In this document: piece after piece, positions 1 to 64,000 of the stretch
Position numbering within the stretch: position 1 is the stretch's first letter
How the letters are laid out: each line of letters starts with the position of its first letter
Virus record (IMG/VR): IMGVR_UViG_3300020188_000808
Location: 124,001 to 188,000 of that record
DNA: 64,000 nucleotides
Direction: 5' to 3' (one strand)
The notes under the pieces: generated by a model
Database searches by the model: none
What the model was told of the DNA's origin: nothing
What the model saw: only the letters and a program-made list of their open reading frames with translations
Translations under genes and position numbers: made by a program

Positions 1-1
1 A

Positions 2-556
2 ACTTTACCACTGCCTCCAAGTAGTGATAACTTGTTTAACAGCTATGGTGGAGAAATTAATAAAATCAAGTCAATTAGTGACGAAGTGATTTATCATCCG
101 GTTAAGTACAAAGTACTGTTTGGAACAAAAGCAGAATCAAATATGCAGGCTACATTTAAGATTGTAAAAAACCCAGAACAAGTTGTTAATGACAACGATA
201 TTAAATCAAAAGTTATTACTGCAATCAATCAATTTTTTGCATTAGAAAATTGGGACTTTGGTGATACATTTTACTTTACAGAATTAAGCACATACGTGAT
301 GAATCAAGTGTCTCCAGACTTAGTAAGTTTAATTATTGTTCCTAAACAATCGTCACAGACATTTGGTAGTTTGTTTGAAATACGCGGTGAAGCAAATGAA
401 ATTTTTATTAGTGGAGCAACAGTTGACGATGTACAAGTTATTGACGCAATCACTGCCAGTAGAATACAAGCGACAGGAAATGTTGTAACAGCAACAAATT
501 CTAACACTACTAACGGAATTACAAGTGGCACTACGTATAGTAGTACATCTTATTAA
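2..556 (+). CDS. Baseplate wedge subunit (T4 gp6-like), C-terminal part; 5'-truncated by window
   Basis: Frame open from window start. C-terminal 'AINQFFALENWDFGDTFYFTELSTYV' resembles the end of gp6-like wedge proteins. Lies directly upstream of the baseplate/tail genes. Confidence 0.6.
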   Translation, partial: TLPLPPSSDNLFNSYGGEINKIKSISDEVIYHPVKYKVLFGTKAESNMQATFKIVKNPEQVVNDNDIKSKVITAINQFFALENWDFGDTFYFTELSTYVMNQVSPDLVSLIIVPKQSSQTFGSLFEIRGEANEIFISGATVDDVQVIDAITASRIQATGNVVTATNSNTTNGITSGTTYSSTSY

Positions 557-569
557 GGGGATAAGCTAA

Positions 570-3500
570 ATGGCTTTTAACGACAATCAATCTGATAATG
601 CTCTTCCAGTAGGAGCCAATCAGAATAAGAGAGCTAGTGTTGACCACTTACCTAAGTATTTTAGAACCGAATCAAATAAAAAGTTTCTTAGTGCTACACT
701 TGATCAACTTTTAAATCCAGGAGTTGCTGAAAAGATTTCAGCATACTATGGAAGACGTATTGCAAAAGCTAGAATTGCTTCTGATAATTATGTATCAGAT
801 ACATCAACTGATAGAGAAAATTATCAATTTGAACCTGCAACACTTATTCAAGACGAATTAGGTAATGTTAATTTTTACAAAGATTATAACGATTTTAAAA
901 ATCAAATTAAAGCATTTAACGGCACAGTTGATAATGATAGTGTTTTAAATAAACAAGAATATTATGCTTGGAACCCACACATTAATTGGGACAAGTTTAC
1001 TAACTACAGAGAATACTATTGGTTACCAAACGGACCAATCGGCATTGGCATCGTTGGCCAAGTTAAAGATATTACTAGTACGTTTACTGTTACTAGCCAA
1101 GATAATATTGATAACACAGCATATGTATTTTCGCCAGACGGTAAGACACAAAATCCTTCATTAAAATTATATAGAGGACAAACTTACACGTTCGAAATTA
1201 ATACTCCTGGAATGCCTTTAACATTTAGAACTGCAAGAAGTTTAGATGCTGAAGTATTGTATACTACAGGTATTGATGATAGTACACAAACAACTGACGT
1301 TGGTACTGTTACTTTTGAAGTAGACATAAATGCTCCAGACACGCTGTATTATATTAATGGTAACGATATTAATACTAGTGGATTAATTAAGATTTATGAT
1401 ATTGAAGATAACAGTTCAATAGACGTTGAATCCGAAATACTTGGTAAAAAAGAATATGTAATGTCTAATGGGTATTCGTTATCCAATGGAATGAAAGTAT
1501 ACTTCCAAGGCGAAGTAACACCTGCAAAATATGCACAAGGCGAGTGGTATGTTGAAGGTGTTGGAGACAAAATTAAATTAGTTTCAGAAGCGAATGTACA
1601 AATTCCTGGAACATATGCTACAGATAAACCAGTACCATTTGATTCAGAAAATTTTGATAGAGTTCCTTTTAGTAATGCAAACAGTTATGCAGGAACAAAA
1701 GATTACGTTTGTATGAATAGATCAAGTCGTGATTTAAATCCGTGGGCAAGATACAATAGATGGACACATAAAACTGTAATAGAAACTACAGCAACTATCA
1801 ATGGCATTGTTCCAGAAATTGATCAAACAAATAGAGCCAAACGTCCTATTATTGAATTTAATGAAAATATTAAATTACATGAATTTGGTACAGAAGCAAA
1901 AGAAAATGTAGATTTAATTGATACATTTACAACTGACGTCTTTAGTACTATTGAAGGTTCGTTAGGTTATAACATTGACGGTGTTGAAATTGCAGACGGA
2001 ATGCGTTTGCTATTTACAGCTGATACAGATTCGTTTGTTAAAAATAAAATTTTTAAAGTAAAATTTATTACTCATAATAATGTTAGACAAATTAGTTTAA
2101 TTAGAGTAGATGATACTGACCCATTACTAAACGAAGTAGTGTTAGTTGAAGCTGGTAATGTTAACAAAGGTAAAATGTGGTACTACAACGGAACTAAATG
2201 GTGTATTGGCCAAGAAAAAACAGCCACTAACCAAACTCCAATGTTTGATTTGTATGATAGTGTTGGATATAGTTTTTCTGATACTTTGTATTATCCAAGT
2301 TCAACGTTTGTAGGTAATAAACTTTTTAGCTATAAACAAGGTACAGGTACAAATGATGTTGAATTAGGATTTCCGTTAAGCTATAGAGCTTTAGAAAATA
2401 CTGGCGACATTGAATTTAATTTCAACTTATTAAACACTTTTCATACATACCAAAAAAATAATGCAGTAGTAAATGTAAAATCAGACAGCGGCACATTGCG
2501 TCAATATACTGATAGAGAAACATTTACATATGTAAGTGGCTGGACCAAAGGCAATGCAGAAAGTAAACAGTTAGTTAATAGACAATATATTGTAAGTACT
2601 CAACTTAATGATTTTGCTATTGATGTTTATGATCGTAGTGGAGACTTAAACGATCTTTGGACTAGAGTTTATGTTAATGATAAGCGTAAAACAGAAAATA
2701 CAGATTATACTATTAATAGAATTAACGGTGTAGCATATGTTACATTTGTTAACGACCTTGTTGAAGATGATACACTATTAATTAAAACTGATAGTGCTAC
2801 AAATAAAAATGCTAATGGTAGTTACGAATTTCCAATTAACTATGAACATAATCCTAAAAATGAAAATATTGATTCGTTTACATTAGGTGAAGTAAACGAC
2901 CATGTTGAAAGTATCACTGATTTTAGAGATGACTGGGCTGGATCTTTTCCAGGAACAAGTAATCTAAGAGACTTAGGAAACTTATCAGCATATGGTACTA
3001 GATTTACACAACATAGTGGATTAGCTAATCTTGCAGTATACCATCTAACAGATAAAACTGCAAATATTATTAAAGCACTCAAGTATGCTAGAAGTGAATA
3101 CGGAAAATTTAGAAGAACTTTTTTACAAGTTGCTGAAAACTTAGGGTTTGACGGTCAAACTAGAATACATTTTGATAAAGTAATACAAGAACTTAATCGT
3201 AATAAAACAAATGATATGCCGTTTTATTTTAGCGATATGATCGGACATGGAGTTAGTAATGTAATTACACATACAGTTACTAATGCTTCACAGGATTATT
3301 ATAGTTTATCAGCAGAGTTTAGTTTATCTAAATTATCAAATCAAGCAGTAAGTGTATATCGTAATGATGTATTGTTAGTACAAGGACAAGATTATATCTT
3401 TGAAACAGGATTTGAAGGCTTTGTAAAATTTTTAGCAGATAATACTATAAATGATATTATTACAATATACGAATACGAAAATACAGATGGATCATATATT

Positions 3501-6500
3501 CCTGAAACTCCAACTAAGTTAGGATTATATCCTGCGTACATTCCTGTTAAGTTTGTAGACAACACATATGGTGTTGATCAAAACGTAATTAGAGGACACG
3601 ACGGAAGTATATTTGTAGCTTATGACGACTTTAGAGATGATTTATTACTTGAATTAGAAACAAGAATTTATAATAACTTAAAAGTAAAATACGATCCAAC
3701 ATTATTTGATATACATGACTTTGTTGGAGGATCATTTAGAGATACTTCTATTCCTAAATGGGCTCTTGATAAAGGAATGATTGCAGAATTTATTGATTGG
3801 TTGTCAGTTATAGGTAATGTAGATTACACAGATTATTCTTTTTATGAACCAACTAATACTTTTACATACAACTATAGTGCAACAAATAATGGTGCCGGAA
3901 CAAAGAACTTAGGATACTGGAGAGCAGTTTACAAACAAGCGTTTGACACAGACCGCCCGCATACACATCCTTGGGAAATGTTAGGATATAGTGTAAAACC
4001 AACTTGGTGGGAAACACAATACGGTGCGGCTCCTTATACTAGCGAAAACATATTGTTATGGCAAGACCTTGAAGATGGAATTGCAAGAGAGCCAGGAGCT
4101 CCAGCAAAGTATTTGAAAAAATATAAAAGACCTAATCTTACAAAATGGATACCAGTTGATGATGCAGGACAACTACTAAGCCCGGTTGATTCTAACTATG
4201 CCCAAGAATTTGTATTAGGTAATACTAAGAACCCATTTAAATTTGGTGACGAAGGTCCAACAGAGTCAGCTTGGAGGAAAAGTAGCGAATATCCTTTTGC
4301 ATTATTAATTTCCTTAATCTTAAATCAGCCTAGTAAAGTATTAGGGCTTGGATGGGATAGAAGTAGAATCATTAGAGATAGTTCTGGTACTATTGTTTAT
4401 AGTACAACAGGAAAACGTTTAAGATTAGAAGATTTAGTATTTCCTAATACTACTAATGACGAAACCCGAGTAAACACATGTGGACTAGTAAACTTAATTG
4501 CAAACTATTTGAATAGTAAAGACATCAATGTGTATTCCAATTATCAAGCAAATGTAAAAGCTATTGACAATAAATTAGGAATTAAAATTGGCGGCTTCAC
4601 TGAGAAAAGTAAATTTAAATTAATACTTGATTCAAGAACACCGTACAATGAAGGTAATGTTTTTGTACCAGAAGAAAATTATCAAATTTTCTTAAACACA
4701 AGTTCTGTTACTGAGCTTGTATCGTATAGTGGTGTAATTATTGAAAAGAAACCTGAAGGGTTTGTTCTTAGAGGATACGATAAAGTTAATCCATACTTTA
4801 AATGGTTTACGCCAACTCCAAAAGCAGACGATCCTGTTGTTACAGTAGGTGGAATAAGTGAAGACTTTGTAATATGGTCTGAAAACCAACGATATACTGA
4901 CGGAGCAATAATTCAGTTTAATAATGAATTTTATGTTGCCAAAGGTGATCATATAACAGATACAACATTTGAGCAATCAAATTATCAAAAGCTAGTAACT
5001 CTTCCAGTTAAGGGCGGCCGTAGTGCATTCTTTAGACGTAACTTTAATACTGAATTAATTAGAGAACCAGCTGAACTTGCATACGGTACTATGTATAGAA
5101 CAATCCAAGAAGTAGTTGACTTTTTATTAGGATATGGCAAGTATTTAGAAAGCCGCGGGTTTAGTTTTAATAAGTTTAACGAATCAATTGGAGATGTAGA
5201 AAACTGGAGAGTAAGTGCTAAAGAATTTTTATTCTGGACAACGCAAGGTTGGGCCAATGATAGTGTTATTACTTTAAGTCCTGGCGCAAATGAATTAAAG
5301 TTTTCTAGAGAATATAATGTAGTAGACAATATTTTTGATACATTTTATGATTATAGCTTATTAAAAGCTGATGGTAAAAAATTAATTCCTGAATATGCAA
5401 GAGTTGCTAGAGATAAAGATAACGAGTTTACTTTACAAACTAGAAATACTGCTGATGGAATCTATAATGTTAGTATTCCGCTAGTACAAAAAGAGCATGT
5501 AGTGATACTTGATAATACAACAGTATTTAAAGATGTAATTTATGATCAAGCACCTGGCTATCGACAAGCAAGATTAAAAGTTATGGGATATCGAACTGAT
5601 GCCTGGACAGGCGGATTTAATATTCCAGGATTTATTTATGATAGTGCTAAGACTACAGTTTGGGAACCATGGACAGATTATGCTGTTGCTGATACTGTCA
5701 AGTATAAAGAATTCTATTATGTTGCAAAGGTAAAAATCCCAGGAACTAATGTGTTTAATAATACTGAATGGGAAAAATTAGAAGTACGTCCTGAAGCAGG
5801 ATTAAAAGCAAACTTGGATTATAAAGCAAAACAGTTTGGTGATTTTTATGATCTTGATACAGATAATTTTGATAGTGAACAACAGAAATTAGCACAACAC
5901 TTAATTGGATATCAAAAGCGTAAGTATTTAGAAAATATTATTAATGACGATGTTAGTCAATATAAGTTTTATCAAGGCTTTATTCAAGATAAAGGTACAA
6001 AAAATAGCTTAACTAAATTGTTTGATGCATTGTCTAATACAGATGCAGATAGCTTAGACTTTTATGAAGAATGGGCATTTAGATTAGGCCAGTATGGGTC
6101 GTCAACAGCGTTTGACGAAGTTGAATTTACTTTAGATGAATCACAATTTAGATTAAGTCCTCAACCAGTTGAATTAGTAGATACAATTTCAGGTAACGAA
6201 ACTGATCTAATTTATAGAATTCGACCATTTGAAACTTATTTAAAACCATTAGGCTATAATCATAAACCGTTTCCAACTAACGACATTCAACAAAACTTAT
6301 TACCAACAGCAGGTTATGTTAACCCTGAAGATGTAACATTGTCTATAGCAACCTATGACGATTTATTAACACAGTCAATAACTGCACTTAATGTTGGAGA
6401 TTATGTTTGGATTGGAAAAAGAGGAATTGAATGGGACGTTTTAAAATATATTAGAACTAATGACAGAGTTTTAGCTGTCCAAACATCATCAGTAACTGGA

Positions 6501-9500
6501 GTAGAAGAATTAGTCTTAACACTTAGTAGGCAGTCAAAATACACAGTTGACGAAATTGTCGGTGTAGTTGATGTTGCTGGAGCAGAAAAATTCTATAGAG
6601 TCAAACGTAACGAACTTGATACTTTAATTTGTTATCCAAACGGCGAAACTGAAGATGCTGAACTTGTTAATGGTTTTGTTACTAAGTTTAATTCTAATAG
6701 AACAGCTGGGTTTGATACTGCAAATTTATTACTATCAGACTATAACAATGATTTAAAAGTTGGCGAAACTATTTGGATTGATAAAGATATTGACAATAAC
6801 TGGCTAGTATTAAAAAATGATCCAGTGCATGTACAACAACAAACAATATCAAATGTTAAAACTAGTGATTCAAGTGTAGAGTTTGGAAAAGTAATTGCCG
6901 CTGACAGTAGAAATACAACACTTGCAATAGCAACACCAGGAAATAATGAAGTATACTTATTTGGCAGAACTACAGATACAGTTGACTTCAATCATTTACA
7001 AACTATTGAAGCTCCTGGATCGCTTTATTATGCCGGCAACGGTAACTTTGGTAAGTCAGTCGCTATATCCGAAGATGGTGAATTTTTAATAATTGGAGCA
7101 CCTCAAGCAAGTAATGTTAAAACATTATACAAAGGTCCGTTTTCAAATAGTGAAAATTATACAGCAGGCGACATTGTGTCCTACCAACAAGGAATATGGA
7201 AGGCAAACTACGATATTTCTGCGGCATCAGGCGCATTTAGTTTTAACAGTTATTATGCATCACATGATGTTGCAGTACCAACTTTTAAAGACGGAGCATA
7301 TCCAGAGACTGTATATGCAATCCGCGGCCGCTATAGCTTTGACGGTGCAACAGATCATATTTTAGTTAGAGCACCACTTAATCAATATACAGGATCATTG
7401 GCAGGCGATAAAATTAGTTTACAATGGAATCAATATTCTCAAAATTATCCAACTGGCATTTTACCATTTGGCGTTAACGGACCAGGTGTTGCAAGTTTTG
7501 AAGGACTCAAACCTATTGCATCTAAAATTGACGCAATTCTGTTTGTTGAAAATATATTAAGAATACCAGCAGTAGGAGACATTGTGTCAACTGATACTGC
7601 TATTGGTACAGTACAAGATATTATTATAAGCAATGTTAGTTCAGCAATGCTTTATATGACTGATGTTAATGGTGAGTTTGAGTCATCAGGAACCTTAATA
7701 ACAAATAGTGTTAGTATGGGAACATATGAAGCTGTTGAATTTACTAATCCTAGTTCGGCATTTGGCGGCTGGTGGAGAATTGACGGCATTTCTAGTTTTA
7801 CAACTACAGAAAAAGAAATTACAATTCCAAATATCGTTATTGGTGATATTGTACTAGCATCAGAAAGTCGTTCAGCAGAGATTACAGCAAATACAATGGA
7901 TGATGTTTATGCATTTAACCAAGATTTAGGAAATCCAACTAGAGGCGGAAAAATAGGAATACTAAGCCATTACGATAAACTTGGACTTCCTGTTACAGAG
8001 CCGTATTGGTTTATTAGATCTCCTAAAACTATTACAGATGGACTTAATGTAGCTGACACATTCCAAATGTCCATAAATCAAATTAAAGATAGTTTGAACA
8101 CAATTTATGATCCGTCAGTATTAGGACTATCGGTTAATTATTTAAATCAACCACACGTTGTTTATGATTTATGGGACGGATACATTGATATTACGTTTAC
8201 TAATTTTACACCTCCTCCGGTGCAAGTACCATACGTGCCTGTTGAAGGAGATATAGTAACAGAACCGTTTACTGGTGCTTATGCAGAAGTAGTGTATGTA
8301 CAAGAATCATTACTTGGTGCAAGAGTATTTGTTAAAAATTTAACAGGCACATTTAGTTACGGCAATCTACATGGTGCTACGGGTGATTTATATATTAGTA
8401 ACTGGCAAGGACAAGGGTTCAACAGATTAACAGGAAGAATGGAATCAACTGATTTAACAACCAGTTATTCAGGAAAGTATATTATTGTTAGAAATAACGA
8501 CAGTACATTACTACAAGTACAAAGTCCGTCATTTAAAAATGAAATTGAGTTCCAGTTTTATAAACAACAAACAATACTTGGCGCATCTCGTCCTGCAAAT
8601 ATTCCATCTCCGCTTAACAAAGAATATACACAAATACTTAATATACCAATTGATCCAGCAGACGGAATTGCAAGTTCATACAGCAATGAAGGAGCATACT
8701 TTGTTTATAATAAAACAGGTAGCGGAGAGTATAGCTTACAACGTGGATATACAAATTTACTAAGAGGCGATAATAAAAACTTAGGTACACAACTTGAAGT
8801 AACTAAACACAATAATTTATATACATTATTTGTAAGTGCTCCAGGTGACGGAACAGGTTCAAATCCAGGAAGAATACATTTTATTAAAAACGGATCTGAC
8901 GAACTTGGTGAATATGAATGGCAAGTTACACGTGATCCTTTATATAAAGGAGTATTTAGTGATGCTTCTCCATATTACACTAATGACATTGTACTTTATA
9001 ATAATCAGTTTTATCAAAGCATAACTAATCAAGTTGCATCAGCATTTTCAGCAAGTTGGAAATTACTTCCATTGCACACAGATTTCTTAGGACATGTTCC
9101 AAACACTAGCGGCTATCAACCAGATGGTGACAGTACGTTTGATAATGACGGTGGCACATTGTATAACTTTGCACATCCGTTTACAGTAAGTAAAAATGGT
9201 AGAGTATTAGCAACTGTTGCAGACTTTGAAAATGCAAGTCCTAAAATTGCAATTTATAGATTTGAAAACGGACATTTCGAATACACTCAAGTTATTAACA
9301 CTCCGGTAACATCTACAAAATATGCTTCAGCAATTTCGCTATCCGACGACGGCGAGTTACTAGCAGTTGGTGCACCACTTGATGATAGTGTATCAAATGA
9401 TAACGGAAAGGTTTATCTATATAAAAATAATGAAGGAATCTTTGAAGAATTCCAGTCGTTATTCAGCCCTGATAGTTCAGTAGCAGAACGCTTTGGCCAA

Positions 9501-12500
9501 ACAGTTGACTTTTCAGGTAATGAACTAATGGTATCATCACAAGGTGGTAATTTAGTTGACAATACTTCGTTTGATAGATATGAAGTTCCAATGGAACCGC
9601 AACCACAAACATACTTAGATGATAGTACACTAGTTACAGCACAATATGTTAATAATAAAGAATCGGATCTAGCATCTGAAACTACATTTGATAACAACTT
9701 AACACAGTTTAGTAAAGAAAACTTAGATTCAGGAGAAGTATTTGTTTATCAATATATTGGCGGATACTTATTATATGCAGAAAAATTAACATTTAACAAC
9801 AGTAATGTTGAACGCTTTGGAGAATTTATCCATGCGTCATCTAACCACATTTATGTGTCAATGCCAGAACTAAGTTCATCAAACACAGGTAATAACTTTA
9901 TTGGTACAGTGGTTGATTACAAACGTCAACGTAATGAACTTCCATGGTCGGGATATAGAAATCCAACTAAACAAGTTAATTTAAGTAAATTTAAAGGTGT
10001 GTTTATTTACAACAAAGACGGTAGTGGCACTTCAACTCAACTAGATTATATTGATGCAATCCAAGGAAAAATTGCTGGACCAGCTGAAGAAGAACTAGCA
10101 TTTACAACACCGTTTGATCCTGCAACTTATACTACAAGTGATCAAACAACTGTAAACGTAGATACAGAAAACTATTGGGCCGATGAACACGTAGGAAAAC
10201 TATGGTGGGATATTAGTACAGTACAATGGATAGAGCCATATCAAAGTAATATCATTTATAACACAGCTAACTTTAATAAATTAATGGTAGGTGCTAGTGT
10301 AGATGTTTACGAATGGGTTGAATCTACTTTAACTCCAACACAATGGTTGGCACTTGCAGATACTGAAGAAGGCCTATCAAGAGGTATAAGTGGAACTCCT
10401 AAATACGGAACAAACACTTTTGTAACTAAAAGATTGTTTAATAATGCAAGTTCTAAGTTTTATAATAGATACTACTATTGGGTTAAGAATACTAAAATTA
10501 TTCCAAACTTAGAAAACAGAAAATCAAGTGCATACGATGTAGCACAGTTGATTGAAGATCCAGCGGCACAGGGTTATAAGTTTGTTGCAATTTATGGTAA
10601 TAACAGATTTGGATTGTATAACTGTACTGGGTTAGTCGAAGAAGATAAAAAAGCAATTAACTTTAGATACTGGACAATTAAAAACCAAGATATTAATTCA
10701 CACAATCAATATCAAATTATAAGTGACGGATTACCAACTAGTAAACCTAAAAAAGACTTAGAACAGAAATGGGTTGATAGTTTAGTTGGTGTTGATGTTT
10801 ATAATAGACCAGTTCCGGATCCAGCATTAGCGTTTAAACAAAAATATGGAATTTTAAATAGACCTAGACAGTCTATGTTTAAAAATAATATTGAAGCTCT
10901 AAAACAAGTAATTGAACGCACTAACAGAGTATTAGCTGAACAATTAATTGTTGACGAATATAACTTTGACCAACTACTTTCAAAAGACCCAGCTCCGGAT
11001 CTTATTAGTTCTAAGTACGATGTAGAAATTGACACTTATTCAGAAATTAGTTTTGTTAATATTTCAAAAGTTAAACCAGCAACATTAACTCCAATCTTTG
11101 AAGAAGGAAAATTAATTAGAGTTGATATTACAAATCCAGGATCAGGATATATTACTGTTCCTACTTACGAGTTTGAACAAGTTGGCGATGGCGTAGATGC
11201 ACAAGTTATTTTAACACTTAATAATAGTGGGGGAATTGCTAGTGTAACAGTTAGAAATCCTGGCAAAAACTATTCTACTAATACAAACTTAGCAGTAAGA
11301 TTGTTTAGTGTACTTGTTAAGAGTGACGAGAATGTAGGCAATAAATGGTCAATCTTTGAGTATAATACTGCCAGCGAACAATATCAAAGAACTTCTACTC
11401 AATCATACGATGTAAGTGCTTGGTGGGATTACATTGACTGGTATGCATCAGGATACAGTAAGTTTACAGAAGTTGATTACATAATTGAACAAAGTTACTT
11501 ACTAACTTCATTAGATGACACACTTGGTGATATTGTAAAAATTAAAAACATTGGTGCAGGCGGATGGTTACTACTAGAAAAAATTAGTAATGAAGAAGCA
11601 AGTGACTATACAAGTAACTATAGAACAATTGGTAGAGAAAACGGAACTATTAAGTTTAAAGAGTCGTTATATAACTTTGCAATTAGTTATGTTGGATTTG
11701 ATGGATTAAGTTACGATACTAGTTTTTATGATAACCAACCAACTAGAGAATTACGTATTATCTTAAAAGCACTTAGAGACGATATTTTTGTTGATGCTTT
11801 AGAAGTAGAATACAATCAGTTATTCCTTGCAAGTATTAGATATGCATTTGCAGAACAGCCATTTGTTGACTGGGCATTTAAAACTAGCTTCATTAAAGCA
11901 AAACACAATGCTGGTGAATTACAACAAAAAGTTACATTCCAAAATGATAGCTTACCAAGTTATGAAGATTTTGTTAAAGAAACTAAACCTTTTAAAACAA
12001 AAATTAGAGAATATTTAAGTAACTACACTAAAACAGATTCAACCTCAAGTAGTATTAGTGACTTTGACTTTGCTCCACAGTATAATGAAGATACACAGAA
12101 AATTGAACCAGCTTCTGTTAAAGTTAAAGATAATTTAATTTACGGACAAGATGTATTATTAGATTCTTATCCAAACAAACATTGGGTAGACAATGTTGGC
12201 TTTGAAGTTACTAGTTGTAGTATTAGTGATAAAGGATTAGGTTACACAGAAATTCCTATTATTAAATTTGTTGGCGGCGGCGGCACTGGTGCTAAAGCAC
12301 TTGCTAAACTAGGATCAGGCGGAAGTATTGTAAACATTGAAGTTACAAATCCTGGAAGCGGGTATTTGTCAGCACCTGATATAGAAATTGAAGGTAGTTT
12401 ATCAACTGTTAACGAAAGCAGAATTGCTAAAGCATCAGCACAACTAGGTAATAGTAAAATTAGAGCTATGCACTTGCGTAGCAAGTTTGACCGTGTATCA

Positions 12501-15383
12501 GGAACATTCTTAATTACAACACTAGCAGAAACACAAACATTTACTGGTAATAATAGTTTAACAAGATTTGATGTTAAATGGCCAATGGACGTAAGACGTA
12601 ACCAAGTTACTATTACAGTTGACGGCATTGAAGAATTACAAGGAAACTATTCTGTTACTAATACTGAATACACTGATAAATCTTATACAAGATACAAAGG
12701 TCGTATTATCTTTGATAATCCTCCAGCTAATAATGCAGTTATTGTTGTTACATACAAAAAAGATGTATCAATGCTACAAGCACAAGACAGAATTAACTTG
12801 TTCTACAATCCAACAACAGGACAGCTAGGTAACGATATTTCACAGTTAATGGACGGTATCGATTACGGTGGAGTGCAAGTTAAGAGTTTTGCATTTAATA
12901 CTGGTACAGGTTATGGTAACGAACCATACTATACAACTACTTGGGATTCATACGATGCAACATACGAAGATGAGATCTTCCAATTAGATGGAAGTACACA
13001 AGTATTAACACTATCAGCTCCATTAGCTAACGGTGTAACATATAATGTATATAAAAATGGTATTAGAATTGATGATCCAGAATATGACGGATCAACAGTT
13101 CCAGGCAATCCAAATGCTGTAATGCTTTCACTTGTAGGTGACGGTGTCACAGATACATTTGCTATTGACAACGATAAAATTACAACTAATACTAATGATG
13201 TAATTGTTATTAGAAAATCAACAAGTGATGGTAGTTTCTTACCAGACGCTGATGCATACGACACAATGATTCAAGGCGGCAATATGGCGTATGAAACAGC
13301 AAAAGGTATTAATGCAGAAGAAATTGTTGTAGACGGTGACGGATTTGTAACTCCTTTAACATCAAAAGGACCAGAAGAATTAGTACCAGGACAATTACTT
13401 GATAGTGTAAACATTAAAGTGTATGATAGAATTAATGATGGATCAAGTATTATTAATAACTACAATTATATTTACGAAGCAAGTAATACATTTAAACTTG
13501 ATAGAGTACCAGCAAGTAATAAAGATATATTTGTTAAAGCCAATGGAACAATTTTAGATAGTTCTAAGTTTACAGTAAATTATCAAGAAAAAACATTACA
13601 ACTAGATCCAAGTGTTGCAATAGTAGCAGGCAATCCTGTTAATATTATTACAATGTCAGCAAATGGTGAAAATATTTTAGATGCTGATACGTTTACAGGT
13701 GATGGATCAACATCAGTATTTGTTACTTCAGTTAAATTTAAACAAGGACTAAGTTTGTTTATTACACAAGATGGCGAACCAATTGACGCTGTACTTGCAG
13801 AAACAGATTCAACATATGAAACATCAGGACAAGTACTACTTAGATTACCAGTTGCACCATTACCAGGAAAACTTATTCAGTATGTTATTTACGATAGTTC
13901 AGCTAAGTCGTTCTCACAAATATCTGTAGAAGAATTTACAGGTACAGGTTCAAACCAAATATTTAATCTTACTACTGCTCCGTTTACACAACGTCCATTA
14001 GCAACTAGTGTAGTTGTTAAAGTGGGTAATAAGATACTTACACCAGGATACAATCAACAGTATGTAGTTTCAGCAGTTAGAGAATATAAATTACGTGATT
14101 GGCAAGTTGGACTTGCACAAATTCCAGCAGAAAAAATTAAAGTATTTTTAAACTCTGTAGAACTTGATCAGTCAACAGGATACATTTGGAATAGATTTAA
14201 TTCAAGCGTTGAATTATTTCCTGGTATTGGAGAAAATGGAGACATTTTAGATGTTTACTTACTCGGTGACGGTGAATATGACTTTGGGCAATTTGATAAT
14301 AACGGATTCTGGGTTGAAACACCAAATACACTTTATCTAACAACTGCACCAATGAGTGGAGAAAAAATAACAGTTTATCAGTTTAGTAATCACGATGTTG
14401 CAAAAATTGAAAGAATAAATTTAGATGTTGTTGCAAGATCAACAGTAACAATAGGTACTCCAGAATATTCAGAGTATAATCAGTTAGCAAACGGATTTAT
14501 TAAATTAAGAACGCCGGCAATTGATACTCAGTATGTATGGTTAACTAAAAACGGTACACTATTAAGTCCAAATGTTGAATATGCACTATTAGAAGATAAC
14601 GTAACTGTTAAAGTGTCAATTGATATTGATGCAAACGACGAATTAGAAGTAATACACTTTAGTAATAGCACTATAATTCCTAAATTTGGATTTAGTCAGT
14701 TTAAAGATATGCTTAATAGAACTCACTTCAAGCGTTTAGGTGACGAAGTACGTTACTTCTTAGCTGAAGATTTAAACTATTATGATACAAGTATCAAAGT
14801 TAGCAATGCTGATTTACTACCGTTCCCAAATAAAGAACGTAGTATTCCAGGTATTGTGTTTATTAACGGAGAACGTATTGAATATTACTTAAAAGAAGGC
14901 GGAGTACTTAGACAATTACGTAGAGGTACACTAGGAACTGGTATTGCAACAGTACATGCTAAAGGAACTGAACTAATAGATCAGAGTAACAAGCAAACTG
15001 TTCCATACCAAGATAGAACACTTCAGCAAACATTTACAGCAGATGGCTCAACTAGTAGCATTGTAGTAGACTTTATTCCAAAATCAGTACATGAATTTGA
15101 AATATTTGTTGCTGGTAAGCGCCTTCGTAAAAATGCAATAAATACATATGATCCAACTGTTGATTTAGACAGTCCAGAGGCAGATATTGTTATGCCTGCG
15201 GAGTTTAGTGTCGATGGAGTAACTTCAACTGTTGTATTAGCTGAAACACCACCTATTAATACCAAGATAGTGGTGGTTAGACGCATTGGTAGACCTTGGA
15301 CTGACAGTGGAATTCCTTTACATAGGCAGGAAAATGACATTGCAAGGTTCTTAAGAACAACAGAGGCGGCGTTACCTAAATAA
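570..15383 (+). CDS. Giant (4937 aa) virion structural protein, baseplate wedge/tail-associated, with FG-GAP propeller, CBM5/12-like modules and beta-sandwich repeats
   Basis: Uninterrupted 14.8-kb ORF with AGGGG RBS; T/N/D/S/V-rich. FG-GAP-like blades (FGKSVAISEDGEFLIIGAP, YASAISLSDDGELLAVGAP). 'TNPGSGY' repeats typical of T4-like marine phage baseplate proteins. 'FTGDG..F' repeats near the C-terminus. Confidence 0.75.
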   Translation: MAFNDNQSDNALPVGANQNKRASVDHLPKYFRTESNKKFLSATLDQLLNPGVAEKISAYYGRRIAKARIASDNYVSDTSTDRENYQFEPATLIQDELGNVNFYKDYNDFKNQIKAFNGTVDNDSVLNKQEYYAWNPHINWDKFTNYREYYWLPNGPIGIGIVGQVKDITSTFTVTSQDNIDNTAYVFSPDGKTQNPSLKLYRGQTYTFEINTPGMPLTFRTARSLDAEVLYTTGIDDSTQTTDVGTVTFEVDINAPDTLYYINGNDINTSGLIKIYDIEDNSSIDVESEILGKKEYVMSNGYSLSNGMKVYFQGEVTPAKYAQGEWYVEGVGDKIKLVSEANVQIPGTYATDKPVPFDSENFDRVPFSNANSYAGTKDYVCMNRSSRDLNPWARYNRWTHKTVIETTATINGIVPEIDQTNRAKRPIIEFNENIKLHEFGTEAKENVDLIDTFTTDVFSTIEGSLGYNIDGVEIADGMRLLFTADTDSFVKNKIFKVKFITHNNVRQISLIRVDDTDPLLNEVVLVEAGNVNKGKMWYYNGTKWCIGQEKTATNQTPMFDLYDSVGYSFSDTLYYPSSTFVGNKLFSYKQGTGTNDVELGFPLSYRALENTGDIEFNFNLLNTFHTYQKNNAVVNVKSDSGTLRQYTDRETFTYVSGWTKGNAESKQLVNRQYIVSTQLNDFAIDVYDRSGDLNDLWTRVYVNDKRKTENTDYTINRINGVAYVTFVNDLVEDDTLLIKTDSATNKNANGSYEFPINYEHNPKNENIDSFTLGEVNDHVESITDFRDDWAGSFPGTSNLRDLGNLSAYGTRFTQHSGLANLAVYHLTDKTANIIKALKYARSEYGKFRRTFLQVAENLGFDGQTRIHFDKVIQELNRNKTNDMPFYFSDMIGHGVSNVITHTVTNASQDYYSLSAEFSLSKLSNQAVSVYRNDVLLVQGQDYIFETGFEGFVKFLADNTINDIITIYEYENTDGSYIPETPTKLGLYPAYIPVKFVDNTYGVDQNVIRGHDGSIFVAYDDFRDDLLLELETRIYNNLKVKYDPTLFDIHDFVGGSFRDTSIPKWALDKGMIAEFIDWLSVIGNVDYTDYSFYEPTNTFTYNYSATNNGAGTKNLGYWRAVYKQAFDTDRPHTHPWEMLGYSVKPTWWETQYGAAPYTSENILLWQDLEDGIAREPGAPAKYLKKYKRPNLTKWIPVDDAGQLLSPVDSNYAQEFVLGNTKNPFKFGDEGPTESAWRKSSEYPFALLISLILNQPSKVLGLGWDRSRIIRDSSGTIVYSTTGKRLRLEDLVFPNTTNDETRVNTCGLVNLIANYLNSKDINVYSNYQANVKAIDNKLGIKIGGFTEKSKFKLILDSRTPYNEGNVFVPEENYQIFLNTSSVTELVSYSGVIIEKKPEGFVLRGYDKVNPYFKWFTPTPKADDPVVTVGGISEDFVIWSENQRYTDGAIIQFNNEFYVAKGDHITDTTFEQSNYQKLVTLPVKGGRSAFFRRNFNTELIREPAELAYGTMYRTIQEVVDFLLGYGKYLESRGFSFNKFNESIGDVENWRVSAKEFLFWTTQGWANDSVITLSPGANELKFSREYNVVDNIFDTFYDYSLLKADGKKLIPEYARVARDKDNEFTLQTRNTADGIYNVSIPLVQKEHVVILDNTTVFKDVIYDQAPGYRQARLKVMGYRTDAWTGGFNIPGFIYDSAKTTVWEPWTDYAVADTVKYKEFYYVAKVKIPGTNVFNNTEWEKLEVRPEAGLKANLDYKAKQFGDFYDLDTDNFDSEQQKLAQHLIGYQKRKYLENIINDDVSQYKFYQGFIQDKGTKNSLTKLFDALSNTDADSLDFYEEWAFRLGQYGSSTAFDEVEFTLDESQFRLSPQPVELVDTISGNETDLIYRIRPFETYLKPLGYNHKPFPTNDIQQNLLPTAGYVNPEDVTLSIATYDDLLTQSITALNVGDYVWIGKRGIEWDVLKYIRTNDRVLAVQTSSVTGVEELVLTLSRQSKYTVDEIVGVVDVAGAEKFYRVKRNELDTLICYPNGETEDAELVNGFVTKFNSNRTAGFDTANLLLSDYNNDLKVGETIWIDKDIDNNWLVLKNDPVHVQQQTISNVKTSDSSVEFGKVIAADSRNTTLAIATPGNNEVYLFGRTTDTVDFNHLQTIEAPGSLYYAGNGNFGKSVAISEDGEFLIIGAPQASNVKTLYKGPFSNSENYTAGDIVSYQQGIWKANYDISAASGAFSFNSYYASHDVAVPTFKDGAYPETVYAIRGRYSFDGATDHILVRAPLNQYTGSLAGDKISLQWNQYSQNYPTGILPFGVNGPGVASFEGLKPIASKIDAILFVENILRIPAVGDIVSTDTAIGTVQDIIISNVSSAMLYMTDVNGEFESSGTLITNSVSMGTYEAVEFTNPSSAFGGWWRIDGISSFTTTEKEITIPNIVIGDIVLASESRSAEITANTMDDVYAFNQDLGNPTRGGKIGILSHYDKLGLPVTEPYWFIRSPKTITDGLNVADTFQMSINQIKDSLNTIYDPSVLGLSVNYLNQPHVVYDLWDGYIDITFTNFTPPPVQVPYVPVEGDIVTEPFTGAYAEVVYVQESLLGARVFVKNLTGTFSYGNLHGATGDLYISNWQGQGFNRLTGRMESTDLTTSYSGKYIIVRNNDSTLLQVQSPSFKNEIEFQFYKQQTILGASRPANIPSPLNKEYTQILNIPIDPADGIASSYSNEGAYFVYNKTGSGEYSLQRGYTNLLRGDNKNLGTQLEVTKHNNLYTLFVSAPGDGTGSNPGRIHFIKNGSDELGEYEWQVTRDPLYKGVFSDASPYYTNDIVLYNNQFYQSITNQVASAFSASWKLLPLHTDFLGHVPNTSGYQPDGDSTFDNDGGTLYNFAHPFTVSKNGRVLATVADFENASPKIAIYRFENGHFEYTQVINTPVTSTKYASAISLSDDGELLAVGAPLDDSVSNDNGKVYLYKNNEGIFEEFQSLFSPDSSVAERFGQTVDFSGNELMVSSQGGNLVDNTSFDRYEVPMEPQPQTYLDDSTLVTAQYVNNKESDLASETTFDNNLTQFSKENLDSGEVFVYQYIGGYLLYAEKLTFNNSNVERFGEFIHASSNHIYVSMPELSSSNTGNNFIGTVVDYKRQRNELPWSGYRNPTKQVNLSKFKGVFIYNKDGSGTSTQLDYIDAIQGKIAGPAEEELAFTTPFDPATYTTSDQTTVNVDTENYWADEHVGKLWWDISTVQWIEPYQSNIIYNTANFNKLMVGASVDVYEWVESTLTPTQWLALADTEEGLSRGISGTPKYGTNTFVTKRLFNNASSKFYNRYYYWVKNTKIIPNLENRKSSAYDVAQLIEDPAAQGYKFVAIYGNNRFGLYNCTGLVEEDKKAINFRYWTIKNQDINSHNQYQIISDGLPTSKPKKDLEQKWVDSLVGVDVYNRPVPDPALAFKQKYGILNRPRQSMFKNNIEALKQVIERTNRVLAEQLIVDEYNFDQLLSKDPAPDLISSKYDVEIDTYSEISFVNISKVKPATLTPIFEEGKLIRVDITNPGSGYITVPTYEFEQVGDGVDAQVILTLNNSGGIASVTVRNPGKNYSTNTNLAVRLFSVLVKSDENVGNKWSIFEYNTASEQYQRTSTQSYDVSAWWDYIDWYASGYSKFTEVDYIIEQSYLLTSLDDTLGDIVKIKNIGAGGWLLLEKISNEEASDYTSNYRTIGRENGTIKFKESLYNFAISYVGFDGLSYDTSFYDNQPTRELRIILKALRDDIFVDALEVEYNQLFLASIRYAFAEQPFVDWAFKTSFIKAKHNAGELQQKVTFQNDSLPSYEDFVKETKPFKTKIREYLSNYTKTDSTSSSISDFDFAPQYNEDTQKIEPASVKVKDNLIYGQDVLLDSYPNKHWVDNVGFEVTSCSISDKGLGYTEIPIIKFVGGGGTGAKALAKLGSGGSIVNIEVTNPGSGYLSAPDIEIEGSLSTVNESRIAKASAQLGNSKIRAMHLRSKFDRVSGTFLITTLAETQTFTGNNSLTRFDVKWPMDVRRNQVTITVDGIEELQGNYSVTNTEYTDKSYTRYKGRIIFDNPPANNAVIVVTYKKDVSMLQAQDRINLFYNPTTGQLGNDISQLMDGIDYGGVQVKSFAFNTGTGYGNEPYYTTTWDSYDATYEDEIFQLDGSTQVLTLSAPLANGVTYNVYKNGIRIDDPEYDGSTVPGNPNAVMLSLVGDGVTDTFAIDNDKITTNTNDVIVIRKSTSDGSFLPDADAYDTMIQGGNMAYETAKGINAEEIVVDGDGFVTPLTSKGPEELVPGQLLDSVNIKVYDRINDGSSIINNYNYIYEASNTFKLDRVPASNKDIFVKANGTILDSSKFTVNYQEKTLQLDPSVAIVAGNPVNIITMSANGENILDADTFTGDGSTSVFVTSVKFKQGLSLFITQDGEPIDAVLAETDSTYETSGQVLLRLPVAPLPGKLIQYVIYDSSAKSFSQISVEEFTGTGSNQIFNLTTAPFTQRPLATSVVVKVGNKILTPGYNQQYVVSAVREYKLRDWQVGLAQIPAEKIKVFLNSVELDQSTGYIWNRFNSSVELFPGIGENGDILDVYLLGDGEYDFGQFDNNGFWVETPNTLYLTTAPMSGEKITVYQFSNHDVAKIERINLDVVARSTVTIGTPEYSEYNQLANGFIKLRTPAIDTQYVWLTKNGTLLSPNVEYALLEDNVTVKVSIDIDANDELEVIHFSNSTIIPKFGFSQFKDMLNRTHFKRLGDEVRYFLAEDLNYYDTSIKVSNADLLPFPNKERSIPGIVFINGERIEYYLKEGGVLRQLRRGTLGTGIATVHAKGTELIDQSNKQTVPYQDRTLQQTFTADGSTSSIVVDFIPKSVHEFEIFVAGKRLRKNAINTYDPTVDLDSPEADIVMPAEFSVDGVTSTVVLAETPPINTKIVVVRRIGRPWTDSGIPLHRQENDIARFLRTTEAALPK

Positions 15384-15386
15384 ATA
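15380..15386 (+). promoter_or_regulatory. T4-late-like promoter ATAAATA
   Basis: ATAAATA (T4 late consensus TATAAATA) just upstream of the AGGA RBS of 15405; motif recurs before other structural genes. Confidence 0.55.
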
Positions 15387-15404
15387 CACTTGTAGGAAAT
15401 AATA

Positions 15405-16019
15405 ATGACAGACAAATTTAATGATAAACAAGGTGTTCTTTTGCAAGGGCACATCAAGATACACAATCCAGAGACTGGTGAAATCTTGGTGGACAAGCGT
15501 AATGCTATTCACTACGAGAACATGAGTATTTCATTAGCGGAAAGTTTATCTAATCAAGGACAGGGAATGGTGTACCAGATGGCATTTGGTAACGGCGGTA
15601 CTAACGTTGATCCAACAGGTATTATTACATACTTGTCACCAAACTCAACAGGAACCAATGCTAGTTTGTACAATCAAACATATGCTAAAGTTATTGATAA
15701 TAATAATGTTAATAACGTTGATCCTACTAGAAACAAATTAGAAACTAGACACGTAAGCGGAACAAACTACACAGATATTGTAGCAACTTGTTTACTTGAC
15801 TATGGTGAGCCAAATGGGCAAGATGCTCTTGATAATGCAACAGCTAACGACAGCTTATATGTATTTGATGAACTAGGACTTGTAAGTTATGCAACTAGCG
15901 GAACAGGCCGATTGCTAACACACGTAATTTTCCACCCTGTACAAAAATCACTAAACAGATTAATTCAAATTGATTATACTGTTAGAGTACAGAGTTTAAC
16001 AGGTTTTAACGAGGTTTAA
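15405..16019 (+). CDS. Putative baseplate/tail structural protein
   Basis: 204 aa with AGGA RBS; 'MAFGNGG...FDELGL...IDYTVRV' pattern seen in phage baseplate/fibre-attachment proteins; structural context. Confidence 0.55.
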   Translation: MTDKFNDKQGVLLQGHIKIHNPETGEILVDKRNAIHYENMSISLAESLSNQGQGMVYQMAFGNGGTNVDPTGIITYLSPNSTGTNASLYNQTYAKVIDNNNVNNVDPTRNKLETRHVSGTNYTDIVATCLLDYGEPNGQDALDNATANDSLYVFDELGLVSYATSGTGRLLTHVIFHPVQKSLNRLIQIDYTVRVQSLTGFNEV

Positions 16020-16022
16020 TAA

Positions 16023-18053
16023 ATGGCATATACTGTACAATACACTGACTTATCCCAAAAGGGTACTATTATTGTTGAAGATAATACTATCAACCAACAA
16101 ACTTCTTTAGACTTACCAGGAAGAAACACAACTGCGTATGGTACAGCTATTGCTGAAAACTTTTTACATTTATTAGAAAATTTTGCATTCAACACAGCAC
16201 CAACAAATCCAGTTGAAGGTCAATTATGGTATGATACAACACCAGGTGTTGATCAATTAAAAATTTATGACGGTACTAACTGGGTTAGTGCAAGTGGTCT
16301 TAAAAAAGCAACAACACAACCAGAAGCAAATCAATCAGTAGTTGGAGACTTATGGGTTGATACTGATAACCAACAATTATATTTGTTTACAGGTTCAGGT
16401 TGGATCTTAGTTGGACCAAGTTTTAGTGATGGATTAGCAACAGGGGTTAAACCTACAACTATTATCGGTACTGACAATGTTACATATACAGTATTAGTAG
16501 TAGAAGTAAAAGCAAAAACATTAGCAATTATTTCGACAAGTGCATTTACACCTAAAACAACATTACAAGGGTTTACTTCAATTAGACCAGGATACAATTT
16601 AAGTACATTTGATATCACTGGTTCAGGTACTGCAAAATATTTAGGTACAGCAGAAAAAGCAGAAGCATTAGTTATTGGACAAGAAAATGTTCCAGCTTCA
16701 AACTTTTTAAGAGCTGACAAAGAAACTAACAGTATAGTTCCATTAAAAATTAAAAACAATTCAGGTATCACAGTAGGTGCAGATAGTGCATTGAATATTG
16801 GTATTGAAGGACAAGCAGGTATTATTGGTCACCAAACAAGTGGATCAAACATTGATATTAGAGTTAACAACGAAGGTACAACTACTACAGTTTTACGTGT
16901 TGATTCAACAAGCAAAATTGGTATTAATAATTTAGCACCAGTTGAGTCATTAGACGTAGTTGGAAATATACAAACAGACAGTAGTGTATTAGTTAACGGA
17001 ACAACTGATTCAGCAACTATTGGTACAGGTAGTTTAATTGTTAGAGGTGGAGTAGGTATTGCTAAAAGATTACAAGTTGGCAGTGATACAAACATTGCAG
17101 GACTTTTAACTACAGGTAATATTGTTCCAAACATTACAACAACAAGAAATATTGGTACTGCTAACGAACAGTTCTTAAATGTATTTTCGCAAAACTTTAT
17201 AGGTAACTTAACAGGTAACGTTACAGGATCAGTTAGTGGAAGATCAGGATCAACTGATAAACTAGCAAGTGCAACTACATTTAGAATGGTTGGAGATGTT
17301 AGTGCTCCTGAATACACATTCGATGGTCAAGACGAAAGCGTTAAAACTTTTACAACAACTATTGATAATACATTTATTGCAAATAAAACAGAACAGTCTT
17401 TAAGTGAACCAACTGATGAATATATGTTTAACAGAGTCACAGGAGACACTGGCGTATTTAAAATTTCAAGAACTAATTTGTTTAAATCAGTTCCACAATT
17501 ACCAATTGGAATGATTACTGCATTTGCGGCTGGTGTAATACCAGCAGATTGGTTAATATGTGACGGTAGAGAAGTTACTATTGCTGAATATCAAAATTTG
17601 TTTAATGTTATTGAATATAACTTTAAAGCACAAGCACTTGTAACAGCAGGTAAATTTGCCCTACCAGACTTGCGTGGTAGATTTATGCTAGGCTTAGATA
17701 ACATGGGCGGTGAAAGTGCTAACCGTGTAACAAGTTCTGCGGCAGATACAATTGGTAACGTTGAAGGTTCTCAAACACAGAGTATTGGACTTACTAATTT
17801 ACCAGAACACGAACATGATTTACGTGGCCCAAGTGGAGACCAGTATTACACTACTAGAGATATTAGCGGAGTACCAAACGATGCACAAGGCATCCAATAT
17901 GATGCTCCAACTGGTGCCCAAGCAGGACAAGCATATCCATCATCAGGAGGTGTACTAACAAATAGCACAATTGGACAACCAATTGATATTATGAACCCAT
18001 ACATGGCAATTAACATGATCATATATGCCGGCGCTAATACAGGAGCAGTATAA
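16023..18053 (+). CDS. Tail fibre/baseplate protein with C-terminal tail collar domain (gp10/gp12-like)
   Basis: Collar motif GMITAFAAGVIPADWLICDG...YQNLF...FALPDLRGRF; N-terminal 'ENFLHLLENFA..P..GQLWYD' module shared with the next two genes. Confidence 0.8.
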   Translation: MAYTVQYTDLSQKGTIIVEDNTINQQTSLDLPGRNTTAYGTAIAENFLHLLENFAFNTAPTNPVEGQLWYDTTPGVDQLKIYDGTNWVSASGLKKATTQPEANQSVVGDLWVDTDNQQLYLFTGSGWILVGPSFSDGLATGVKPTTIIGTDNVTYTVLVVEVKAKTLAIISTSAFTPKTTLQGFTSIRPGYNLSTFDITGSGTAKYLGTAEKAEALVIGQENVPASNFLRADKETNSIVPLKIKNNSGITVGADSALNIGIEGQAGIIGHQTSGSNIDIRVNNEGTTTTVLRVDSTSKIGINNLAPVESLDVVGNIQTDSSVLVNGTTDSATIGTGSLIVRGGVGIAKRLQVGSDTNIAGLLTTGNIVPNITTTRNIGTANEQFLNVFSQNFIGNLTGNVTGSVSGRSGSTDKLASATTFRMVGDVSAPEYTFDGQDESVKTFTTTIDNTFIANKTEQSLSEPTDEYMFNRVTGDTGVFKISRTNLFKSVPQLPIGMITAFAAGVIPADWLICDGREVTIAEYQNLFNVIEYNFKAQALVTAGKFALPDLRGRFMLGLDNMGGESANRVTSSAADTIGNVEGSQTQSIGLTNLPEHEHDLRGPSGDQYYTTRDISGVPNDAQGIQYDAPTGAQAGQAYPSSGGVLTNSTIGQPIDIMNPYMAINMIIYAGANTGAV

Positions 18054-19864
18054 TGAGTTATAAATTAAATAGAACAGATGGCTCGTTGCTAGTTGATTTA
18101 GTTGATGGCAGTTTAGATACTACAACCACTGATATTTCTTTAATAGGTAAAAACTATTCAGGATTTGGTGAAAGTATCAACGAAAACTTTATTAAGATTT
18201 TAGAAAATTTTGCAAATACAACAGCACCAAGTTTACCATTAAAAGGCCAACTATGGTTTGATAGTGCAGAAGCAAGACTTAAAGTATATGACGGAACAAA
18301 CTTTAGAACTAGTGGTGGCCCGATTGTACAAAATTCACAACCAGGTGTTGGCGTAGTTGCAGGCGATCTTTGGATTAACAATGCAACAAAACAATTACAC
18401 TTTTATGACGGTACAGATTTTAATTTAGCAGGTCCAATATATACTAGCGACCAAGGTAAGTCTGGATTTGAAACTGTAACAATATTAGATAATCAAAATA
18501 ATAGTAAAACTGTTGTAAGATTTTCAATAGCAGGAACGTTAATTGGAATATTTTCAAACAACGAATTTACACCAGCGGCATCATATGCTATTGCAGGATT
18601 AACTACTATTAAGAAAGGCTTTAATATTGTTTCAACAGTTACTGATTTTGTATTTAGAGGATCATCAGATAGTGCGGCGGCAATTATTGACAATCTTGGC
18701 GTAGCAAAAAGTGCATCACAGTTTTTATCATCAGATGCAAACTCTGTTACATCTGGAACACTAACAGTTGCTAACAGCGGCGGAATCACAATTGGTACTG
18801 CACAAAATAATATTCAAAAGGTAGTTGGAACTAGTGTTGTTAACGAAAATCAATTATCAAACCATGATTACAAAATTAGAGTTAGAAAATCAACAGGCTT
18901 TGTAGATGCAGTAACAATTGACACATCAGAATCTTTTGTAGGTATCTTTAAATCCAATCCGGCACATACATTACATGTTGGCGGAGATATGAGAGTTGAT
19001 GGTAACTTATTTTTAACATCACCAGCTGTTAATATTGAAACACAAAATTTAAGAGTTCAAGATAAAAATATTGAATTAGGTATTACCAGTGATAGTACAG
19101 CATTAGACAATGCAAACGTAGACCAAGGTGGAATTATTCTTAAATCCAGCGACCTTGATAAAGAATGGCTTTGGAGAAATGCTACAGGTGCTTGGACATC
19201 AAGTGAAAACATTGATGTTGTTGCAACTAAGTGGTACAAAGCTGAAGGTGTTAACGTATTAAACAAAACAGAATTAGGGTCAACAGTAACACAAGCACTT
19301 GGACTTACAGACATTGGTACATTGAATCAGCTTAATGTTGATCAAACTAATATTGAAGGTGCAAAAATTACAACTAGTACTCCATTACAATTAGAAAGTA
19401 ATGGGGCTATAGAAATTACTAATAACCAAAGAATTACAGGACTAGCGGAACCAACAACTAATACAGACGCCGCTACTAAGTTTTATGTTGATGATCAAAT
19501 TAACTTAGAACCGGTTGTAATGAGTTTGGATATTACTGGGTTATCTAATGCAGATATTGGAACAATCATCGAAGACATTTATCCAGCAAGTAATAAGAAA
19601 ACCGGAACATATGCATACATATCTACATCAACTATTGCAGGAGCAACAGTTACAGGTATTGATGTAGATGCGGCTAAAAACATCTCATACGTTGCAGTAG
19701 ATGCTAACGGTGTGTTAAATCAAAGTGTAGTACAAGACGTTGCGTTTGCATCAGCTTCAGGCGGTGTTAATGTTACTATTACACGTGGTTTAAAACGCTT
19801 TAGAGTTGCTTCAGGCGCATGGGTATTTGATAACGATCTTGGTTCGAGCGGCGGCTTGTGGTAA
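18053..19864 (+). CDS. Tail fibre-like structural protein (paralog of 16023 and 19894)
   Basis: Same N-terminal module (ENFIKILENFA..GQLWFD..GDLW); 'ITGLAEPTTNTDAATKFYVD' fibre motif. Confidence 0.7.
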   Translation: MSYKLNRTDGSLLVDLVDGSLDTTTTDISLIGKNYSGFGESINENFIKILENFANTTAPSLPLKGQLWFDSAEARLKVYDGTNFRTSGGPIVQNSQPGVGVVAGDLWINNATKQLHFYDGTDFNLAGPIYTSDQGKSGFETVTILDNQNNSKTVVRFSIAGTLIGIFSNNEFTPAASYAIAGLTTIKKGFNIVSTVTDFVFRGSSDSAAAIIDNLGVAKSASQFLSSDANSVTSGTLTVANSGGITIGTAQNNIQKVVGTSVVNENQLSNHDYKIRVRKSTGFVDAVTIDTSESFVGIFKSNPAHTLHVGGDMRVDGNLFLTSPAVNIETQNLRVQDKNIELGITSDSTALDNANVDQGGIILKSSDLDKEWLWRNATGAWTSSENIDVVATKWYKAEGVNVLNKTELGSTVTQALGLTDIGTLNQLNVDQTNIEGAKITTSTPLQLESNGAIEITNNQRITGLAEPTTNTDAATKFYVDDQINLEPVVMSLDITGLSNADIGTIIEDIYPASNKKTGTYAYISTSTIAGATVTGIDVDAAKNISYVAVDANGVLNQSVVQDVAFASASGGVNVTITRGLKRFRVASGAWVFDNDLGSSGGLW

Positions 19865-19867
19865 GAG

Positions 19868-19874
19868 ATAAATA
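19868..19874 (+). promoter_or_regulatory. T4-late-like promoter ATAAATA
   Basis: GATAAATA in a short intergenic gap, followed by GAGGA RBS and ATG at 19894. Confidence 0.6.
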
Positions 19875-19893
19875 GTAACATAGAGGAAAAGAA

Positions 19894-21384
19894 ATGGCAT
19901 ATACTATTGATAGATATAATGGAACTACTTTAACAGTTGTTGAAGATGGAACCGTAGATCAAACTAGTGATATTAAACTAGTTGGAAAAAATTACGCCGG
20001 TTACGGTGAGATTCAAAACGAAAACTTTTTACACTTATTAGAAAACTTTAGTGGTGCTAACCAACCTCCAAAGGCCATTTCAGGACAGGTTTGGTATGAC
20101 TCAGGTGCTAATAAACTAAAATTTTATGATGGATCTAAGTTTAGAACTACAGGCGGTGCTGAAGTAGCCGCAACTGCACCAGCTGGTTTAGCTACTGGCG
20201 ACTTATGGTGGGATTCAACAAACGAACAATTATATGCATATAGCGGTACAGGTTATGTACTAGTAGGACCACAAGGTGCAGGTACAACTGTTACACAGAT
20301 GGTTTCAGCAAACGTTAGAGATACAACTAACGTAAACAGATTAGTTATTAAGGCTGTTGTTAACGATGAAACAATTTATATTATTTCAGGTGCAACATTT
20401 ACTATTGACAGTACAGATCCACTTAATGCTATTACAGGATTTGATGTTGTTAAAAAGGGTTTAACACTAAGAAATACAACAAACGCAACAGGCGGTGTTA
20501 CAAGTACACAGGATTATTACTGGGGTACAGCAAGTAACTCATTAAAACTAGGTGGCTATAGTGCTACTGACTTTGCATTAGCAGGTTCAGGATCATTTAC
20601 ATCACTTGTTAGTTTTGCAGATGCAGGTATTTCAATTGGTAACTCAAGTGATTTAAAAATCTTTATTGAAAATGACAACGAAGGCGTTATTAAAAATGAC
20701 GTTGGAACAAAAATTAAACTTAAAGTTGATAACACAGGTGGAGTTGAACAGCATGTAGCGACTGTACAAGATACAGGTATTATGCCAGGGTCTACTAACA
20801 CATACTCAATTGGAGCAACAGGTGCTGTGTTTAGCGAAATGCATGCCACTAATTTTTATGGGTTAGCAGAAAATGCACAAAAAATGCAGGTTGGTGCAAA
20901 CTACCGTAGTGCAGATACAGCGGCAACTAACAATACAGTAGCAGTTAGAGATGCAAGTGGTAATTTAGTAGCAAATAAATTTACAGGTACAGCAACATCA
21001 GCAGAATATGCTGACTTGGCTGAGATTTACAAAACAGCAGAAGAACTACCAACAGGGACTATTGTTACTGTTCCAAAATTTGACGAAGAAACAGATGCAG
21101 AAGTAAGAGCTATTGAGCCAACTGAAATTCCAGTAGGTGTAATTAGTGCTAAACCAGCATTCTTAATGAACAGCGAAGCAGAAGGCCAAGCAGTTGCACT
21201 TAAAGGGCGTGTTCCAGTAAGAGTAAAAGGCATCATTAATAAAGGTGAAGCAATTTATGCAGACATGGACGGCGTTGGACATACTATTAGAGCCGAAGGG
21301 CATCAATTAGTAGGTATTGCGTTAGAGACATGGGAACCAGAAGCAGATGAAGAAGGCTTAGTAGAAGCTATTTTAAAGGTATAA
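19894..21384 (+). CDS. Tail fibre/appendage protein with C-terminal intramolecular-chaperone (peptidase G2-like autocleavage) domain
   Basis: Shared N-terminal module; C-terminal 'YADLAE...VGVIS..PAFLMN...VALKGRVPVRV' matches the IMC autoproteolytic domain pattern. Confidence 0.7.
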   Translation: MAYTIDRYNGTTLTVVEDGTVDQTSDIKLVGKNYAGYGEIQNENFLHLLENFSGANQPPKAISGQVWYDSGANKLKFYDGSKFRTTGGAEVAATAPAGLATGDLWWDSTNEQLYAYSGTGYVLVGPQGAGTTVTQMVSANVRDTTNVNRLVIKAVVNDETIYIISGATFTIDSTDPLNAITGFDVVKKGLTLRNTTNATGGVTSTQDYYWGTASNSLKLGGYSATDFALAGSGSFTSLVSFADAGISIGNSSDLKIFIENDNEGVIKNDVGTKIKLKVDNTGGVEQHVATVQDTGIMPGSTNTYSIGATGAVFSEMHATNFYGLAENAQKMQVGANYRSADTAATNNTVAVRDASGNLVANKFTGTATSAEYADLAEIYKTAEELPTGTIVTVPKFDEETDAEVRAIEPTEIPVGVISAKPAFLMNSEAEGQAVALKGRVPVRVKGIINKGEAIYADMDGVGHTIRAEGHQLVGIALETWEPEADEEGLVEAILKV

Positions 21385-21388
21385 GATT

Positions 21389-22282
21389 ATGGCAGTCGGC
21401 GATATTATTACAGCGGCAAGGTACAATAACTTACAATCAAGAGTTGCAACAGTAATGGGCGTAGGGTCAGGAGATGACGGATACGGACAAAACTTAAACA
21501 GTTCTCAAGTAGCAGTAGGAGCCAATGTTCAAGCAATTGATATTAATCAACTTTACCAAGATATGGCGGCTGGGCGTATTCATCAAACAGGTACTACTCC
21601 AACAGAAATTAATCTTGTAACACAGAATGTTGATTTAGTATTAGACAGTGATACAATTAATAAAAAAGGTGTAGTACAATTTGAAAATCTTGCTACAACA
21701 CTTGAAAATGATAAATTTGTAGCACACCCTAGTCAAACTACTGCGGAAGCGGCTATTGCAGGTACTAGAACTACTCAGTGGAACGGAACAATTTCACACA
21801 TTATTGACGTAACATTTATTGATGGAAATCATCAAAGACATTTTTTTAATGCAGGCGGAACAATACGTTTTGCGGCAAACATTACATATGTTGGAGCAAG
21901 TAGTAAAACAATTGACTGGATGACGATGTTAGTTAACATGGGTACAGTTAGCATGAATTATACATCAACAACAGCAACTGGATCAGGAAATGGTAGTGCA
22001 ATTGGTTATCATGATTTAGATGCTAGTTACCAACAAATTTTCCAAAAAGATGGTTCTGGATTATATGCCGCAAACGATTATAAAATTGAAGCAACCAAAG
22101 TAAGTGATACAGTTTTACGTTTTAGAGTTACATTTAACGATGATAACACAGGTAACCCAAACACAGACGAAAACGTTTTGGGTGTTGTAAACAGTACTAT
22201 TACACAATTAAGACCAACTGGTTCAGCAGTTTCATTGGTATCCCCTACATATAGCACAAACGGCAGTTCAAATCTAAATTAA
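21389..22282 (+). CDS. Putative virion structural protein
   Basis: 297 aa, T/N/S/G-rich, last gene of the structural run; no catalytic motif. Confidence 0.5.
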   Translation: MAVGDIITAARYNNLQSRVATVMGVGSGDDGYGQNLNSSQVAVGANVQAIDINQLYQDMAAGRIHQTGTTPTEINLVTQNVDLVLDSDTINKKGVVQFENLATTLENDKFVAHPSQTTAEAAIAGTRTTQWNGTISHIIDVTFIDGNHQRHFFNAGGTIRFAANITYVGASSKTIDWMTMLVNMGTVSMNYTSTTATGSGNGSAIGYHDLDASYQQIFQKDGSGLYAANDYKIEATKVSDTVLRFRVTFNDDNTGNPNTDENVLGVVNSTITQLRPTGSAVSLVSPTYSTNGSSNLN

Positions 22283-22285
22283 TCA

Positions 22286-22314
22286 TTGCTCTTTCTCTTT
22301 AAATAGTGTATAAT
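22286..22314 (+). promoter_or_regulatory. Sigma70-like promoter (TTGCTC-N17-TATAAT) with embedded late-like TAAATA
   Basis: -35 at 22286-22291 and -10 at 22309-22314 with 17-nt spacer; AGGAG RBS follows; palindrome TAGTGTA-taa-TACACTA (22304-22320) overlaps the -10. Confidence 0.6.
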
Positions 22315-22333
22315 ACACTAAAGGAGAATTACT

Positions 22334-22687
22334 GTGGATGAACGTCTTGAAAAAGCATTAGATTTTGCCAATTATATGACTACTCTTAACAACCAAAAAC
22401 GGGTGTTAAAAGAGAAGTTTTATGAAAGTGCAATACATTACCACAATGGTGGACAATTCTCCGTAAACAAAGACCTAATGAATTTTTGTAGTATGTTAGT
22501 AAACACAGGACAAGAGTCTGTAGTACTAATTGACGACAATGATATTCCTATTAAAGTTGCAGATGTTGAAACATTCTTAGGTGACATTTTAAATATCTAC
22601 TTTACAGCATCAAACGAGTACCTAACAGAATACGAAAAGATACGGAGCCTTCGAAAGGTCTCTGGGCTTGTAGAATATGAAGAATAA
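22334..22687 (+). CDS. Hypothetical protein (possibly fibre-assembly chaperone-like)
   Basis: GTG start with strong AGGAG RBS; 117 aa, helical; first gene of the island. Confidence 0.5.
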   Translation: MDERLEKALDFANYMTTLNNQKRVLKEKFYESAIHYHNGGQFSVNKDLMNFCSMLVNTGQESVVLIDDNDIPIKVADVETFLGDILNIYFTASNEYLTEYEKIRSLRKVSGLVEYEE

Positions 22688-23525
22688 AGGTGCATTAATA
22701 TTTGCTAGAAATAACGAACAAGTTGATTATCTTAAACAAGCATATTATCTAGCAAAGCGTATAAGCAAATATCTTAATTTACCAACAACTGTTGTAACAG
22801 ATAGTGTTGAATACTTAAAAGATACCTATGTCGATTATGATACAGTATTTGATAATGTAATCGAAGTCCCATATGCTCGCGGCGCCAGCGAAAAACGTTA
22901 CTATGACGGCTCGGGTGTATACAAACAACTATCATTTAAAAATGACTTGCGTACACAAGCCTATAAACTAACACCGTATGACGAAACAATAATGTTAGAC
23001 AGTGATTATATAATTGCAAATGATGTACTCAAACATTGTTTTACACAAGAACACAATTTCTTAATATATAAAGATGCAAAAGACCTAACAGGATTTAGAG
23101 ATACTACCGAGTTTCAAAAAATTAGTGAAACTAGTATTGATTTTTATTGGGCGACAGTTGTATATTTTAAAAAAAGCAAAGAAGTAGAAACATTTTTTAA
23201 TTTAACACAACATATACAAGATAACTGGCAACACTATAACAGTATATTTCAAATTAACAAACCAACGTTTCGTAATGATTGGGTGTTTAGTATTGCAATA
23301 CATATTATGAATGGTTATCAAGCAGGAGATTTTGCAAGTTCATTACCGGGTAAAAAATATTATACAGCAGATAGAGATATTTTGTGGGAATTAAAAGATG
23401 ACAACTTTTTATTTTTAGTAGAAAAAGAAGGACACCTTGGAGAATACACACCTTTGCGTATTAAAGGTAGTAGTGTTCACGTTATGAACAAGTTTAGTTT
23501 GAATAGGATCATAGACAATGACTAA
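22677..23525 (+). CDS. GT-A fold nucleotide-diphospho-sugar transferase
   Basis: 'TPYDETIMLDSD' DxD motif; paralog of the next gene. Confidence 0.7.
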   Translation: MKNKGALIFARNNEQVDYLKQAYYLAKRISKYLNLPTTVVTDSVEYLKDTYVDYDTVFDNVIEVPYARGASEKRYYDGSGVYKQLSFKNDLRTQAYKLTPYDETIMLDSDYIIANDVLKHCFTQEHNFLIYKDAKDLTGFRDTTEFQKISETSIDFYWATVVYFKKSKEVETFFNLTQHIQDNWQHYNSIFQINKPTFRNDWVFSIAIHIMNGYQAGDFASSLPGKKYYTADRDILWELKDDNFLFLVEKEGHLGEYTPLRIKGSSVHVMNKFSLNRIIDND

Positions 23526-24351
23526 AGGTATAGTCTTAATAGCACAAAACAGCGAATATAACTACGTAGAACAAGCGTGTGCGTTAGCTATGAGTATTAG
23601 AGCTACTAATGACACTAAAGTTTGTTTGTTAACCAACGATACAGTACCATCTAGGTATGTAGATCTGTTTGATGTTATTAAAGAAATACCGTGGGAAGAC
23701 GATTCCGCTAATATGGAATGGAAAGTAGCTAATCGTTGGAAGTTATATCATGCTAGTCCGTATGATGAAACTATTGTAATGGATACTGATATGCTTGTAT
23801 TACAAAATTTAGATTCATGGTGGAACTTTTTAAGCAACTATGAAGTGTTTTATACTAGCAAAGTATACACATATAGAGGTGACGAAGTTAACGACACTTA
23901 CTATCGTAAAACATATATTGCAAATAACTTACCAAACGTTTATGCAGGCTTTCATTATTTCAAAAAATGTGACTTTGCAAAAGAATTTTATACAATGTTA
24001 GAATTAGTAATGAACAACTGGCAATTATTTTATGGAAAATATGCAAGTAAAGAATATCAAAATTGGTTAAGCGTTGACACAAGCACAGCAATCGTTACAA
24101 AGATACTTGATTGTGAAGACAGAATTACAAATAAGAAAGTGTCATTTCCTAGTTTTACACATATGAAGCCTAGAATACAAGGATGGTATAATCCTAGTGA
24201 AACATGGCGTAGTAGAGTGGGTGCATATCTAACTGATGACCTACAATTAAAAATAGGCAATCATCAACAGCAAGGTATTTTTCATTATACTGAAAAAGAA
24301 TTTTTAGATCAGTCTAAAATACAAAAATACGAAAGGTATCTTAACGTATGA
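23518..24351 (+). CDS. GT-A fold nucleotide-diphospho-sugar transferase (GT8-like)
   Basis: 'SPYDETIVMDTDML' DxD; 'ALAMSIR' N-terminal helix; C-terminal 'FHY'. Confidence 0.75.
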   Translation: MTKGIVLIAQNSEYNYVEQACALAMSIRATNDTKVCLLTNDTVPSRYVDLFDVIKEIPWEDDSANMEWKVANRWKLYHASPYDETIVMDTDMLVLQNLDSWWNFLSNYEVFYTSKVYTYRGDEVNDTYYRKTYIANNLPNVYAGFHYFKKCDFAKEFYTMLELVMNNWQLFYGKYASKEYQNWLSVDTSTAIVTKILDCEDRITNKKVSFPSFTHMKPRIQGWYNPSETWRSRVGAYLTDDLQLKIGNHQQQGIFHYTEKEFLDQSKIQKYERYLNV

Positions 24352-24935
24352 TATTAACTGCGGAGTTGCCTAAACAAGAAAGATATGTAGTATTTGATCC
24401 TAATAACGGTGATGTGTTAGCAGTACCTAATTATAAACCAGATGGTAATTATATTCCTGTAGAGGAACACGAAGTTAAAGGATTAATTTCGGGACAAGAA
24501 CCGCTAAGTTATTATTATGTACATTACATCAAACATACTAAACAATATGAACTTAGACAGCGTTCAAATACTAGCATTGATAGTTATCTAGTAAATGATT
24601 TAATATACGAATTACCAATGACATCAGTTAATGAGCCAGACATTCATGTATTACAAAATATCAAAGACACATGTTGGAAGATTACTATTGGCGGAGATCT
24701 AAAAGCAAATATTTTAGCACAAAAAGTTAATTTTAAAAATACTATATCGTTTAGTGTTACTGAAAAAGACGATCCAAATATATTACTAAAAACATTAAGT
24801 TTTAGTTTTGCTGATTTATCAGACGTAAAATATGTAATACTTCCATTTGATAGCGATTTTGAATTTAAAGCAAAACCAGTTAGTGTGTATACAATTAAAA
24901 ACTTTGATAGATACTTATACGAGGTAATCAAATGA
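24348..24935 (+). CDS. Hypothetical protein
   Basis: 195-aa ORF translationally coupled (ATGA overlaps) on both sides. Confidence 0.6.
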   Translation: MILTAELPKQERYVVFDPNNGDVLAVPNYKPDGNYIPVEEHEVKGLISGQEPLSYYYVHYIKHTKQYELRQRSNTSIDSYLVNDLIYELPMTSVNEPDIHVLQNIKDTCWKITIGGDLKANILAQKVNFKNTISFSVTEKDDPNILLKTLSFSFADLSDVKYVILPFDSDFEFKAKPVSVYTIKNFDRYLYEVIK

Positions 24936-25816
24936 AAATAAACATTGCAGAGCAAGATATTATCTTTTTAAGTTATGACGAACCTAACTGTGAAAAGAAT
25001 TTTGTTGATTTAGTTAACAAGGTTCCGTGGGCAAAACGTGTACACGGTGTAGAAGGATCAGATGCCGCACACAAAGCCTGTGCTGAATTGAGCGAAACTA
25101 AACACTTTGTTACAGTAGACGGCGATACAATTATTGACCCAGAGTTTTTAAACGTAGTACTAGACTTAGACGAATTAAAAGTTGACGATGATTATCAATT
25201 TAGTTGGTGCGGACATATTAATGTTAACGGACTAAAATATGGTAATGGCAGTTTAAAAATGTGGACTAAAGACTTTGTAAAAAATATGCAAACGCATGAA
25301 AACACAGACGGTGAAGATGATACTAGTATTGAATTTTGTTACTTTGATAATTACTATCAATTAAATGACAACTATAGTACAAGTCTTATAAATGCAACTC
25401 CACATCAAGCCTGGAGAGCAGGGTTCCGTGAAGGAGTTAAGATGAGTTTGAATAGGGGTGCTAAAGTTAAAGACCTTGCAAACGATACTTGGTGGCAAAA
25501 TTATCAACGTTTGTTGATATGGATGCAGGTTGGTGCTGATGTAGACAATGGAATATGGAGTGTAATGGGAGCAAGACAAGGTTGTTACATGACAATGTGT
25601 ACAGATTGGGACTTTGTGCAAACAAGAGATTTTATATATCTTAATAAACTGTGGGAAGAAACAAAAAATAAAGATCCATTAGTATACAGCAAAGAATTAG
25701 GTCAAAGTCTTAGTAGCGAGTGCGGATTACCTATCTCATCTACACCCTTTGACGATGAACAAAGTCATTTTTTCAAACAAGTATACATTAACACGGACAG
25801 AGTTATTCGTAAATGA
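24932..25816 (+). CDS. GT-A fold glycosyltransferase (GT2-like)
   Basis: 'DIIFLSYDE...AHKACA...FVTVDGD' DxD; 'AWRAGFREGVK'; paralog of 32620. Confidence 0.7.
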   Translation: MKINIAEQDIIFLSYDEPNCEKNFVDLVNKVPWAKRVHGVEGSDAAHKACAELSETKHFVTVDGDTIIDPEFLNVVLDLDELKVDDDYQFSWCGHINVNGLKYGNGSLKMWTKDFVKNMQTHENTDGEDDTSIEFCYFDNYYQLNDNYSTSLINATPHQAWRAGFREGVKMSLNRGAKVKDLANDTWWQNYQRLLIWMQVGADVDNGIWSVMGARQGCYMTMCTDWDFVQTRDFIYLNKLWEETKNKDPLVYSKELGQSLSSECGLPISSTPFDDEQSHFFKQVYINTDRVIRK

Positions 25817-27186
25817 GTGAATTAGAAAAAATTAAAACACTAATGCCTAAAATTGAGGATGAAACCTCTCCAACATTCTGTTTAGCAAAATGGCATCACA
25901 CAACTATCTATCTTGCAACAGGAGAAACACATAGTTGTTATCATCCTGCTCCGCATAAAATTCCTTTAGAAGAATTAGAAGGCAATCCTAGTGCGTTACA
26001 TAATACTATTGAGAAAAAAGAACAGCGTAAACAAATGCTATGCGGAGATAAACCAGACGGTTGTAGTTACTGTTGGAAAATTGAAGCAATGGGTAAAGAC
26101 TTTGTAAGTGATAGACATATTAAAACTGCAAGTATATACACACCTGAAAGAGTAGCGGAAATAAAACAAAAAGGGGCGGATTTTAACGTAAATCCTGAGT
26201 ATATTGAAATTAGTTTTAGTAATGAATGCAATTTTAAGTGTGGATACTGTCACCCTAAAGCCTCTAGTAGGTATTGGAACGAAATAAAACAACATGGACC
26301 ATACGATATGTCAAGCACACATAGACAAGACATTGATTGGTTTGAAGTACAAAAAGACGAAGACACGAATCCATACGTAAAAGCGTTTTGGGAATGGTGG
26401 CCTGAACTTAGTAAGACACTAAACATTTTGCGTATTACAGGCGGCGAACCATTGATGCATAAAAGTTTTTGGAAACTGTTAGAAAAGTTAGATAACGATC
26501 CTAAGCCACACATACAAATTGAAGTAAACAGTAACATGGGTGTTAAGCCTAAGCTAGTTGAAAGACTAACTGAAACAGTTAAGCGTTTAAAAGCAGAAGG
26601 CAAGATTAAAAGTTTTAAATTGTACACTAGTATTGATACTTGGGGACCAAGAGCAGAATATGCACGTACCGGGTTAGACATTAAGTTATGGGAACAAAAC
26701 TTAGATTATTATCTAAGCAATACAAACTGGCCTGTAACATTTATGATTACGTTTAATATATTTGGTGTAACTAGTTTTACGCAACTATTAGAAAAAATAC
26801 TAGAGTGGCGTACAAAATACAATAGTGATGACAATGCTACTCAGTGGCAACGTATTAGATTTGATACACCTCATTTAAAAGAACCAAGCATATATGACAT
26901 GAACATTTTACCTAAAGAAGAATTTATGCCGTATATGGAAAAACACTTACAATTTATTAAAGATAACCAAGACGATACTAATCGTACTAAGTTTACAGGG
27001 TTAGAATACGAAAAGTTTAAACGTGTAGTAGAGTATATGCGTACAACACATTATGAACCACGTAAGCTAGAACAAGCACGTAGAGATTTTCATAACTGGT
27101 TCAAAGAATTTGATCGTAGACGTAACTGTAATTTGGTAGAAACTTTTCCAGAACTAGAAGGCTTTTATAATGACTGCGGAAAGTAA
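25813..27186 (+). CDS. Radical SAM protein with N-terminal twitch/SPASM-like domain
   Basis: CNFKCGYC (CX3CX2C) and ITGGEP; N-terminal C..W...SCYH...CSYCW Cys cluster. Confidence 0.9.
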   Translation: MSELEKIKTLMPKIEDETSPTFCLAKWHHTTIYLATGETHSCYHPAPHKIPLEELEGNPSALHNTIEKKEQRKQMLCGDKPDGCSYCWKIEAMGKDFVSDRHIKTASIYTPERVAEIKQKGADFNVNPEYIEISFSNECNFKCGYCHPKASSRYWNEIKQHGPYDMSSTHRQDIDWFEVQKDEDTNPYVKAFWEWWPELSKTLNILRITGGEPLMHKSFWKLLEKLDNDPKPHIQIEVNSNMGVKPKLVERLTETVKRLKAEGKIKSFKLYTSIDTWGPRAEYARTGLDIKLWEQNLDYYLSNTNWPVTFMITFNIFGVTSFTQLLEKILEWRTKYNSDDNATQWQRIRFDTPHLKEPSIYDMNILPKEEFMPYMEKHLQFIKDNQDDTNRTKFTGLEYEKFKRVVEYMRTTHYEPRKLEQARRDFHNWFKEFDRRRNCNLVETFPELEGFYNDCGK

Positions 27187-28363
27187 TACATTTTGCATAC
27201 TTCCGTGGATTCATTTCTATGCTAATCCAGACGGCAATGTACTTCCTTGTTGTATAGGTGATTGGCGTCAACCTCTTGGCAACACACGTAAAAACACTAT
27301 TAAAGAAATATGGAATAGTGAAGAATATAAAAAATTAAGACTTGCATTATTAAACAATGAAAAGCCTAGTGCTTGTACACAATGTTGGAAACACGAAGAA
27401 GCAGGAATAGAAAGCAATAGAATTGCACAAAATAATAGATTTGCACAGCATATTAGTATAAAAGACGAAACCAATTTTGACGGTTCGTTAGATATAATGA
27501 AGTTACTATACTTTGATGTACGTTGGAGCAACATTTGTAATTTTAAATGCAGAACCTGTAGTAGTACTTACAGTTCTACATGGGCTGTAGAAGATAACAA
27601 GCAAGGTGAAAATAAACCTGTATACATTTTTGCAGGCGGAGATAACAACGATAATTTGTTTGAACAGTTTAAGCCGTACCTTAAAGGTATTCAAGATTAT
27701 TATTTTGCAGGTGGCGAGCCTCTTATTACAGATAAGCATTATGATATTTTAGATTATTTAATTGAAAATAAAAAGACTGATGCTGTACTGCAATACAACA
27801 GTAATTTAAGTAATTTATTTTTTAAGAAGAAAAGTATTACAGAGTATTGGAATAATTTTAAACACGTTGAAGTACGTGCAAGTATTGACGGCTATGGAAA
27901 CAGAGGCGAGTATATTAGAGAAGGTACTGATTGGCCAACTATAGAACAAAACTTAAAAATTATTAAAAAAGAAAGTCCGCATGTAATTATTAGTTTTAAT
28001 TGTGTAGTAAGTGCATTTAATGTATTAACACTTGTAGACTTTTTAGAATATATGTCTAGCAAAGGATTTGATGTAAACAACAGTACGCTTTATAATATTG
28101 TTGAACCTAATTACTACAGTTTTAATGCACTAACAGATGAACAAAGACAAACTGCAATAGATAAGTTACAAGCATACGCAAATACAGTAACACATACAGA
28201 ACATTTAAGATATGTAAATGGTGTTATTGATTACTTGCACAAGTCAACATTTGATCAAAGTGCAAATGATTTGTTTAAATCTAACAATATGTACTTTGAT
28301 AAAATTCGTAATCGTTCTTTTAACGAAACGTTTCCTGAACTTATTGATGTATTAACGGATTAA
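27170..28363 (+). CDS. Radical SAM protein with N-terminal twitch/SPASM-like domain
   Basis: CNFKCRTC, FAGGEP, SIDG; N-terminal CILPW..DGNVLPCC...CTQC. Confidence 0.9.
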   Translation: MTAESNTFCILPWIHFYANPDGNVLPCCIGDWRQPLGNTRKNTIKEIWNSEEYKKLRLALLNNEKPSACTQCWKHEEAGIESNRIAQNNRFAQHISIKDETNFDGSLDIMKLLYFDVRWSNICNFKCRTCSSTYSSTWAVEDNKQGENKPVYIFAGGDNNDNLFEQFKPYLKGIQDYYFAGGEPLITDKHYDILDYLIENKKTDAVLQYNSNLSNLFFKKKSITEYWNNFKHVEVRASIDGYGNRGEYIREGTDWPTIEQNLKIIKKESPHVIISFNCVVSAFNVLTLVDFLEYMSSKGFDVNNSTLYNIVEPNYYSFNALTDEQRQTAIDKLQAYANTVTHTEHLRYVNGVIDYLHKSTFDQSANDLFKSNNMYFDKIRNRSFNETFPELIDVLTD

Positions 28364-29207
28364 TTTGTGTATTAGGACGCATAATAGTTTCGTACTTTAA
28401 CATATCTAACCAACGCGGTTTCATACTATATAAACTAAATGCACCCTCTTGACTTAGAACAGCACTTTGCATCAACTTAATCCATTTAGTTTGTGCGGCA
28501 CCGACTGCTTTGTCAGTAGATTCCTTCCAGTCGTGTTTAAATGTATGTTTTAGATAATCGTAATGTTCAAGTGGACTAGGATGCCCGTCTTGAAATCCTT
28601 TGTGGACTAGTCCTTTATCTTTCACAGTCTTTGCCTGTAAATCGTTGTTCCATAGTGTGTGATAAAAACTAGGAAGAATTGCATCTAAACATTCGTGATA
28701 TAATCCAGCAAGTGTTTCAAGATTTATATTTTTCTTTGATGTCAACTCCCATTGATTTGGAAATTCAAAATCTAACATCTTAATCATGTGATGTTGTGTG
28801 CGATGCTTTAATAACTGATGAGCACTTTTAATTAGTGCAAAATCTCTAACATATGACCCATACTCACTAAAATAATTTTCTAAAAAATGCTGATCATACT
28901 CTCCTTGAGAAAATATATTACCTGGAACTAACCAACCATCTTTTTCAGGTAAAAATCTATCTTCACGACATACATTAGTCCATTGCACAATAACTAAATC
29001 ATTATGATCAAATGTGTACACATTATCAGCCTGCATAATCATATTATGTATATACTGATTACCTGCACCACTGCGACCAAAATTTCTAAACTCTGCATCA
29101 GGAAATTCTACACCTAAAATGTTAGCCCATGTACCCCATTGATATCCTGTAAAGCTACAACCAAATGTGAATATTCTTTGAGGTGTGTTATGAATTAGTT
29201 TTTTCAT
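28341..29207 (-). CDS. SGNH/GDSL-fold hydrolase or acyltransferase-like protein
   Basis: Block I FGCSFT, block II GRSGAGN, C-terminal DGHP. Confidence 0.6.
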   Translation of the reverse strand: MKKLIHNTPQRIFTFGCSFTGYQWGTWANILGVEFPDAEFRNFGRSGAGNQYIHNMIMQADNVYTFDHNDLVIVQWTNVCREDRFLPEKDGWLVPGNIFSQGEYDQHFLENYFSEYGSYVRDFALIKSAHQLLKHRTQHHMIKMLDFEFPNQWELTSKKNINLETLAGLYHECLDAILPSFYHTLWNNDLQAKTVKDKGLVHKGFQDGHPSPLEHYDYLKHTFKHDWKESTDKAVGAAQTKWIKLMQSAVLSQEGAFSLYSMKPRWLDMLKYETIMRPNTQINPLIHQ

Positions 29208-30471
29208 CTTTTTTCTCTTTCATGTATTTAATCAAATTTGTCATAACACTTTTAGTATGTTCTTCTTCAATCATAGTTTTAAGATTATGTGCCGAAATAT
29301 CTGCAACTCTCCATTTCCAATGGAGTTGTTTCTTTATTGGTAGTGCTGATAATACGTTTACCTGTCTAGATAATTCTTTTTTAAGTTTAGTCCAGCGTTT
29401 ATATGTATCACGTTCGTTATCAAAACTATAATCAAATACACCGTCATATAGTTTATAGCCATAGTCTTGTAATTTCTGATTAGCTTGGTGTTGTCCAAAT
29501 ATAATAAATGGTTGTAAGTGATATATACTTCTAAATGTTTTTTCACTCCAAAATAAACTAGTGCCATTCCAATTTTCAGCAAACGTTTCATTTACTACTT
29601 GAAACAAAGTTTGTTGATGCAAGTAACTACTCAGACTCATAGCATGATTAGTTACAAAATCAGGAGTGTCTACAACTAAAGGAAGTGCATGTTTATTCCA
29701 TGCTTTGATTTCAGTTTTAGATATGTTACATCCAACGGGCATTTGATAGCTTTGCCAATGTTTTAATGTTTGTTTTTCAAATTTATTATGACTTACCATA
29801 CCATGATAAATTAAATCACTATTAAAAATTTCAAATGCACTCACAGTACGATGAGGTCTATTAACACGACTTAGACTTAAAAATATTTTTCCTTTGTATC
29901 GTTGTTCAGCTTCATATTTTTCTTCTTTTAGACGAGTTGCTACAAAGTCGTCAACATTTCTATTTTCAATATGTTGAGTTACATTATTGCCAATTCCCTG
30001 AGCTCCTGCAATACCAAATATCATACTTTCAAAATTATTAAACGTAACAACTTTAATTGAATTTGTAATATTATTTTCCATGTTATAACGAATAATATTA
30101 TCTTGGTCGTACATGTTTGAACTAAAGAAAATAATCTTTTCAGGATCAATCCTTGCTTGATTACAACTATAGTATAAAACATCAAAAAACGGTACATCAT
30201 GTATGGTACTAAATCCTTCAGTACTAGCATCAAAGAAAAAGAAACATTTTGGATCTTTACGTAACTGTTTTTGCCAAGTGTGTTTGATAAATTGAAATAT
30301 ATTAGTTTCTTTGTGCCACTTAGGATACTTAATTAACGAGTGTACAATAGACACGTCACTAAAGTCTGTCTCGCTTCGTCCTAGTTGTTCGATTAATTTT
30401 TGAATAGATAGCGTAGTTCTTGGTTGCTGAATAAATTCATTACGAATGATCGAGTCTTTAATTAACTTCAT
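29188..30471 (-). CDS. Hypothetical protein, possible GT-B-type glycosyltransferase
   Basis: 'LSRVNRPHR...VVNET...WSEKTFRSI..LQPFIIFG' resembles the sugar-nucleotide-binding C-terminus of fucosyltransferase-like phage proteins. Confidence 0.45.
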   Translation of the reverse strand: MKLIKDSIIRNEFIQQPRTTLSIQKLIEQLGRSETDFSDVSIVHSLIKYPKWHKETNIFQFIKHTWQKQLRKDPKCFFFFDASTEGFSTIHDVPFFDVLYYSCNQARIDPEKIIFFSSNMYDQDNIIRYNMENNITNSIKVVTFNNFESMIFGIAGAQGIGNNVTQHIENRNVDDFVATRLKEEKYEAEQRYKGKIFLSLSRVNRPHRTVSAFEIFNSDLIYHGMVSHNKFEKQTLKHWQSYQMPVGCNISKTEIKAWNKHALPLVVDTPDFVTNHAMSLSSYLHQQTLFQVVNETFAENWNGTSLFWSEKTFRSIYHLQPFIIFGQHQANQKLQDYGYKLYDGVFDYSFDNERDTYKRWTKLKKELSRQVNVLSALPIKKQLHWKWRVADISAHNLKTMIEEEHTKSVMTNLIKYMKEKKDEKTNS

Positions 30472-30485
30472 AAGGGTAACTTTCC

Positions 30486-30506
30486 ATAAATACTACTGTA
30501 TTTATA
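30486..30506. promoter_or_regulatory. Bidirectional late promoter pair (ATAAATA on +, TATAAATA on -) forming an inverted repeat
   Basis: ATAAATAC-TACT-GTATTTAT in the only gap between divergent operons; the minus-strand copy is the exact T4 late consensus. Confidence 0.65.
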
Positions 30507-30532
30507 TGCGTATATAATGATTGGAGAACATA

Positions 30533-31705
30533 GTGAAGATTGGATTTATTGGGTTAGGAAAATTAGGATTACCTTGTGCAGAAGTCATTTCAACCAAAGG
30601 GCATGATGTAACAGGTTATGATGTTACTACTGTTAAAAGTGATAGCGTAACTGTTTGTCCTACAATTAAAGATACTGTTCAAAATAGAGACATTGTATTT
30701 GTTGCAGTACCTACTCCCCATCATCCAGACTATGACGGCAAAAAACCCACAGCTCACTTAGAACCCAAAGACTTTGGTTATGATATTGTACTTGATGTAT
30801 TGCGTGAAGCAAATGCACATATGAACAACAATCAATTGCTTGTGTTAATTAGTACAGTATTACCAGGCACAGTACGCCGAGAATTTTATCCGTTAGTAAC
30901 TAATACTAGATTTGTTTATAACCCGTATCTTATTGCAATGGGAACAGTAGCATGGGATATGGTAAATCCTGAAATGGTTATGATTGGTACAGATGACGGA
31001 AGTGAAACTGGAGATGCAAAACAACTTGTAGATTTTTATAAAACTATAATGGAAAATGATCCACGCTATGAAATTGGCACTTGGGACGAATGTGAATGTA
31101 TCAAAGTATTTTATAATACATTTATCAGTGCAAAAATTGGATTGGTTAATATGATACAAGATGTTGCAGAGAAACAAGGACATATTAATGTTGATGTAGT
31201 AACTAATGCACTTGCCAAAAGCGATCAGCGTATAATGGGTCCAAGTTATATGAAAGCAGGAATGGGCGACGGAGGAGCGTGTCATCCAAGAGATAATATA
31301 GCTCTACGCTACATGGCTCAAAACTTGGGGTTGCAATATGACATATTCGATGCTATAATGAATGCAAGAGAAGTGCAGGCTAAAAATATGGCAAACTATT
31401 TGGTAAAAATTGCACAAGAGCGTAATCTACCAATTTTGCTAAATGGCATTGCATATAAACCAGGAGTACCATATACTGATGGCAGTTATTCGTTACTAGT
31501 TGGACACTACTGTAAAGAGTTAGGATATCATTGCATAGAAGTTGATCCGTTAGCAAGTCCGCAACGTGGTCCTTTTAGTGCAGTAGTACTATTAGCACAT
31601 CCTGAACTTTATTGCTTTTTAAATAAAGAAAGTGTTGTAGTTGATCCGTGGAGAGAATATAAGTCAGAAGAGGTAGAAGTATTCCATTATGGAAACACAC
31701 GATGA
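30533..31705 (+). CDS. ugd: UDP-glucose/GDP-mannose dehydrogenase family protein
   Basis: Rossmann GLGKLG, VAVPTP, ISTVLPGT, catalytic GGACHPRD, AYKP. GTG start at 30533 has a GGAG RBS (ORF track starts 30521). Confidence 0.85.
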   Translation: MKIGFIGLGKLGLPCAEVISTKGHDVTGYDVTTVKSDSVTVCPTIKDTVQNRDIVFVAVPTPHHPDYDGKKPTAHLEPKDFGYDIVLDVLREANAHMNNNQLLVLISTVLPGTVRREFYPLVTNTRFVYNPYLIAMGTVAWDMVNPEMVMIGTDDGSETGDAKQLVDFYKTIMENDPRYEIGTWDECECIKVFYNTFISAKIGLVNMIQDVAEKQGHINVDVVTNALAKSDQRIMGPSYMKAGMGDGGACHPRDNIALRYMAQNLGLQYDIFDAIMNAREVQAKNMANYLVKIAQERNLPILLNGIAYKPGVPYTDGSYSLLVGHYCKELGYHCIEVDPLASPQRGPFSAVVLLAHPELYCFLNKESVVVDPWREYKSEEVEVFHYGNTR

Positions 31706-32619
31706 AAAAAATATTAATTGTAGGGGATAGTAATGCACTAGGCGAGTGGGGTACAATTATTCCAGGACCTGCTTGTGCAAACAACGATCATCCAGAATTA
31801 TTTAGACCCTACAATAAAGAACAATATCTTCACGGAGCTCATCCTAAAGGATTTCAAGTTGTATGGCCAGGCTTTGGTTATAACTTAGGTCAAAAAGGTC
31901 ATGCTTGTGCTGATTATGGAGTCGGCGGTGGTTCTAATTTTGAATCATTGTTTAAAGTTGAAGAAGCACTTGGACTTGCACCTTGTTTTACTAGTCCAGC
32001 ATTTTACAATCCAGATGTTATTGTATGGGTAGTAACAGAACCATGTAGAGATCTTGGAGATTCTAAATGGCCTCCAGAAGCAGGATTGTACGACCTTGAA
32101 AAATATTACAAGCAACGTGATAGTGCAATTAAAGATGCAAAAAGTATTAAAGAATTAAACGACATCTTGCTAAAACTTGCAATGGATGGCGCTCAACGTA
32201 TATATGATGAAACTAATATCCCGTGGATAATAATTGAAGGTTGGAGTAAAGTAGATACTACAAACTATACCTTCGCAAAACATGTAGTAAAAGATTGGAT
32301 GTCAACACTACTAGGACATGATATACCTTTGTTAAGTAGTTGGCCAACTGTAAATCATTTACGCCGACGTCGACCAGATTTAACAGAAGATGCAGGCGAC
32401 AGTCTACGGTTGTTTGCTAGAGAAAAACCAGAATTAGGTATTCCTAAAATACCCGAGGGAGAAAAAACAGAATTTACATCTATTGTAGATGACTACGAAA
32501 AAACAATTAAGACTATGCAACAGCATGATAAGTTTCCTGATAATTGCCATCCGGACAGAACTGTACATGCAGAATTAGCTGAGTACCTTGAACCAATAAT
32601 TAACGGATTACAAAAATAA
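31702..32619 (+). CDS. SGNH/GDSL-fold hydrolase or acyltransferase-like protein
   Basis: IVGDSN block I, GVGGGSN block II, C-terminal DNCHP (DxxH). Confidence 0.6.
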   Translation: MKKILIVGDSNALGEWGTIIPGPACANNDHPELFRPYNKEQYLHGAHPKGFQVVWPGFGYNLGQKGHACADYGVGGGSNFESLFKVEEALGLAPCFTSPAFYNPDVIVWVVTEPCRDLGDSKWPPEAGLYDLEKYYKQRDSAIKDAKSIKELNDILLKLAMDGAQRIYDETNIPWIIIEGWSKVDTTNYTFAKHVVKDWMSTLLGHDIPLLSSWPTVNHLRRRRPDLTEDAGDSLRLFAREKPELGIPKIPEGEKTEFTSIVDDYEKTIKTMQQHDKFPDNCHPDRTVHAELAEYLEPIINGLQK

Positions 32620-33294
32620 ATGTATGATATTGTTTTTATAAGTTATGGTGAAGCAAACGCTGATAGTAATTGGGATAAACTTAAACAACAATACCCAATG
32701 GCAAAGCGTGTTAAAGATGTTAAAGGAATTCACCAAGCACACGTAGCAGGTGCTAAAAAATGTTTTACAAAAATGTTTTGGGTTGTAGATGGTGATGCTC
32801 AGATAGTAGACGATTTTAAATTTGATCACGAAGTTAGTAGTTACGATTTAGATTGTGTTCATGTGTGGAGAGCAAGAAATCCTGTTAACGGATTAGAGTA
32901 TGGATACGGTGGGGTTAAGTTATTACCACGTATGCTTACACTAAAGATGGATACTACAACAAATGATATGACTACTAGTATTAGTAATAAATTTAAAGCA
33001 ATGCCAACTGTAAGTAATATTACAGCATTTAACACAGATCCATTGAGTACATGGCGCGGCGCATTTAGAGAATGTGCAAAGTTGGCAAGTAAAACAATAC
33101 AAGGACAACTAGAGGAAGAAACAAATGATAGACTTAAAACTTGGACTACTCATGCTGATGGAATACATAGTGGATATGCGTTACGAGGTGCTAATGCTGG
33201 TATGCAGTTTGGCCTTCGTGTCGGCGCTGATTTGGGGTTAATAAATAATTTTGAATGGTTAGGAGAGCAGTTTGCAAAAGATTCCGTTTACTAA
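32620..33294 (+). CDS. GT-A fold glycosyltransferase (paralog of 24932)
   Basis: 'DIVFISYGE...AKRV..VKGIHQAH...WVVDGD...NGLEYGYGGVKL...WRGAFRECAK'. Confidence 0.7.
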   Translation: MYDIVFISYGEANADSNWDKLKQQYPMAKRVKDVKGIHQAHVAGAKKCFTKMFWVVDGDAQIVDDFKFDHEVSSYDLDCVHVWRARNPVNGLEYGYGGVKLLPRMLTLKMDTTTNDMTTSISNKFKAMPTVSNITAFNTDPLSTWRGAFRECAKLASKTIQGQLEEETNDRLKTWTTHADGIHSGYALRGANAGMQFGLRVGADLGLINNFEWLGEQFAKDSVY

Positions 33295-34231
33295 AATCGT
33301 ATCTTTAGGACAAAAAACAATGTTAAACAATCCGTTGTTTAATGTTAGCTGGATCCTTGGAAGGTTTTGTAATTATAAATGTAGTTACTGTTGGCCTTAT
33401 GCAAACACAGATAAGCCAGATCATCAAGACTTTGAAGTATACACAAACGCAATTGATGAAATTAAACGTCAAGCAAGAGACAATGGCTTTACACAATTTC
33501 ATTTTAGTTTTAGCGGTGGCGAACCAACAGCATATAAAAAGTTCGGGGAACTTATAGAGTATTATTGCAGTGATGCAACACCCGAATACCAAAGTTTGCA
33601 TATGACTACAAACCTAAGCCCAGGAAGCAAGTGGTGGAACAATTGGTTAGAAGCAACTAATAATTTGCAACGTAGAAGTATTACAGCAAGTTTTCATGCA
33701 GAGTTTGCTAACGAACAAGAGTTTGGAGACAAGTGTCTTCAACTTATGAAAGCAGGAGTACTTGTAACTATTAATCAAGTTATGGTACCAGAACTATGGG
33801 ATGAATATTATGAAAGAAGTTTACGATTTATTAAAAGAGGAATACACGTTACTCTTAAGCCGCAATCAGATCCTACTGCGTCATTTGTGGTCAGTGGTTA
33901 CACGGAAGAACAAACAAAAATCCTCCAAACAGATTCAGAACAAACAATCCCGCAAGTACTCCTCAAAGACTATCAAGGAATAGCTTACGAACTTGATCAA
34001 GCAGAACGATTAAATGCTTTTGGGTTTAACAAATTTAAAGGATGGAGTTGTAACGCAGGATATCAAAGTTGTATTATCCGCGGCGATGAAGTTAAAAGAG
34101 CTTATAGTTGTAGCGATGAACCTCTAGGTACGCTACAGGACGGGTTTACGCTGTTTAAGACACCAACTAGTTGCATAACTGATACATGTGTTAGTAGTGC
34201 TGACAACAAGATACCCAAGGAAAACAAATGA
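33272..34231 (+). CDS. Radical SAM protein with C-terminal Cys-rich domain
   Basis: CNYKCSYC, FSGGEPT; C-terminal FKGWSCNAG...C...C..C; TTG start with GGAG RBS. Confidence 0.9.
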   Translation: MQKIPFTKIVSLGQKTMLNNPLFNVSWILGRFCNYKCSYCWPYANTDKPDHQDFEVYTNAIDEIKRQARDNGFTQFHFSFSGGEPTAYKKFGELIEYYCSDATPEYQSLHMTTNLSPGSKWWNNWLEATNNLQRRSITASFHAEFANEQEFGDKCLQLMKAGVLVTINQVMVPELWDEYYERSLRFIKRGIHVTLKPQSDPTASFVVSGYTEEQTKILQTDSEQTIPQVLLKDYQGIAYELDQAERLNAFGFNKFKGWSCNAGYQSCIIRGDEVKRAYSCSDEPLGTLQDGFTLFKTPTSCITDTCVSSADNKIPKENK

Positions 34232-34542
34232 AGAAGTTATGGGAACGCTATAAGGCGCATGATAAAAAAGTAACAGAAGCACAAAAAAATTTTAAAGTGT
34301 CTGACATAGAGAACAAATACGTGAGAGCATTCATGTGGATCTTTATGTTAAAATTTGTATGGGACATTACTACAGTATTTGAAAAGTATTTGCCTATGCC
34401 AACAGTATATAAAATACTAGGATTGGGATGGACAAAGTTAGGTTATTATGTGTTTTGGGTATTATGGTTTATATTCATAGTTGTGTTATTATATAACATA
34501 CTAGGCGAAGAAGCGTTTGATCAATTGGTAAATGAATTATGA
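34228..34542 (+). CDS. Small membrane protein (about 2 TM helices)
   Basis: Hydrophobic stretches AFMWIFMLKFVW and YYVFWVLWFIFIVVLLYNIL; coupled on both sides. Confidence 0.6.
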   Translation: MKKLWERYKAHDKKVTEAQKNFKVSDIENKYVRAFMWIFMLKFVWDITTVFEKYLPMPTVYKILGLGWTKLGYYVFWVLWFIFIVVLLYNILGEEAFDQLVNEL

Positions 34543-35150
34543 AAATAGATATTAAAGATATTAAGTTTTGGATGGATGCAATTCGCAACAGCGATGACCG
34601 TGACCGTACGCTTGAAAGTTTCTGGGGAGGACAGTTAGAATCTAAAACTTGGTTAATAGAATGTTTAAGTAAAAAATCTAAAGCAATTAGTAATGCTAAT
34701 GCTGTAATACATGGCGGCTGGAACGGTGTACTAGCAAATATGTTGTTTAATAGTGACATTGGTATTAAACATATTATAAGTATTGATATTGATCCAGCTT
34801 GTAAACAAATTGCAAGTACAATAAACAAACGTCAAGAGATGGAAGGTATGTTTGAAGCAGTTACAGGAGACATGTGTAGTTATGAATATACAACTAATCC
34901 TTATTTTGTTATCAATACCAGTTGTGAACATATTACACAAGAGCAGTATATGCAATGGTTAGATAATGTTCCATCATCGGCAAAAATAATTTTACAATCT
35001 AACAATTACTTTGAATTAGATGAACATATTAATTGTAGTGAAACATTAGATGAATTTGTAAAGAAATCAAAGTTAAATGTTGAAACAGCAAACGAATTAC
35101 AATTAGCAAAATATAAAAGATTTATGATTATAGGAACACAGCATGTATAA
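34539..35150 (+). CDS. Class I SAM-dependent methyltransferase
   Basis: Motif I HGGWNG, acidic SIDID, GDM, INTSCEH. Confidence 0.7.
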   Translation: MKIDIKDIKFWMDAIRNSDDRDRTLESFWGGQLESKTWLIECLSKKSKAISNANAVIHGGWNGVLANMLFNSDIGIKHIISIDIDPACKQIASTINKRQEMEGMFEAVTGDMCSYEYTTNPYFVINTSCEHITQEQYMQWLDNVPSSAKIILQSNNYFELDEHINCSETLDEFVKKSKLNVETANELQLAKYKRFMIIGTQHV

Positions 35151-36141
35151 TTACACAGACATAACAGCAATACATTTAGAAGTAACTTCCAAATGTCAAG
35201 CAAGATGCCCTATGTGTCCAAGACGTTTACATGGCGGACCATTACTTGAAGGATTAGATTTAGATGAAATAGATCTAGGAACATTTGTTAATTGGTTTCC
35301 AAGAGACTTTGTGCGTCAATTAAAGTTTCTTAGTATGTGTGGTAATTTGGGTGATCCTATTGTCGCTAAAGATACATTAGAAATTTTTCAATACCTGCGT
35401 GATACAAACTCTGAAATGACACTACAGATGCACACTAACGGAAGTGGAAGAAATATTACATGGTGGAAACAACTTGCACAACTAAAAGTTAAAGTTGTTT
35501 TTGGAATTGACGGTTTAGAAGACACTCATAAGTTATACAGGATCAATACAGACTTTAATAAGATTATGCAAAATGCATCACATTTTATTGACGAAGGCGG
35601 CGATGCACGTTGGGATATGTTAGTATTCAAACACAATGAACATCAAGTAGATACTTGTGAACAATTAAGTAAAGACATGGGATTTAAAGGCTTTAGTATT
35701 AAGCATACAACAAGATTTAAAGATGGTAAGTTTGATGTAATAGATGACAACTACAATGTTACACATACACTATTACCGTCGCAAAAAAGTTTAGAAATGA
35801 TTGCACCAGCAGAAAAAGCTAGGAACGAAACATTACCAACTATTAATTGTAAAGCAGTTCAAGACAAGCAACTGTATATTAGTGCTAATGGAAACGTTAG
35901 TCCGTGCTGTTGGTTAGATTTAGAATGGTTACCACAACACGCCCATTCAAAAATAGATTATATGATAAAAATTAAAGAATTCCCTAATTTGCATAGGAAT
36001 ACTATGCAAGAAGTGTTTTCTTCAAACTTCTTTAACAAGATAGAAAAGACATGGAGCACTTGCGGACTAAAAGAATGTTCAAAACAATGTGGAAGTTTTG
36101 ACAAAATGAATGCACAATTTGAAAGGCATGAACATGCGTAA
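35143..36141 (+). CDS. Radical SAM protein with C-terminal SPASM/twitch domain
   Basis: CQARCPMC, GNLGDP, HTNG, IDGLEDT; C-terminal C...GNVSPCC...C...C..QC. Confidence 0.9.
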   Translation: MYNYTDITAIHLEVTSKCQARCPMCPRRLHGGPLLEGLDLDEIDLGTFVNWFPRDFVRQLKFLSMCGNLGDPIVAKDTLEIFQYLRDTNSEMTLQMHTNGSGRNITWWKQLAQLKVKVVFGIDGLEDTHKLYRINTDFNKIMQNASHFIDEGGDARWDMLVFKHNEHQVDTCEQLSKDMGFKGFSIKHTTRFKDGKFDVIDDNYNVTHTLLPSQKSLEMIAPAEKARNETLPTINCKAVQDKQLYISANGNVSPCCWLDLEWLPQHAHSKIDYMIKIKEFPNLHRNTMQEVFSSNFFNKIEKTWSTCGLKECSKQCGSFDKMNAQFERHEHA

Positions 36142-37435
36142 GACATTTTGTCCGTTACCATGGATACACTTAGCAACACGACCTAATGGTGATGTTAGAG
36201 TTTGCTGTACTGCTAATGCATCAGGTGCTGGACTTGAAGATGACAAAACAGCAGGCCTTGTTAAAAAGGACGGCATTGCTATGAACATGCGTGACCATAC
36301 TATTGAAGAAGTGTGGAATAGTGAGCATATGCGTAACACAAGATTGCAAATGCTAAATGACCAAATACCTGCAAGTTGTCGTAAATGTTTTGCAGAAGAA
36401 GAAAAAGGCATCGTAAGTAAGCGTCAATGGGAAACTAAAGTGTGGGAAAAGCGTTTAGACCTTGATAGTATTGTAGATAAAACAGATGCAGAAGGTAATT
36501 TGCCTGTTAATATTCCTTACTTTGACTTACGACTTGGCAACTTGTGTCAATTAAAGTGTGTAATGTGTAGTCCACATGATTCAAGCAGTTGGATTAAAGA
36601 ATGGAAACTACAAAAACCTAAATATACAAACAAAGATTTAATTGCAGAACAAAGTTGGGATGAAGACTTTGATTATACTTGGTATAAAAAAGGAAGTTTC
36701 TTAGATTCAATGAAAGATCAATCACAGCATATTAAAGAATTGTATTTTGCTGGTGGAGAACCTTTACTAATACCAGAGCATTATGCTATACTAGAGTTTA
36801 TGGTTGACAACGGCTTTAGTAAAAATATTTGTATACGTTATAACAGTAATGGATTAGAACTACCTGATAAACTATTTGCATTGTGGAAACACTTTCAAGA
36901 AGTAACATTTAACTTTAGTGTTGATGCATACGGAGATAAGAATGATTATATACGCTATCCTAGTAAATGGCAAGACGTAAGTGCAAACCTACATAAATTA
37001 GATAACGCAGGACCTAATATTAGAGTTAATATGGCTTGTGCAGTACAGTTATTAAATGTAGCATACATACATGAACTTGCTGAATGGAAAATAGAGCAAA
37101 AGTTTAATAACATTAATGTATTACCGTTCGGCGGCGGCCTTATTGGAACACACCTTGTATATTTTCCAAGTTATTTGAATGTACGAGTGTTACCACAAGA
37201 GTATAAAGAATTTGCTAAAAACAATATTGAAAAATTTATTGACAGTCAAAAATTTAATACTGAGTGGAATCAACACGCAATGGGTAAACAGAGATTCAAA
37301 GGTATAGTAGACTATATGATGAGTGAAGACTGGTCTAACAAATTGCCCCAGTTACAAGATTATTTAAAAGTATTAGACCAACGTCGTGGAACAGACTTTA
37401 GAACAACATTTATAGAATTAGGAAAACATATATAA
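36134..37435 (+). CDS. Radical SAM protein with N-terminal twitch/SPASM-like domain
   Basis: CQLKCVMC, FAGGEP; N-terminal CPLPW..GDVRVCC...CRKC; start chosen at the ATG overlapping the upstream stop (track 36110). Confidence 0.9.
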   Translation: MRKTFCPLPWIHLATRPNGDVRVCCTANASGAGLEDDKTAGLVKKDGIAMNMRDHTIEEVWNSEHMRNTRLQMLNDQIPASCRKCFAEEEKGIVSKRQWETKVWEKRLDLDSIVDKTDAEGNLPVNIPYFDLRLGNLCQLKCVMCSPHDSSSWIKEWKLQKPKYTNKDLIAEQSWDEDFDYTWYKKGSFLDSMKDQSQHIKELYFAGGEPLLIPEHYAILEFMVDNGFSKNICIRYNSNGLELPDKLFALWKHFQEVTFNFSVDAYGDKNDYIRYPSKWQDVSANLHKLDNAGPNIRVNMACAVQLLNVAYIHELAEWKIEQKFNNINVLPFGGGLIGTHLVYFPSYLNVRVLPQEYKEFAKNNIEKFIDSQKFNTEWNQHAMGKQRFKGIVDYMMSEDWSNKLPQLQDYLKVLDQRRGTDFRTTFIELGKHI

Positions 37436-38013
37436 TGGACGTAGGATATAAAATTGTTTGTCATGATGTAGATCCTATAGAACTACACGAACAAACTGTT
37501 ATTGGTACAGAAGAAACAAATGCAAATCTTATTGTGCGTTCTACTGCTAACGAACAGTTGTTATATATTGACGGAGCCACAGGCGGCAATGAACCTATTT
37601 TTCTTGGAATAACTAAATCAAGAGGAACACAGCAGAATAAGTTACCAGTTGAACCTGGAGATAACTTAGGTGGCGTTCAAATTTATGGAAGAACTAAGCC
37701 AGGCAGTAGTTTAGGATATTGTCATGATGAAACACCGTTGAATGGTGCTATACAATTTTTTGTATCTAAAGATTATAATAAACAAGGTCCGGTTGCTAAT
37801 GAAATGGTTATAGCATTGTCTAATAATACAGACACGTCTATTAAATTAAAACTTGATAGTGATGGTAACTTAATTACACAAGGTAATATAACTAGTGGCA
37901 ATTTAAAAATAACAGACACAGTAGTTAACGAAGTAGGACCAATAGAGAAATATGTTCAAATTGAATTAGACGGCAACAAATATGCTATGCCATTGTACAG
38001 GATATCAACATGA
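37435..38013 (+). CDS. Tail-fibre-like domain protein
   Basis: 'KSRGT...PVEPGDNLG' and C-terminal 'YVQIELDGNKYAMPLY' resemble fibre segments, including the region 'GRHG..PVQGTAGDYLG' of 56495-57868. Confidence 0.45.
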   Translation: MDVGYKIVCHDVDPIELHEQTVIGTEETNANLIVRSTANEQLLYIDGATGGNEPIFLGITKSRGTQQNKLPVEPGDNLGGVQIYGRTKPGSSLGYCHDETPLNGAIQFFVSKDYNKQGPVANEMVIALSNNTDTSIKLKLDSDGNLITQGNITSGNLKITDTVVNEVGPIEKYVQIELDGNKYAMPLYRIST

Positions 38014-38699
38014 ACAAACTAATTTGGAAACATATTGACTATAATAACGACAGTCTTAATAGTATAGCAAGAAATATTGCAGAGTATCATACTGCTCATG
38101 CACTAAAAGTTAAGTACTCTACAATTAAAGGAGTACCGCTAGGAACTATTTTCTTAGATGACACACATACAGTTGAAAATATCAGTGTGTTAAATAGTAT
38201 TTTAAATTATAATGTATATTTTAAAAAGAATACCGAAGTACCGTTAAAAACAATAATTGATCTTGATTGTGTTGTTGCGTTAGCAAGTGGAGACACTCCA
38301 AGTCAGTTACCAGCCAAACATACATATGTTATTGACATTAGTCCAATGGCACTAGAAAAAACAAAAGAAAAATATAATATAGATGTAGATAAGAGTTACA
38401 AATACGACCAAGTTGATTTATTTGATATACCAGCTGTAAAAAAGTTTTTAACAAAATGCCAAGGTAACGTAGGATTATTTTGTTTAAGTAATGTGTTTTT
38501 ATACTTTCCTAATTGCGTAATGTTTGATGCAAAGGCAAGACTTAAAAAACAAAATGAATTAATTAGTTTATTAGCACAAGATAAAATCAAATGGTATGTT
38601 GATATGGTAACAGTCAACGGAACACATATTCAAACACTAGCAAGTGAATTAGTAGACATGCCGTTAGACGATAAATTTAAGGTATTGCCATGGATCTAG
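38010..38699 (+). CDS. Hypothetical protein, methyltransferase-like fold
   Basis: 'ALASG..P...YVIDISPMAL...VDLFD...CLSNVF' pattern, similar to the C-terminal half of 48083. Confidence 0.4.
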   Translation: MNKLIWKHIDYNNDSLNSIARNIAEYHTAHALKVKYSTIKGVPLGTIFLDDTHTVENISVLNSILNYNVYFKKNTEVPLKTIIDLDCVVALASGDTPSQLPAKHTYVIDISPMALEKTKEKYNIDVDKSYKYDQVDLFDIPAVKKFLTKCQGNVGLFCLSNVFLYFPNCVMFDAKARLKKQNELISLLAQDKIKWYVDMVTVNGTHIQTLASELVDMPLDDKFKVLPWI

Positions 38700-39334
38700 T
38701 AGAAAAATTTAATTGGATTAGACACAACAGTGGCCTTGCTACACTTCTGTTAGATATTCCAAAGCCTACAAATGATATTAGAGATGAAATATTAAAAAGT
38801 GTTGATATTGCTGTTCCTCACAGGGATACTGACGGCAAAGGTTGGCGCAGTTTAACACTTCATGGACATAGTTCTGTAATGACTGATAGTGATGATGCTT
38901 ACAAAGAAAAAGGATTTACATTAGGTACCAAAGAATGGACTGATGTAGCAAAGCACTTTCCGTTAACCAAACAATGGATTATTAAAAATATACCTTTTGA
39001 AAAGTACGGAAGAATTAGAATAATGATAGTTGACCCAGGCGGGTATGTTAGTCCACACAAAGACTTTTTACATGGACAATTACTAGGCGGAATTAATATT
39101 GCTATTACACACCCCAAAGAAGTAGTGTTTGATATTGAGAATTATGGCAATGTAGAATGGCAAGAAGGTGAATCAAGACTGATTGATTTAGGAAGTGTGC
39201 ACCAAATTACAAACAACAGTAGTGAATCTAGGATACATATTATTGTACATAGTGAACCAATTGATAAGTGGAATAAAAAAATTATGCAACTAGTCTGCAA
39301 CAGTTACGACAAGGTATATAATGGAACAAAATAA
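38690..39334 (+). CDS. Aspartyl/asparaginyl beta-hydroxylase-like 2OG-Fe(II) oxygenase
   Basis: PGGYVSPHKD (HxD), distal H in VHQITN, RIHIIVH. Confidence 0.85.
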   Translation: MDLVEKFNWIRHNSGLATLLLDIPKPTNDIRDEILKSVDIAVPHRDTDGKGWRSLTLHGHSSVMTDSDDAYKEKGFTLGTKEWTDVAKHFPLTKQWIIKNIPFEKYGRIRIMIVDPGGYVSPHKDFLHGQLLGGINIAITHPKEVVFDIENYGNVEWQEGESRLIDLGSVHQITNNSSESRIHIIVHSEPIDKWNKKIMQLVCNSYDKVYNGTK

Positions 39335-39977
39335 TATTGAAAGAGCATTGCTATGGAATAGTCTATGTAATTTAGGCGACATGGTAAAATTAAAGCTAAA
39401 AGTTAACGGGCATGAGCTTGTACAGCAATTAGAGCAGTTTGAAGATAACTGGTGTCCTTACAACCAAAAAAAAGATGCTCACAACAATCGATGGGGATTA
39501 CCTGTAACAAGTCATACAGGTGATGTAATGGACAACTATCATTTGAATAGCTTTGGCCATATGCAACGATATCACGATGTTGAGATGAAAGAAGAAAACT
39601 TTACAACACCAACAGAAGTGTATAACAAAATTCCACAACTTGCTAGTCTTGTAGATGCGTTTGCACCTGACATTGGCCGAGTGCATTTACTTAGAGTAGA
39701 TGAAGGTGGGTTCTTTCCGCCGCACAGAGACTTTCCAGGAGTAGGACCAGAGTACTTTAGATTGTTATGTACATTTGGCAAAGCACAACCAGAAAACTAT
39801 GCACATATACTTGACAAGCAATTAATTTATCCTGATCCAGAGTATGTACATTTTATTAACTTTCAAAAAGAACATAGTGTGTTTAGTTACACTAACGGAT
39901 TATATTCTTTAATACTTACAGTTAAACTAAATCAACGCACACACGATTTAATTATTAAGAATAGCATGAGCGAATGA
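39321..39977 (+). CDS. 2OG-Fe(II) oxygenase (Asp/Asn beta-hydroxylase-like)
   Basis: GGFFPPHRD (HxD), distal EHSV. Confidence 0.75.
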   Translation: MEQNNIERALLWNSLCNLGDMVKLKLKVNGHELVQQLEQFEDNWCPYNQKKDAHNNRWGLPVTSHTGDVMDNYHLNSFGHMQRYHDVEMKEENFTTPTEVYNKIPQLASLVDAFAPDIGRVHLLRVDEGGFFPPHRDFPGVGPEYFRLLCTFGKAQPENYAHILDKQLIYPDPEYVHFINFQKEHSVFSYTNGLYSLILTVKLNQRTHDLIIKNSMSE

Positions 39978-40909
39978 AGCTAGATTATCAAGATAAAACA
40001 AAAGAAGATTGGTTCTTAGTTAGTTGGACATTAAGTAATAAATGTAATTACAAATGTTCTTACTGCCCGGATATATTACACAACGGAACTACAGGACAGC
40101 CCAAATGGGAAACTGTTAAAAACTTTGTCGAAAATTTTAAAGTACCTTCTAAAGAAATTTGTTACAGACTTAGTGGCGGAGAACCTACTTATTGGAAACA
40201 CTTTATTGATCTTGCAAAACTTGTTAAGGAACAAGGACACACATTTAGTTTTGTTACAAACGGTAGCCAATCAGTTGAATATTTTCAAAAGATAGATCCA
40301 TATACTGATGGTATGCTTATGAGTTATCATCCAGAGTATTCTTCTTCACAACATTTTGTAGATATTGCAAACGCAACATCGTGTGAAATTATTGTTAATT
40401 TAATGTTACCTCCTGGAAAAGAATCATTTGAAGAACAGTATAAAATAGCACAATACTTGTTTGATAGAACAGATAGGATGTCAATATATCCTAAAGTTAT
40501 TTTAGATAAAACAGACGGTGAACATATTACTAATGCAGTAGCACCTTATAGTAGTGAACAAAAAGAAATCATCGGTGCTTGGCCGTTTGCAAGAGAAGTT
40601 AATGATGAGAAGTTACACCGTGGAGATCTTAAACTTGATAACAATCTTATTACAGCAAATGATTTAATTATGTCTGGTATGAATAATTTTGCTGGTTGGA
40701 AATGTTGGGCAGGCGTTGACGGAATAAACATTGACATGTGGGGCAACATGTATAGAGCAGATTGTCAGTTTGGTGGACCAATAGGAAATATGGAAAGATA
40801 TAAACTACCAACTGAGCCTATTACATGCGGAAAAACTGTGTGCGGATGTTTGAGTGATATATACATACGTAAGGACCGCGGAGATAGACAAAGCAGAATT
40901 GAAGCATGA
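39974..40909 (+). CDS. Radical SAM protein with C-terminal Cys-rich domain (paralog of 33272)
   Basis: VSW.L...CNYKCSYC, LSGGEPT, FAGWKCWAG...C...CGKTVCGC. Confidence 0.9.
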   Translation: MKLDYQDKTKEDWFLVSWTLSNKCNYKCSYCPDILHNGTTGQPKWETVKNFVENFKVPSKEICYRLSGGEPTYWKHFIDLAKLVKEQGHTFSFVTNGSQSVEYFQKIDPYTDGMLMSYHPEYSSSQHFVDIANATSCEIIVNLMLPPGKESFEEQYKIAQYLFDRTDRMSIYPKVILDKTDGEHITNAVAPYSSEQKEIIGAWPFAREVNDEKLHRGDLKLDNNLITANDLIMSGMNNFAGWKCWAGVDGINIDMWGNMYRADCQFGGPIGNMERYKLPTEPITCGKTVCGCLSDIYIRKDRGDRQSRIEA

Positions 40910-41454
40910 AAATAATTATAACAGGCAATCCTAATTATGAAGGTCTTTGCAAAGGCCTATATGAAGCGTACAATGGTAACCAATTAGAATTTATTGGTAG
41001 ACACAATGGTTGGGATATGCAAGACTTAGATGCTGTTGCAGATTATATAAAAGACTATGACGTATTTGTAAACAGTTTGTTAATACCAGATAACGGTCAA
41101 GAAAAATTGTTGCATAAAGTTTACAAAACTTTCAAAGGGTCACATATAATTAACATTTCTAGTACAACAAGTTATTGGGGTGACGGTTATAGTCCAAAAG
41201 GATATCTTGAAAGTAAAACTGCACTAGATGAAGCAAGTAAAACATATTCACAATATTGTGCGTTTGGTGATAGCAAAATTCGTGTAAGCAATATTGCGTT
41301 TGGACAACTTGATTCTAAAAAAGTAAATGACAACAGTGATCGTAAGAAGATTAGTTTGCTTGATGCAGGTAAACTTATTAAGTGGTTAATTGATAGCCCA
41401 CGTAATACAAATATTCATTACCTTGCAGTTGATCCTATTCAAACAACTCTTTAA
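40906..41454 (+). CDS. Short-chain dehydrogenase/reductase (SDR)-like protein
   Basis: IIITG, DVFVN, IINISS, YLESK (YxxxK). Confidence 0.75.
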   Translation: MKIIITGNPNYEGLCKGLYEAYNGNQLEFIGRHNGWDMQDLDAVADYIKDYDVFVNSLLIPDNGQEKLLHKVYKTFKGSHIINISSTTSYWGDGYSPKGYLESKTALDEASKTYSQYCAFGDSKIRVSNIAFGQLDSKKVNDNSDRKKISLLDAGKLIKWLIDSPRNTNIHYLAVDPIQTTL

Positions 41455-42556
41455 GCTCTGGACAGTAGTTTAATACGTTTTCATTTCTAAGTTTATCTAA
41501 GTCTTTTGTATACTTAACAAATAACTCTAACTGTTTGCTATCGTCTTTGCTAGTATAATTTATATTAGGAAATCTAAAATCAATTTTGTCTAAAATGTTG
41601 TTAGGTAAAATCTGTGGATTTAAATATGCTGGTTGTGCAACTACATTATTAAAATAAATTGACCAGTTATCTTTTTTGTTTTCTTCAAACCACCAATACA
41701 ATTTATCCAAGTGTGAAATGTTATACGCCATAACTGTAACAGCAATAATTACTCTATCAAAGTTATAGTGTTTTAAATTTTCATTTAGTTGTGCAAATGT
41801 AAAGTTCTTACCACCTCTAATGTATTCGTATAATCCGTCAGTGCCTTCTACGCTCACAGTCCATTTAGTATGACCAAATTGTTTTGCAAGTGCGTGTACT
41901 TCTTCATCTACAATAGTACCATTAGTGGTCCAGTCAAGTGTAATATTTTGTGCAATACCTAAGTCAATAAACTTCTGTAATATTTTTTTATTTGCAGGCT
42001 CCATGTAAGGTTCGCCACCTTTAATACTTAGGTAACGTAAATTCATTAATGGAGTAGGGTCTTCAAACAGTCGCTCTATAATTTGTTCGCTTTTGTTAGT
42101 ATAACCAAATTCTGGATGGTCTACTGGACGTTGATAATCACTGTCCAAATTAGCTAGTTTAATTTCATCTTTAACCCAAGCACTAGAACTAATACCATTA
42201 CACATGCGACATTTCAAATTACAAATATTACTCATATTAAACTCCAAAAAGTAGATATCTGTGAAGTTTTTTGAGTAGTCGTAATTGGTATTTTCTAACA
42301 TTGGATTGAGTATGTCACGAAAGAATAAACGCCTGCTATGACCTACAGAACCTTCTTTTAAAGCACATTGTACACACTCGGGCGGTAACACTCCATTACG
42401 GATACTATCCTTTGTGTATGACGCTGTAATGCTGTTTAAGACGGTGTTTAACGGCGATTTAAGCACGTTACCATAACGCTCTTTGTACACTCCGTCGGGT
42501 ACAATATCACCATTAAAGCGTACCAAAATACTATGCCAAGGAGCGTAACATTTCAT
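41435..42556 (-). CDS. Radical SAM protein with degenerate N-terminal twitch-like domain
   Basis: CNLKCRMC, IKGGEP; N-terminal CYAPW..GDIVPDG (CC replaced)...CVQC. Confidence 0.9.
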   Translation of the reverse strand: MKCYAPWHSILVRFNGDIVPDGVYKERYGNVLKSPLNTVLNSITASYTKDSIRNGVLPPECVQCALKEGSVGHSRRLFFRDILNPMLENTNYDYSKNFTDIYFLEFNMSNICNLKCRMCNGISSSAWVKDEIKLANLDSDYQRPVDHPEFGYTNKSEQIIERLFEDPTPLMNLRYLSIKGGEPYMEPANKKILQKFIDLGIAQNITLDWTTNGTIVDEEVHALAKQFGHTKWTVSVEGTDGLYEYIRGGKNFTFAQLNENLKHYNFDRVIIAVTVMAYNISHLDKLYWWFEENKKDNWSIYFNNVVAQPAYLNPQILPNNILDKIDFRFPNINYTSKDDSKQLELFVKYTKDLDKLRNENVLNYCPELKELFE

Positions 42557-43661
42557 AACTTAAATCCTCCTTAACAATATAAATGGCTTCTTCGTTAGTC
42601 TTCATATGATGTCCAATAACATGTATTTGATTTTGGTATACAATAGGTCTACCAAACATTATATTGTTTACATATACGCCTCTAACTATTTCGCCTGTTT
42701 GGTCAATTTTTAAAATAGGACAACTAGGAGTACCACTAGGAAAAAAGTATGCATTACCCATGTACTCTATACCCGATCTAAATCTATACTTACCACCAAA
42801 GTTTAATTTGATATCAAACTGTGTAGTTTCTTTTGTAACTGTATTAAACACTAATCCCCAATTACTATCATTTGTATGTTCATCACCATAGGGCAATGCT
42901 ATAATGTTATTACCTACTAATACACCACAGTTATATTTTTTAGCAAAGTCTACTCCGTGTATGTCGTGATAGGTTACAGTATTTGTTTCTGTATCAAACT
43001 CTACAATAGTATTAAGTCCTTTAGTTTCACCAAATGGTAAACTATAAAGTGTATTGTCTTTAACAATAATATCTGTATATTTTCTAGTAATACTAGCATC
43101 AACATCTAGTTCATAACTTTGATATTGTTTGCCGTCAAAACTTAGTAGAGTATTATACCCAGGTTCATCACCTCTAGGCATACTCCAATACTTTCCGTTA
43201 CAATAAACAGTACCCATGTGTAGTTTTTTACCTTCAGTAGGTAGTTTATGTGCTTCAACTCCGTTGTTAATGTATAACCCGTAGTTTGTATCTTCGTATC
43301 CTAATGGAAAACTAAATGCAGTTTTATTGTCTGTTGCTACACTATAAAATTGTCCCTTACCTTTAAATGGTAGTGTATGATAGTACGGAGTTGTATTACG
43401 TAACTCTACAACAGTATTAAACTCATCGTAAATACCATAAGGAATAAACCAACTACTATTACCAACTTGTGCAATAGCATTTGTTTTACTAGTTGCCGCC
43501 GGCAGACTTAATTCAATGTAATTATTTTTGTAAAATATTTTACTATAATCTCTACATTGCTCAGTAGCAAACGGAGGACTTAACAGTTCGTTGTTATGCT
43601 CGGATAACAACATATGTTTAATAGACTGTTCCTTGTAAAAGTCTTGAAATGCCTTATACAT
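42531..43661 (-). CDS. Beta-propeller repeat protein
   Basis: Repeats of 'xxYxxPxG....xxxFDxxT' (LYSLPFG, IIALPYG, YFFPSG, FSFPLG). Confidence 0.6.
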   Translation of the reverse strand: MYKAFQDFYKEQSIKHMLLSEHNNELLSPPFATEQCRDYSKIFYKNNYIELSLPAATSKTNAIAQVGNSSWFIPYGIYDEFNTVVELRNTTPYYHTLPFKGKGQFYSVATDNKTAFSFPLGYEDTNYGLYINNGVEAHKLPTEGKKLHMGTVYCNGKYWSMPRGDEPGYNTLLSFDGKQYQSYELDVDASITRKYTDIIVKDNTLYSLPFGETKGLNTIVEFDTETNTVTYHDIHGVDFAKKYNCGVLVGNNIIALPYGDEHTNDSNWGLVFNTVTKETTQFDIKLNFGGKYRFRSGIEYMGNAYFFPSGTPSCPILKIDQTGEIVRGVYVNNIMFGRPIVYQNQIHVIGHHMKTNEEAIYIVKEDLSYEMLRSLA

Positions 43662-44880
43662 ATTTTAAATCCATAGTGTGTACTACTTTTTCTTTTGTTG
43701 TATCAAATACTAGTACAGTTTGAAATGATTCACTTTCACCGTACGGAAATGCAAAAATTACATCATTGTGTATTATACAGTTGTTATATTTTTCTATTGT
43801 AGTTGAGTCTTTAAAATATTCTCCTACATCTAGAGTATAATACGAATCGTCCTTGGTGTCAATTACTAATATTTCTGCAAGGTCTCCTTGACTTTTCCAA
43901 GTTTCTTCTGGCTCACAAACACATCCTCCTCTTGGTATATAATAAATTAGTCCTTTACTATTTTCAACACCTGTGAAGTATTTTTTACTTTCCTTTCCTA
44001 TATGCAAGTCAAGTGTATACCATGCGTCAACGTTGGTATCAATAACAAGCATATCGCTCCAATCTTCGTCATGCCCTGCAGGTGGAAAATAAATCTTTCC
44101 ATTACGTGCAACAGTATGACTATAATACATTCTACTTGTATCTGTTAATCCAGTGTGTTCACTAAACCAACGTGTTCCGTCAAACCGCAGTAATACATCA
44201 AAGTCTGGATTTTCACTATATGGTGGCGCATATAATTTACGTCCTACTTTTGCTAACGTAGTAAATTTCTTATTAGTAAATTGTTTATTAGCTAGATCCA
44301 ACCAATGGTTACGCATATCAATAAGTTCATAAGTCATAGAATTGCAATCGTAATGTATCCTGTAATGAAACATTGGATCTTCACACGCTTCGCCTCTAGG
44401 AACTCCATAAATAATTCCGTCTATCATTTGTGTAGTATGCCATTTTTTACAATCTTCAGTTGGTACATCTATGTGTACATACGTTAGTGTATGATCATTT
44501 AAGTTTAGATGTAATACCCAACTAAATGGTTCATGTTCTCCGTAAGGTAGTGCTACAATTTCATTACCGTGTATGTGTCCTTGTATATACTTGCCTTTAC
44601 CTTTATGAGACACTTCGATATATGTTATCTCATCAGTTTCGGTATCGACAACTAAAATTTTACTTTCGTTATACGGTAAGAAATAAATTAAGTTACGATA
44701 AACAATACCATTCTGCCACTTTTCTGTAGACTTATCAACATCAAGTTTAATTTTTGTAATAGCATATGTAGTCGGATCCATTTTAAGCATATAGTCAATA
44801 GATTTAGTTAATCCAAATGGTGGAATATAGATCATTCCATTACTACCTAATGTAGCATAACTAAAGGCTTGCGGGGTCAA
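43654..44880 (-). CDS. Beta-propeller repeat protein
   Basis: About 8 repeats (IYIPPFG, IYFLPYN, IVALPYG, IYGVPRG, LYAPPYS, IYFPPAG, IYYIPRG, IFAFPYG); TTG start at 44880 with GGAG RBS (track 44898). Confidence 0.65.
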   Translation of the reverse strand: MTPQAFSYATLGSNGMIYIPPFGLTKSIDYMLKMDPTTYAITKIKLDVDKSTEKWQNGIVYRNLIYFLPYNESKILVVDTETDEITYIEVSHKGKGKYIQGHIHGNEIVALPYGEHEPFSWVLHLNLNDHTLTYVHIDVPTEDCKKWHTTQMIDGIIYGVPRGEACEDPMFHYRIHYDCNSMTYELIDMRNHWLDLANKQFTNKKFTTLAKVGRKLYAPPYSENPDFDVLLRFDGTRWFSEHTGLTDTSRMYYSHTVARNGKIYFPPAGHDEDWSDMLVIDTNVDAWYTLDLHIGKESKKYFTGVENSKGLIYYIPRGGCVCEPEETWKSQGDLAEILVIDTKDDSYYTLDVGEYFKDSTTIEKYNNCIIHNDVIFAFPYGESESFQTVLVFDTTKEKVVHTMDLKYV

Positions 44881-45316
44881 ATTTATCTCCAAATGCACTT
44901 TTTAAGTCTGAATGTAACTTAGTCATAATTTGTTCTTCACTGTATAAGCCAACGTTATCCCAGTCAACCATGTACATGTTATCACCGTCGATCATAATAT
45001 TACTTAGCACCCAATCAAAGTGTGCATATGGACTAGTTTCGTTGATAGTAAAAATACAAAAATCATAAATCTTTTTTATAAACTGCGGAGTATGTGCAAA
45101 TTTACTTGCAGGTGTACCAGGAACTTTGTGATACTCAATAAACATTTTGTCATCTTTGATACCCCAGTCAATTACCCAACCCTCCATAACTTCACCTAGT
45201 ATGATAATATGTTCTTCAAGTCTTTCTTGATCAATTATAGTCCACTCTTTACGAAACCTATCTTCAAGTTCAAAAACTTTTCTGCCTATTTCTTTATTTT
45301 CTTTAATCAATTCCAT
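44861..45316 (-). CDS. Small protein-kinase-like (APH/RIO-type) phosphotransferase
   Basis: HFDWVLSNIM (HxDxxxxN) and MVDWD metal-binding motif; about 151 aa. Confidence 0.65.
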   Translation of the reverse strand: MELIKENKEIGRKVFELEDRFRKEWTIIDQERLEEHIIILGEVMEGWVIDWGIKDDKMFIEYHKVPGTPASKFAHTPQFIKKIYDFCIFTINETSPYAHFDWVLSNIMIDGDNMYMVDWDNVGLYSEEQIMTKLHSDLKSAFGDKFDPASL

Positions 45317-46376
45317 ATGCTTGTGCAACCTCCGGCAAGTAATCTTTAATATATAGTTTACGCCAATTATCTTGTTTTGTTATTTGTCTTATGAAGTGTT
45401 CAATAATTTTTGGATCACTAGGATGATTTGCCCATTGATCAACATCTGGGTGTATTCCTTTGAACTGTTCTTTTAAAACAGTTGGAGCATTTTTAACATG
45501 TAACCATTCTGGTAATATTAATAAATTATCGTACAATTTAAAATTATTTGTTTCTGCATACTCTTTAATTTCGTTATAGTACAATGCATTAAGAATACTA
45601 AGTGTTGGAGTTACGTCAACCTTACAAAAGTCTGCATACTTTTGTGCATTAACTTCTATCTCGCTCCATTTACTTCCACTTCTAATATAATCAATTTTAT
45701 TACTTGCGGCATCTAAACTAAGACTCATGATTACCATATTAAATCTTCTTAATAGTTTTTCAATCTTAGGGTTCCATATAGTTCCGTTAGTATTAAATCT
45801 AACTAACACGCTAGGATCAAGTCTTTCTAAAAACTTGTCTAAGTGTCTAACCATCATAGGTTCACCACCTGTTAGATAAACTTCTCTAATAGGTAAGTCG
45901 TCGAATTTTTTCATTGTTTCTTCCGAAGCCCAATTAAAGTTTGGAACTTCAAGTACTCCGTGCAACGGAACAATGCCAGCTTTTTTCATTTCAATAGCTT
46001 CTTCAGCAATACTACTACTGCTCATTTCCCAACAGCTAACACATTTAAGATTACAGCTATTACCAAATCTAATATCAAGATGACTTATTCCAGGACCAAA
46101 GAAATTCCTAACGTATCTAGTACCGTCTGGTTTTACCCTAGTACGCATACTGTCAATACCTTGTAGTTCTTGTAGTTCGCAACGTGTACAAGCATCAGGC
46201 CATTCACCTTTTAACATTTGCATTCTTGTTTTTTTATGAAAATCGCTGTCATGCCATTCTTGTGGAGTGTGTGTTTTAATATTTTCTTTATTATTTTGTT
46301 CAAGGCTAACACAACACAAACGATATTGCCCATCTGATCGCACACACACTTGATTGTCTAAGTACTTACATTTCAC
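45303..46376 (-). CDS. Radical SAM protein with N-terminal twitch/SPASM-like domain
   Basis: CNLKCVSC, LTGGEP; N-terminal C...DGQYRLCC...CTRC. Confidence 0.9.
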   Translation of the reverse strand: MKCKYLDNQVCVRSDGQYRLCCVSLEQNNKENIKTHTPQEWHDSDFHKKTRMQMLKGEWPDACTRCELQELQGIDSMRTRVKPDGTRYVRNFFGPGISHLDIRFGNSCNLKCVSCWEMSSSSIAEEAIEMKKAGIVPLHGVLEVPNFNWASEETMKKFDDLPIREVYLTGGEPMMVRHLDKFLERLDPSVLVRFNTNGTIWNPKIEKLLRRFNMVIMSLSLDAASNKIDYIRSGSKWSEIEVNAQKYADFCKVDVTPTLSILNALYYNEIKEYAETNNFKLYDNLLILPEWLHVKNAPTVLKEQFKGIHPDVDQWANHPSDPKIIEHFIRQITKQDNWRKLYIKDYLPEVAQAYGID

Positions 46377-47343
46377 CGCAGGTTACCTCACATATTTTAA
46401 ATCTGTTTTTACTTGGCATTAATAATTCTTCACCTTCAATTATATCTGTTAGTGACTTATCATTTACGTTAGGCCATACAACATCTTTTTGTTGTTTAGC
46501 ATATGGACTATTAATGTCTTTAGGCCAACGGTCACTTAGTAAGTAACAACACGGTAATACTTCACCTACATGGTTTATTTGTATTTTTCTTTTGTTCTGC
46601 CATTTGCATTTAATAGTAGTGTCACTAAAGTCTTTAATTTTTTCTAATCGTTCAATATGATCAAGATGTTTACTATCATATTTAATTACACGAGCTTTGT
46701 CCTTTTTATTTTCTTTAAATTTTTCAATAGCATTATCAACCATACTATTAAGAGCAGTAAATGCAAATCCACCATTGACATCAAACTTTAAAAAGCCCAT
46801 GTCTTTAGATAGTTGTTCACATTCTTCTAACTGGTGTGCATTATGATCAAATACTAGCATACGCCAACGTGCTTTACCACCAGCTTGTATAAATGCTTTG
46901 GCATTGTTCATAATACGTTCCCATATAACACCTCGTCTATACAAGTGATTAGTATCTTCTAATCCGTCTATACTCCAAGTAATGCCACTAGGTTGTTTAA
47001 ACTTCTTTAATACATTTGCTAGTGCAACGTATTGTTCTGGCACACCTATACCACCGTTAGTATGAATCATAATTTGTATATCTTCTGAAGCGGCATATTC
47101 GAGTGCTTCAACTAGTATAGGATTCATTAACGGATCTCCATAACTACCATTAAATATTATTTCATTAGTAGTAGCATTATCTATGATATTTTTCCATGTT
47201 TTCATAGTCATATGGCTTAATGGCATTAAAGGATTTACCTTAACACCACCTAGATTCCTACTACAATTTCCGCACATAGAATTACAATGACTTGTAAAAT
47301 CTACTACAATCGCATCTAAGGTATTAGCTGTTAGGTATGGCAT
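46366..47343 (-). CDS. Radical SAM protein with C-terminal SPASM/twitch domain (paralog of 35143)
   Basis: CNSMCGNC, GSYGDP, HTNG, IDGLEDT, CEQLSKDMGF; GEVLPCC...CEVTC. Start at ATG 47343, since the track's 47448 would overlap the divergent gene. Confidence 0.9.
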   Translation of the reverse strand: MPYLTANTLDAIVVDFTSHCNSMCGNCSRNLGGVKVNPLMPLSHMTMKTWKNIIDNATTNEIIFNGSYGDPLMNPILVEALEYAASEDIQIMIHTNGGIGVPEQYVALANVLKKFKQPSGITWSIDGLEDTNHLYRRGVIWERIMNNAKAFIQAGGKARWRMLVFDHNAHQLEECEQLSKDMGFLKFDVNGGFAFTALNSMVDNAIEKFKENKKDKARVIKYDSKHLDHIERLEKIKDFSDTTIKCKWQNKRKIQINHVGEVLPCCYLLSDRWPKDINSPYAKQQKDVVWPNVNDKSLTDIIEGEELLMPSKNRFKICEVTCGEM

Positions 47344-47382
47344 AAGTATATTTAACAGATAGTTTAATGATATAGTAGAGTT

Positions 47383-48081
47383 ATGACAGCAGATATAGAA
47401 CATATAAAGCGTAGGAAAGACATTGTTACTGTAAAGTACCCAGAGCAATTTGACCCTAAATGGATTGTAATGGAAAGCGGCTGGCCTTGTTTTAGGCTAA
47501 GTGCTTTGGATAATCAACCTTGGAAAGAAATGTATGCAGAAGCAGAAGCACTTGCAGACAAGTTTTATCCACATAGAGAAACTACATATGGCAAAGGTTG
47601 GAAAAGTTTAACACTACACGGATTAAATGATGACACACAAAGTTTAGGTGGGTATGGTGATAGAGATGAAACTATCAAACAATTAGATTGGACTTGGGTA
47701 GCAGACGAATGTCCTATTACTAAAAAGTTTTTAACAGATGTGTGGCCTGCAGAGTTTTTAAATCGAGTAAGATTTATGTTGCTTGAACCAGGCGGTTACA
47801 TACTTCCACATCAAGATAGGTCAGATGAAGAAAAACGTTTAAGTGTTTGCAATATTAGTTTAAATAATCCAGAAAATTGCAAATTTATTTTTAAAGATCA
47901 CGGCATAGTGCCGTTTGAAGATAGCGGTAGTGCATTCTTAATGGACATATCAAATGTACATGCAGTATATAACGATAGTGATAAACCTCGTATACATATG
48001 ATTATACATTATGAATTAGGTAGACGTATTAGAGATTTCTTTTACGTGCTAAGACAAAGCTATTATACTAATCAAGGGTAA
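47383..48081 (+). CDS. Aspartyl/asparaginyl beta-hydroxylase-like 2OG-Fe(II) oxygenase
   Basis: GWKSLTLHG, PGGYILPHQD, VHAVYN, RIHMIIH; close paralog of 38690. Confidence 0.85.
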   Translation: MTADIEHIKRRKDIVTVKYPEQFDPKWIVMESGWPCFRLSALDNQPWKEMYAEAEALADKFYPHRETTYGKGWKSLTLHGLNDDTQSLGGYGDRDETIKQLDWTWVADECPITKKFLTDVWPAEFLNRVRFMLLEPGGYILPHQDRSDEEKRLSVCNISLNNPENCKFIFKDHGIVPFEDSGSAFLMDISNVHAVYNDSDKPRIHMIIHYELGRRIRDFFYVLRQSYYTNQG

Positions 48082-48082
48082 C

Positions 48083-49552
48083 ATGAAAGACTGGAATAGC
48101 ATCACAGCTGATAGATACTACGAGAATCTCAATCTCGACAATCGTGTTGGTGTAGGAATTCTTAATATTAGTCGTGACATACCAGATGCTACAGTACAAA
48201 AGCGTTCTTTTGATATGACATATTTTTATGTTAACCGTATGTTAAAGATGAACATGTGTAGTTACGTAGGATTTCATAACCGTGTTGAAACAATTCTTGA
48301 AGAAGCACTAGTAAAAGGCAAAGAGTTTGCAATGGTAGCATGTCAAGGACTGTTATTGTTTAGAGGTCCAAACTTAGTGCAACAAAGTGTGGAATATGCA
48401 AAAAATAATCCGCAGTTTTTTGTAGTTGGACATATTATGGACAAGAAGAATCAACATTATCTTACTAAAGGTGCATACCCTGGGTTACATAGACAATACT
48501 TGTTTGTAAATTTAAGTAAATGGGTTGAATTAGGAAAGCCAGCATTTGATGAGATGGGTGTTTTTTGGGACAGAAAACCGGAGTTACAAAATTATTGTCT
48601 AAGTGACGATACTATTCACAGTACTTACACACCTAAATGGATTAAACCCATGCAAGGCACAAGTAAGTATGCTACAACTAGCGATGGTTCTAATTGGATT
48701 GATATTGCTATGCGTAAAAACATACAGATTGATAATTTAGACAACGATATGCGAGCCTGCAAAGTATTTTTGTATCCGTACATTGATTCTGAAAAATTAA
48801 GCAAAGTATGGTATGACAAACAAAGCCCTGTAGTAGACGAATTAACAAATCAAAGTCAAAGAGCGTGGATACGTAAGTTAGGATATCAAGAAGAAATTGA
48901 AAAGAATCGTGTATATGCTTTTAATACTGAAACATTAAGTAGTGAAGGTGTTCGTACAGGAGGCAAACTAATTGATCATCTGTTTAGTGCGGCCGCAGGT
49001 TTTAAACCTCTTGCTATTTTAAATGCTAACGGCTTTCATGCGGGTACAACAGTACATTATTTTGATTGGTGCGAAGCAAGTTTAAACTATAAAAAGCATT
49101 TATTAGAAACATGGGACGGGTATGATTTAGATGCTTGGTTACTTGAACATGATCTTGAATATAATTTTAGTAGTACCTATAGAGGAAACTATAAACAGTT
49201 TTGGGAACAAGAATTAAAAGACTTTGGTGGTAGTTTAGCATTTCAAAGACTCTGGGAAAGATATAAAAATTTAAAACATGAATTTCATGTAGTAGATCTT
49301 GTATATGATAATACTAAATTATTTGATGTTATTAATAGTGTGCATGGTACTAAGGTATTATGGACTACAAACATATGGTCAAGCGAAATGCTTCATTGGA
49401 ATCTAGGTCCAGAAGAGTTAGAACAACAATGGGCAAAGTTTGAAGCTCAAATACCAGACGATCTTGTGTTGTATGGACACGACTATGTTGCAGTTGATAT
49501 GAATTCACGAGTGCGTAACGGTGTTAGACTAACACATCAGAGGTACGCCTAA
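48083..49552 (+). CDS. Two-domain hypothetical protein (possible GT-like N-terminus and methyltransferase-like C-terminus)
   Basis: 489 aa; C-terminal 'SAAAGFKP...HYFDW.EASL...VDLV...WTTNIW' parallels 38010. Confidence 0.4.
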   Translation: MKDWNSITADRYYENLNLDNRVGVGILNISRDIPDATVQKRSFDMTYFYVNRMLKMNMCSYVGFHNRVETILEEALVKGKEFAMVACQGLLLFRGPNLVQQSVEYAKNNPQFFVVGHIMDKKNQHYLTKGAYPGLHRQYLFVNLSKWVELGKPAFDEMGVFWDRKPELQNYCLSDDTIHSTYTPKWIKPMQGTSKYATTSDGSNWIDIAMRKNIQIDNLDNDMRACKVFLYPYIDSEKLSKVWYDKQSPVVDELTNQSQRAWIRKLGYQEEIEKNRVYAFNTETLSSEGVRTGGKLIDHLFSAAAGFKPLAILNANGFHAGTTVHYFDWCEASLNYKKHLLETWDGYDLDAWLLEHDLEYNFSSTYRGNYKQFWEQELKDFGGSLAFQRLWERYKNLKHEFHVVDLVYDNTKLFDVINSVHGTKVLWTTNIWSSEMLHWNLGPEELEQQWAKFEAQIPDDLVLYGHDYVAVDMNSRVRNGVRLTHQRYA

Positions 49553-50199
49553 TGGAGATGAAGCGTTACATAGAGGAACATGACCAAGCAGACTTAGGCT
49601 GGGCAGTTAAAAAGTTATGCAGAGTTAATCCGGATGAAATACAAAGTTGGTACGCTGACTTAGAAAAAGATTACAGCGATTGGAAATTTGTTATAGGTGA
49701 ACAACAACATGTATGGCAGTTTCCTATTAGTGATCCTGAAGCAAAGACAGGGCATCGTCTAATGGACGATACAGCATACTATACTCTTTGTTGGAATAGT
49801 GATGAACCGGGACCTAAACCATTTGAACAAGGGTGTGCAAAGCCAGAGTATAGAGATAATGATAATGACGAGCTTAATCCAAGGGAATGTTTTAAAGGAT
49901 ATGGATTAGATTTAGTAAACAATTTGCCTATGCGTAGTAAGAAATGGTTAGTAACTATTCATACACCAGGTACTAAATTAATTACACACCAAGACGCTCC
50001 AGATAAAATACGTGTACACATACCTATACATACCAATGCAGACAGTAATTGGATAATAGGCGGAAAAGAATACCATATGGAAGTAGGCTGGGCTTATCTT
50101 GTTAACACAACTATTCCGCATAGTGTAGAAAACAAAGGTACAACGGATAGGATACATTTATACGGAAAGGTTTGGACAGATGATTGCCGTAAGTTATAG
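49552..50199 (+). CDS. Asp/Asn beta-hydroxylase-like 2OG-Fe(II) oxygenase
   Basis: PGTKLITHQD, RVHIPI, PHSVEN, DRIHL. Confidence 0.85.
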   Translation: MEMKRYIEEHDQADLGWAVKKLCRVNPDEIQSWYADLEKDYSDWKFVIGEQQHVWQFPISDPEAKTGHRLMDDTAYYTLCWNSDEPGPKPFEQGCAKPEYRDNDNDELNPRECFKGYGLDLVNNLPMRSKKWLVTIHTPGTKLITHQDAPDKIRVHIPIHTNADSNWIIGGKEYHMEVGWAYLVNTTIPHSVENKGTTDRIHLYGKVWTDDCRKL

Positions 50200-50608
50200 T
50201 AAGAAAGACTTTGTATCTAAAATGCAAAGTGAAAATATCACAGATGTAACAGTTGAAGATACTAATGATTATTATATTTGCATTGATTCAACAGGTGGTC
50301 CAAACAGTGAGCCTTATTTTAAACAATTTCATCCCAATGTATTAAATTTATGTTTTGATGATGTTGCTGAAGATCAAACAAATTGGGGAGAAGATATACA
50401 ATCATATTACAAAGCAGTTGCACCAACCCTAACACAAATTCAACACATTTCAAATTTCCTTAAAGATGCTTGTGGAACAATTCATGTTCATTGTATGAAA
50501 GGCGAATCACGTAGCAAAGCAGTTGCAGATTATGTAAATAATACTAGAATTAAACATAATGGAAAGTATGCATATACAATTATAAGGAATACACTAGATG
50601 AGCTTTGA
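50180..50608 (+). CDS. Cys-dependent (PTP/dual-specificity-like) phosphatase
   Basis: HCMKGESRS = HCxxGxxRS P-loop; 'FDD' general-acid loop. Confidence 0.75.
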   Translation: MIAVSYSKKDFVSKMQSENITDVTVEDTNDYYICIDSTGGPNSEPYFKQFHPNVLNLCFDDVAEDQTNWGEDIQSYYKAVAPTLTQIQHISNFLKDACGTIHVHCMKGESRSKAVADYVNNTRIKHNGKYAYTIIRNTLDEL

Positions 50609-51149
50609 TGTAAAAGAATTACCTATAGGGATCGAATATAGTGACTTTAGAAGTTACTACATAGGATTACAAACAAACTTTGAACATTTAAAATTTACTA
50701 ATGTAGCTGATACTGTTAATAGTGAAAAACATAAAACTGATGGTGTATACGGTTGGGGTATACAAAGTAATTTAGACGACTTAACAATACCTTGTCCACC
50801 TTGGAATGTACACAAGGAAGGTAGCGATGATTATAGAGATACTGAATTAGTATACGGTGTAATTAATAGACTTAAAGTAAAATTTCCTCAAGCAAGACAG
50901 TTTAGTATTAGCGGCCATCCACCCGGAACTGAAATAGCACAGCACACCGACACTGATAGATATCTTAAAATACATATTCCTATACTAAGTAACCCTGATG
51001 CATGTTTTGTATTTGGTGATAAAAAATATTCGTTAGTTATTGGAAAAGCATATCTAATAAATACTAGACGCCCACACGGTACTATTAATAACGGAGAAAC
51101 AGATAGAGTACATTTATTTTTTAAAGTACCTGCTGAACATTACATATGA
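50598..51149 (+). CDS. Asp/Asn beta-hydroxylase-like 2OG-Fe(II) oxygenase
   Basis: PGTEIAQHTD, KIHIPI, PHGTIN, DRVHL. Confidence 0.85.
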   Translation: MSFDVKELPIGIEYSDFRSYYIGLQTNFEHLKFTNVADTVNSEKHKTDGVYGWGIQSNLDDLTIPCPPWNVHKEGSDDYRDTELVYGVINRLKVKFPQARQFSISGHPPGTEIAQHTDTDRYLKIHIPILSNPDACFVFGDKKYSLVIGKAYLINTRRPHGTINNGETDRVHLFFKVPAEHYI

Positions 51150-51874
51150 GATTATTAACTGCTAAAGATATAACAGATGTTGATGCATTATTTAATAGTC
51201 TCGAATGGGATATAATTGAATTAGACTTTAGCATTAATAAAGATGATTTAGAATTCTATTATACACAATTAAAAACACGATTACAAAATTTATGCTTTAG
51301 TTTTAATTCTAAAGAATATCTACGTCCTGAAATATATGATAGATTTCAAAAAGAAAATGCAGTTGGAAATTATCAAGGAAACGTACAAGGTTGGAGTGTT
51401 AGTTGGCCAATAGAGCGAGATATTCCATGTCCAAGTAAATCACAAGCTAACATTGATATGTATCCTGAATTACAAAATTTAGATGAAGAAAAATTCTATT
51501 ATGATTGTGTACCAATGCAAGTTTATAAATTTGGTATCTTAAACAAAATGTTAGAAACACTATCTTTGCAATCATTAAGACAGATGTTAATAGCATTACA
51601 CCCTAGTGGACTTAAAGTTAATACACATACTGACGGAAAAACTAGAAAACTACATGTTCCATTTTATACAAATAAAGATGCTGTTTTTACTTTTGGCGAA
51701 AACAGAGAACGAACATATCACATGGAATTGGGCAAAGGATATATAATTAATACCCTAGTTCCACATGGTACAGAAAATAACGGAAGTACAGAGCGAGTAC
51801 ACTTATTGTCCAGAGTTGATGACGATTTTATGCAATCGCTTTTATTAATAAACTGCAATATAGCAGATAAATAA
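51146..51874 (+). CDS. Asp/Asn beta-hydroxylase-like 2OG-Fe(II) oxygenase
   Basis: VNTHTD, KLHVPF, PHGTEN, ERVHL. Confidence 0.85.
   Translation: MRLLTAKDITDVDALFNSLEWDIIELDFSINKDDLEFYYTQLKTRLQNLCFSFNSKEYLRPEIYDRFQKENAVGNYQGNVQGWSVSWPIERDIPCPSKSQANIDMYPELQNLDEEKFYYDCVPMQVYKFGILNKMLETLSLQSLRQMLIALHPSGLKVNTHTDGKTRKLHVPFYTNKDAVFTFGENRERTYHMELGKGYIINTLVPHGTENNGSTERVHLLSRVDDDFMQSLLLINCNIADK
51867..51873 (+). promoter_or_regulatory. T4-late-like promoter ATAAATA
   Basis: GATAAATA followed by AGGAG RBS and ATG at 51893; same layout as at 19868. Confidence 0.55.
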
Positions 51875-51892
51875 CAGTAACAGGAGATAATA

Positions 51893-53140
51893 ATGAGCAA
51901 CACATATTTTACACAGGTATTAGACGAACCATACCACTTAGGAAATGGTGAATTTTTGTCAGTAATCACTAACGGAAAAGCACGTCACGAAGGCGAAGAA
52001 ACAAGAGATTTTAACAAAGATGCAGGTGCAAGAGCAGGATTGCTTAGAGTAAATGCAGATAGTACTACATTTGTAGACTTTTTTGATAAAAGTGATAACG
52101 GTGACAGATACCGAGGTATTGCAGTTGTAGGTAATACAGCATATGTAATGCGTACACAAAAAGACAAAGTAGACAGCATTATTAGAGTAGCGGCTGTAAA
52201 CTTAGATACTAATGAAGTTACAATGATTGAAGAAAAAGGTGTTACAGTACACGGCTCAGAAACTCCTAAAACATTCTGTGGACACTTTAACTTTGGTCGC
52301 CCAATTACAGTTGGTACTAAAATTGTTTATCCACCAATTATGAGTGGAATGATTATTGTGTTTGATACTGTTGCTAATACATTTACTGTACACGAAACAG
52401 AAGAAAAGTTTGCTTCTATTCATAGTGTGTACGTAGAAGATTTAAATGAAGTTGTATTTTTTCCATATGGTAAAACAACTAACAAGTTGTTAACATTAGA
52501 CATGGAAACAAATACAATTACTGCACATGAAGCTCCAACTAACGGTGCATTTTATCATGTTAATACAAACGGAACTAAAGCAGTTGGTGCTCCATTAATT
52601 ATGGACGGTACTACAGAATTTAACTTCTGGGTATATGACGGTGATACAGTTCAATCAGTTGCTTATGATTCATCTAGCACAGATGACATGGGTGGACAAA
52701 TGGGTTTCAAATACGGAACTATGAACGGTAACACATTATTAACACATACTTGTTGGGAAGGCTGTAAAGAGTTTGTATCATTAAACTTAGATACACTTGC
52801 TATTGATAGCTTTGCAACTAATGAGTCACTAGGTAGTAAACCAGTTATTAATGCTGGAGACGTTTACTTGTTTCCATCAATACAAAATCCAAGCATGGTA
52901 AATCCAACAACTAAAGTTTTTAAAGTTGAAGGAACTGCAATTAACGAAGTTATGGACTTAGGTACTGCAAATATTACTTCAGGATCAATTAATGATACTG
53001 ATAGTGTTACAATGTTGGCACCTTACAAGTTTGATTTTAGTGATGCAGGGTTAGGTAGTGATATGGCTATTGTAGATCTTAATTCTAAAACATCAAAACT
53101 TATTCCAGTTAATTTAAGCCTAGAAACTTATTCTAGTTAA
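51893..53140 (+). CDS. Beta-propeller repeat protein, possibly virion-associated
   Basis: Repeats IVYPPIM..IIVFDT, VVFFPYG..LLTLD, AVGAPL, VYLFPS; T/N/G-rich like the structural genes; own promoter and RBS. Confidence 0.55.
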   Translation: MSNTYFTQVLDEPYHLGNGEFLSVITNGKARHEGEETRDFNKDAGARAGLLRVNADSTTFVDFFDKSDNGDRYRGIAVVGNTAYVMRTQKDKVDSIIRVAAVNLDTNEVTMIEEKGVTVHGSETPKTFCGHFNFGRPITVGTKIVYPPIMSGMIIVFDTVANTFTVHETEEKFASIHSVYVEDLNEVVFFPYGKTTNKLLTLDMETNTITAHEAPTNGAFYHVNTNGTKAVGAPLIMDGTTEFNFWVYDGDTVQSVAYDSSSTDDMGGQMGFKYGTMNGNTLLTHTCWEGCKEFVSLNLDTLAIDSFATNESLGSKPVINAGDVYLFPSIQNPSMVNPTTKVFKVEGTAINEVMDLGTANITSGSINDTDSVTMLAPYKFDFSDAGLGSDMAIVDLNSKTSKLIPVNLSLETYSS

Positions 53141-53145
53141 TTGTT

Positions 53146-53862
53146 ATGGAGCGTTTTAACGATACGCCCTGCCAAGACGCCACAGGAAAAATGTTCGCTG
53201 ACTATCACGAATATGTAGACTACGATAAAAAGAATAATCCAGATAGATGCCATTTTAAAAACGCTCAAGGCAGAGAAACCTTTGCTCCTAGTTTTAATCG
53301 TGTAAGTGAAATATATCCATACCATGATCTAGGATTTCAAATGCATAAATGGTTTGAGTTTGATCTAGAGAAAGCCCGTGATTGGTATAAACAATTTTTA
53401 GAAAAATATTCAGATACTGAATTTCTCTACCAAGGAGAAACTACAGAACCTAACAGTTGGGGTTGTGTATATGGACAAGGGTGTGGGTTATATAGTATTA
53501 AAGAAGAACAGTTATTTGGTTATTTGTTAGATATACACAATGCACTAATTGATATGGGATTAGATAAAGATGCATTTGAATGGGTAGTAGTAAAACATAC
53601 ACCAGGAACACGCTTAGGTATGCATCAAGATGAGCCACAATGGCTTACAGTACATTTACCTTTATACACTAATGATAAAACCAATTGGACAATAGGCGGA
53701 ACTCCGTTCTTAATGCCAACTGACGGGTGTTATATTATTAATAGTACACAACCTCATGATGTTGTAAATTATGGCGACACAGATAGAATACATATCTATT
53801 TCAGTATAAAAACTTCACAGGTTGAAAAAGTCTGGGAAAAGCCAAATATAAAAGGAAGTTAG
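53146..53862 (+). CDS. Asp/Asn beta-hydroxylase-like 2OG-Fe(II) oxygenase
   Basis: PGTRLGMHQD, TVHLPL, PHDVVN, DRIHI. Confidence 0.85.
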   Translation: MERFNDTPCQDATGKMFADYHEYVDYDKKNNPDRCHFKNAQGRETFAPSFNRVSEIYPYHDLGFQMHKWFEFDLEKARDWYKQFLEKYSDTEFLYQGETTEPNSWGCVYGQGCGLYSIKEEQLFGYLLDIHNALIDMGLDKDAFEWVVVKHTPGTRLGMHQDEPQWLTVHLPLYTNDKTNWTIGGTPFLMPTDGCYIINSTQPHDVVNYGDTDRIHIYFSIKTSQVEKVWEKPNIKGS

Positions 53863-53870
53863 ACACTAGT

Positions 53871-54194
53871 ATGAAAGAAGTTACAGATACAAACTTTAAC
53901 GAGTACTTAGATACTACACGTGGTCGGTGTGTGATGTTGTTCTATGCTAACTGGAACGGCCCTAGCAGTCAGTTTCAAACTAACTTTGCACAACTAGAAT
54001 CTAGCTATAGTGAAGTTAACTTTGCACAATCAGAAGTAGATCCTAATCCCTCTACATACAACAGATTCACAGTACACGGGGTTCCCTGCGTTAAAGTATT
54101 TGAACACACTGATTCAAGTACAACTGTATTAGGAACATTATATGGTGACAGTTCAAAAGAACAAATCAAACAATTTATTGATAAACATGTCTAA
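53871..54194 (+). CDS. Thioredoxin-fold protein lacking CxxC (WNGPS)
   Basis: 'EVTDTNF...FYANWNGPS...VHGVP' follows the thioredoxin pattern, but both active-site Cys are replaced. Confidence 0.7.
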   Translation: MKEVTDTNFNEYLDTTRGRCVMLFYANWNGPSSQFQTNFAQLESSYSEVNFAQSEVDPNPSTYNRFTVHGVPCVKVFEHTDSSTTVLGTLYGDSSKEQIKQFIDKHV

Positions 54195-55302
54195 ACAAAA
54201 AATTGTTATAGTAGGCGGTGGTACATCTGGATGGATGACTGCCGCTTATCTTTCTAAAAAAACCGATTGGGACATTACACTTATTCAAAGTCAAGATATC
54301 CCTATCATTGGAGTAGGCGAAAGCACACTTCCAAGTATATACGATTTTATTCAAGAGTGTGGATTAACTGAACAAGATCTGTTTGATGATTGTGATGCTG
54401 TACGCAAGTATACAATTAAACACAAAAATTGGCACGGTGATAGTTGGTATCATCATTTTTGTTTTAATGAATCAGAACATGACGAACAAATGCGTTGGAT
54501 GATAAATTATGAAATGCCAGATAAAAAATGGCGCCACGCATATCATATTGATGCTAACAAGTTTGGAATAATGCTTAGAGATAAAGTAGCATTACCTAAT
54601 GGCGTTAAACTAATAAACAAAACATTAGACACTATAGATGATATTGACGCAGATTTAATTATTAATTGTGCAGGATTTAATAAACTATTTCCTGAAACTA
54701 ATATGATTAAATCTAGTCTTAAAAATAACTGTGCAGTAGTAGCACCTAGTTATGATACTGAACTAAAGTATTATACAGAAACTACTGCTATGAGTGCAGG
54801 ATGGATGTGGAATATCTATTTACAAAATAGAATAGGTAATGGATATGTATTTAATAAAGACTACCAAACAATAGAAGATGCAAAACAAGAGTTCATAGAT
54901 ACTTGTCCGTATAAACTAGAATTAGATAAGTTAAGAGTAATTGAGTGGACAGGACAATATAGTGATACTCCTTATCAAGGTAATATTCTAAATGTAGGTT
55001 TAAGTGCAGGATTTTTAGAACCATTAGAAGCACAAGCAATATGGTTAATACAATACCAAGTAGAAATGCTAGTAAGACTTTATAACAAGCAAAAAATCTA
55101 TAACGCACAATGGAGAAAGGTTGTAACGCATATTGAAAAGTTTTTAGAACTTCACTATACTGCAACTAGTAAAAATACTCCATATTGGAAAAACGAAGTT
55201 AAAGAAATTAAGATTAAAAAGACACCGTTTGCTATTTTTGATGAGTACAGTTATCGTTGCCTAGCGAAAGGTTACGCTCTTCCATATACTTTAGAACATT
55301 AA
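54187..55302 (+). CDS. Tryptophan halogenase-family flavin-dependent enzyme (short)
   Basis: GGGTSGW, GVGEST, Lys in 'AVRKYTI', WMWNIYL (WxWxI), GFLEPLE; start at ATG 54187 (track 54142). Confidence 0.8.
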   Translation: MSKQKIVIVGGGTSGWMTAAYLSKKTDWDITLIQSQDIPIIGVGESTLPSIYDFIQECGLTEQDLFDDCDAVRKYTIKHKNWHGDSWYHHFCFNESEHDEQMRWMINYEMPDKKWRHAYHIDANKFGIMLRDKVALPNGVKLINKTLDTIDDIDADLIINCAGFNKLFPETNMIKSSLKNNCAVVAPSYDTELKYYTETTAMSAGWMWNIYLQNRIGNGYVFNKDYQTIEDAKQEFIDTCPYKLELDKLRVIEWTGQYSDTPYQGNILNVGLSAGFLEPLEAQAIWLIQYQVEMLVRLYNKQKIYNAQWRKVVTHIEKFLELHYTATSKNTPYWKNEVKEIKIKKTPFAIFDEYSYRCLAKGYALPYTLEH

Positions 55303-55792
55303 TACGCCACAGACGCTGTGGAACATTAAACAACATCATACTTTGTTCTAACTTCCATATACCACGTCTTGCTAATAATGGCATCATAGTATCATTCATA
55401 CGTTTACTTTTACCACCATCATCATTTATGTTTGTACTAATATAAAGTTCTGCATTGAGACTTTGTTCTAATGCCCAATTGATTTGCAAATTTAATAACT
55501 GACTTAGTTGTATTCCAGTCTTAAAAATATCTCTACCAGTGCCTAATGTATAACCAGGTAATTGGGCACCACGGAATAAACATCTATATGCATCTGGACT
55601 AACTTCGGGTAGTTTATGTATGCCAGCAATACTAACAATTTTATCTTTGTGTGTAGCAACAGTCCAAGCACCTTCTTCTAGTACCCATTCCCATTTCATT
55701 TTTTTAAGAGATGTGTTATTGCTGAAGTTTTGTGATTTGCAAAATTTCTCTACTAACGATTCATCGTCTTTAGTAGCAAACCTAAAATTCAT
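55232..55792 (-). CDS. GNAT-fold acyltransferase-like protein
   Basis: 'FRFATKDD...IVSIAGI...RCLFRGAQLPGY' GNAT-like pattern; coupled to the upstream adenylation gene. Confidence 0.45.
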   Translation of the reverse strand: MNFRFATKDDESLVEKFCKSQNFSNNTSLKKMKWEWVLEEGAWTVATHKDKIVSIAGIHKLPEVSPDAYRCLFRGAQLPGYTLGTGRDIFKTGIQLSQLLNLQINWALEQSLNAELYISTNINDDGGKSKRMNDTMMPLLARRGIWKLEQSMMLFNVPQRLWRINVLKYMEERNLSLGNDNCTHQK

Positions 55793-56450
55793 TTTTCCAA
55801 GTTTTACCATTAGCTATATTCATCCTGTGTGAAAATGTTTTAGTATTCATGTCAAATATATCGCCTGTACTTTTACCATTAATAATACAATGGGCTAACT
55901 TAGATGTAGCAGTAATTGGATTAAACATCACATGTGTTCTTTTTTCATCTATAGTGTTAAAATCAAAACTAGGTGAATCGTATCCAATCATTACCGGCGG
56001 AGCATACTCTGTCATGCCGTACCAATTAGCAACAGTCTGTACTCCACGCTCTTTGAATGCATCAATAAATGATTGCTCAATTTTACTACTACCAGTAACC
56101 ATATAACGTACACAACTCATGTCTAAGTCTTTAAAGCCTTTTGTCTTTTGTAACAACTCTAAATGGCGTGGAATTAACGCTATATACGTCGGTTTAACGC
56201 TACTAAACAACGTAGGGTAGGTAAGTGCATTAAAGTTAGCACTAACTAGCTGTGCGCCGCTTATATAAGCAGGAAGAGCTGTTATAGTATAGTGTGCTAT
56301 AGTGTTTGCTGGAAAGACATCCAATACAATATCGTCTTTAGTTAGTCCAATTTCTTTTGCTGAAAGTTTTGCAGATTGGTTAATATATTCCCAAGAGTGT
56401 GTTACACGTTTTGGTTCATCTGTACTACCTGATGTGAATAGAGTAAGCAT
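55782..56450 (-). CDS. Minimal AMP-binding (ANL adenylation) enzyme
   Basis: A3 P-loop FTSGSTDEPK, A5 YGMTE, A7 TGD; only 222 aa. Confidence 0.75.
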   Translation of the reverse strand: MLTLFTSGSTDEPKRVTHSWEYINQSAKLSAKEIGLTKDDIVLDVFPANTIAHYTITALPAYISGAQLVSANFNALTYPTLFSSVKPTYIALIPRHLELLQKTKGFKDLDMSCVRYMVTGSSKIEQSFIDAFKERGVQTVANWYGMTEYAPPVMIGYDSPSFDFNTIDEKRTHVMFNPITATSKLAHCIINGKSTGDIFDMNTKTFSHRMNIANGKTWKNEF

Positions 56451-56494
56451 ATACTTACTTATTTGAAAACTATTTTGGAATTATTGGATGTGAA

Positions 56495-57868
56495 TTAAGC
56501 AATCATTTTGATCCAAGCCGCGCCATCGTAAAATACTGGATAAGCGTTTCCTGAACCAACCCCAACTGGATCCCAAGTAGTTCTGTCAGCGACAGCAATC
56601 ATACCTAGTGTTGGAGTGTTAGGTTCTGCTGACGAAGCCGCCAATTTTGCAAAACCGTTAATGTCTAATGTAGCCAATGGTGTAAATGCAAGAGTGTTGT
56701 TAATAGCAACCCAACCATTTGACATGATTGACATTGTTTTTAACTCTGGACTACTTGCAGAACCATTGTTGTTAATAATTCTAATTGAACCTTTTGCTAT
56801 ATCGTTTGATACTGTAGTGTTAGGATCAATTTGGAATGCAATTACACTTGATGGAACTAATGTATCAGTAGTAGCATCATAACTTCTAGCGTCAATAGCA
56901 CCTAGGTAATCACCAGCAGTACCTTGTACCGGAGTTACTATATCGCCATGACGACCAGTAAATGCCATTTTAGAAATACCACCAAAACTGCTCTGTGCTA
57001 AACTGACCATGTCAATTGGCGGTGAACCGTCTACGTTAGTAATTTCTAAACCAGTACTATATACATCTGTTACGTCACCAATCTTAATTGTTTCTGCGTT
57101 TCTAACTCTTAGTACTTTACCTTGTGCATAAATTGAACCGTTATCAATAACAACTGTGTTGTTAACACCATCAACTAGTACGCCACTATCATCAGCAAAA
57201 ACTGAACCTGTTACGTCACCTGCAAGTGTTCCACTAAAAGTTGGAGCAGTTACAGTAGCTGAAAAGATAGCTGAACTTGCCGCAATTGATTTAAGTGCTG
57301 GATTGTAAAATGTTGTTGCATCGTTGGCTTTGACTGTACCTGTTAATTCGCCTGTTACATTAACTGCACCTGTTGCAACATTAAGTAATACTGTACTGTC
57401 GTTACCAATTACATTTGCATTAATAGAAAGTGCATCAATTTGGTCTGTTACATTAAGAGTGTTAAGGTGTGCTGTTGCAAACTTGTTACTAGATGAACCT
57501 AAACTTCTAGCACCGTCAACATCTGGAATAATATCTGATTCGATTTTAGCTGATAAATTAACTGTATCAGTATTAGAATCACCAATTTGTAAATTACCAC
57601 CTAACGTTAAATTTCCGTCAGCAGTGATATTACCGGTTGCAGTAATGTTTCCTGTTACGTTTACATTACCTGTACCTGTTAAATTGTAGTTATTTAGGTC
57701 TAAGTCTGCACCAAGGAACGTACCAGCTGTGTCAACTGCTAACCCGCCTGCGGTAGTTCCATCTCCTACATACAGCTTTTTAGTGTCTGTAGTATAGATC
57801 AACTCTCCGTCTAACGGAGTAATTAAAGCCCTCTGGGCATCTGTTCCTCTTCGTAATCTTAAAGCCAT
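56495..57868 (-). CDS. Tail fibre protein with Mtd_N/hyaluronidase-like N-terminus
   Basis: MALRLRRGT...GELIYTTDTKKLYVGDG N-terminus; G-N-x-T beta-helical repeats; AGGAG RBS. Confidence 0.75.
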   Translation of the reverse strand: MALRLRRGTDAQRALITPLDGELIYTTDTKKLYVGDGTTAGGLAVDTAGTFLGADLDLNNYNLTGTGNVNVTGNITATGNITADGNLTLGGNLQIGDSNTDTVNLSAKIESDIIPDVDGARSLGSSSNKFATAHLNTLNVTDQIDALSINANVIGNDSTVLLNVATGAVNVTGELTGTVKANDATTFYNPALKSIAASSAIFSATVTAPTFSGTLAGDVTGSVFADDSGVLVDGVNNTVVIDNGSIYAQGKVLRVRNAETIKIGDVTDVYSTGLEITNVDGSPPIDMVSLAQSSFGGISKMAFTGRHGDIVTPVQGTAGDYLGAIDARSYDATTDTLVPSSVIAFQIDPNTTVSNDIAKGSIRIINNNGSASSPELKTMSIMSNGWVAINNTLAFTPLATLDINGFAKLAASSAEPNTPTLGMIAVADRTTWDPVGVGSGNAYPVFYDGAAWIKMIA

Positions 57869-57896
57869 TTATAGCACTCCTAGTATCTTATACATG

Positions 57897-57903
57897 TATT
57901 TAT
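57897..57903 (-). promoter_or_regulatory. T4-late-like promoter ATAAATA
   Basis: CATAAATA on the minus strand upstream of the fibre gene RBS. Confidence 0.55.
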
Positions 57904-57918
57904 GCCAATACCTAAAAT

Positions 57919-58239
57919 TTACTTCTGCTTTTTTAAGAACTGTTTAGTACGCTTTTGTACATCAGTCTTAACACGTTCCGAATCTACACGGAAATCGACA
58001 TTTTTAATAGCAGTATTGTAGTTAGTAAACATCTCGTTAAGTGCATTTTCGACCTCTTTAAGGGGGTCTAATTTTGACTTATCTTTAATTTCAATCTCCC
58101 ACTTCTTACCGTTGTGGAAAAATACTGTTATACTTTCTACATATTCCAAAGGTATGGCATCGATATCAATGTCCTTAAATACCTCAGGCCATTTAGCTAT
58201 TATATCTTGTGGTAATCGTTTTTTCTTACGATTTGCCAC
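57919..58239 (-). CDS. Hypothetical phage protein
   Basis: 106-aa ORF overlapping the stop of the upstream gene. Confidence 0.6.
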   Translation of the reverse strand: MANRKKKRLPQDIIAKWPEVFKDIDIDAIPLEYVESITVFFHNGKKWEIEIKDKSKLDPLKEVENALNEMFTNYNTAIKNVDFRVDSERVKTDVQKRTKQFLKKQK

Positions 58240-58819
58240 GACCAGCCGCCTTCTTTGCTGGTGCTAGTTCGTCTGCTTGTTTACGTAGGTCTGTAGCTTC
58301 TTTAAACAGTCTATCGGCATCTGCTCTTAGATTTTTAGCTAGGTCAGCGTCCGAAAGTGGAGCATCTCCTGGTGCTACTGTTGGCGCTGTAGGCTCTGCA
58401 ATTTTTGACGCACTAGCAACTTCTGTAACTGAACTTCCACCTACTGCTAGGTCTGAAATACTAACACCTTTTTGCTCTGCAATAATTTTATTTAATTCTG
58501 CTAGATTAATGTTAGTTGAGTTATCAGGAGTCATAGTAATGTCTTTAGTTGCGATTTTTGTCAACTTACCTTTACTATGAAAAGCTGGTAACATAGTGCT
58601 ACCATCTTGTAGTTGTGTTCTTTGCATAGCATCAGCTAATTCTTCAGCTACTTGACCTGTATTACTTTCAATAAGATTCATTAAGACATCGTGGTCTTGA
58701 TCTTTTAAGTTTTCTGTTTGTACTACTAAACAATGTTCTGCATCGTTTGGTAATGTTCTGAATGCAACAGCAACTTTACGTCCTGTCTTTTCAATTCTTC
58801 CAATGTGTTTTAACGCCAT
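58226..58819 (-). CDS. Hypothetical phage protein (C-terminal coiled coil)
   Basis: 197 aa, AGGAG RBS. Confidence 0.65.
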   Translation of the reverse strand: MALKHIGRIEKTGRKVAVAFRTLPNDAEHCLVVQTENLKDQDHDVLMNLIESNTGQVAEELADAMQRTQLQDGSTMLPAFHSKGKLTKIATKDITMTPDNSTNINLAELNKIIAEQKGVSISDLAVGGSSVTEVASASKIAEPTAPTVAPGDAPLSDADLAKNLRADADRLFKEATDLRKQADELAPAKKAAGRGKS

Positions 58820-58830
58820 ATTATTTCTCC

Positions 58831-59184
58831 TTAGGCTCCTAATACTGCACTTGCATCAGCTGGTGATACTGGTGTATCTTTTGCTGGTGTTGCAGGCATA
58901 GTAGGTGCATTAGCCGATTCGGCTACTTGTTGATTTTGTACCGTTGTTAGGAATACATCTAATTTATTAAATGTTTTTCCAACTGCTTCTAGTTCGTTAG
59001 CTTTAAATGCTCCACGACTTTGTGCAACTTCGATAATAGTTTTTAAAACGCCTAGGTCCTGTACAGTTAATTCTGCCGCGGCCTGAGCTCCTGTTGGTGC
59101 ACCACCCTGTGGCATAGGTGCTTGGCCTGCGCCATCTTTTCCTACTGTAGGGGTTGATGCAACTTTTGTTGTATCATTTGACAT
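58831..59184 (-). CDS. Hypothetical phage protein (helical core with disordered A/P/T-rich ends)
   Basis: 117 aa, AGGAG RBS; GTAAATA late-like motif at 59238-59244. Confidence 0.65.
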   Translation of the reverse strand: MSNDTTKVASTPTVGKDGAGQAPMPQGGAPTGAQAAAELTVQDLGVLKTIIEVAQSRGAFKANELEAVGKTFNKLDVFLTTVQNQQVAESANAPTMPATPAKDTPVSPADASAVLGA

Positions 59185-59254
59185 TTATATTCTCCTTGTT
59201 TTGATCATAACAAGCATATTAATCTATATGCTATTATTATTTACTTGTTGATAC

Positions 59255-59545
59255 TTAGTTGTACTTTAAATGTGGACAAGCCAACATGAAATAACTTAAC
59301 TCTCGATGTTGTTCAAATCCAATTCTTATACACCGATTATATGCACTATCTGGATTATCAGATAGCACTATAGTTTTTCCAATATAAAATCGGCCTTTTA
59401 GATTGGTCTTAATCCATTTACGGATTGAATCTTCCATATTATATTTTGGTGTTAGATTACAAAACTCAAAATGCTTTGGTGCTGATTTTGTTTCTCGAAC
59501 ATCAAAAAAGTCTAAGGCGTTGGGTGTATTTTTCTTATCCAGCAC
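59255..59545 (-). CDS. Hypothetical phage protein
   Basis: 96 aa, GTG start coupled to the upstream stop. Confidence 0.55.
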   Translation of the reverse strand: MLDKKNTPNALDFFDVRETKSAPKHFEFCNLTPKYNMEDSIRKWIKTNLKGRFYIGKTIVLSDNPDSAYNRCIRIGFEQHRELSYFMLACPHLKYN

Positions 59546-60813
59546 TATTTTCCTTTTTCGTAATGTGCAGTAACACCAAATGGCGCCTGCATATTCTTAT
59601 CATGATAGCTATGTACAATAAAGATAGTATCACAATAATCTTCATCACCCCAGCTATCCCAAGGATAACCATCAGTGAACATAATGAACTTCTTAGGAAC
59701 AATATCATTTTCTTTCATGTATTCCCAGTTAGCATTAAAGTCAGTACCGCCGCCACCAATAACTTTATATTCACGTAAGTTACTAGGCGAATCTGCACTA
59801 AAGTCTTCTTCACCATATACGGCTGTATCAAAGCACCATAGTTTAATTTTATAGTCTTGATACTCATCCATAATACCTTGTACTTCGCTTAAGAAGTCAG
59901 TTGCTTGATCGTCACCAATTGAACCTGACATGTCAATAGCAATACAAAGATCAACAGTATCTTGGAAGTTCATACCTGGAAGTATTGCACCAGTATGCCA
60001 ACCTTTACGTGAAGGACGAGCAAAAGTAAAATCATTACGGATAGTACTTTCAATCTGTTGTCTAAGTAACTCTCTCCAAGACATTTTAGGCTCAGTAAGA
60101 TCCTTAATCATACGTTCTACTTCTTTAGGAACATTACCAGCACCTGCCGCCTGTGCCGCAGACATCATGTTCTCTTTAATTTCATCACGTATTTTAGCAA
60201 GTTCTTCTTTTGAATAACTAGGCTTATTGCTTTTACTTTTACCTTTACCTGTTTTAGGTTGTCCTGGGGTATTACCTTTCTCCCAATCAACGTGTTCGTC
60301 AAGTAACTTACCTAATTGATCTAATTCTTCTTGATCATACTTTTCAAAGATGTCATCATATACAGCCTCTGAAGACCAACCATCATATTTAAAGTCTTGG
60401 AAAATTGGAATGTCTTTAGGCTTATCTCCAATACGATCACGTACTAGTGTATTGTTTACAATATAGTCTGCCGCAATATTATGTATTTGCGGATCTCTAT
60501 CTTCTCTACGTGTCATGTGATCAAATACACAATGAAGTATTTCATGTGCAATTACAAATTCTATTTCTTTATTAGACATCTTAGCAAAGAACGGAACACT
60601 ATAAAATAGGTGTCTACCATCTGTGGCCGCAGTTGGACACCAATCACTTGCTTCTTTAATAATAAGCCTTGTAGCCATATTACCAAAAAATGGGTGACGT
60701 AGTAACAAGCCAACTCTAGCTACAATAATTCTGTCCAAAACTTCTGCACGAAGTTCGTCAGTTATTTCTATTTCTGGAGTTTCTGTTTCTAGTTCTAATA
60801 CGTCTGTTGCCAT
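59545..60813 (-). CDS. Metallopeptidase-like plus vWA domain protein (DUF2201-type), partner of the AAA ATPase
   Basis: PTAATDG, HEILH zinc motif, vWA MIDAS DMSGS, GGGTDF, FTDG. Confidence 0.85.
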   Translation of the reverse strand: MATDVLELETETPEIEITDELRAEVLDRIIVARVGLLLRHPFFGNMATRLIIKEASDWCPTAATDGRHLFYSVPFFAKMSNKEIEFVIAHEILHCVFDHMTRREDRDPQIHNIAADYIVNNTLVRDRIGDKPKDIPIFQDFKYDGWSSEAVYDDIFEKYDQEELDQLGKLLDEHVDWEKGNTPGQPKTGKGKSKSNKPSYSKEELAKIRDEIKENMMSAAQAAGAGNVPKEVERMIKDLTEPKMSWRELLRQQIESTIRNDFTFARPSRKGWHTGAILPGMNFQDTVDLCIAIDMSGSIGDDQATDFLSEVQGIMDEYQDYKIKLWCFDTAVYGEEDFSADSPSNLREYKVIGGGGTDFNANWEYMKENDIVPKKFIMFTDGYPWDSWGDEDYCDTIFIVHSYHDKNMQAPFGVTAHYEKGK

Positions 60814-60841
60814 GTGCCTATTCCTTATTGTTTATACTTAC

Positions 60842-60870
60842 AGTATACACTATTTAATTGAGTTTGTCAA
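60842..60870 (-). promoter_or_regulatory. Sigma70-like early promoter TTGACA-N17-TATACT
   Basis: -35 at 60870-60865 and -10 at 60847-60842 with 17-nt spacer, upstream of 60813. Confidence 0.75.
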
Positions 60871-60872
60871 CC

Positions 60873-60911
60873 AAATAAAAAGGGTAGAATACCAAAAGAT
60901 ATCCTACCCTT
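60873..60911 (-). terminator. Rho-independent terminator after the AAA ATPase gene
   Basis: Minus-strand stem AAGGGTAGGATA / TATTCTACCCTT (12 bp, one G-U), 8-nt loop, then a U-rich tail. Confidence 0.75.
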
Positions 60912-60916
60912 ATCAG

Positions 60917-62002
60917 TTAACTAGCCTGTGCGGCAGTAATGTACTTACCGTACTTTTCATGGAACTCATCAAAACACTCAACTTCATCTGGATCGATTGG
61001 AAGTTGATATTGTGTTAGACCTAATTTGATACCCATAACTACTAGCTCAGTATCAAAATTGTCCATTGAGAACCTTAAGAAATTATTGACCATTTCGTCA
61101 AACTTCTTATTGCCTTTGTCGTTAGCTTCTTTAAGTTCGTAACATAAAGATACAGTCAAGGAATACATGGCACTGATTTCTCGTGTATCTAATGTTTTTA
61201 CTTTACCTGCGAGTACGTCACTCGGGTTAGGTAACTTAGATGAAACTTTACGATGGGCCATGAACTTTACTGCCAGGCCTTCGCCAACTGAACCACTAAC
61301 TAAATCAGTAGTGGTTGTCTCGTCATCATCATCCTCTAGTAGTTCGGATACAAATGACCAAGAACGAGGTGTAGCAAACGAACGACTTGGACTTTTTGGA
61401 TCAAAGTCATACAAGTCCTTCTTGCTAAATGTTAAGTAACCAACAACATCTTGGTGGATATCATTGTTTACTGCCCACTGGAACCAATCGTCAAAATCAA
61501 CTTTAAGTTCTAAGTGAACAAATCTATTTGCTAACGGTGCTGGCATTCTGTATGTAACACCCTTATCAGCATCTCTGTTACCAGCCGCTACAATAAGAAC
61601 GTTATCAGGTAGTACATAAGTACCAACCTTACGGTTAAGAATTAATTGATAAGCCGCCGCCTGTACAGCCGGTGCCGCAGAGTTCATTTCGTCTAAGAAC
61701 AATACAATAAATTTATGTTTCTTAGCAAACTCTTGAGTTGGCAATTCTTGTGGCGGTGCCCATTGCATTGTATTATCGTTTGAACTATAATACGGAATGC
61801 CTTTAATGTCTGTTGGATCCCATAGTGACAAACGAATGTCAATCATGTGTGCATCAATCTCTGACGCAACCTGTCCAACGATGTCCGATTTACCAATACC
61901 TGGTGCTCCCCAGATAAACAAAGGACGTTTCTTTTTAAATGCTCTAACAATGCTCTTCTTTGCATTATTAGGACTTACTGTTCTAATTGCAATGTTTTCC
62001 AT
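60917..62002 (-). CDS. MoxR-like AAA+ ATPase
   Basis: Walker A GAPGIGKS, Walker B LFLDEMN, AAGNR, LANRF, TPRSW; ATG at 62002 has a GAGGA RBS (track 62068). Confidence 0.85.
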   Translation of the reverse strand: MENIAIRTVSPNNAKKSIVRAFKKKRPLFIWGAPGIGKSDIVGQVASEIDAHMIDIRLSLWDPTDIKGIPYYSSNDNTMQWAPPQELPTQEFAKKHKFIVLFLDEMNSAAPAVQAAAYQLILNRKVGTYVLPDNVLIVAAGNRDADKGVTYRMPAPLANRFVHLELKVDFDDWFQWAVNNDIHQDVVGYLTFSKKDLYDFDPKSPSRSFATPRSWSFVSELLEDDDDETTTTDLVSGSVGEGLAVKFMAHRKVSSKLPNPSDVLAGKVKTLDTREISAMYSLTVSLCYELKEANDKGNKKFDEMVNNFLRFSMDNFDTELVVMGIKLGLTQYQLPIDPDEVECFDEFHEKYGKYITAAQAS

Positions 62003-62058
62003 TTTGTATTCCTCTTTCTGTTTGTTCAGTGCCATACTTAATTTCTTAGTATGTATAT

Positions 62059-62087
62059 ATAATAGCACCTCTTTATCAAAAGGTCAA
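62059..62087 (-). promoter_or_regulatory. Sigma70-like early promoter TTGACC-N17-TATTAT with extended -10 TG
   Basis: -35 at 62087-62082 and -10 at 62064-62059 with 17-nt spacer, in the intergenic gap. Confidence 0.7.
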
Positions 62088-62128
62088 CCAGAAAACGCAG
62101 TTTTTTTAAGAAAAAATATGTAGTAATA

Positions 62129-62518
62129 TCAAGGGGTTAGTTCTTCATCTGTCCGTTTTAGGGCTTTAGCTAGTCCATATTTACGGACATCTCCACTAAA
62201 CAGATGTAATTCCATGCTCTTTTTTTCACTTGTAACTGTAATATGCTTGTTAGTTACATAGTATGGACAATCAATAAACTTATCTAAGAACAGTATAATT
62301 TGGGTAGTTATTTTAAATTCGGGAGGAAATGGTATTTCGTAAGTAACTAATTCTAATTGGTCTGTAATAAACATCATGCCTTCGTCAGTTAGACGTAACC
62401 CGCCAACTGCTCTAGTGTTTTGCCACCATAAAGGCATATATTCTTTTAACGTACTATCATTAATACTAATGTTGGCTTGTTTTAAGAACACCTTGGTATA
62501 GGTTTCTTTCCAGTTCAT
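62129..62518 (-). CDS. Hypothetical phage protein
   Basis: 129-aa ORF in a tightly packed minus-strand run. Confidence 0.6.
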   Translation of the reverse strand: MNWKETYTKVFLKQANISINDSTLKEYMPLWWQNTRAVGGLRLTDEGMMFITDQLELVTYEIPFPPEFKITTQIILFLDKFIDCPYYVTNKHITVTSEKKSMELHLFSGDVRKYGLAKALKRTDEELTP

Positions 62519-62519
62519 T

Positions 62520-62810
62520 CTATTCTTCTTCTACTACTGGTCCGGTAGTTAACTTTACAACAGTAAACTCTTTAGTTGTAAATAATTCGTTTAATTTACT
62601 TGCTAAGTTGTGTGCATGACCAGGATTACTGAAACTAACTTTTTTATATTTAGGCCCAGGATAATTAGTTAATGAATTTAAACTTTTTAAGTTAAAAGGA
62701 TTACCTTGATAGAATACTGCCCAAATAGCCTCAGCGGCTAGAATCTGCTCGCTTCTATAAGACTTTTTGTCTGTATATTCTAATAAAATATTTGGTTTTG
62801 GTCTACTCAT
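62520..62810 (-). CDS. Hypothetical phage protein
   Basis: 96 aa, GGGAG RBS, ATAAATA at 62830-62836. Confidence 0.65.
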   Translation of the reverse strand: MSRPKPNILLEYTDKKSYRSEQILAAEAIWAVFYQGNPFNLKSLNSLTNYPGPKYKKVSFSNPGHAHNLASKLNELFTTKEFTVVKLTTGPVVEEE

Positions 62811-62829
62811 TTATTATCTTCTCCCATAG

Positions 62830-62836
62830 TATTTAT
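62830..62836 (-). promoter_or_regulatory. T4-late-like promoter ATAAATA
   Basis: GATAAATA on the minus strand just upstream of the RBS of 62810. Confidence 0.5.
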
Positions 62837-62869
62837 CCAAAAAGGAGAGTTAAATGCGTAGTTTATTAG

Positions 62870-63115
62870 TTACTTCCAGCCTTGTCCGCCGCCGTCTACA
62901 GTTACATTAATAACTTCTTCAGCGTTCTTTTCTTGGTGTACTAGAGCTTCTAAATCGCCGTGTAAGCGACTCATTACACTACCGATAGTAAATGCTAAGT
63001 TCTTAGCATCTCTAATGTTTAATGTAATGTCTTTTAGTTGCTGGTTATCAGCAGTCTTAACTCGGTCAATAAACTGCTGTAATGGAATTGTATTTAATGG
63101 ATTAACGGTTGGCAC
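62870..63115 (-). CDS. Hypothetical phage protein
   Basis: 81 aa, GTG start with AGGAG RBS. Confidence 0.55.
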   Translation of the reverse strand: MPTVNPLNTIPLQQFIDRVKTADNQQLKDITLNIRDAKNLAFTIGSVMSRLHGDLEALVHQEKNAEEVINVTVDGGGQGWK

Positions 63116-63584
63116 GTGATAACTCCTGTCTCATTTCAATCTCTGTTTTGAATGGACCTTTATATTCATAAGTTTCTAACGTTACTAGTTTTGGGCAAAA
63201 ACTTTTGACCCAACCCTTATCAAAGTGAATACAAAAATAACCTGCACAATACAAGCTCTTTGATTTTTTACTTTTTGTAAATAACCCAAACTTACGTTTT
63301 ACATCAAACATACTGTTGTAAGGAATAGTACTAGTTGGCAGATTATAAATTTCTTTTGAAATATTTTTCTTTGCTTCACTAACGTCTGATTTATTCCAAA
63401 GTAGAGAACCTAAATTCTTTTCAACAATACTTTTTGTATCATACATATATGTTCCAGTGTCGCAACTATACATATATTTGTTATCAGCATCACGTGATAG
63501 TGTGCCTTTCTTTTCATTTGAGTCTGTATCTTCAATAATCCAGAACTTGTTTTTTAATATTTCGTTTGCTTTTAGTTTTGTCAT
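63102..63584 (-). CDS. Hypothetical phage protein
   Basis: 160 aa, coupled to the exonuclease stop codon. Confidence 0.6.
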   Translation of the reverse strand: MTKLKANEILKNKFWIIEDTDSNEKKGTLSRDADNKYMYSCDTGTYMYDTKSIVEKNLGSLLWNKSDVSEAKKNISKEIYNLPTSTIPYNSMFDVKRKFGLFTKSKKSKSLYCAGYFCIHFDKGWVKSFCPKLVTLETYEYKGPFKTEIEMRQELSRANR

Positions 63585-64000
63585 TTTACCGGATACCTCG
63601 CTTGTAATGGTTTTGAATATGCTTGTGCATTATCAGAAATTCGTTGCATATCATATAATGCACAAAATTTCATAAGACGCAACCCAACCTGTGAAATATT
63701 TTTAGGTTGTGCATTTTCGTTAATAGTATTAGAAATCTTTTCTTTAATGTTTTCAGGCTGTGCAGTTAGGTCGCATAGTACAACATTACGTTGATAGTCA
63801 TCTAGTACACGATGCTCTTCACCGTTATGATCAACCCAACGTTGCAACATTATATTATTCCAGTTGTAACCTTTTGTGTCTTTGTCTGCATATGCTTCTT
63901 GCAATCCAACTTTGTTCTTTGTACCTTTTTTACGTACACCTGGATATGCACTAAACACATTATCACTAGTGTCGCCTCGCATACATTTTTCAAACAGCAT
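63581..64000 (-). CDS. 5'-3' exonuclease / T4 RNase H-like protein, C-terminal part (5'-truncated by window)
   Basis: 'RGDTSDNV..AYPGVRKK' helix-hairpin motif and 'YQRNVVLCDL' of FEN/T4 RNase H family. Confidence 0.75.
   Translation of the reverse strand: MLFEKCMRGDTSDNVFSAYPGVRKKGTKNKVGLQEAYADKDTKGYNWNNIMLQRWVDHNGEEHRVLDDYQRNVVLCDLTAQPENIKEKISNTINENAQPKNISQVGLRLMKFCALYDMQRISDNAQAYSKPLQARYPVK

What the first reader, a model, noticed from the sequence alone, without database searches (positions are those of the whole stretch)
4026..62740. Apparent genome-wide purge of GCWGC: Ala-Ala is always encoded GCG/GCC-GCN
Ala is normally GCA/GCT in this AT-rich genome. Yet in all of the more than 30 Ala-Ala pairs I checked by eye, on both strands and in all three modules, the first codon is GCG or GCC. 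Examples: 4026 GCGGCT, 6897 GCCGCT, 7221 GCGGCA, 18674 GCGGCGGCA, 48989 GCGGCCGCA, and minus-strand SAAPAVQAAAY near 61650-61680. I noticed no GCAGC/GCTGC, although base composition alone predicts a few dozen in 64 kb. GATC, GANTC, CCWGG, GGWCC and GGCC are common. Inference: strong long-term selection by a host GCWGC-specific restriction or defence system (TseI/ApeKI-like specificity). This offers a host-prediction handle, shows the enzyme island is long-resident, and argues the DNA is not shielded by hypermodification.
Basis: seen in the sequence. Interest (0 to 1): 0.7.

Follow-up and report, generated by a model that had tools for sequence, protein, structure and literature searches.

The report
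Jumbo phage purged of GCWGC sites
An uncultivated marine jumbo phage and a whole branch of its relatives have removed every copy of the 5-base sequence GCWGC by silent recoding, which is an extreme but classic case of a virus escaping a host restriction enzyme, and it has even reduced the number of Ala-Ala pairs in the phage's proteins.

Summary
The 64-kb window has 0 GCWGC (37-56 expected). The whole 267.8-kb contig also has 0, against 308±9 in a codon-preserving shuffle. All 331 Ala-Ala pairs use GCG or GCC first, although GCA/GCT make up 91% of Ala codons elsewhere. In the other two frames the site is also avoided synonymously (TGT, non-AGC Ser, CAA, non-CTG Leu). This rules out a W-to-S read artefact, and independent Illumina DNA and RNA assemblies agree.

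The genome is an uncultivated jumbo myovirus from salt-marsh and marine water. Among 80 TerL relatives, one branch of 43 is fully or nearly purged, while the sister branch is mostly normal (a complete 357.6-kb relative has 770/863). A 335-kb Red Sea genome inside the normal branch is depleted independently (35/413). Synonymous sites have diverged widely within the purged branch, so selection has been sustained. Ala-Ala dipeptides are also 22-30% rarer in the depleted genomes.

Best explanation (about 0.78): a host restriction system specific for GCWGC (TseI/ApeKI type, or equivalently BbvI type). The host is unknown. The host-prediction handle currently works only by exclusion. The claim that the enzyme island is long-resident is not supported. 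This is a new member of a known kind.

The parts
1..64000 (.). Whole window free of GCWGC (GCAGC/GCTGC) on both strands. It is part of a 267,783-bp contig that is also free of it.
   Evidence: 0 observed against 37-56 expected in the window and 175-308 in the genome.
4026..4031 (+). Ala-Ala encoded GCG-GCT in the giant ORF 570-15383 (example of recoding)
   Evidence: sequence and frame verified.
6897..6902 (+). Ala-Ala encoded GCC-GCT in the giant ORF
7221..7226 (+). Ala-Ala encoded GCG-GCA in the giant ORF
18674..18682 (+). Ala-Ala-Ala encoded GCG-GCG-GCA in ORF 18053-19864
48989..48997 (+). Ala-Ala-Ala encoded GCG-GCC-GCA in ORF 48083-49552 (inside the island)
61649..61681 (-). Peptide SAAPAVQAAAY in the AAA/MoxR-like gene, with Ala-Ala as GCG-GCA and Ala-Ala-Ala as GCG-GCG-GCT
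570..27186 (+). Conserved structural block (giant 4937-aa ORF, tail-collar protein and others). It is shared with purged and normal relatives at 38-92% identity and has 0 GCWGC.
   Evidence: expected 13.4±1.8 for window 1-22000.
28341..56450 (.). Lineage-specific enzyme island (radical SAM/SPASM proteins, Trp-halogenase family enzyme, many unknowns). It has almost no homologues in relatives and is still fully purged.
   Evidence: the codon-shuffle expectation, computed over window 22000-56000 (which also takes in conserved genes at 22-28 kb), is 12.6±2.4 against 0 observed.
56495..63584 (-). Block on the minus strand (Mtd_N protein, DUF2201/VWA plus AAA pair); most genes from 57.9 kb on have homologues at 40-77% in G006c57 and G001, and the Mtd_N protein at 27-45%. 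It has 0 GCWGC.
   Evidence: expected 13.1±1.6.

Best explanation
The phage lineage has been under sustained selection to remove every GCWGC from its DNA, because its host population carries a defence that cuts unmodified GCWGC. The most likely agent is a Type II restriction-modification system with TseI/ApeKI-like (palindromic) or, equivalently, BbvI-like (GCAGC on either strand) specificity. A genome of 270-360 kb would otherwise carry about 300-400 targets, and a single one is enough for cleavage. Each site lost therefore raises the chance of a productive infection, and selection pushes the count to zero. Shown here: the purge is achieved almost wholly by synonymous codon choice. GCA/GCT becomes GCG/GCC before another Ala, TGC becomes TGT and AGC becomes other Ser codons after NGC, and CAG becomes CAA and CTG becomes other Leu codons between G and C. 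Some Ala-Ala dipeptides have also been lost. The purge is inherited across a deep branch, has arisen again independently, and is absent in sister lineages. Inferred and not shown: that the agent is a host restriction enzyme, which type it is, and which host carries it.
For: (1) Complete absence: 0 vs 308±9 in the codon-preserving shuffle. Pooled purged-lineage DNA of 568 kb has 0 vs 706, while pooled normal relatives of 758 kb have 1765 vs 1854. (2) Frame-aware synonymous recoding: Ala-Ala 331/331 GCS, Cys after NGC 25/25 TGT, Ser after NGC 0/86 AGC, Gln in G_C context 62/62 CAA, Leu 0/128 CTG. (3) Orthologous positions: at conserved TerL Ala-Ala codons the normal relatives carry GCWGC and all 40 purged rows carry GCC/GCG with the same residues. 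Across 163 orthologues with the complete normal genome G001, conserved Ala-Ala starts with GCS 58/58 in G000 and with GCW 50/58 in G001. (4) Phylogeny: one branch of 43 rows (SH-aLRT 97) is 37 zero plus 6 partial, and the sister branch is 32 normal with scattered zero or partial rows. The 335-kb Red Sea genome (35/413) lies inside the normal branch, so its depletion is convergent. (5) Sustained selection: four-fold-site identity within the purged branch is down to 0.49-0.64, with saturation at about 0.38. (6) The sequence is real: the phage is present in at least 11 DNA and 9 RNA Illumina runs, and independent contigs differ by 0-4 SNVs, none of which creates a site. G004 is the same phage from another sample and has 0/207. 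(7) Other classic Type II sites are also depleted in a lineage-specific way (GCGC, CASTG, GCTAGC, GCATGC, TGCGCA, AAGCTT), and they can be separated from GCWGC in the Red Sea genome, as expected from several R-M systems. (8) No self-protection was found: no DNA methyltransferase or hypermodification marker in G000-G005. (9) The two independently depleted genomes share a tail-fibre/chaperone block and a lysin that the normal relative lacks, which fits a shared host group. (10) GCWGC-specific enzymes and methyltransferases exist in nature, including in uncultured aquatic bacteria (PMC3643589, PMC8557920, PMC6329791, PMC8919816). Site avoidance is an established phage strategy (PMC6286503).
Against: No host and no cognate enzyme were identified. 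The MAG bins that hold related contigs are taxonomically scattered, and the Marinimicrobia-labelled bin has normal GCWGC in its cellular contigs. The contig is about 75% complete, so a methyltransferase or nuclease in the missing part is possible. However, the complete normal relative G001 also lacks one. The tree root is unresolved, so it is unclear whether the purge is ancestral or derived in the clade. Partly depleted lineages (for example 35/413) are hard to reconcile with an always-lethal enzyme and imply that selection fluctuates or depends on frequency.
Confidence: 0.78

Rival explanations
1. Avoidance of being marked. Part of the host population carries an orphan GCWGC methyltransferase, and other hosts carry a modification-dependent (Type IV or BisI-like) nuclease. 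Phage DNA without GCWGC is never methylated at that motif and so escapes. This is still a host defence, but the cutting enzyme recognises methylated sites and not unmodified ones.
For: The GCWGC m4C methyltransferase M.AbaBS3I in uncultured freshwater Chloroflexi is listed without a partner restriction gene, and a marine Chloroflexi MAG is also GCWGC-methylated. BisI-family enzymes cut methylated GCNGC (titles and abstracts). Partly depleted lineages fit a weaker pressure that depends on the population.
Against: It needs two host components instead of one. BisI-type enzymes accept GCNGC, yet GCSGC is enriched 1.5-1.6-fold in the purged genomes. That would be risky if a GCNGC methyltransferase were around. 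Nothing here gives direct evidence.
Confidence: 0.09
2. The phage itself encodes a GCWGC-specific nuclease, used to degrade host DNA or to exclude competitors, and it keeps its own genome free of the target.
For: Many ORFs have no annotation. The purge is complete, as self-immunity would demand. No DNA methyltransferase that could provide self-protection was found.
Against: None of the 40 proteins scanned with Pfam, which cover 38 of the 80 G000 genes that lack a G001 homologue and 21 of the 25 shared with the depleted Red Sea genome but absent from G001 (two others having been scanned earlier), is a recognisable nuclease. Depletion arose independently in several lineages and occurs in graded, partial states. 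That fits varying outside pressure better than a gene that is either present or absent. Pfam misses many restriction enzymes, so this reading is not excluded.
Confidence: 0.06
3. The absence is not biological selection on a target. It is either a sequencing or base-calling artefact at a modified motif, or a mutational bias such as deamination of methylated cytosine.
For: GCSGC is in excess by about the number of missing GCWGC (426 vs 107), which at first sight looks like W read as S.
Against: The excess lies in the Ala-Ala frame only. In the third frame a W-to-S artefact would create G-CGG-C and G-CCG-C (Arg, Pro), but these are at expectation (1 vs 0.8; 4 vs 3.9), while Gln is CAA 62/62. The data are Illumina, from more than 20 runs including RNA, with concordant independent assemblies. 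Close relatives in the same collections have normal counts. The deamination products GTWGC are not specially enriched (1.08 vs 0.99), and a mutational bias cannot give 0 of 700.
Confidence: 0.01
4. GCWGC is reserved as a functional signal of the phage itself (packaging, replication or transcription) and is therefore excluded everywhere else.
For: None specific.
Against: A reserved signal should occur at least once. There are zero copies in 267.8 kb, in the independent assembly G004, and in G005 and G007. Sister lineages with the same core machinery carry hundreds of copies.
Confidence: 0.02

Closest known systems
Restriction-site (palindrome) avoidance in phage genomes, as surveyed by Rusinov et al. 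2018 (PMC6286503). The classic cases are recalled from memory and were not checked here: Sharp 1986, and Staphylococcus phage K, which lacks GATC.
   Same: A short Type II recognition sequence is strongly under-represented compared with composition-based and Markov expectations. It is removed without changing proteins, is specific to certain lineages, and is accompanied by weaker avoidance of other Type II sites.
   Different: Scale and documentation. A 5-bp site is eliminated completely from a jumbo genome of at least 268 kb (about 300 expected) and from 568 kb of pooled clade DNA (706 expected). The purge is held across a branch with near-saturated synonymous divergence, has arisen convergently inside the same clade, and has a measurable effect on dipeptide content. 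The host and the enzyme are unknown.
TseI / ApeKI (Type IIP, G^CWGC) and BbvI-type (Type IIS, GCAGC 8/12) restriction systems (PMC3643589, PMC8557920; BbvI from memory)
   Same: The avoided word is exactly their recognition sequence. GCSGC is not avoided, so the central W is part of the specificity.
   Different: The known enzymes come from thermophiles or Bacillus-group bacteria. No such system has been tied to a marine host of this phage. The motif alone cannot distinguish the palindromic type from the asymmetric type.
Roseobacter phage CRP-810 (OR671924, temperate, host CHUG strain FZCC0198; PMC11288001)
   Same: It has 1 GCWGC against 119 expected, which is its most depleted word. It also lacks AAGCTT, GTGCAC and CTGCAG, and it carries a GH108 lysin 58% identical to the query's.
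   Different: It is an unrelated 57.7-kb siphovirus-type genome with 53% GC. It also avoids CCWGG and GGWCC, which the query does not. A second CHUG phage, CRP-804, has normal GCWGC.
Jumbo myoviruses Atu_ph07 / Phosso (Agrobacterium, Sinorhizobium) and the PA5oct group (Pseudomonas)
   Same: These are the closest cultured relatives by tail sheath (42-49% identity) and TerL (50-55%). They have similar genome sizes and T4-like structural cores.
   Different: They are only distant relatives. No close cultured relative exists. Their GCWGC content was not examined.

Membership tests
Restriction-site avoidance by a phage | The site is significantly under-represented against composition, Markov and codon-preserving null models | tested here: met
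   0 vs 175 / 298.5 / 307.8±9.1 in the genome; the top outlier among all 5-mers.
Restriction-site avoidance by a phage | Removal by synonymous choice with the protein sequence kept, in all frames, on both strands and in non-coding DNA | tested here: met
   The non-coding 18.7 kb also has 0 sites, against about 12 expected by scaling the composition estimate to the length (inference).
Restriction-site avoidance by a phage | Lineage-specific: close relatives with other hosts keep the site | tested here: met
   G001 770/863 and G002 242/250 against G000, G004, G005 and G007, which all have 0.
Restriction-site avoidance by a phage | The host carries a cognate restriction system for the avoided site | not testable with these tools
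   The host is unknown. MAG bins are uninformative, there is no psbA, and atlas clusters are viral only.
Target of a TseI/ApeKI- or BbvI-type enzyme | The avoided word equals GCWGC, with the central W required | tested here: met
   GCWGC is 0, while GCSGC is enriched 1.5-1.6-fold. Outer-position neighbours are not depleted.
Target of a TseI/ApeKI- or BbvI-type enzyme | Virion DNA is cleavable only if sites are introduced, and the host enzyme cuts GCWGC | not testable with these tools
   This needs wet-lab work.
Self-protection by a phage DNA methyltransferase or by base hypermodification | The genome encodes a C5, N4/N6 or Dam-type methyltransferase, a ThyA-like hydroxymethylase, or DpdA/TGT | tested here: not met
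   None in G000 and none in relatives G001-G005. ThyX is present. G001's ThyA is canonical. Caveat: G000 is about 75% complete.
Sequencing artefact at a modified motif | W-to-S substitutions regardless of reading frame, and dependence on platform or assembly | tested here: not met
   No excess of G-CGG-C or G-CCG-C. Illumina DNA and RNA assemblies from different runs agree.

The most novel reading that the evidence does not exclude
The cause of the purge lies in the phage and not in the host. The lineage carries an unrecognised GCWGC-specific nuclease among its many unannotated genes. It uses the nuclease to shred host or competitor DNA, and it is immune simply because it has no targets. This would be a modification-free counterpart of T4's strategy.
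Probability: 0.06. Interest if true: 0.8.

Novelty: new member of a known kind. Interest (0 to 1): 0.5.

Why it matters
This is one of the cleanest natural demonstrations of how strongly a single restriction specificity can shape a very large viral genome. About 300 sites have been erased, and 40% of all GCG/GCC alanine codons in the genome (331 of 828) sit in front of another alanine codon, where GCA or GCT would create the site. Ala-Ala pairs are also 22-30% rarer than in orthologues of an unpurged relative.

Purged, partly purged and normal lineages coexist in one cosmopolitan marine clade. That makes the clade a natural experiment on how fast site avoidance is gained and lost. It also implies that a GCWGC-specific defence is common in some abundant, still unidentified marine host.

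In practice, the avoidance profile (GCWGC, with GCGC, CASTG, GCTAGC, GCATGC and AAGCTT also avoided, but not GATC or CCWGG) can be matched against metagenomic methylomes. That could link this uncultured jumbo phage to its host.

Tried and rejected
- Megablast of 20 kb against cultured phages found no match.
- Host by MAG binning: the TerL scan of genome contigs gave 7 loci in bins labelled Marinimicrobia, archaea, Legionellales, Crocinitomicaceae and Flavobacteriaceae. The labels are inconsistent. The Marinimicrobia bin's cellular contigs have normal GCWGC (224/227), so I rejected this as a host signal.
- Cyanophage hypothesis, raised by the cyanophage-like accessory genes: no psbA in 5 genomes.
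- Atlas look-ups of the lysin and ThyX returned viral clusters only.
- SAR11 or OM43 as host, raised by the 81-82% lysin identity to Mosig and Melnitz: those phages have normal GCWGC and avoid GATC strongly, which G000 does not. Not supported.
- Roseobacter as host, raised by CRP-810 with 1/119: five other roseophages are normal for GCWGC and all six avoid CCWGG, which G000 does not. Not supported as it stands.
- A single fuzzy agent recognising GC-W(0-2)-GC, raised by the co-depletion of GCGC and GCWWGC: the Red Sea genome is depleted in GCWGC and GCGC but normal for GCWWGC, so the motifs are separable.
- G001's ThyA-family gene as a possible hydroxymethylase and alternative shield: it is a canonical thymidylate synthase.
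- The excess of NGC-GGC pairs as Ser-to-Gly escapes: it is a GGC-GGC Gly-Gly preference that normal G001 shares.
- Residual sites as markers of recent imports: they are not enriched in the accessory genes of the Red Sea genome.
- Rooting the TerL tree with a 58%-identical outgroup: the branch is too long and the root is unresolved.

Full report
**1. Observation**

The window (64,000 bp, 34% GC) contains no GCAGC and no GCTGC, but 75 GCSGC. GATC, GANTC, CCWGG, GGWCC and GGCC are all common. Expected GCWGC is 55.6 by a maximal-order Markov model and 37.3 by base composition, and it is the most depleted of all 5-mers.

The window is positions 124,001-188,000 of a single 267,783-bp contig (36.4% GC). 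This is an IMG/VR virus record classed as linear and about 75% complete. The whole contig also has zero GCWGC, against 298.5 (Markov) or 175 (composition), z = -17.3.

I called 253 genes greedily (93% coding) and shuffled synonymous codons within each gene. It gives 307.8 ± 9.1 sites (minimum 285 in 200 shuffles) against 0 observed. GCSGC is 426 against 106.8 ± 9.3.

**2. How the sites are avoided**

By reading frame:

| Frame | Context | Shuffle expectation | Observed |
|---|---|---|---|
| 0 | GCW-GCN (Ala-Ala) | 179 GCAGC + 94 GCTGC | 0; instead GCGGC 225 (vs 35) and GCCGC 106 (vs 23.5) |
| 1 | NGC-WGC | about 23 | 0; Cys after NGC is TGT 25/25, Ser after NGC is never AGC (0/86) |
| 2 | NNG-CWG-CNN | about 13 | 0; Gln is CAA 62/62, Leu is never CTG (0/128) |

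- All 331 Ala-Ala pairs begin with GCG or GCC. Elsewhere Ala is GCA 3246, GCT 1751, GCC 257, GCG 240. So 40% of all GCG/GCC codons in the genome sit before another Ala codon.
- In frame 2, G-CGG-C (1 vs 0.8) and G-CCG-C (4 vs 3.9) show no excess. A process that simply read or turned W into S would have produced Arg and Pro codons there.
- The recoding is therefore synonymous and aware of the reading frame, which means selection and not an artefact.
- An apparent excess of NGC-GGC pairs is a GGC-GGC (Gly-Gly) codon-pair preference. The unpurged relative shares it, so it is unrelated to the purge.

**3. The sequence is real**

A 6-kb stretch is held by at least 11 DNA and 9 metatranscriptome Illumina runs of salt-marsh metagenomes. 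Independent contigs from two DNA and two RNA runs cover it with 0-4 SNVs at word depths of 24-180. None of those SNVs creates a site. A 186-kb contig from another sample (G004) is 99.93% identical over its whole length and also has 0 sites against 207 expected.

**4. What the element is**

It is a jumbo myovirus.

- Structural and replication genes include tail sheath, baseplate wedge, portal, TerL, family-B DNA polymerase, a Lon-like protease and SbcC. Within the window there is a tail-collar protein and an Mtd_N protein.
- The nearest cultured relatives are distant. Agrobacterium phage Atu_ph07 and Sinorhizobium phage Phosso have 42% sheath identity. The Pseudomonas PA5oct group has 49% sheath and 53-55% TerL identity.
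- It encodes three tRNAs: Arg-TCT, Leu-TAA and Arg-GCG.

**5. Relatives: a natural experiment**

TerL finds more than 599 related viral contigs, and the best 80 (78-100% identity) were fetched with flanks.

- Every locus with TerL at or above 82% identity has 0 GCWGC (6-26 expected each). At 78-81% there are zero, partial and normal loci.
- On a TerL tree, one branch of 43 rows (SH-aLRT 97) holds 37 zero and 6 partial loci. Its sister branch of 38 holds 32 normal loci plus scattered zero or partial ones. Well-supported branches force at least 3-4 changes of state.
- Whole contigs:

| Genome | Length | GCWGC obs/exp | State |
|---|---|---|---|
| G005 | 113 kb | 0/131 | purged |
| G007 | 84 kb | 0/100 | purged |
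| G008 | 59 kb | 3/55 | partial |
| G001 (complete) | 357.6 kb | 770/863 | normal |
| G002 | 136 kb | 242/250 | normal |

- Pooled, and leaving out near-copies of the query, 568 kb of purged-lineage DNA has 0 against 706 expected. 758 kb of normal relatives has 1765 against 1854.
- A 335-kb contig binned into a Red Sea MAG has 35 against 413 (O/E 0.08). Its TerL lies inside the mostly normal branch (SH-aLRT 99), so that depletion is independent.
- The root could not be placed because the outgroup branch is too long. I cannot say whether the purge is ancestral or derived.

**6. Orthologous positions**

- In TerL, three conserved Ala-Ala positions carry GCWGC in 12-23 of the 32 normal rows. Of the 40 purged rows, all 40 carry GCC/GCG-GC with unchanged residues at two of these positions and 39 at the third (the remaining row is Ser-Ala). 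A conserved Met-Gln-Arg is G-CAG-C in normal rows and G-CAA-C in 40/40 purged rows.
- G000 and G001 share 163 reciprocal-best orthologues with a median 53% amino-acid identity. At conserved Ala-Ala the first codon is GCS 58/58 in G000 and GCW 50/58 in G001. All 50 frame-0 sites of G001 with conserved residues are GCSGC in G000.
- Within the purged branch, identity at four-fold sites between the query and other members falls to 0.49-0.64, with saturation at about 0.38. Synonymous sites have turned over many times while the site count stayed at zero, so selection has been sustained.

**7. An effect on proteins**

- The Ala-Ala O/E ratio is 0.81 in G000 and 1.22 in G001, at equal Ala content.
- In the TerL neighbourhoods the pooled ratio is 0.98 in purged loci and 1.32 in normal loci (per-locus medians 0.965 and 1.265). 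Mann-Whitney gives p = 1e-6, not corrected for shared ancestry.
- Within aligned orthologues, Ala-Ala is the most depleted of 246 dipeptides in G000 against G001 (186 vs 265). It ranks 4th of 267 in the independently depleted Red Sea genome against G001 (255 vs 329). It is not an outlier between the two depleted genomes (rank 42 of 252).
- Where G001 has Ala-Ala and G000 differs, the commonest replacements are Ala-Ser, Ser-Ala, Ala-Gly, Val-Ala and Thr-Ala.
- I read this as a modest amino-acid-level cost of avoiding the site. It rests on two independent contrasts only.

**8. Other avoided words**

- G000 and G001 both avoid GTGCAC, AAGCTT, CTGCAG and GGATCC.
- Depletion specific to the purged lineages:

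| Motif | O/E purged | O/E normal |
|---|---|---|
| GCGC | 0.37 | 0.79 |
| CASTG | 0.52 | 0.98 |
| GCTAGC | 0.08 | 0.64 |
| GCATGC | 0.18 | 0.73 |
| GCAAGC | 0.32 | 0.87 |
| TGCGCA | 0.17 | 0.81 |
| AAGCTT | 0.09 | 0.32 |

- The apparent GC-W(n)-GC gradient is not the work of one agent. The Red Sea genome is depleted for GCWGC and GCGC but normal for GCWWGC, CASTG and AAGCTT.
- This pattern is what several independent R-M specificities in different host populations would produce.

**9. Self-protection and the phage-borne rival**

- No C5, N4/N6 or D12 methyltransferase was found in G000 or in G001-G005. There is no TGT/DpdA. G000 has ThyX, and G001 has a canonical ThyA.
- Of the 80 G000 genes without a G001 homologue, 38 were among the 40 proteins put through these Pfam scans. 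They include 2OG-Fe(II) oxygenases, small-molecule methyltransferases, a redoxin, NT5C, a GH108 lysin, YHYH, MazG and a cupin. None is a recognisable nuclease.
- Twenty-five G000 genes are shared with the depleted Red Sea genome but absent from G001. They include a block of tail-fibre/chaperone-like genes (63.9-75.2 kb of the contig) and the lysin, which is 81% identical against a genome-wide median of 54%. This fits shared host range.
- Deamination products are not enriched.

**10. The host-prediction handle**

- The lysin is 81-82% identical to those of Pelagibacter phage Mosig and OM43 phage Melnitz, 70% to HTVC008M, and 58% to Roseobacter phage CRP-810.
- I counted the motif in ten cultured marine phages:

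| Phage | Host | GCWGC obs/exp |
|---|---|---|
| Mosig | SAR11 | 126/146 |
| HTVC008M | SAR11 | 149/147 |
| Melnitz | OM43 | 162/176 |
| CRP-1 | Roseobacter RCA | 156/134 |
| CRP-3 | Roseobacter RCA | 112/106 |
| CRP-7 | Roseobacter RCA | 155/141 |
| CRP-821 | Roseobacter FZCC0197 | 127/144 |
| CRP-804 | Roseobacter CHUG FZCC0196 | 102/87 |
| CRP-810 | Roseobacter CHUG FZCC0198 (temperate) | 1/119 |

  The tenth, CRP-822, was not fetched. The table therefore lists nine phages, and CRP-810 is the only one of them that avoids the site.
- The SAR11 and OM43 phages avoid GATC almost completely, and all six roseophages avoid CCWGG. G000 avoids neither (GATC 839/773, CCWGG 293/313).
- So the handle is real in principle, because avoidance profiles differ sharply with host. 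However, R-M specificity is patchy at strain level. At present the handle only argues against hosts like those tested.
- GCWGC methylation has been reported in uncultured freshwater and marine Chloroflexi (PMC6329791, PMC8919816). This is a lead and not a match.
- MAG bins that hold related contigs are taxonomically scattered and uninformative. There is no psbA.

**11. The enzyme island**

- Window genes 570-27,186 are conserved across the clade. From 57.9 kb to the end of the window most genes have homologues in G006c57 and G001; the Mtd_N protein (56,495-57,868) is only 27-45% identical.
- The stretch from about 28 to 56 kb has almost no homologues in any sampled relative. It holds several radical SAM/SPASM proteins, a Trp-halogenase family enzyme and many unknowns. 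The halogenase has only 30-36% relatives elsewhere in the clade.
- The island has 0 sites against 12.6 ± 2.4 expected, an expectation computed over window 22,000-56,000. The 90 G000 genes without a G001 orthologue have 0 against 80 ± 5.
- In the incompletely purged Red Sea genome, accessory genes are as depleted as core genes (O/E 0.05-0.06 vs 0.08; p = 0.35).
- Absence of sites therefore does not show long residence. Strong selection, or a donor pool under the same pressure, would give the same picture.

**12. Verdict**

The core inference, sustained selection by a GCWGC-specific host defence, is the best explanation, and I put it at about 0.78. The agent and the host remain inferred. This is an unusually complete, clade-wide and convergent example of a known phenomenon, extended to uncultivated marine jumbo phages, with an added effect at the protein level.

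Noticed in passing
window 570-15383 (+): A single ORF of 4,937 aa lies directly after the baseplate-wedge gene. It is conserved across the clade (66% identity in G005, 42-44% in G006c57, G001 and G002). It is probably a giant tail or baseplate-associated protein. No domain analysis was done.
   Followed up: no
window 25813-55302: An enzyme island with at least four radical SAM proteins, of which two carry a SPASM domain (25813-27186 radical SAM, 27170-28363 SPASM + weak radical SAM, 36110-37435 SPASM + radical SAM, 41435-42556 - radical SAM), plus a Trp-halogenase family flavoenzyme (54142-55302). Most of 28-56 kb has no homologue in any sampled relative. It looks like a peptide or natural-product modification cluster carried by a phage.
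   Followed up: partly
window 56495-57868 (-): A protein with an N-terminal Mtd_N (major tropism determinant) domain, as in the receptor-binding proteins of diversity-generating retroelements. I did not look for a reverse transcriptase or for template and variable repeats.
   Followed up: no
window 17574-17799: Contigs from two runs (X9 DNA, X6 RNA) replace about 224 bp of the tail-collar protein gene with a diverged stretch of the same length. This looks like a population-level variant cassette in a likely receptor-binding protein.
   Followed up: no
window 59545-62068 (-): A DUF2201 metallopeptidase/VWA protein plus a MoxR/AAA ATPase form a CobT/CobS-like pair. It is 70-77% identical in G006c57 and G001; no homologue was found in the fragments G002, G005, G007 or G008.
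   Followed up: no
whole genome G000 and relatives: Ala-Ala dipeptides are 22-30% rarer in the two independently GCWGC-depleted genomes than in orthologues of the normal relative. Ala-Ala ranks 1st of 246 and 4th of 267 dipeptides, so a DNA-level defence pressure is visible in protein composition.
   Followed up: yes
G000, G001, G006c57, Mosig, Melnitz, HTVC008M, CRP-810, CRP-821, CRP-3, CRP-804: GTGCAC (the ApaLI-type site) is nearly absent from almost every marine phage examined, whatever its host (for example 9/59, 2/55, 2/64, 1/15, 0/24, 0/18, 0/12). The cause is unknown. It may be a very widespread specificity or a constraint unrelated to restriction.
   Followed up: partly
L010:1850-2359 (-) (G000 221850-222359): The GH108 + PG_binding_3 lysin is 81-82% identical to those of Pelagibacter phage Mosig and OM43 phage Melnitz, far above the similarity of any core gene to cultured phages. 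This suggests lysin exchange between this jumbo-phage clade and pelagimyophages.
   Followed up: partly
L044:4621-4921: In a partly purged relative, five of its eight GCWGC sites lie within 300 bp. This looks like a recent recombinational import into an otherwise purged background.
   Followed up: no
L112/L113 (PBPT01000016.1, 335 kb; PBPT01000082.1, 153 kb): Two large contigs of a public MAG labelled Candidatus Neomarinimicrobiota (RS350, 2.4 Mb) carry TerL genes of this jumbo-phage clade, each equally similar to the query (76%); the fully fetched 335-kb contig shares 190 of G000's 253 genes, so it is phage DNA. Together they would make about 20% of the bin viral contamination, with the 153-kb contig judged on its TerL alone.
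   Followed up: partly
OR671924.1 (Roseobacter phage CRP-810): This cultured temperate roseophage has 1 GCWGC against 119 expected, and also 0 CCWGG (100 expected) and 0 GGWCC (57 expected). Its host strain FZCC0198 would be a tractable system for finding a marine GCWGC-specific restriction system.
   Followed up: partly
MT647606.1, NC_020484.1, MZ577097.1: The SAR11 and OM43 myophages are almost free of GATC (19/381, 83/405, 23/515). Mosig also has 0 ACGT against 188 expected, and both SAR11 phages avoid CASTG (7/119, 10/158). Melnitz encodes a C5 methyltransferase.
   Followed up: no

What the first reader, a model, noticed from the sequence alone, without database searches (positions are those of the whole stretch)
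22677..33294. Two paralogous glycosyltransferase pairs directly downstream of the fibre genes
22677 and 23518 share KG.x.I.A.N.E..Y..QA..LA..I and PYDETIxxDxD. 24932 and 32620 share DIxFxSYxExN, AKRV, VDGD, NGLxYGxG and WRxxFRE. None has a TM segment or signal peptide, so they act in the cytoplasm, where virions assemble. They are the first enzymes after the structural genes. Inference: sequential assembly of an oligosaccharide on virion proteins, forming a conserved core of the island to which the rSAM/oxygenase modules add variable decorations.
Basis: partly seen in the sequence, partly recalled or inferred. Interest (0 to 1): 0.6.

Follow-up and report, generated by a model that had tools for sequence, protein, structure and literature searches.

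The report
Four-glycosyltransferase cassette behind jumbo-phage fibres
An uncultured salt-marsh jumbo phage carries four soluble sugar-adding enzymes (two old duplicate pairs) fixed directly behind its tail-fibre genes, an arrangement kept in every relative examined and in the culturable Ralstonia phage RsoM2USA; they probably put a glycan on a phage protein, but what they modify has not been shown.

Summary
The ORFs at 22677/23518 and at 24932/32620 are two real paralogous pairs (BLASTP E 1e-10 and 2e-18), every quoted motif is present, and none has a membrane segment.

Pair 1 is a divergent GT8-like retaining GT-A glycosyltransferase. Its profile hits glycogenin at E 8e-5, the fold match is Z 14.7 over the whole model, and DxD plus a C-terminal His are conserved. 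Pair 2 is an unclassified GT-A, GT2-like family with no Pfam or NCBIfam hit. Its N-terminal domain matches glycosyltransferases at Z 9-10, its DxD is conserved, and in bacteria it is fused to GT2 and GT-B domains.

The order fibres–g117–GT8a–GT8b–(small ORF)–GTAa was found in 61 of 61 related viral loci and in RsoM2USA. GTAb lies downstream in 28 of 30 loci, either 6-12 bp away or after a 1-9 kb variable insert. Both duplications predate the split between RsoM2USA and the aquatic clade.

The substrate, virion proteins, is inferred only. Modification of a host surface glycan and synthesis of a glycosylated peptide remain open; DNA glycosylation is unlikely. I rate this a new variant of a known kind, of moderate interest. 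It is testable because RsoM2USA can be grown.

The parts
16023..22282 (+). Four tail-fibre / tail-collar genes (676, 603, 496 and 297 aa) immediately upstream. They are candidate acceptors.
   Evidence: Pfam Collar domain; PHROG tail fibre, tail collar and tail protein families. Homologues lie upstream of the cassette in 52 of 52 related loci with enough flank.
22334..22687 (+). g117: a conserved 117-aa protein of unknown function that always precedes GT8a. It overlaps GT8a by 11 nt.
   Evidence: Present upstream in 61 of 61 loci and in RsoM2USA gene 354. No Pfam or PHROG family.
22677..23525 (+). GT8a: GT8-like (retaining-type) GT-A glycosyltransferase, pair 1 member a.
   Evidence: Paralogue of GT8b. 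Matches the A1 profile at E 1.6e-67. D108, D110 and H268 are at least 97% conserved in 70 orthologues of 34-91% identity. Forms its own clade, support 100/100, which includes the RsoM2USA orthologue.
23518..24351 (+). GT8b: GT8-like GT-A glycosyltransferase, pair 1 member b.
   Evidence: Profile vs PDB: glycogenin-1, E 8e-5. AF2 model pLDDT 92.6. Foldseek: glycogenin, GT8, AgtA, UGGT at E about 1e-8. VIA: Z 14.7, 209 aligned residues, rmsd 3.9, residues 1-277. D89, D91 and H256 conserved.
24348..24935 (+). g195: a fast-evolving 195-aa protein in a conserved slot between the two GT families. Function unknown.
   Evidence: Recognisable in only 20 of the loci, at 24-86% identity. RsoM2USA gene 351 occupies the same slot. 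No family hit above threshold.
24932..25816 (+). GTAa: unclassified GT-A (GT2-like) glycosyltransferase with a C-terminal helical domain, pair 2 member a.
   Evidence: No Pfam, NCBIfam or PHROG hit. AF2 pLDDT 94. Foldseek PDB top hit is PBCV-1 A64R, followed by SunS, TarP, RmlT. VIA: Z 9.9 to B4GALNT1 and WrtF over residues 1-155. BFVD hits are almost all glycosyltransferases, including one from Che8. D63 and D65 conserved. Fused to GT2 or GT-B domains in bacteria.
25813..28363 (+). Two radical SAM enzymes with an N-terminal twitch domain (457 and 397 aa). They are the first part of the variable insert between GTAa and GTAb.
   Evidence: NCBIfam NF033640: E 4e-98 and 9e-116. Pfam Radical_SAM and SPASM. 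Present in only some relatives.
28341..29207 (-). 288-aa protein, possibly SGNH-like (motifs only).
   Evidence: N-terminal GCSFT and C-terminal DGHP read from the sequence. No family hit. Seen in 5 close relatives only.
29188..30471 (-). 427-aa protein of unknown function, with a weak lead to GT10 fucosyltransferases.
   Evidence: Atlas nearest named clusters are PF00852, score 0.78, a lead only. E295, T296 and S309-F313 are invariant in 6 orthologues. PDB profile search was empty.
30521..31705 (+). Nucleotide-sugar dehydrogenase (UDP-glucose/GDP-mannose dehydrogenase family). Would supply an oxidised sugar donor.
   Evidence: Pfam UDPG_MGDP_dh central domain E 5e-18 and N domain E 1.6e-17, both above cut-off. 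TIGR03026 E 7.7e-47, 160 bits, below its 189.8 cut-off.
31702..32619 (+). 305-aa protein with an SGNH-hydrolase signature. Candidate glycan esterase or acyltransferase.
   Evidence: G8-D9-S10-N11, G75-G76, N79, D280 and H283 are invariant in 10 homologues of 50-67% identity. No Pfam or PDB sequence hit.
32620..33294 (+). GTAb: shorter paralogue of GTAa (224 aa), pair 2 member b. Closes the variable slot.
   Evidence: BLASTP vs GTAa E 2e-18. A2 profile E 8.5e-67. D57 and D59 conserved. Downstream of GTAa in 28 of 30 loci. RsoM2USA gene 348 is 45% identical.

Best explanation
The four genes encode soluble, metal-dependent GT-A glycosyltransferases of two kinds. Two are GT8-like enzymes, which in that family retain the anomeric configuration. 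Two belong to an unclassified GT2-like family. Each pair arose by an old tandem duplication.

The genes lie at the 3' end of the tail-fibre gene block, tightly packed on the same strand. The model I favour is that, in the cytoplasm, the enzymes each add a different sugar from nucleotide-sugar donors to a phage-encoded acceptor. The most likely acceptors are one or more of the fibre proteins or the 4,937-aa giant virion protein.

The slot between GTAa and GTAb, and the region after GTAb, hold lineage-variable tailoring genes. In this phage these are two N-twitch radical SAM enzymes, a nucleotide-sugar dehydrogenase, SGNH-like proteins and a possible fifth GT. They would vary the donor sugars or the finished glycan.

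Shown: paralogy, fold, conserved catalytic motifs, solubility, gene order and its conservation. Inferred: late co-expression with the fibre genes, catalytic activity, sequential action, the identity of the acceptor, and any role in host range, stability or shielding.
For: Enzyme identity, pair 1:
- Glycogenin by profile, E 8e-5.
- The ten best VIA matches are GT8 or GT8-like enzymes, Z 13.5-14.7, covering residues 1-277.

Enzyme identity, pair 2:
- GT-A N-terminal domain, Z 9-10, with glycosyltransferases on top.
- The viral structure library returns almost only glycosyltransferases.
- Family members are fused to a Pfam-positive GT2 domain in a Bdellovibrionales chromosome, behind two further GT2 genes, and to GT-B domains in proteins of about 730 aa.

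Catalytic competence: DxD is at least 97% conserved in all four across orthologues down to 28-44% identity.

Linkage to fibres:
- 61 of 61 loci keep g117-GT8a-GT8b directly upstream of GTAa, and 52 of 52 have fibre homologues upstream.
- The same order is found in RsoM2USA genes 354-348.
- The genes overlap, and no terminator-like site lies between the fibre genes and the GTs.

A phage-encoded rather than host acceptor: the core is conserved between a soil Ralstonia phage and aquatic phages whose fibres are only 33-50% identical. This argues for a conserved acceptor.

A protein or peptide acceptor is plausible for pair 2. A GT-B fusion sits next to a C39-peptidase ABC exporter, an outer-membrane efflux protein and a transglutaminase. 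Another member carries Sel1 repeats. Structural hits include the peptide S-glycosyltransferases SunS and ThuS and the capsid-glycosylating A64R.

Donor supply: a nucleotide-sugar dehydrogenase lies in the slot.

The upstream giant-protein homologue (ORF361), ORF359 and ORF356 of RsoM2USA were identified in purified virions by mass spectrometry (PMC8504454).
Against: - No glycan has been seen on any virion of this lineage, and no enzyme assay exists.
- Neither pair reaches a Pfam glycosyltransferase model.
- For pair 2, nucleotidyltransferases score only about 1 Z unit below glycosyltransferases.
- Gene order beside fibre genes equally fits receptor-masking enzymes.
- The fibres show no obvious acceptor tract beyond ordinary Thr/Ser/Asn richness.
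- The 80 viral loci were chosen as the closest relatives of GTAa, so they represent one lineage and are not independent samples.
- Presence in metatranscriptome libraries may be DNA carry-over.
- Among 50,697 cultured phage genomes only RsoM2USA has the cassette, although 93 share the neighbouring baseplate-associated gene. The cassette is therefore not needed for this virion architecture.
Confidence: 0.5

Rival explanations
1. The enzymes modify a host envelope glycan (LPS core, O-antigen or capsule) from the cytoplasmic side during the long infection. This would mask the phage's own receptor, giving superinfection exclusion or stopping progeny from sticking to debris. Linkage to the fibre genes would then reflect co-evolution of the receptor-binding and receptor-masking functions.
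For: - Bacterial GT8 enzymes are typically soluble or peripheral LPS-core transferases. LgtC is among the best structural matches (Z 13.7), and WbbM and TarP/RmlT-type cell-wall GTs also appear.
- Bacterial members of pair 2's family sit in clusters with other GT2 genes.
- From my own knowledge, not a tool result: receptor-blocking genes are known to lie beside receptor-binding genes in other phages.
- RsoM2USA has a 270-min latent period (PMC8504454).
Against: - Host surface glycans differ greatly between hosts. Yet the four-GT core is kept from a Ralstonia phage to aquatic phages with much-diverged fibres.
- No membrane anchor, flippase or lipid-carrier-linked gene was seen in the block.
- The genes are packed with the tail-fibre genes on the same strand and none was seen among other gene classes.
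Confidence: 0.2
2. Together with the many radical SAM, Asp/Asn-hydroxylase-like and halogenase genes downstream, the GTs belong to a pathway that makes a glycosylated peptide or small molecule (glycocin- or RiPP-like, or a modified sugar metabolite). On this reading nothing is attached to the virion.
For: - One bacterial pair-2 fusion lies beside a C39-peptidase ABC exporter and an outer-membrane efflux protein, the typical export set for leader-peptide bacteriocins.
- Structural hits include the glycocin enzymes SunS and ThuS.
- The island holds at least 10 radical SAM/SPASM genes, at least 6 cupin hydroxylases and a tryptophan-halogenase-like enzyme.
Against: - No precursor-peptide gene, leader peptidase or exporter was recognised in the window.
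- The GT core is conserved even in relatives where few or no radical SAM genes follow within 10 kb, for example L045, L046, L052, L053.
- The cassette is fixed to the fibre genes in every locus.
Confidence: 0.15
3. The enzymes glycosylate phage DNA (hypermodified bases) to evade restriction.
For: DNA glycosylation is the best-known role of phage glycosyltransferases. It is cited as an option for the core GTs of aquatic jumbo "moraphages" (PMC12619734).
Against: - All four have a GT-A fold, and no phage DNA glucosyltransferase appears in any of the structure-match lists shown. That the T4 enzymes have the GT-B fold is from my own knowledge.
- No thymidylate-synthase-type (hydroxymethylase) gene was found in the 267.8-kb contig, although the contig is only about 75% complete.
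- The genes are embedded in the tail-fibre block rather than among replication or nucleotide genes.
Confidence: 0.05
4. Pair 2 proteins are sugar-phosphate nucleotidyltransferases that make activated sugars, and do not transfer sugars themselves. Only pair 1 would then transfer sugars.
For: IspD, MobA, HddC and RmlA-type nucleotidyltransferases score Z 7.3-8.8 on the same residues 1-155 and appear in the Foldseek list.
Against: - Glycosyltransferases rank first in all three structure searches.
- The family has a conserved DxD after a beta strand. Its first strand is followed by SYDEPN, resembling the GT2 pattern and lacking the Gly-rich loop of nucleotidyltransferases. The motif reading is from the sequence and from my own knowledge.
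- There are sub-threshold Pfam GT2 hits in two distant members.
- The domain is fused to other GT domains.
Confidence: 0.08

Closest known systems
Mycobacteriophage virion glycosylation (Che8-type; Freeman et al. 2023, as cited in PMC12619734)
   Same: Phage-encoded soluble glycosyltransferases are thought to act on the phage's own structural proteins in the cytoplasm. A Che8 glycosyltransferase is among the structural matches of GTAa (E 1.7e-4).
   Different: - There the glycans were demonstrated, on the C-termini of capsid and tail-tube subunits. Here nothing is demonstrated.
- The hosts here are Gram-negative (Ralstonia) or unknown aquatic bacteria.
- The cassette has four GTs of two unclassified families, sits behind the fibre genes, and encloses a variable slot.
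- I could not read the primary paper, which is not held.
Chlorovirus PBCV-1 capsid glycosylation enzymes (A64R and partners)
   Same: Virus-encoded, cytoplasmic, membrane-free GT-A enzymes build a glycan on a virion protein. A64R is the top Foldseek PDB match of GTAa (E 1.4e-4) and matches GT8b at Z 11.9.
   Different: PBCV-1 is a eukaryotic virus. Sequence identity is 9-14% and TM-scores about 0.3-0.4, so this is fold-level similarity only. The acceptor there is the major capsid protein, and nothing there concerns fibres.
CAZy GT8 retaining glycosyltransferases (glycogenin, LgtC, GlyE, AgtA)
   Same: Whole-domain GT-A fold match, Z 13.6-14.7. Profile hit to glycogenin across the nucleotide-binding half and the DxD. 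Conserved DxD and a C-terminal His.
   Different: No match to Pfam PF01501, even at E 1-10. Identity is 12-18%. Donor, acceptor and stereochemistry are untested.
GT2-type GT-A enzymes acting on peptides or cell-wall polymers (SunS/ThuS, TarP, RmlT, SpsA)
   Same: GT-A N-terminal domain with DxD, followed by a helical C-terminal domain.
   Different: No hit to Pfam PF00535 for the window proteins. The family has its own strongly conserved motifs (NGLxYGNGG.K.W and AWRAGFREGVK) that I cannot map to known GT2 motifs.
Core glycosyltransferase orthogroups of aquatic jumbo 'moraphages' (PMC12619734)
   Same: The paper reports four separate core orthogroups, called putative glycosyltransferases by BLASTp and HHpred, in a lineage of large aquatic phages, with function left open.
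   Different: I could not test whether those are the same four families or the same lineage. This contig has a ClpA-like gene but no lysyl-tRNA synthetase, two of the moraphage core markers, and it is incomplete. The paper does not describe linkage to fibres, paralogy or the variable slot.

Membership tests
GT8 (Pfam PF01501 / CAZy GT8), for pair 1 | Match to the family's sequence model above its cut-off | tested here: not met
   hmmscan at E<=10 found nothing for either protein. A PF01501 search of the whole contig at E<=1 hit two other loci but not these.
GT8 (Pfam PF01501 / CAZy GT8), for pair 1 | GT-A fold with GT8 members as nearest structures over the whole domain | tested here: met
   VIA: Z 14.7 (glycogenin), 14.6 (GlyE), 13.7 (LgtC; GT8 protein 3tzt), residues 1-277. 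Foldseek E about 1e-8. Profile vs glycogenin E 8e-5.
GT8 (Pfam PF01501 / CAZy GT8), for pair 1 | DxD metal/nucleotide-sugar motif | tested here: met
   D89/D91 (GT8b) aligns to the glycogenin DxD in the HMMER alignment. D108/D110 (GT8a) and D89/D91 are at least 97% conserved in 70-72 orthologues.
GT8 (Pfam PF01501 / CAZy GT8), for pair 1 | C-terminal His as third metal ligand | tested here: inconclusive
   H256 (GT8b) and H268 (GT8a) are invariant across both paralogues. I did not obtain a residue-level superposition to show they are equivalent to the glycogenin His.
GT8 (Pfam PF01501 / CAZy GT8), for pair 1 | Retaining transfer from a UDP-sugar | not testable with these tools
   Needs an enzyme assay and product stereochemistry.
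GT2-type GT-A (Pfam PF00535), for pair 2 | Match to the family's sequence model above its cut-off | tested here: not met
   No hit at E<=10. Only sub-threshold hits in two distant family members: 19.5 and 17.4 bits against a cut-off of 23.3.
GT2-type GT-A (Pfam PF00535), for pair 2 | GT-A (nucleotide-diphospho-sugar transferase) fold | tested here: met
   Residues 1-155: Z 9.9 (B4GALNT1, WrtF), 9.4 (STIV A197), 8.9 (GnT I, SpsA). Foldseek PDB and BFVD lists are dominated by glycosyltransferases. Scores are moderate, and nucleotidyltransferases follow within about 1 Z.
GT2-type GT-A (Pfam PF00535), for pair 2 | DxD motif after a beta strand | tested here: met
   D63/D65 (GTAa) and D57/D59 (GTAb) are at least 97% conserved in 82 sequences and at least 90% in 48 representatives of 28-86% identity.
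Virus-encoded virion-glycosylation systems (mycobacteriophage, chlorovirus) | Soluble virus-encoded glycosyltransferases genetically linked to structural genes | tested here: met
   No membrane segments. The cassette abuts the fibre genes in 52 of 52 loci and in RsoM2USA.
Virus-encoded virion-glycosylation systems (mycobacteriophage, chlorovirus) | Glycan covalently attached to virion proteins and dependent on the viral GTs | not testable with these tools
   Needs glycoproteomics of purified virions. The RsoM2USA virion mass spectrometry published so far identified proteins only.
Phage DNA glucosyltransferases (T4 alpha/beta-GT type) | GT-B fold / similarity to the DNA-modifying enzymes | tested here: not met
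   Both models are single-domain GT-A. No DNA glucosyltransferase appears in the lists shown by the four structure searches against the PDB.
Phage DNA glucosyltransferases (T4 alpha/beta-GT type) | Companion pathway making hydroxymethyl-pyrimidines (thymidylate-synthase-like enzyme) | tested here: inconclusive
   No PF00303 match in the 267,783-bp contig, but the contig is estimated to be only 75% complete.

The most novel reading that the evidence does not exclude
The four GTs are the fixed scaffold of a phage-encoded "fibre-decoration factory". A conserved core glycan would be laid on the receptor-binding fibres or the giant virion protein. A recombination-prone slot bracketed by the GTAa/GTAb paralogues, plus the downstream island, would swap in radical SAM, SGNH, dehydrogenase, hydroxylase and halogenase modules. 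Related phages would then display different chemically exotic glycans or protein modifications on otherwise similar fibres. This would be a post-translational route to diversifying host range or evading defences that has not been described for tailed phages.
Probability: 0.25. Interest if true: 0.8.

Novelty: new variant of a known kind. Interest (0 to 1): 0.55.

Why it matters
Virion glycosylation by phage enzymes has so far been shown for mycobacteriophages (and for chloroviruses among eukaryotic viruses).

If this cassette glycosylates fibres, the phenomenon would extend to jumbo myoviruses of Gram-negative and aquatic bacteria. The GTAa family has more than 7,900 homologues in metagenomes and 585 or more loci in IMG/VR, although the full four-GT arrangement was examined only in the 80 closest loci and RsoM2USA. 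It would also link glycosylation to the receptor-binding apparatus.

The finding gives a function-level annotation to two protein families that currently have none in Pfam, NCBIfam or PHROGs.

It also identifies a culturable model, Ralstonia phage RsoM2USA genes 354-348, all annotated "hypothetical", in which the question can be settled. That phage is being considered for biocontrol, so surface glycans that affect stability or host recognition would have practical relevance.

Tried and rejected
- Megablast of 22000-34000 against 50,697 phage genomes: no match.
- Single-sequence searches of Pfam (to E 10), NCBIfam, PHROGs and PDB sequences for the four proteins: essentially nothing. The only results were PHROG 1903 of unknown function for GT8b and chance-level PDB hits for GTAa.
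- The A2 profile against PDB sequences gave only a weak GmaR hit (E 0.067). I do not use it as evidence.
- Promoter and terminator scan of 15000-34500: counts at chance level, so no statement on transcription units beyond gene packing.
- Reads: six salt-marsh metatranscriptome libraries hold 21000-26900, and two have single contigs of 14-18 kb across it. These are assembled contigs, and DNA carry-over cannot be excluded, so I do not claim expression.
I make no claim of binding.
- Profile searches of PDB sequences for the 427-aa and 305-aa proteins of the slot: empty or chance level. The GT10 and SGNH readings remain motif-level leads.
- BLASTP of the 288-aa against the 305-aa protein: not significant.
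- RsoM2USA gene 347 was first tried as a pair-2 homologue and rejected on alignment. The true GTAb orthologue is gene 348.
- Moraphage membership could not be decided.
- The Freeman et al. paper is not held.
- In the pair-2 tree, two rows labelled GTAb (L029, L071) fall inside the GTAa clade. My collection script picked GTAa itself where no GTAb lay within the flank. This is a labelling artefact and no biology follows from it. That tree is also the quick version only.
- No alternative genetic code was used.

Full report
**Where the window lies.** The window is bases 124001-188000 of a 267,783-bp linear IMG/VR viral contig, estimated to be 75% complete. GC content is about 33%. Near-identical DNA is held by many salt-marsh metagenomes. 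The left part of the window is a virion module:
- the end of a baseplate-wedge gene;
- a 4,937-aa ORF (570-15383);
- a 204-aa protein whose homologues occur in 93 cultured jumbo myoviruses of the Rak2/121Q/Atu_ph07/XacN1 kind;
- four genes with tail-collar or tail-fibre signatures at 16023-22282.

**The observation.** Pair 1 (22677-23525 and 23518-24351) aligns at E 1e-10 with 24% identity. Pair 2 (24932-25816 and 32620-33294) aligns at E 2e-18 with 28% identity. All quoted motifs are present in both members of each pair, and none of the proteins has a hydrophobic stretch near the level of a membrane helix. Each family has exactly two copies in the contig. The genes from 22334 to 28363 overlap one another by 4-17 nt.

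**What pair 1 is.** Single-sequence searches found no family.
- A profile of 36 homologues hits glycogenin-1 and -2 at E 8e-5 to 5e-3. The match runs from the first strand through the DxD, with the phage DTD aligned on glycogenin's DAD.
- The AlphaFold model is confident (pLDDT 92.6).
- Foldseek puts glycogenin, a GT8 protein, the Skp1 galactosyltransferase AgtA, WbbM, LARGE1, UGGT and GlyE on top at E about 1e-8.
- The Foldseek-independent aligner gives Z 14.7-13.5 for ten GT8 or GT8-like enzymes over residues 1-277, with other GT-A families below.
- DxD and a C-terminal His are conserved in both paralogues in about 70 orthologues each, down to 34-36% identity.

Pair 1 is therefore a divergent GT8-like enzyme. 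It does not reach Pfam's GT8 model, so I do not file it as a member on sequence criteria.

**What pair 2 is.** It has no Pfam, NCBIfam or PHROG match at any threshold tried. The family is nevertheless large: more than 7,900 homologues in the 90% clusters, on contigs up to 356 kb and including Tara samples, and 1,197 representatives at 50% identity.
- The model is confident (pLDDT 94). It has an alpha/beta domain (residues 1 to about 155) and a helical C-terminal domain.
- Foldseek's best PDB hit is the PBCV-1 glycosyltransferase A64R. It is followed by TarP, RmlT, the peptide S-glycosyltransferases SunS and ThuS, and hyaluronan synthase, all at E about 1e-4 with low TM-scores.
- The wide structural search gives Z 9.9-8.9 for B4GALNT1, WrtF, CHSY3, a Leptospira GT, STIV A197, GnT I and SpsA. 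Nucleotidyltransferases follow closely at Z 8.8-7.3. Fold alone does not separate the two superfamily branches.
- Four things favour a transferase: (i) the viral structure library returns almost only glycosyltransferases after two family members; (ii) a conserved DxD; (iii) sub-threshold GT2 hits in distant members; (iv) domain fusions.

The domain fusions are as follows. Proteins of about 730 aa carry an N-terminal GT-B domain (EryCIII_C, GT28_C, UDPGT) in front of the family domain. A Bdellovibrionales chromosome encodes a GT2 + family-domain protein directly after two GT2 genes. The protein-atlas neighbours are named "Glycosyltransferase 2-like".

**Conservation and gene order.** I fetched the 80 IMG/VR loci most similar to GTAa (54-98% identity) and mapped all window proteins on them, and on RsoM2USA, by tblastn.

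| Test | Result |
|---|---|
| g117-GT8a-GT8b directly upstream of GTAa, loci with enough upstream sequence | 61 of 61 |
| Fibre homologues further upstream | 52 of 52 |
| GTAb downstream, loci with at least 9 kb downstream | 28 of 30 |
| GTAb 6-12 bp after GTAa | 13 loci |
| GTAb 1.0-8.9 kb after GTAa | 15 loci |

Where GTAb is distant, the space is filled by differing sets of radical SAM genes, the dehydrogenase and others. In the window the insert is 6.8 kb.

Among cultured phages only RsoM2USA (343.8 kb) has these families. It has the same order in genes 354-348, all annotated as hypothetical.

Trees put GT8a and GT8b in two clades with 100/100 support, each containing its RsoM2USA orthologue. 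GTAa and GTAb likewise form two clades, in the quick tree with SH-aLRT 100. Both duplications are therefore older than the split between the soil phage and the aquatic clade. All four copies have kept their DxD since.

Between GTAa and GTAb lie:
- two radical SAM enzymes of the N-terminal-twitch subfamily NF033640;
- a 288-aa protein and a 427-aa protein on the other strand;
- a nucleotide-sugar dehydrogenase;
- a 305-aa protein whose homologues keep GDSN, GG..N and D..H invariant, the SGNH signature.

The 427-aa protein has only a weak lead to GT10 fucosyltransferases.

**How it most likely works.**
- Shown: four soluble GT-A-type proteins with conserved catalytic motifs, packed at the end of the fibre gene block, conserved as a set.
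- Inferred: they are made late together with the fibres, and each adds a sugar to a phage-encoded acceptor, most likely a fibre or the giant virion protein. The GT8-like pair would give retaining linkages and the GT2-like pair probably inverting ones. The variable slot would supply or alter sugars.

The best argument for a phage-encoded acceptor is that the core is unchanged between phages of very different habitats with strongly diverged fibres. Host surface glycans would not be expected to stay constant over that range.

Support for a protein or peptide acceptor is circumstantial. One bacterial pair-2 fusion sits next to a C39-peptidase ABC exporter, an outer-membrane efflux protein and a transglutaminase. 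Another member carries Sel1 repeats beside a sulfotransferase and a GT-B gene. In RsoM2USA the homologue of the giant protein and two neighbouring gene products were found in virions (PMC8504454).

**Rivals.**
- Receptor masking on the host envelope fits the GT8 precedent (LgtC) and the linkage to fibres. It fits the cross-habitat conservation less well.
- A glycosylated peptide or metabolite pathway fits the surrounding radical SAM, hydroxylase and halogenase island and the exporter context in bacteria. However, no precursor or exporter was recognised here, and the GT core persists where few such genes follow.
- DNA glycosylation is unlikely. The fold is GT-A, no hydroxymethylase-type gene was found, and the genes are embedded in the tail-fibre block.
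- That pair 2 makes activated sugars without transferring them is not excluded by fold, but the motifs and fusions argue against it.

**Comparison with what is known.** The closest functional analogues are mycobacteriophage virion glycosylation and chlorovirus capsid glycosylation. The closest enzyme families are GT8 and GT2-type GT-A. A 2025 survey of aquatic jumbo "moraphages" reported four core putative glycosyltransferase orthogroups and left their role open (PMC12619734). I could not establish whether those are these families.

To my knowledge, and in the papers searched here, the following are not described: the recognition of two ancient paralogue pairs, their fixed position behind the fibre genes, the variable slot bracketed by GTAa and GTAb, and the presence of the cassette in a culturable phage.

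**Verdict.** The enzyme assignment and the conserved-core claim are supported. The substrate and the "decoration" claim are plausible but unproven. This is a new variant of a known kind and of moderate interest. Its value lies mainly in being directly testable in RsoM2USA.

Noticed in passing
window 570-15383 (+): A single 4,937-aa ORF between the baseplate-wedge gene and the fibre genes. It has FG-GAP repeats, a weak CBM5/12 hit and only 6 cysteines. Its RsoM2USA homologue (ORF361, >288 kDa) was identified in virions by mass spectrometry.
   Followed up: partly
window 33272-55302: An unusually dense enzyme island: at least 10 radical SAM genes in the window (several of the N-terminal-twitch subfamily NF033640, others with C-terminal SPASM), six Asp/Asn beta-hydroxylase-like cupins, and a tryptophan-halogenase-like flavoenzyme at 54142-55302 (E 2.6e-72). 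The content differs between related loci.
   Followed up: partly
window 25816-32620, and loci L006-L085: GTAa and GTAb bracket a variable slot. In 13 of 28 relatives they are 6-12 bp apart. In the others they are 1-8.9 kb apart with different gene sets between them. This looks like an insertion hot spot between tandem paralogues.
   Followed up: yes
window 56495-57868 (-): A 457-aa protein with an N-terminal Mtd_N domain (major tropism determinant of Bordetella phage BPP-1, E 1.6e-11). It may mark a further receptor-binding protein or a target of a diversity-generating retroelement. No reverse transcriptase was looked for.
   Followed up: no
window 59545-62068 (-): A DUF2201 metallopeptidase/VWA-like protein next to an ATPase (PHROG 1297, E 4e-102), a pair unrelated to the finding.
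   Followed up: no
window 29188-30471 (-): A 427-aa protein with a weak protein-atlas lead to GT10 fucosyltransferases (score 0.78) and an invariant ET...SEKTF stretch in six orthologues. It is possibly a fifth glycosyltransferase, but a PDB profile search found nothing.
   Followed up: partly
window 31702-32619 (+) and 28341-29207 (-): The 305-aa protein keeps GDSN, GG..N and D..H invariant in 10 homologues (SGNH hydrolase signature). The 288-aa protein has similar end motifs (GCSFT, DGHP) but no significant similarity to it.
   Followed up: partly
G000:C1:30599-31129 (-) and 254116-254259 (-), outside the window: Two further loci of the same phage contig match Pfam GT8 (PF01501) at or near its cut-off, so the phage has additional, more conventional GT8-type genes elsewhere.
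   Followed up: no
window 21000-26900: This stretch is held at 90-98% of sampled words by six salt-marsh metatranscriptome libraries. In two of them it lies in single contigs of 14-18 kb with only 4-6 base differences. That fits an abundant, possibly actively infecting phage, but DNA carry-over is not excluded.
   Followed up: partly
locus L091 (PBPT01000016.1, 335,231 bp) and other MAG contigs: Several contigs binned as bacterial MAGs (Neomarinimicrobiota, Rickettsiales, Flavobacteriales, 'Bifidobacterium') carry 53-60% identical GTAa homologues. One is a 335-kb contig. These look like jumbo-phage contigs mis-binned into bacterial genomes.
   Followed up: no

What the first reader, a model, noticed from the sequence alone, without database searches (positions are those of the whole stretch)
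22334..56450. ~34-kb phage 'tailoring factory': ~41 genes of radical-SAM, oxygenase and glyco-enzymes between tail-fibre genes (candidate virion-decoration system)
Seen: a nearly gap-free, translationally coupled island with 9 radical SAM enzymes, 7 2OG-Fe(II) oxygenases, 4-5 glycosyltransferases, a nucleotide-sugar dehydrogenase, 2 SGNH proteins, an SDR, methyltransferase-like proteins, a kinase, a phosphatase, a halogenase, an adenylation enzyme, a GNAT and 3 beta-propellers. Fibre genes flank it on both sides, it contains a fibre-like fragment, and it carries the same ATAAATA promoters as the structural genes. It has no scaffold synthase (NRPS/PKS), carrier protein, transporter or precursor peptide, so the substrate is probably a pre-existing macromolecule. 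Established: individual 2OG oxygenases, halogenases and GTs occur in marine T4-like phage islands, but I know no described pathway with this composition and scale. Inference: a late pathway that builds unusual modified sugars and/or residues and installs them on virion proteins (a phage 'glycocalyx' for host range, stability or evasion). Alternative: remodelling of the host surface for superinfection exclusion.
Basis: partly seen in the sequence, partly recalled or inferred. Interest (0 to 1): 0.92.

Follow-up and report, generated by a model that had tools for sequence, protein, structure and literature searches.

The report
Jumbo-phage glycan-tailoring island beside fibres
An uncultured salt-marsh jumbo phage carries 41 tightly packed enzyme genes between its tail-fibre genes that most likely make and attach unusual modified sugars, probably to its own fibres, but the target is unproven and similar islands in marine phages have already been described.

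Summary
The observation largely holds. Window 22334-56450 has 41 ORFs, is 99.8% coding, and 31 of 35 same-strand junctions overlap or abut. It holds 9 radical SAM enzymes (5 in NCBIfam NF033640, with an N-terminal twitch domain), 6 clear and 1 probable PF05118 2OG hydroxylases, a UDP-glucose/GDP-mannose dehydrogenase, a halogenase and 6 candidate GT-A glycosyltransferases, two verified by fold. SGNH, SDR, methyltransferase, kinase and phosphatase calls have only weak support. GNAT, the fibre-like fragment and the third propeller are unverified.

New findings:
- More than 110 aquatic viral contigs and the cultured Ralstonia phage RsoM2USA keep a six-gene core (g22334 to g25813) directly after the fibre genes. 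The rest varies by cassette.
- The glycosyltransferase-methyltransferase g48083 is fused to g47383-type hydroxylases in relatives, and the two are predicted to bind. This is the hydroxylate-then-glycosylate logic of collagen modification.
- There are two promoter classes. A conserved ATAAATA motif precedes fibre genes and some island units, while the core is preceded by a near-consensus sigma-70 promoter in relatives. So "late" holds only in part.

Best reading is a cytoplasmic glycan and protein tailoring system acting on virion fibres (about 0.4). The main rival is host envelope remodelling. Pelagimyophage host recognition clusters are a published analogue. Novelty: new variant of a known kind.

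The parts
570..15383 (+). giant 4937-aa virion-type protein (FG-GAP, CBM5/12 traces); candidate acceptor
   Evidence: Pfam; partial homology to RsoM2USA ORF361, an MS-identified virion protein
15405..22282 (+). five fibre/baseplate-type genes (15405, 16023 Collar+gp10_C, 18053, 19894, 21389); 16023/18053/19894 share an N-terminal region
   Evidence: order conserved in all relatives
15380..15386 (+). ATAAATA promoter-like motif before g15405
   Evidence: conserved in 23/23 relatives
19868..19874 (+). ATAAATA motif before fibre gene g19894
   Evidence: conserved in 43/43 relatives
22283..22333 (+). intergenic region with TATAAT -10 element (TTAAATAGTGTATAAT); near-consensus sigma-70 promoter in relatives
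   Evidence: at least 11/12 consensus matches in 29/50 relatives
22334..22687 (+). core gene 1, 117 aa, unknown function (possible fibre chaperone, untested)
   Evidence: no Pfam hit; conserved in all relatives and RsoM2USA ORF354 at 35%
22677..24351 (+). core genes 2-3: paralogous GT8/Mannosyl_trans3-like GT-A candidates (DSD / DTD motifs)
   Evidence: RsoM2USA ORF353/352 at 35%
24348..24935 (+). core gene 4, 195 aa, unknown function
   Evidence: no family hit; conserved position
24932..25816 (+). core gene 5: GT-A glycosyltransferase fold plus helical C-domain (DGD motif)
   Evidence: AF2 pLDDT 85; Foldseek SunS/ThuS, BcsA, WrtF; VIA Z 10.2 B4GALNT1
25813..28363 (+). two N-terminal-twitch radical SAM enzymes (g25813 is core gene 6; g27170)
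   Evidence: NF033640, 329 and 387 bits
28341..29207 (-). SGNH-like protein (GCSF block I)
   Evidence: motif; Lipase_GDSL hits in orthologs at 0.016
29188..30471 (-). weak GT10 (fucosyltransferase)-like candidate
   Evidence: atlas score 0.78 with 10/10 named hits GT10; NETF...FWSEKTFRS motif
30486..30505 (.). divergent pair of ATAAATA motifs between g29188 and g30521
   Evidence: present before g29188 orthologs in 10/10 relatives
30521..31705 (+). UDP-glucose/GDP-mannose dehydrogenase family
   Evidence: Pfam E 5e-18 and 1.6e-17
31702..32619 (+). SGNH-like protein (GDSNALG)
   Evidence: motif
32620..33294 (+). GT-A paralog of g24932
   Evidence: BLAST 1.6e-16; RsoM2USA ORF348 at 45%
33272..34231 (+). 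short radical SAM (paralog of g39974), preceded by ATAAATA at 33241
   Evidence: Pfam 1.1e-12
34228..34542 (+). 104-aa membrane protein, the only clear TM product
34539..35150 (+). methyltransferase-like protein
   Evidence: motif; weak ortholog hits; RsoM2USA ORF347 at 32%
35143..37435 (+). radical SAM with C-terminal SPASM (35143) and N-twitch radical SAM (36110)
   Evidence: 418 bits
   Evidence: no hits; absent in several relatives
38690..39977 (+). PF05118 hydroxylase g38690 and probable seventh 2OG enzyme g39321
39974..41454 (+). short radical SAM g39974 and SDR-like g40906
   Evidence: a g39974-type radical SAM is fused to a g48083 homolog in P0138
41435..47448 (-). minus-strand block: N-twitch rSAM 41435, two Kelch-like propellers 42531/43654, kinase-like 44861, N-twitch rSAM 45303, rSAM-SPASM 46366
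47383..48081 (+). 2OG-Fe(II) hydroxylase with intact H143-x-D145...H193 and R203; partner of g48083
   Evidence: fused in relatives; predicted complex
48083..49552 (+). bifunctional GT-A glycosyltransferase (about residues 15-270) plus class I methyltransferase fold (about 271-480)
   Evidence: AF2 pLDDT 89; COLGALT1 Z 9.6, PBCV-1 A64R 9.2, mimivirus R699 9.0, methyltransferases about 7
49552..55302 (+). variable right block: hydroxylases 49552, 50598, 51146, 53146; HCX5R phosphatase 50180; propeller-like 51893 (ATAAATA at 51867); Cys-less thioredoxin fold 53871; halogenase 54142
   Evidence: whole block absent in L144-147, L153, L156
   Evidence: right boundary in most relatives with coverage

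Best explanation
The island is a phage-encoded, cytoplasmic system that builds and tailors glycans and modifies proteins, and it belongs to the fibre/baseplate module.

Shown by computation:
- 41 contiguous genes for soluble enzymes.
- A six-gene core (unknown 117-aa protein, two GT8-like GT-A candidates, an unknown 195-aa protein, a fold-verified GT-A, and an N-twitch radical SAM) that always follows the fibre genes. The rest is exchanged by cassettes.
- A 2OG hydroxylase (g47383) that pairs with a glycosyltransferase-methyltransferase (g48083).

Inferred mechanism:
- Host nucleotide sugars are oxidised by the g30521 dehydrogenase.
- They are further tailored by SDR-like, methyltransferase-like, SGNH acyl-transfer, and kinase/phosphatase enzymes. 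Relatives add PMM, KdsA-like, DegT and B12-radical-SAM enzymes.
- The seven PF05118 hydroxylases create hydroxyl groups on acceptor residues.
- GT-A enzymes then glycosylate those positions. The g47383-g48083 pair would work as a coupled hydroxylase/glycosyltransferase/O-methyltransferase, as LH3, COLGALT1 and mimivirus L230/R699 do on collagen.
- The nine radical SAM enzymes add C-H chemistry (epimerisation, oxidation, C-methylation or cross-links) to sugars or to the acceptor.
- The most likely acceptors are the phage's own fibre and giant baseplate-associated proteins, modified in the cytoplasm before or during assembly. Cassette turnover would then diversify the virion surface.
For: Gene families. 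GT-A folds of g24932 and g48083. GT8/Mannosyl_trans3 leads for g22677 and g23518.

Synteny: the order g15405-g16023-g18053-g19894-g21389-g22334-g22677-g23518-g24348-g24932-g25813 is kept in all relatives with enough flank, down to about 50% identity. RsoM2USA keeps it too, next to its baseplate wedge and MS-confirmed virion protein ORF361. The right edge is the fibre gene g56495 in most relatives.

The ATAAATA motif is shared and conserved between fibre genes and island units. The adenylation fragment and g55232 lie in the same unit as fibre gene g56495.

No membrane or export machinery is present. This fits cytoplasmic protein modification better than Gtr/Oac-type surface conversion.

Hydroxylase-glycosyltransferase coupling: 8 of 10 long g48083 homologs carry a g47383-type hydroxylase domain, at either end, and one carries a g39974-type radical SAM. 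The predicted complex scores ipSAE 0.68 against a best control of 0.00; that mark was reached by 58/80 solved complexes and 2/110 mismatched pairs. The 2-His-1-carboxylate triad is invariant. The best structural neighbours of g48083 act on proteins or capsids: COLGALT1, R699, A64R (PMC9546862, PMC12279948).

Relatives add sugar enzymes. In bacteria, N_Twi_rSAM genes often sit beside GT2, GT1, GT9, DegT, PMT_2 and ABC2 genes.

The region appears as patchy contigs in DNase-treated marsh metatranscriptomes.
Against: No result shows a glycan or hydroxylation on any virion protein. The acceptor is inferred from linkage and analogy.

The conserved core operon has a near-consensus sigma-70 promoter in 29 of 50 relatives and lacks ATAAATA. 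That suggests early or host-RNAP expression rather than co-expression with fibres.

Fold matches are middling (Z 9-10, Foldseek E about 1e-3 to 1e-4), and the GT-A fold does not specify an acceptor. GT8 enzymes are typically LPS-core transferases that need no TM segment. The authors of the pelagimyophage study read analogous islands as host O-chain modification.

Some cellular N_Twi_rSAM contexts point to exported glycans or lipids: ABC2 and PMT_2, and ACP/KS in Paenibacillus.

No collagen-like or other repeat acceptor motif was found in the fibres.

About 10 ORFs remain unassigned. The island may not be one pathway.
Confidence: 0.4

Rival explanations
1. Host envelope remodelling. The enzymes modify host LPS core or O-units, or capsule precursors, at the cytoplasmic face of the membrane during infection. 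This would block superinfection by competing phages or change cell-surface properties. It is the interpretation published for pelagimyophage host recognition clusters.
For: GT8-like transferases and a UDP-sugar dehydrogenase are classic LPS and capsule enzymes. PMC7029224 argues this for analogous islands. The sigma-70-type promoter before the core operon in most relatives fits early expression. Relatives carry KdsA-like and PMM genes. Bacterial N_Twi_rSAM neighbours include ABC2 exporters, PMT_2, GT9 heptosyltransferase and GT1.
Against: No flippase, polymerase, Und-P transferase, or Gtr/Oac-type membrane enzyme is present; there is only one small TM protein. Several sub-operons share the fibre-gene ATAAATA motif. 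The core is glued to fibre genes across more than 100 contigs and in RsoM2USA. The hydroxylase-glycosyltransferase fusion logic and structural neighbours point to protein acceptors.
Confidence: 0.25
2. There is no single pathway. The region is a hypervariable dumping ground next to fibre genes that collects independent cassettes (auxiliary metabolic genes, stress or redox enzymes, halogenase). Only the six-gene core has one function.
For: Cassette gain and loss among relatives: g27170, g34228, g37435-38690, g40906 and the whole 49552-55782 block. At least two promoter classes and five strand switches are present. The halogenase is exchanged for distant paralogs, 26-82% identity. Several ORFs are unassigned.
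Against: Paralogous expansion of the same few families (5+2+2 radical SAM, 7 hydroxylases, 6 GT-A) is present rather than a random mix. Domain fusions link hydroxylase, glycosyltransferase-methyltransferase and radical SAM families that lie in different parts of the island. Packing is very tight, with overlapping stops and starts.
Confidence: 0.15
3. Biosynthesis of a diffusible small molecule or modified peptide (RiPP-like or aminoglycoside-like). SPASM/twitch radical SAM maturases, hydroxylases, a halogenase and an adenylation fragment would be used during infection.
For: SPASM/twitch radical SAM enzymes are typical peptide maturases or aminoglycoside tailoring enzymes, with partial NCBIfam hits to sactipeptide, ranthipeptide and mycofactocin maturases. 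A halogenase and an AMP-binding fragment are present. The Paenibacillus homolog lies in an ACP/KS/GT2/ABC cluster.
Against: 99.8% coding density leaves no room for a separate precursor gene. No RiPP recognition element, leader peptidase, exporter, NRPS/PKS or carrier protein is present. None of the equivalog models reaches its cut-off. The linkage to fibre genes would be unexplained.
Confidence: 0.1
4. DNA hypermodification: glycosylation or hydroxylation of phage DNA bases to evade restriction.
For: Phage glycosyltransferases and 2OG oxygenases can act on DNA (general knowledge; cited in PMC12619734). A kinase-like and a phosphatase-like protein are present.
Against: There is no dNMP hydroxymethylase or thymidylate-synthase homolog, no dNMP kinase family hit and no DNA-binding domain. 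The island lies inside the fibre module. The hydroxylases are of the PF05118 type, not TET/JBP or AlkB type.
Confidence: 0.03

Closest known systems
Host recognition cluster (HRC) of pelagimyophages and cyanomyophages (Zaragoza-Solas et al. 2020, PMC7029224)
   Same: A large (34-45 kb) hypervariable island inside the structural region, among tail-fibre genes and next to a giant structural gene. It contains GT8-type glycosyltransferases, UDP-glucose dehydrogenase and radical SAM cassettes that come and go between close relatives. Asp/Asn beta-hydroxylases are common in those phages. Its function is untested.
   Different: The phage lineage differs: this is a jumbo phage whose AAA ATPase is 51% identical to PA5oct and whose core is shared with RsoM2USA, not a T4-like phage. 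The genes are not detectably homologous to those of GenBank pelagi- or cyanophages. This island has a strictly conserved six-gene core, far more radical SAM and 2OG paralogs, and a hydroxylase-glycosyltransferase pairing not reported there.
Collagen-type hydroxylation-glycosylation enzymes: human LH3 and COLGALT1, mimivirus L230 and R699
   Same: A 2OG-Fe(II) hydroxylase is coupled, by fusion or complex, to a GT-A glycosyltransferase. g48083's best structural matches are COLGALT1/2 and R699. Fusions with g47383-type hydroxylases occur in relatives, and a complex is predicted.
   Different: The hydroxylase is PF05118 (Asp/Asn-hydroxylase/LpxO type), not a lysyl hydroxylase. No collagen-like Gly-X-Y repeats occur in the phage fibres. 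g48083 carries an extra methyltransferase domain. Fold similarity is moderate (Z 9-9.6) and sequence identity about 10%.
Virus-encoded virion glycosylation: chlorovirus PBCV-1 A064R (capsid glycan; glycosyltransferase plus methyltransferase domains), Megavirinae fibril glycosylation clusters, mycobacteriophage capsid and tail glycosylation (Freeman et al. 2023, cited in PMC12619734)
   Same: Virus-encoded cytoplasmic glycosyltransferases, sugar-tailoring enzymes and methyltransferases that decorate the virus's own structural proteins. Gene content varies by clade. The A64R glycosyltransferase domain is a top structural match of g48083, Z 9.2.
   Different: In those systems glycans on virions were demonstrated; here nothing is measured. 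None of them, to my knowledge, contains arrays of radical SAM enzymes or seven 2OG hydroxylases.
NCBIfam NF033640, N_Twi_rSAM (twitch domain-containing radical SAM protein)
   Same: Five island proteins are full-length members above cut-off, with four N-terminal Cys plus CX3CX2C. As in Bdellovibrionota genomes, they occur as several paralogs in one locus.
   Different: The family has no characterised member that I could find, so membership gives no reaction or substrate.
Phage serotype-conversion systems (GtrABC, Oac)
   Same: Phage-encoded glycan modification with possible roles in superinfection exclusion.
   Different: Those are 1-3 integral-membrane proteins of temperate phages acting on O-antigen at the periplasmic face. 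This island encodes about 40 soluble enzymes in a virulent-type jumbo phage.

Membership tests
Radical SAM superfamily (PF04055) | CX3CX2C cluster motif and match to the core domain | tested here: met
   Nine ORFs hit PF04055: seven clear the 29.5-bit cut-off, g35143 scores 28.6 and g27170 21.8 bits. g27170 is secured by NF033640 at 387 bits. C123/C127/C130 are invariant in the N-twitch alignment.
NF033640 N_Twi_rSAM | Whole-protein score above the curated cut-off (170 bits), with the N-terminal twitch/SPASM-like Cys cluster preceding the radical SAM core | tested here: met
   g25813 329, g27170 387, g36110 418, g41435 223, g45303 228 bits. Pfam places SPASM at residues 3-93, before the core. 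C9, C69 and C72 are invariant and C27 nearly so.
RiPP maturase system (radical SAM/SPASM peptide maturases) | Adjacent precursor peptide gene and a match to a maturase equivalog | tested here: not met
   All equivalog hits are far below cut-off. At 99.8% coding density there is no free small ORF.
PF05118 Asp/Asn beta-hydroxylase-type 2OG-Fe(II) oxygenases | Pfam score above gathering cut-off; 2-His-1-carboxylate triad and a 2OG-binding Arg | tested here: met
   Six ORFs score 29-48 bits against a cut-off of 22.6. H143, D145, H193 and R203 are invariant in the g47383 family. g39321 is linked only by weak BLAST and motif.
GT-A glycosyltransferases | Rossmann-like GT-A fold with a DxD metal/nucleotide-sugar motif | tested here: met
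   g24932: model pLDDT 85, all top matches GT-A, Z up to 10.2, DGD motif. g48083: pLDDT 89, Z 9.6. A nucleotidyltransferase function with the same fold is not excluded.
CAZy GT8 (g22677, g23518) | Significant match to the GT8 / nucleotide-diphospho-sugar transferase profile | tested here: inconclusive
   The window proteins have no Pfam hit. Atlas neighbours carry PF01501 or PF11051 at score 0.96. Two divergent orthologs hit PF11051 at 4.6e-6. A profile search against PDB sequences was empty.
CAZy GT10 fucosyltransferase (g29188) | Match to PF00852 and its conserved C-terminal motif | tested here: inconclusive
   Atlas score is only 0.78 (lead level), although 10/10 named hits are GT10. A similar motif was seen by eye. 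No Pfam or PDB hit.
UDP-glucose/GDP-mannose dehydrogenase | N-terminal NAD-binding domain, central domain and C-terminal domain; catalytic Cys | tested here: met
   N-terminal and central domains are above cut-off; the C-terminal domain scores 21.9, below its cut-off of 30. The GGACHPRD motif is present.
Flavin-dependent (Trp-type) halogenase | PF04820 match, GxGxxG FAD motif, WxWxIP motif, catalytic Lys | tested here: inconclusive
   PF04820 E 2.6e-72 and GGGTSG present. The second motif reads WMWNIY (P replaced by Y). The catalytic Lys was not mapped. The protein is short at 386 aa.
Host recognition cluster (HRC) of T4-like marine myophages | Hypervariable island within the structural module, flanked by or containing fibre genes, with glycosyltransferase, LPS-type and radical SAM cassettes; located between VrlC and gp14 of a T4-like genome | tested here: inconclusive
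   Position among fibre genes, cassette variability and gene classes are met. The VrlC/gp14 landmarks and T4-like backbone were not established, the lineage appears different, and no gene homology to GenBank pelagi- or cyanophages was found.
Virion glycosylation system | Glycans covalently attached to virion proteins and dependent on the phage enzymes | not testable with these tools
   Needs glycostaining and MS of virions. RsoM2USA virion proteomics exists, but only bands were identified; modifications were not examined.
Gtr/Oac serotype-conversion | Integral membrane GtrA/GtrB/GtrC or an acyltransferase-3 protein | tested here: not met
   No such Pfam hits, and only one small TM protein.

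The most novel reading that the evidence does not exclude
A widespread lineage of aquatic jumbo phages, with the cultured soil phage RsoM2USA carrying only the minimal glycosyltransferase/radical SAM core, matures its receptor-binding fibres with its own enzymes: 2OG hydroxylation of side chains coupled to O-glycosylation and O-methylation (collagen-like logic), plus radical SAM, halogenase and acyl tailoring. Cassette exchange of these enzymes, rather than only fibre sequence change, would then diversify the virion surface and host range. This would be the first multi-enzyme post-translational 'tailoring line' for bacteriophage virion proteins. It would also give the uncharacterised N-twitch radical SAM family its first function.
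Probability: 0.3. Interest if true: 0.85.

Novelty: new variant of a known kind. Interest (0 to 1): 0.62.

Why it matters
Fibre-adjacent hypervariable islands are a general but unexplained feature of abundant marine phages. The published guess is host O-antigen modification, and it has never been tested. This analysis adds four handles on the problem:

- **A defined core.** A minimal conserved six-gene core is now delimited.
- **A testable enzyme pair.** The hydroxylase and the glycosyltransferase-methyltransferase form a concrete pair with a biochemical hypothesis that can be assayed.
- **A promoter map.** It splits the island into at least two expression classes.
- **A cultured model.** Ralstonia phage RsoM2USA carries the core, so the question "virion or host surface?" becomes directly testable.

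If virions are the target, phage host range and stability in the sea would depend on enzymatic decoration as well as on fibre sequence. A large uncharacterised radical SAM family would also gain a function: more than 6,000 of the 8,000 candidates scored matched at E<=1e-10.

Tried and rejected
- Megablast of 21.7 kb against 50,697 GenBank phage records found no match.
- tblastn of island proteins found only RsoM2USA, plus weak Vibrio jumbo-phage radical SAM hits.
- Pfam on the 22 unassigned ORFs up to E=1 gave only weak hints.
- Profile searches of ortholog alignments for g22677, g24932 and g29188 against PDB sequences gave nothing useful.
- Single-sequence PDB searches for g37435, g55232 and g51893 were empty.
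- T4 late promoter TATAAATA is rejected as the motif. It occurs once against 14 expected. The real motif is ATAAATA.
- A generic sigma-70/terminator scan of the island showed no enrichment: 102 promoter-like sites against 96 expected, and 7 terminators against 7.7. The sigma-70 signal appeared only through comparison of relatives.
- Genomic context of fusion proteins P0233 and P0148 came from contigs too short to help.
- Cellular contexts of N_Twi_rSAM are heterogeneous. The Flavobacteriales short form lies among heme genes, so guilt by association is only suggestive.
- The metatranscriptome runs are kept as contigs, so neither timing nor transcript ends could be read. The two 2018 runs give flat long contigs that may be DNA carry-over.
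- I considered frameshifted radical SAM genes as an explanation for the N-terminal SPASM domains. This is rejected because the architecture is a curated family, full length in five paralogs.
- A collagen-like acceptor is rejected. There are no Gly-X-Y runs in the giant protein, and only one four-triplet run in g16023.
- No tRNA or Rfam element lies in the window.

Full report
**1. What is there**

Window 22334-56450 contains 41 ORFs of 104-489 aa (31 on +, 10 on -). They cover 99.8% of the bases, and 31 of 35 same-strand junctions overlap or abut. G+C is 32-36%, like the flanks. There are no tRNAs or Rfam elements. By 100% identity of several proteins, the window corresponds to about 124001-188000 of the 267,783-bp viral contig IMGVR_UViG_3300020188_000808. 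The backbone is a jumbo phage. The AAA ATPase g60917 is 51% identical to that of PA5oct, 42% to Phosso and 38% to Atu_ph07.

**2.

- **Confirmed by Pfam and NCBIfam.**
  - Nine radical SAM proteins. Five are full-length members of NF033640 (twitch domain at the N-terminus), two carry a C-terminal SPASM domain and two are short.
  - Six PF05118 hydroxylases plus a probable seventh, g39321.
  - A UDP-glucose/GDP-mannose dehydrogenase, a Trp-halogenase-family flavoprotein, a thioredoxin fold, and a 222-aa fragment of an adenylation domain.
- **Glycosyltransferases.**
  - None passes Pfam directly, but I count six candidates.
  - g24932 was modelled (pLDDT 85), and every top PDB match is a GT-A transferase: B4GALNT1 Z 10.2, WrtF, ThuS/SunS, SpsA. 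g32620 is its paralog.
  - g48083 (pLDDT 89) is a GT-A domain followed by a class I methyltransferase fold.
  - g22677 and g23518 are paralogs with DxD motifs. Their atlas neighbours carry GT8 or Mannosyl_trans3, and divergent orthologs hit PF11051 at 4.6e-6.
  - g29188 is only weakly GT10-like.
- **Weak support only.** SGNH (g28341, g31702), SDR (g40906), methyltransferase (g34539, g38010), APH/choline-type kinase (g44861) and HCX5R phosphatase (g50180) rest on motifs and on weak hits in orthologs.
- **Not verified.** The GNAT (g55232), the 'fibre-like fragment' (g37435) and the third propeller (g51893).
- **Absent.** There is no NRPS/PKS, carrier protein, transporter, flippase or polymerase. 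g34228 is the only clearly membrane-spanning product.

**3. Flanks**

Upstream lie a 4937-aa protein with traces of FG-GAP and CBM5/12 domains and five fibre/baseplate-type genes. Three of these share an N-terminal region, and one carries Collar and gp10_C domains. Downstream, on the minus strand, is an Mtd_N fibre-type gene, g56495.

**4. Comparative genomics**

- Three scans of IMG/VR returned about 150 related loci at 44-100% protein identity, from marine, estuarine, marsh and freshwater samples.
- In every locus with enough flank, the order g15405-g16023-g18053-g19894-g21389-g22334-g22677-g23518-g24348-g24932-g25813 is kept, down to about 50% identity. The first six island genes are therefore a conserved core welded to the fibre genes.
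- Downstream content changes by cassette. g27170, g34228, g37435-g38690 and g40906 come and go. The whole block 49552-55782 (four hydroxylases, phosphatase, propeller, thioredoxin fold, halogenase, g55232, adenylation fragment) is missing in one subgroup, where g48083 lies next to the fibre gene, directly or after a short unmatched stretch.
- Relatives add a KdsA-like synthase, a phosphomannomutase, a second sugar dehydrogenase, a B12-radical SAM and a DegT fragment.
- Several of these contigs are deposited inside cellular MAGs (Euryarchaeota, Rickettsiales, Legionellales, Haliscomenobacter) but carry the phage fibre genes. They are most likely mis-binned.
- Among 50,697 GenBank phage records, only Ralstonia jumbo phage RsoM2USA shares the module. 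ORF354-347 correspond in order to g22334, g22677, g23518, an unmatched ORF, g24932, g25813, g32620 and g34539, at 32-45% identity. They sit next to fibre-like ORF355, the MS-identified giant virion protein ORF361 and the baseplate wedge ORF362. All are annotated as hypothetical.

**5. Promoters**

- The T4 late consensus TATAAATA is almost absent: 1 found against 14 expected.
- ATAAATA is depleted overall (12 found, 43.5 expected). Yet 8 of the 12 copies lie 19-29 nt upstream of start codons, binomial P about 9e-12. These are g15405, g19894, g29188, g30521, g33272, g51893, g56495 and g62520.
- The motif is conserved at those positions in relatives and absent before other genes: g15405 23/23, g19894 43/43, g29188 10/10, g51893 4/4, g56495 5/5. 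Fibre genes and several island units therefore share one promoter class.
- The core operon does not share it. Its leader has a TATAAT box in the window. In 29 of 50 distinct relatives it has TTGACA-N16-18-TATAAT with at least 11 of 12 matches, a signal found before essentially no other gene. By analogy with T4-type phages this is an early, host-RNAP promoter. That reading is an inference.
- Salt-marsh metatranscriptomes contain the region. The DNase-treated runs give patchy contigs, with more depth on the fibre genes (about 10-13) than on the GT8-like genes (0-5). These are assembler depths of contigs, and they give no timing.

**6. A functional link inside the island**

- g48083 belongs to a family with 502 representatives at 50% clustering.
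- Of ten long members, eight carry a hydroxylase domain at either end. That domain is 28-45% identical to g47383, the gene immediately upstream of g48083. One further member carries a radical SAM domain closest to g39974.
- The g47383 family keeps the His-x-Asp...His triad and the 2OG-binding Arg.
- Co-folding g48083 with g47383 gave ipSAE 0.68 (median of three runs) against 0.00 for the best of three controls. That mark was reached by 58 of 80 solved complexes and 2 of 110 mismatched pairs. My own alignments were used, so these counts hold only roughly.
- The best structural neighbours of the g48083 glycosyltransferase domain are:
  - human collagen hydroxylysine galactosyltransferase COLGALT1, Z 9.6;
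  - the PBCV-1 A64R capsid-glycan transferase, Z 9.2;
  - mimivirus R699, a collagen glucosyltransferase, Z 9.0 (PMC9546862, PMC12279948).
  These scores are moderate, and the fold alone does not define the acceptor.
- Even so, a hydroxylase physically coupled to a glycosyltransferase is the signature of hydroxylate-then-glycosylate protein modification.

**7. The radical SAM family**

NF033640 is very abundant in aquatic metagenomes: 6,201 of the 8,000 candidates scored match at E<=1e-10. I found no characterised member. In cellular genomes it is frequent in Bdellovibrionota, often as tandem arrays of 2-5 copies. Its neighbours there include GT1, GT2, GT9, DegT, PMT_2 and ABC2 exporters. They also include an ACP/ketosynthase cluster in Paenibacillus and heme genes in Flavobacteriales. 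This leans toward glycoconjugate chemistry but is not decisive.

**8. Interpretation**

The island is a sugar and redox tailoring system, not a scaffold-building one. I favour protein acceptors made in the cytoplasm, meaning the phage's own fibres and giant baseplate-associated protein (confidence about 0.4), for four reasons:
- the core is fixed to the fibre genes;
- the fibre-gene promoter motif recurs inside the island;
- all enzymes are soluble, with no lipid-carrier or export steps;
- the hydroxylase and glycosyltransferase are coupled.

The main rival is remodelling of host LPS or capsule precursors (about 0.25). It is supported by the GT8 and dehydrogenase content, by the early-type promoter of the core, and by the published reading of analogous islands. 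Other options are:
- a mosaic of unrelated cassettes (about 0.15);
- a diffusible peptide or small molecule (about 0.1);
- DNA modification (about 0.03).

**9. Comparison with what is known**

- The closest described phenomenon is the 'host recognition cluster' of pelagimyophages and cyanomyophages. It is a 34-45 kb hypervariable island among fibre genes, with GT8 transferases, UDP-glucose dehydrogenase and radical SAM cassettes. Its authors interpret it as host O-chain modification, and it has never been tested (PMC7029224).
- The present island is analogous in position and gene classes. It differs in lying in a different phage lineage, in lacking detectable homology to GenBank pelagi- and cyanophage genes, in being much richer in radical SAM and 2OG paralogs, and in having a strictly conserved core.
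- Virion glycosylation by virus-encoded enzymes is established in chloroviruses, Megavirinae and mycobacteriophages (cited in PMC12619734). It provides the mechanistic precedent.
- I therefore rate this a new variant of a known kind. The system remains unexplained, widespread, and now experimentally approachable through RsoM2USA.

Noticed in passing
window 22283-22333; orthologous leaders in L085, L086, L091, L095, L106, L111, L113 and others: The leader of the conserved core operon carries a near-perfect sigma-70 promoter (TTGACA-N17-TATAAT) in 29 of 50 distinct relatives. Almost no other gene start in the region does. g59545 in the window shares the TTAAATAGTGTATA leader variant with g22334.
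   Followed up: partly
whole window: TATAAATA occurs once (14 expected) and ATAAATA 12 times (43.5 expected). The motif seems purged from non-promoter positions, as expected for a strong phage promoter element.
   Followed up: yes
L038 (PAHU01000005.1, 'Euryarchaeota' MAG), L223/L228 ('Rickettsiales' MED657), L162 ('Legionellales' SP228), L183/L188 (Haliscomenobacter EUL_031): Contigs deposited in cellular MAGs carry the same fibre-plus-glycosyltransferase-core synteny. They are probably jumbo-phage contigs that were mis-binned.
   Followed up: partly
L158, L167, L175, L186, L198 and other Bdellovibrionota/Bacteriovoracaceae loci: N-twitch radical SAM genes (NF033640) occur as tandem arrays of 2-5 paralogs in predatory bacteria, mirroring the multiplicity in the phage. 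A shorter form in Flavobacteriales lies among heme-biosynthesis genes (URO-D, ALAD, HemL-type, ChaN).
   Followed up: partly
window 53871-54194: The thioredoxin-fold protein reads WNGPS where thioredoxins have WCGPC. It has no redox cysteines and is probably not a disulfide reductase.
   Followed up: no
window 55782-56450 (-): A 222-aa protein matches only positions 168-331 of the 384-position AMP-binding profile, starting at the TSGST(D/G)xPK motif. It is conserved at this length in relatives (66-83% identity). It lies directly downstream of fibre gene g56495 in the same ATAAATA-led unit, so it is a conserved mini-protein, not a pseudogene.
   Followed up: partly
window 47383-47448: The listed TTG start of g46366 (-) overlaps the start of g47383 (+) by 66 nt. 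The radical SAM domain begins only at residue 51, so the true start is probably further in, which would leave a short divergent control region.
   Followed up: no
window 54142-55302 and relatives L126-L157: The halogenase position is occupied by proteins only 26-82% identical among otherwise close relatives. This suggests replacement by distant paralogs. The second halogenase motif reads WMWNIY rather than WxWxIP.
   Followed up: no
window 59545-62068 (-): A DUF2201 metallopeptidase/VWA-like protein lies next to a MoxR-type AAA ATPase. The pair is conserved at 74-89% in relatives and belongs to the backbone, not the island.
   Followed up: no
window 19850-25849 in RNA runs X8 and X10: In DNase-treated marsh metatranscriptomes one contig ends at 22279, the end of fibre gene g21389, and depth drops about three-fold over the GT8-like genes before rising again at g24932/g25813. 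This is compatible with separate transcription units but is based on assembler depths only.
   Followed up: partly
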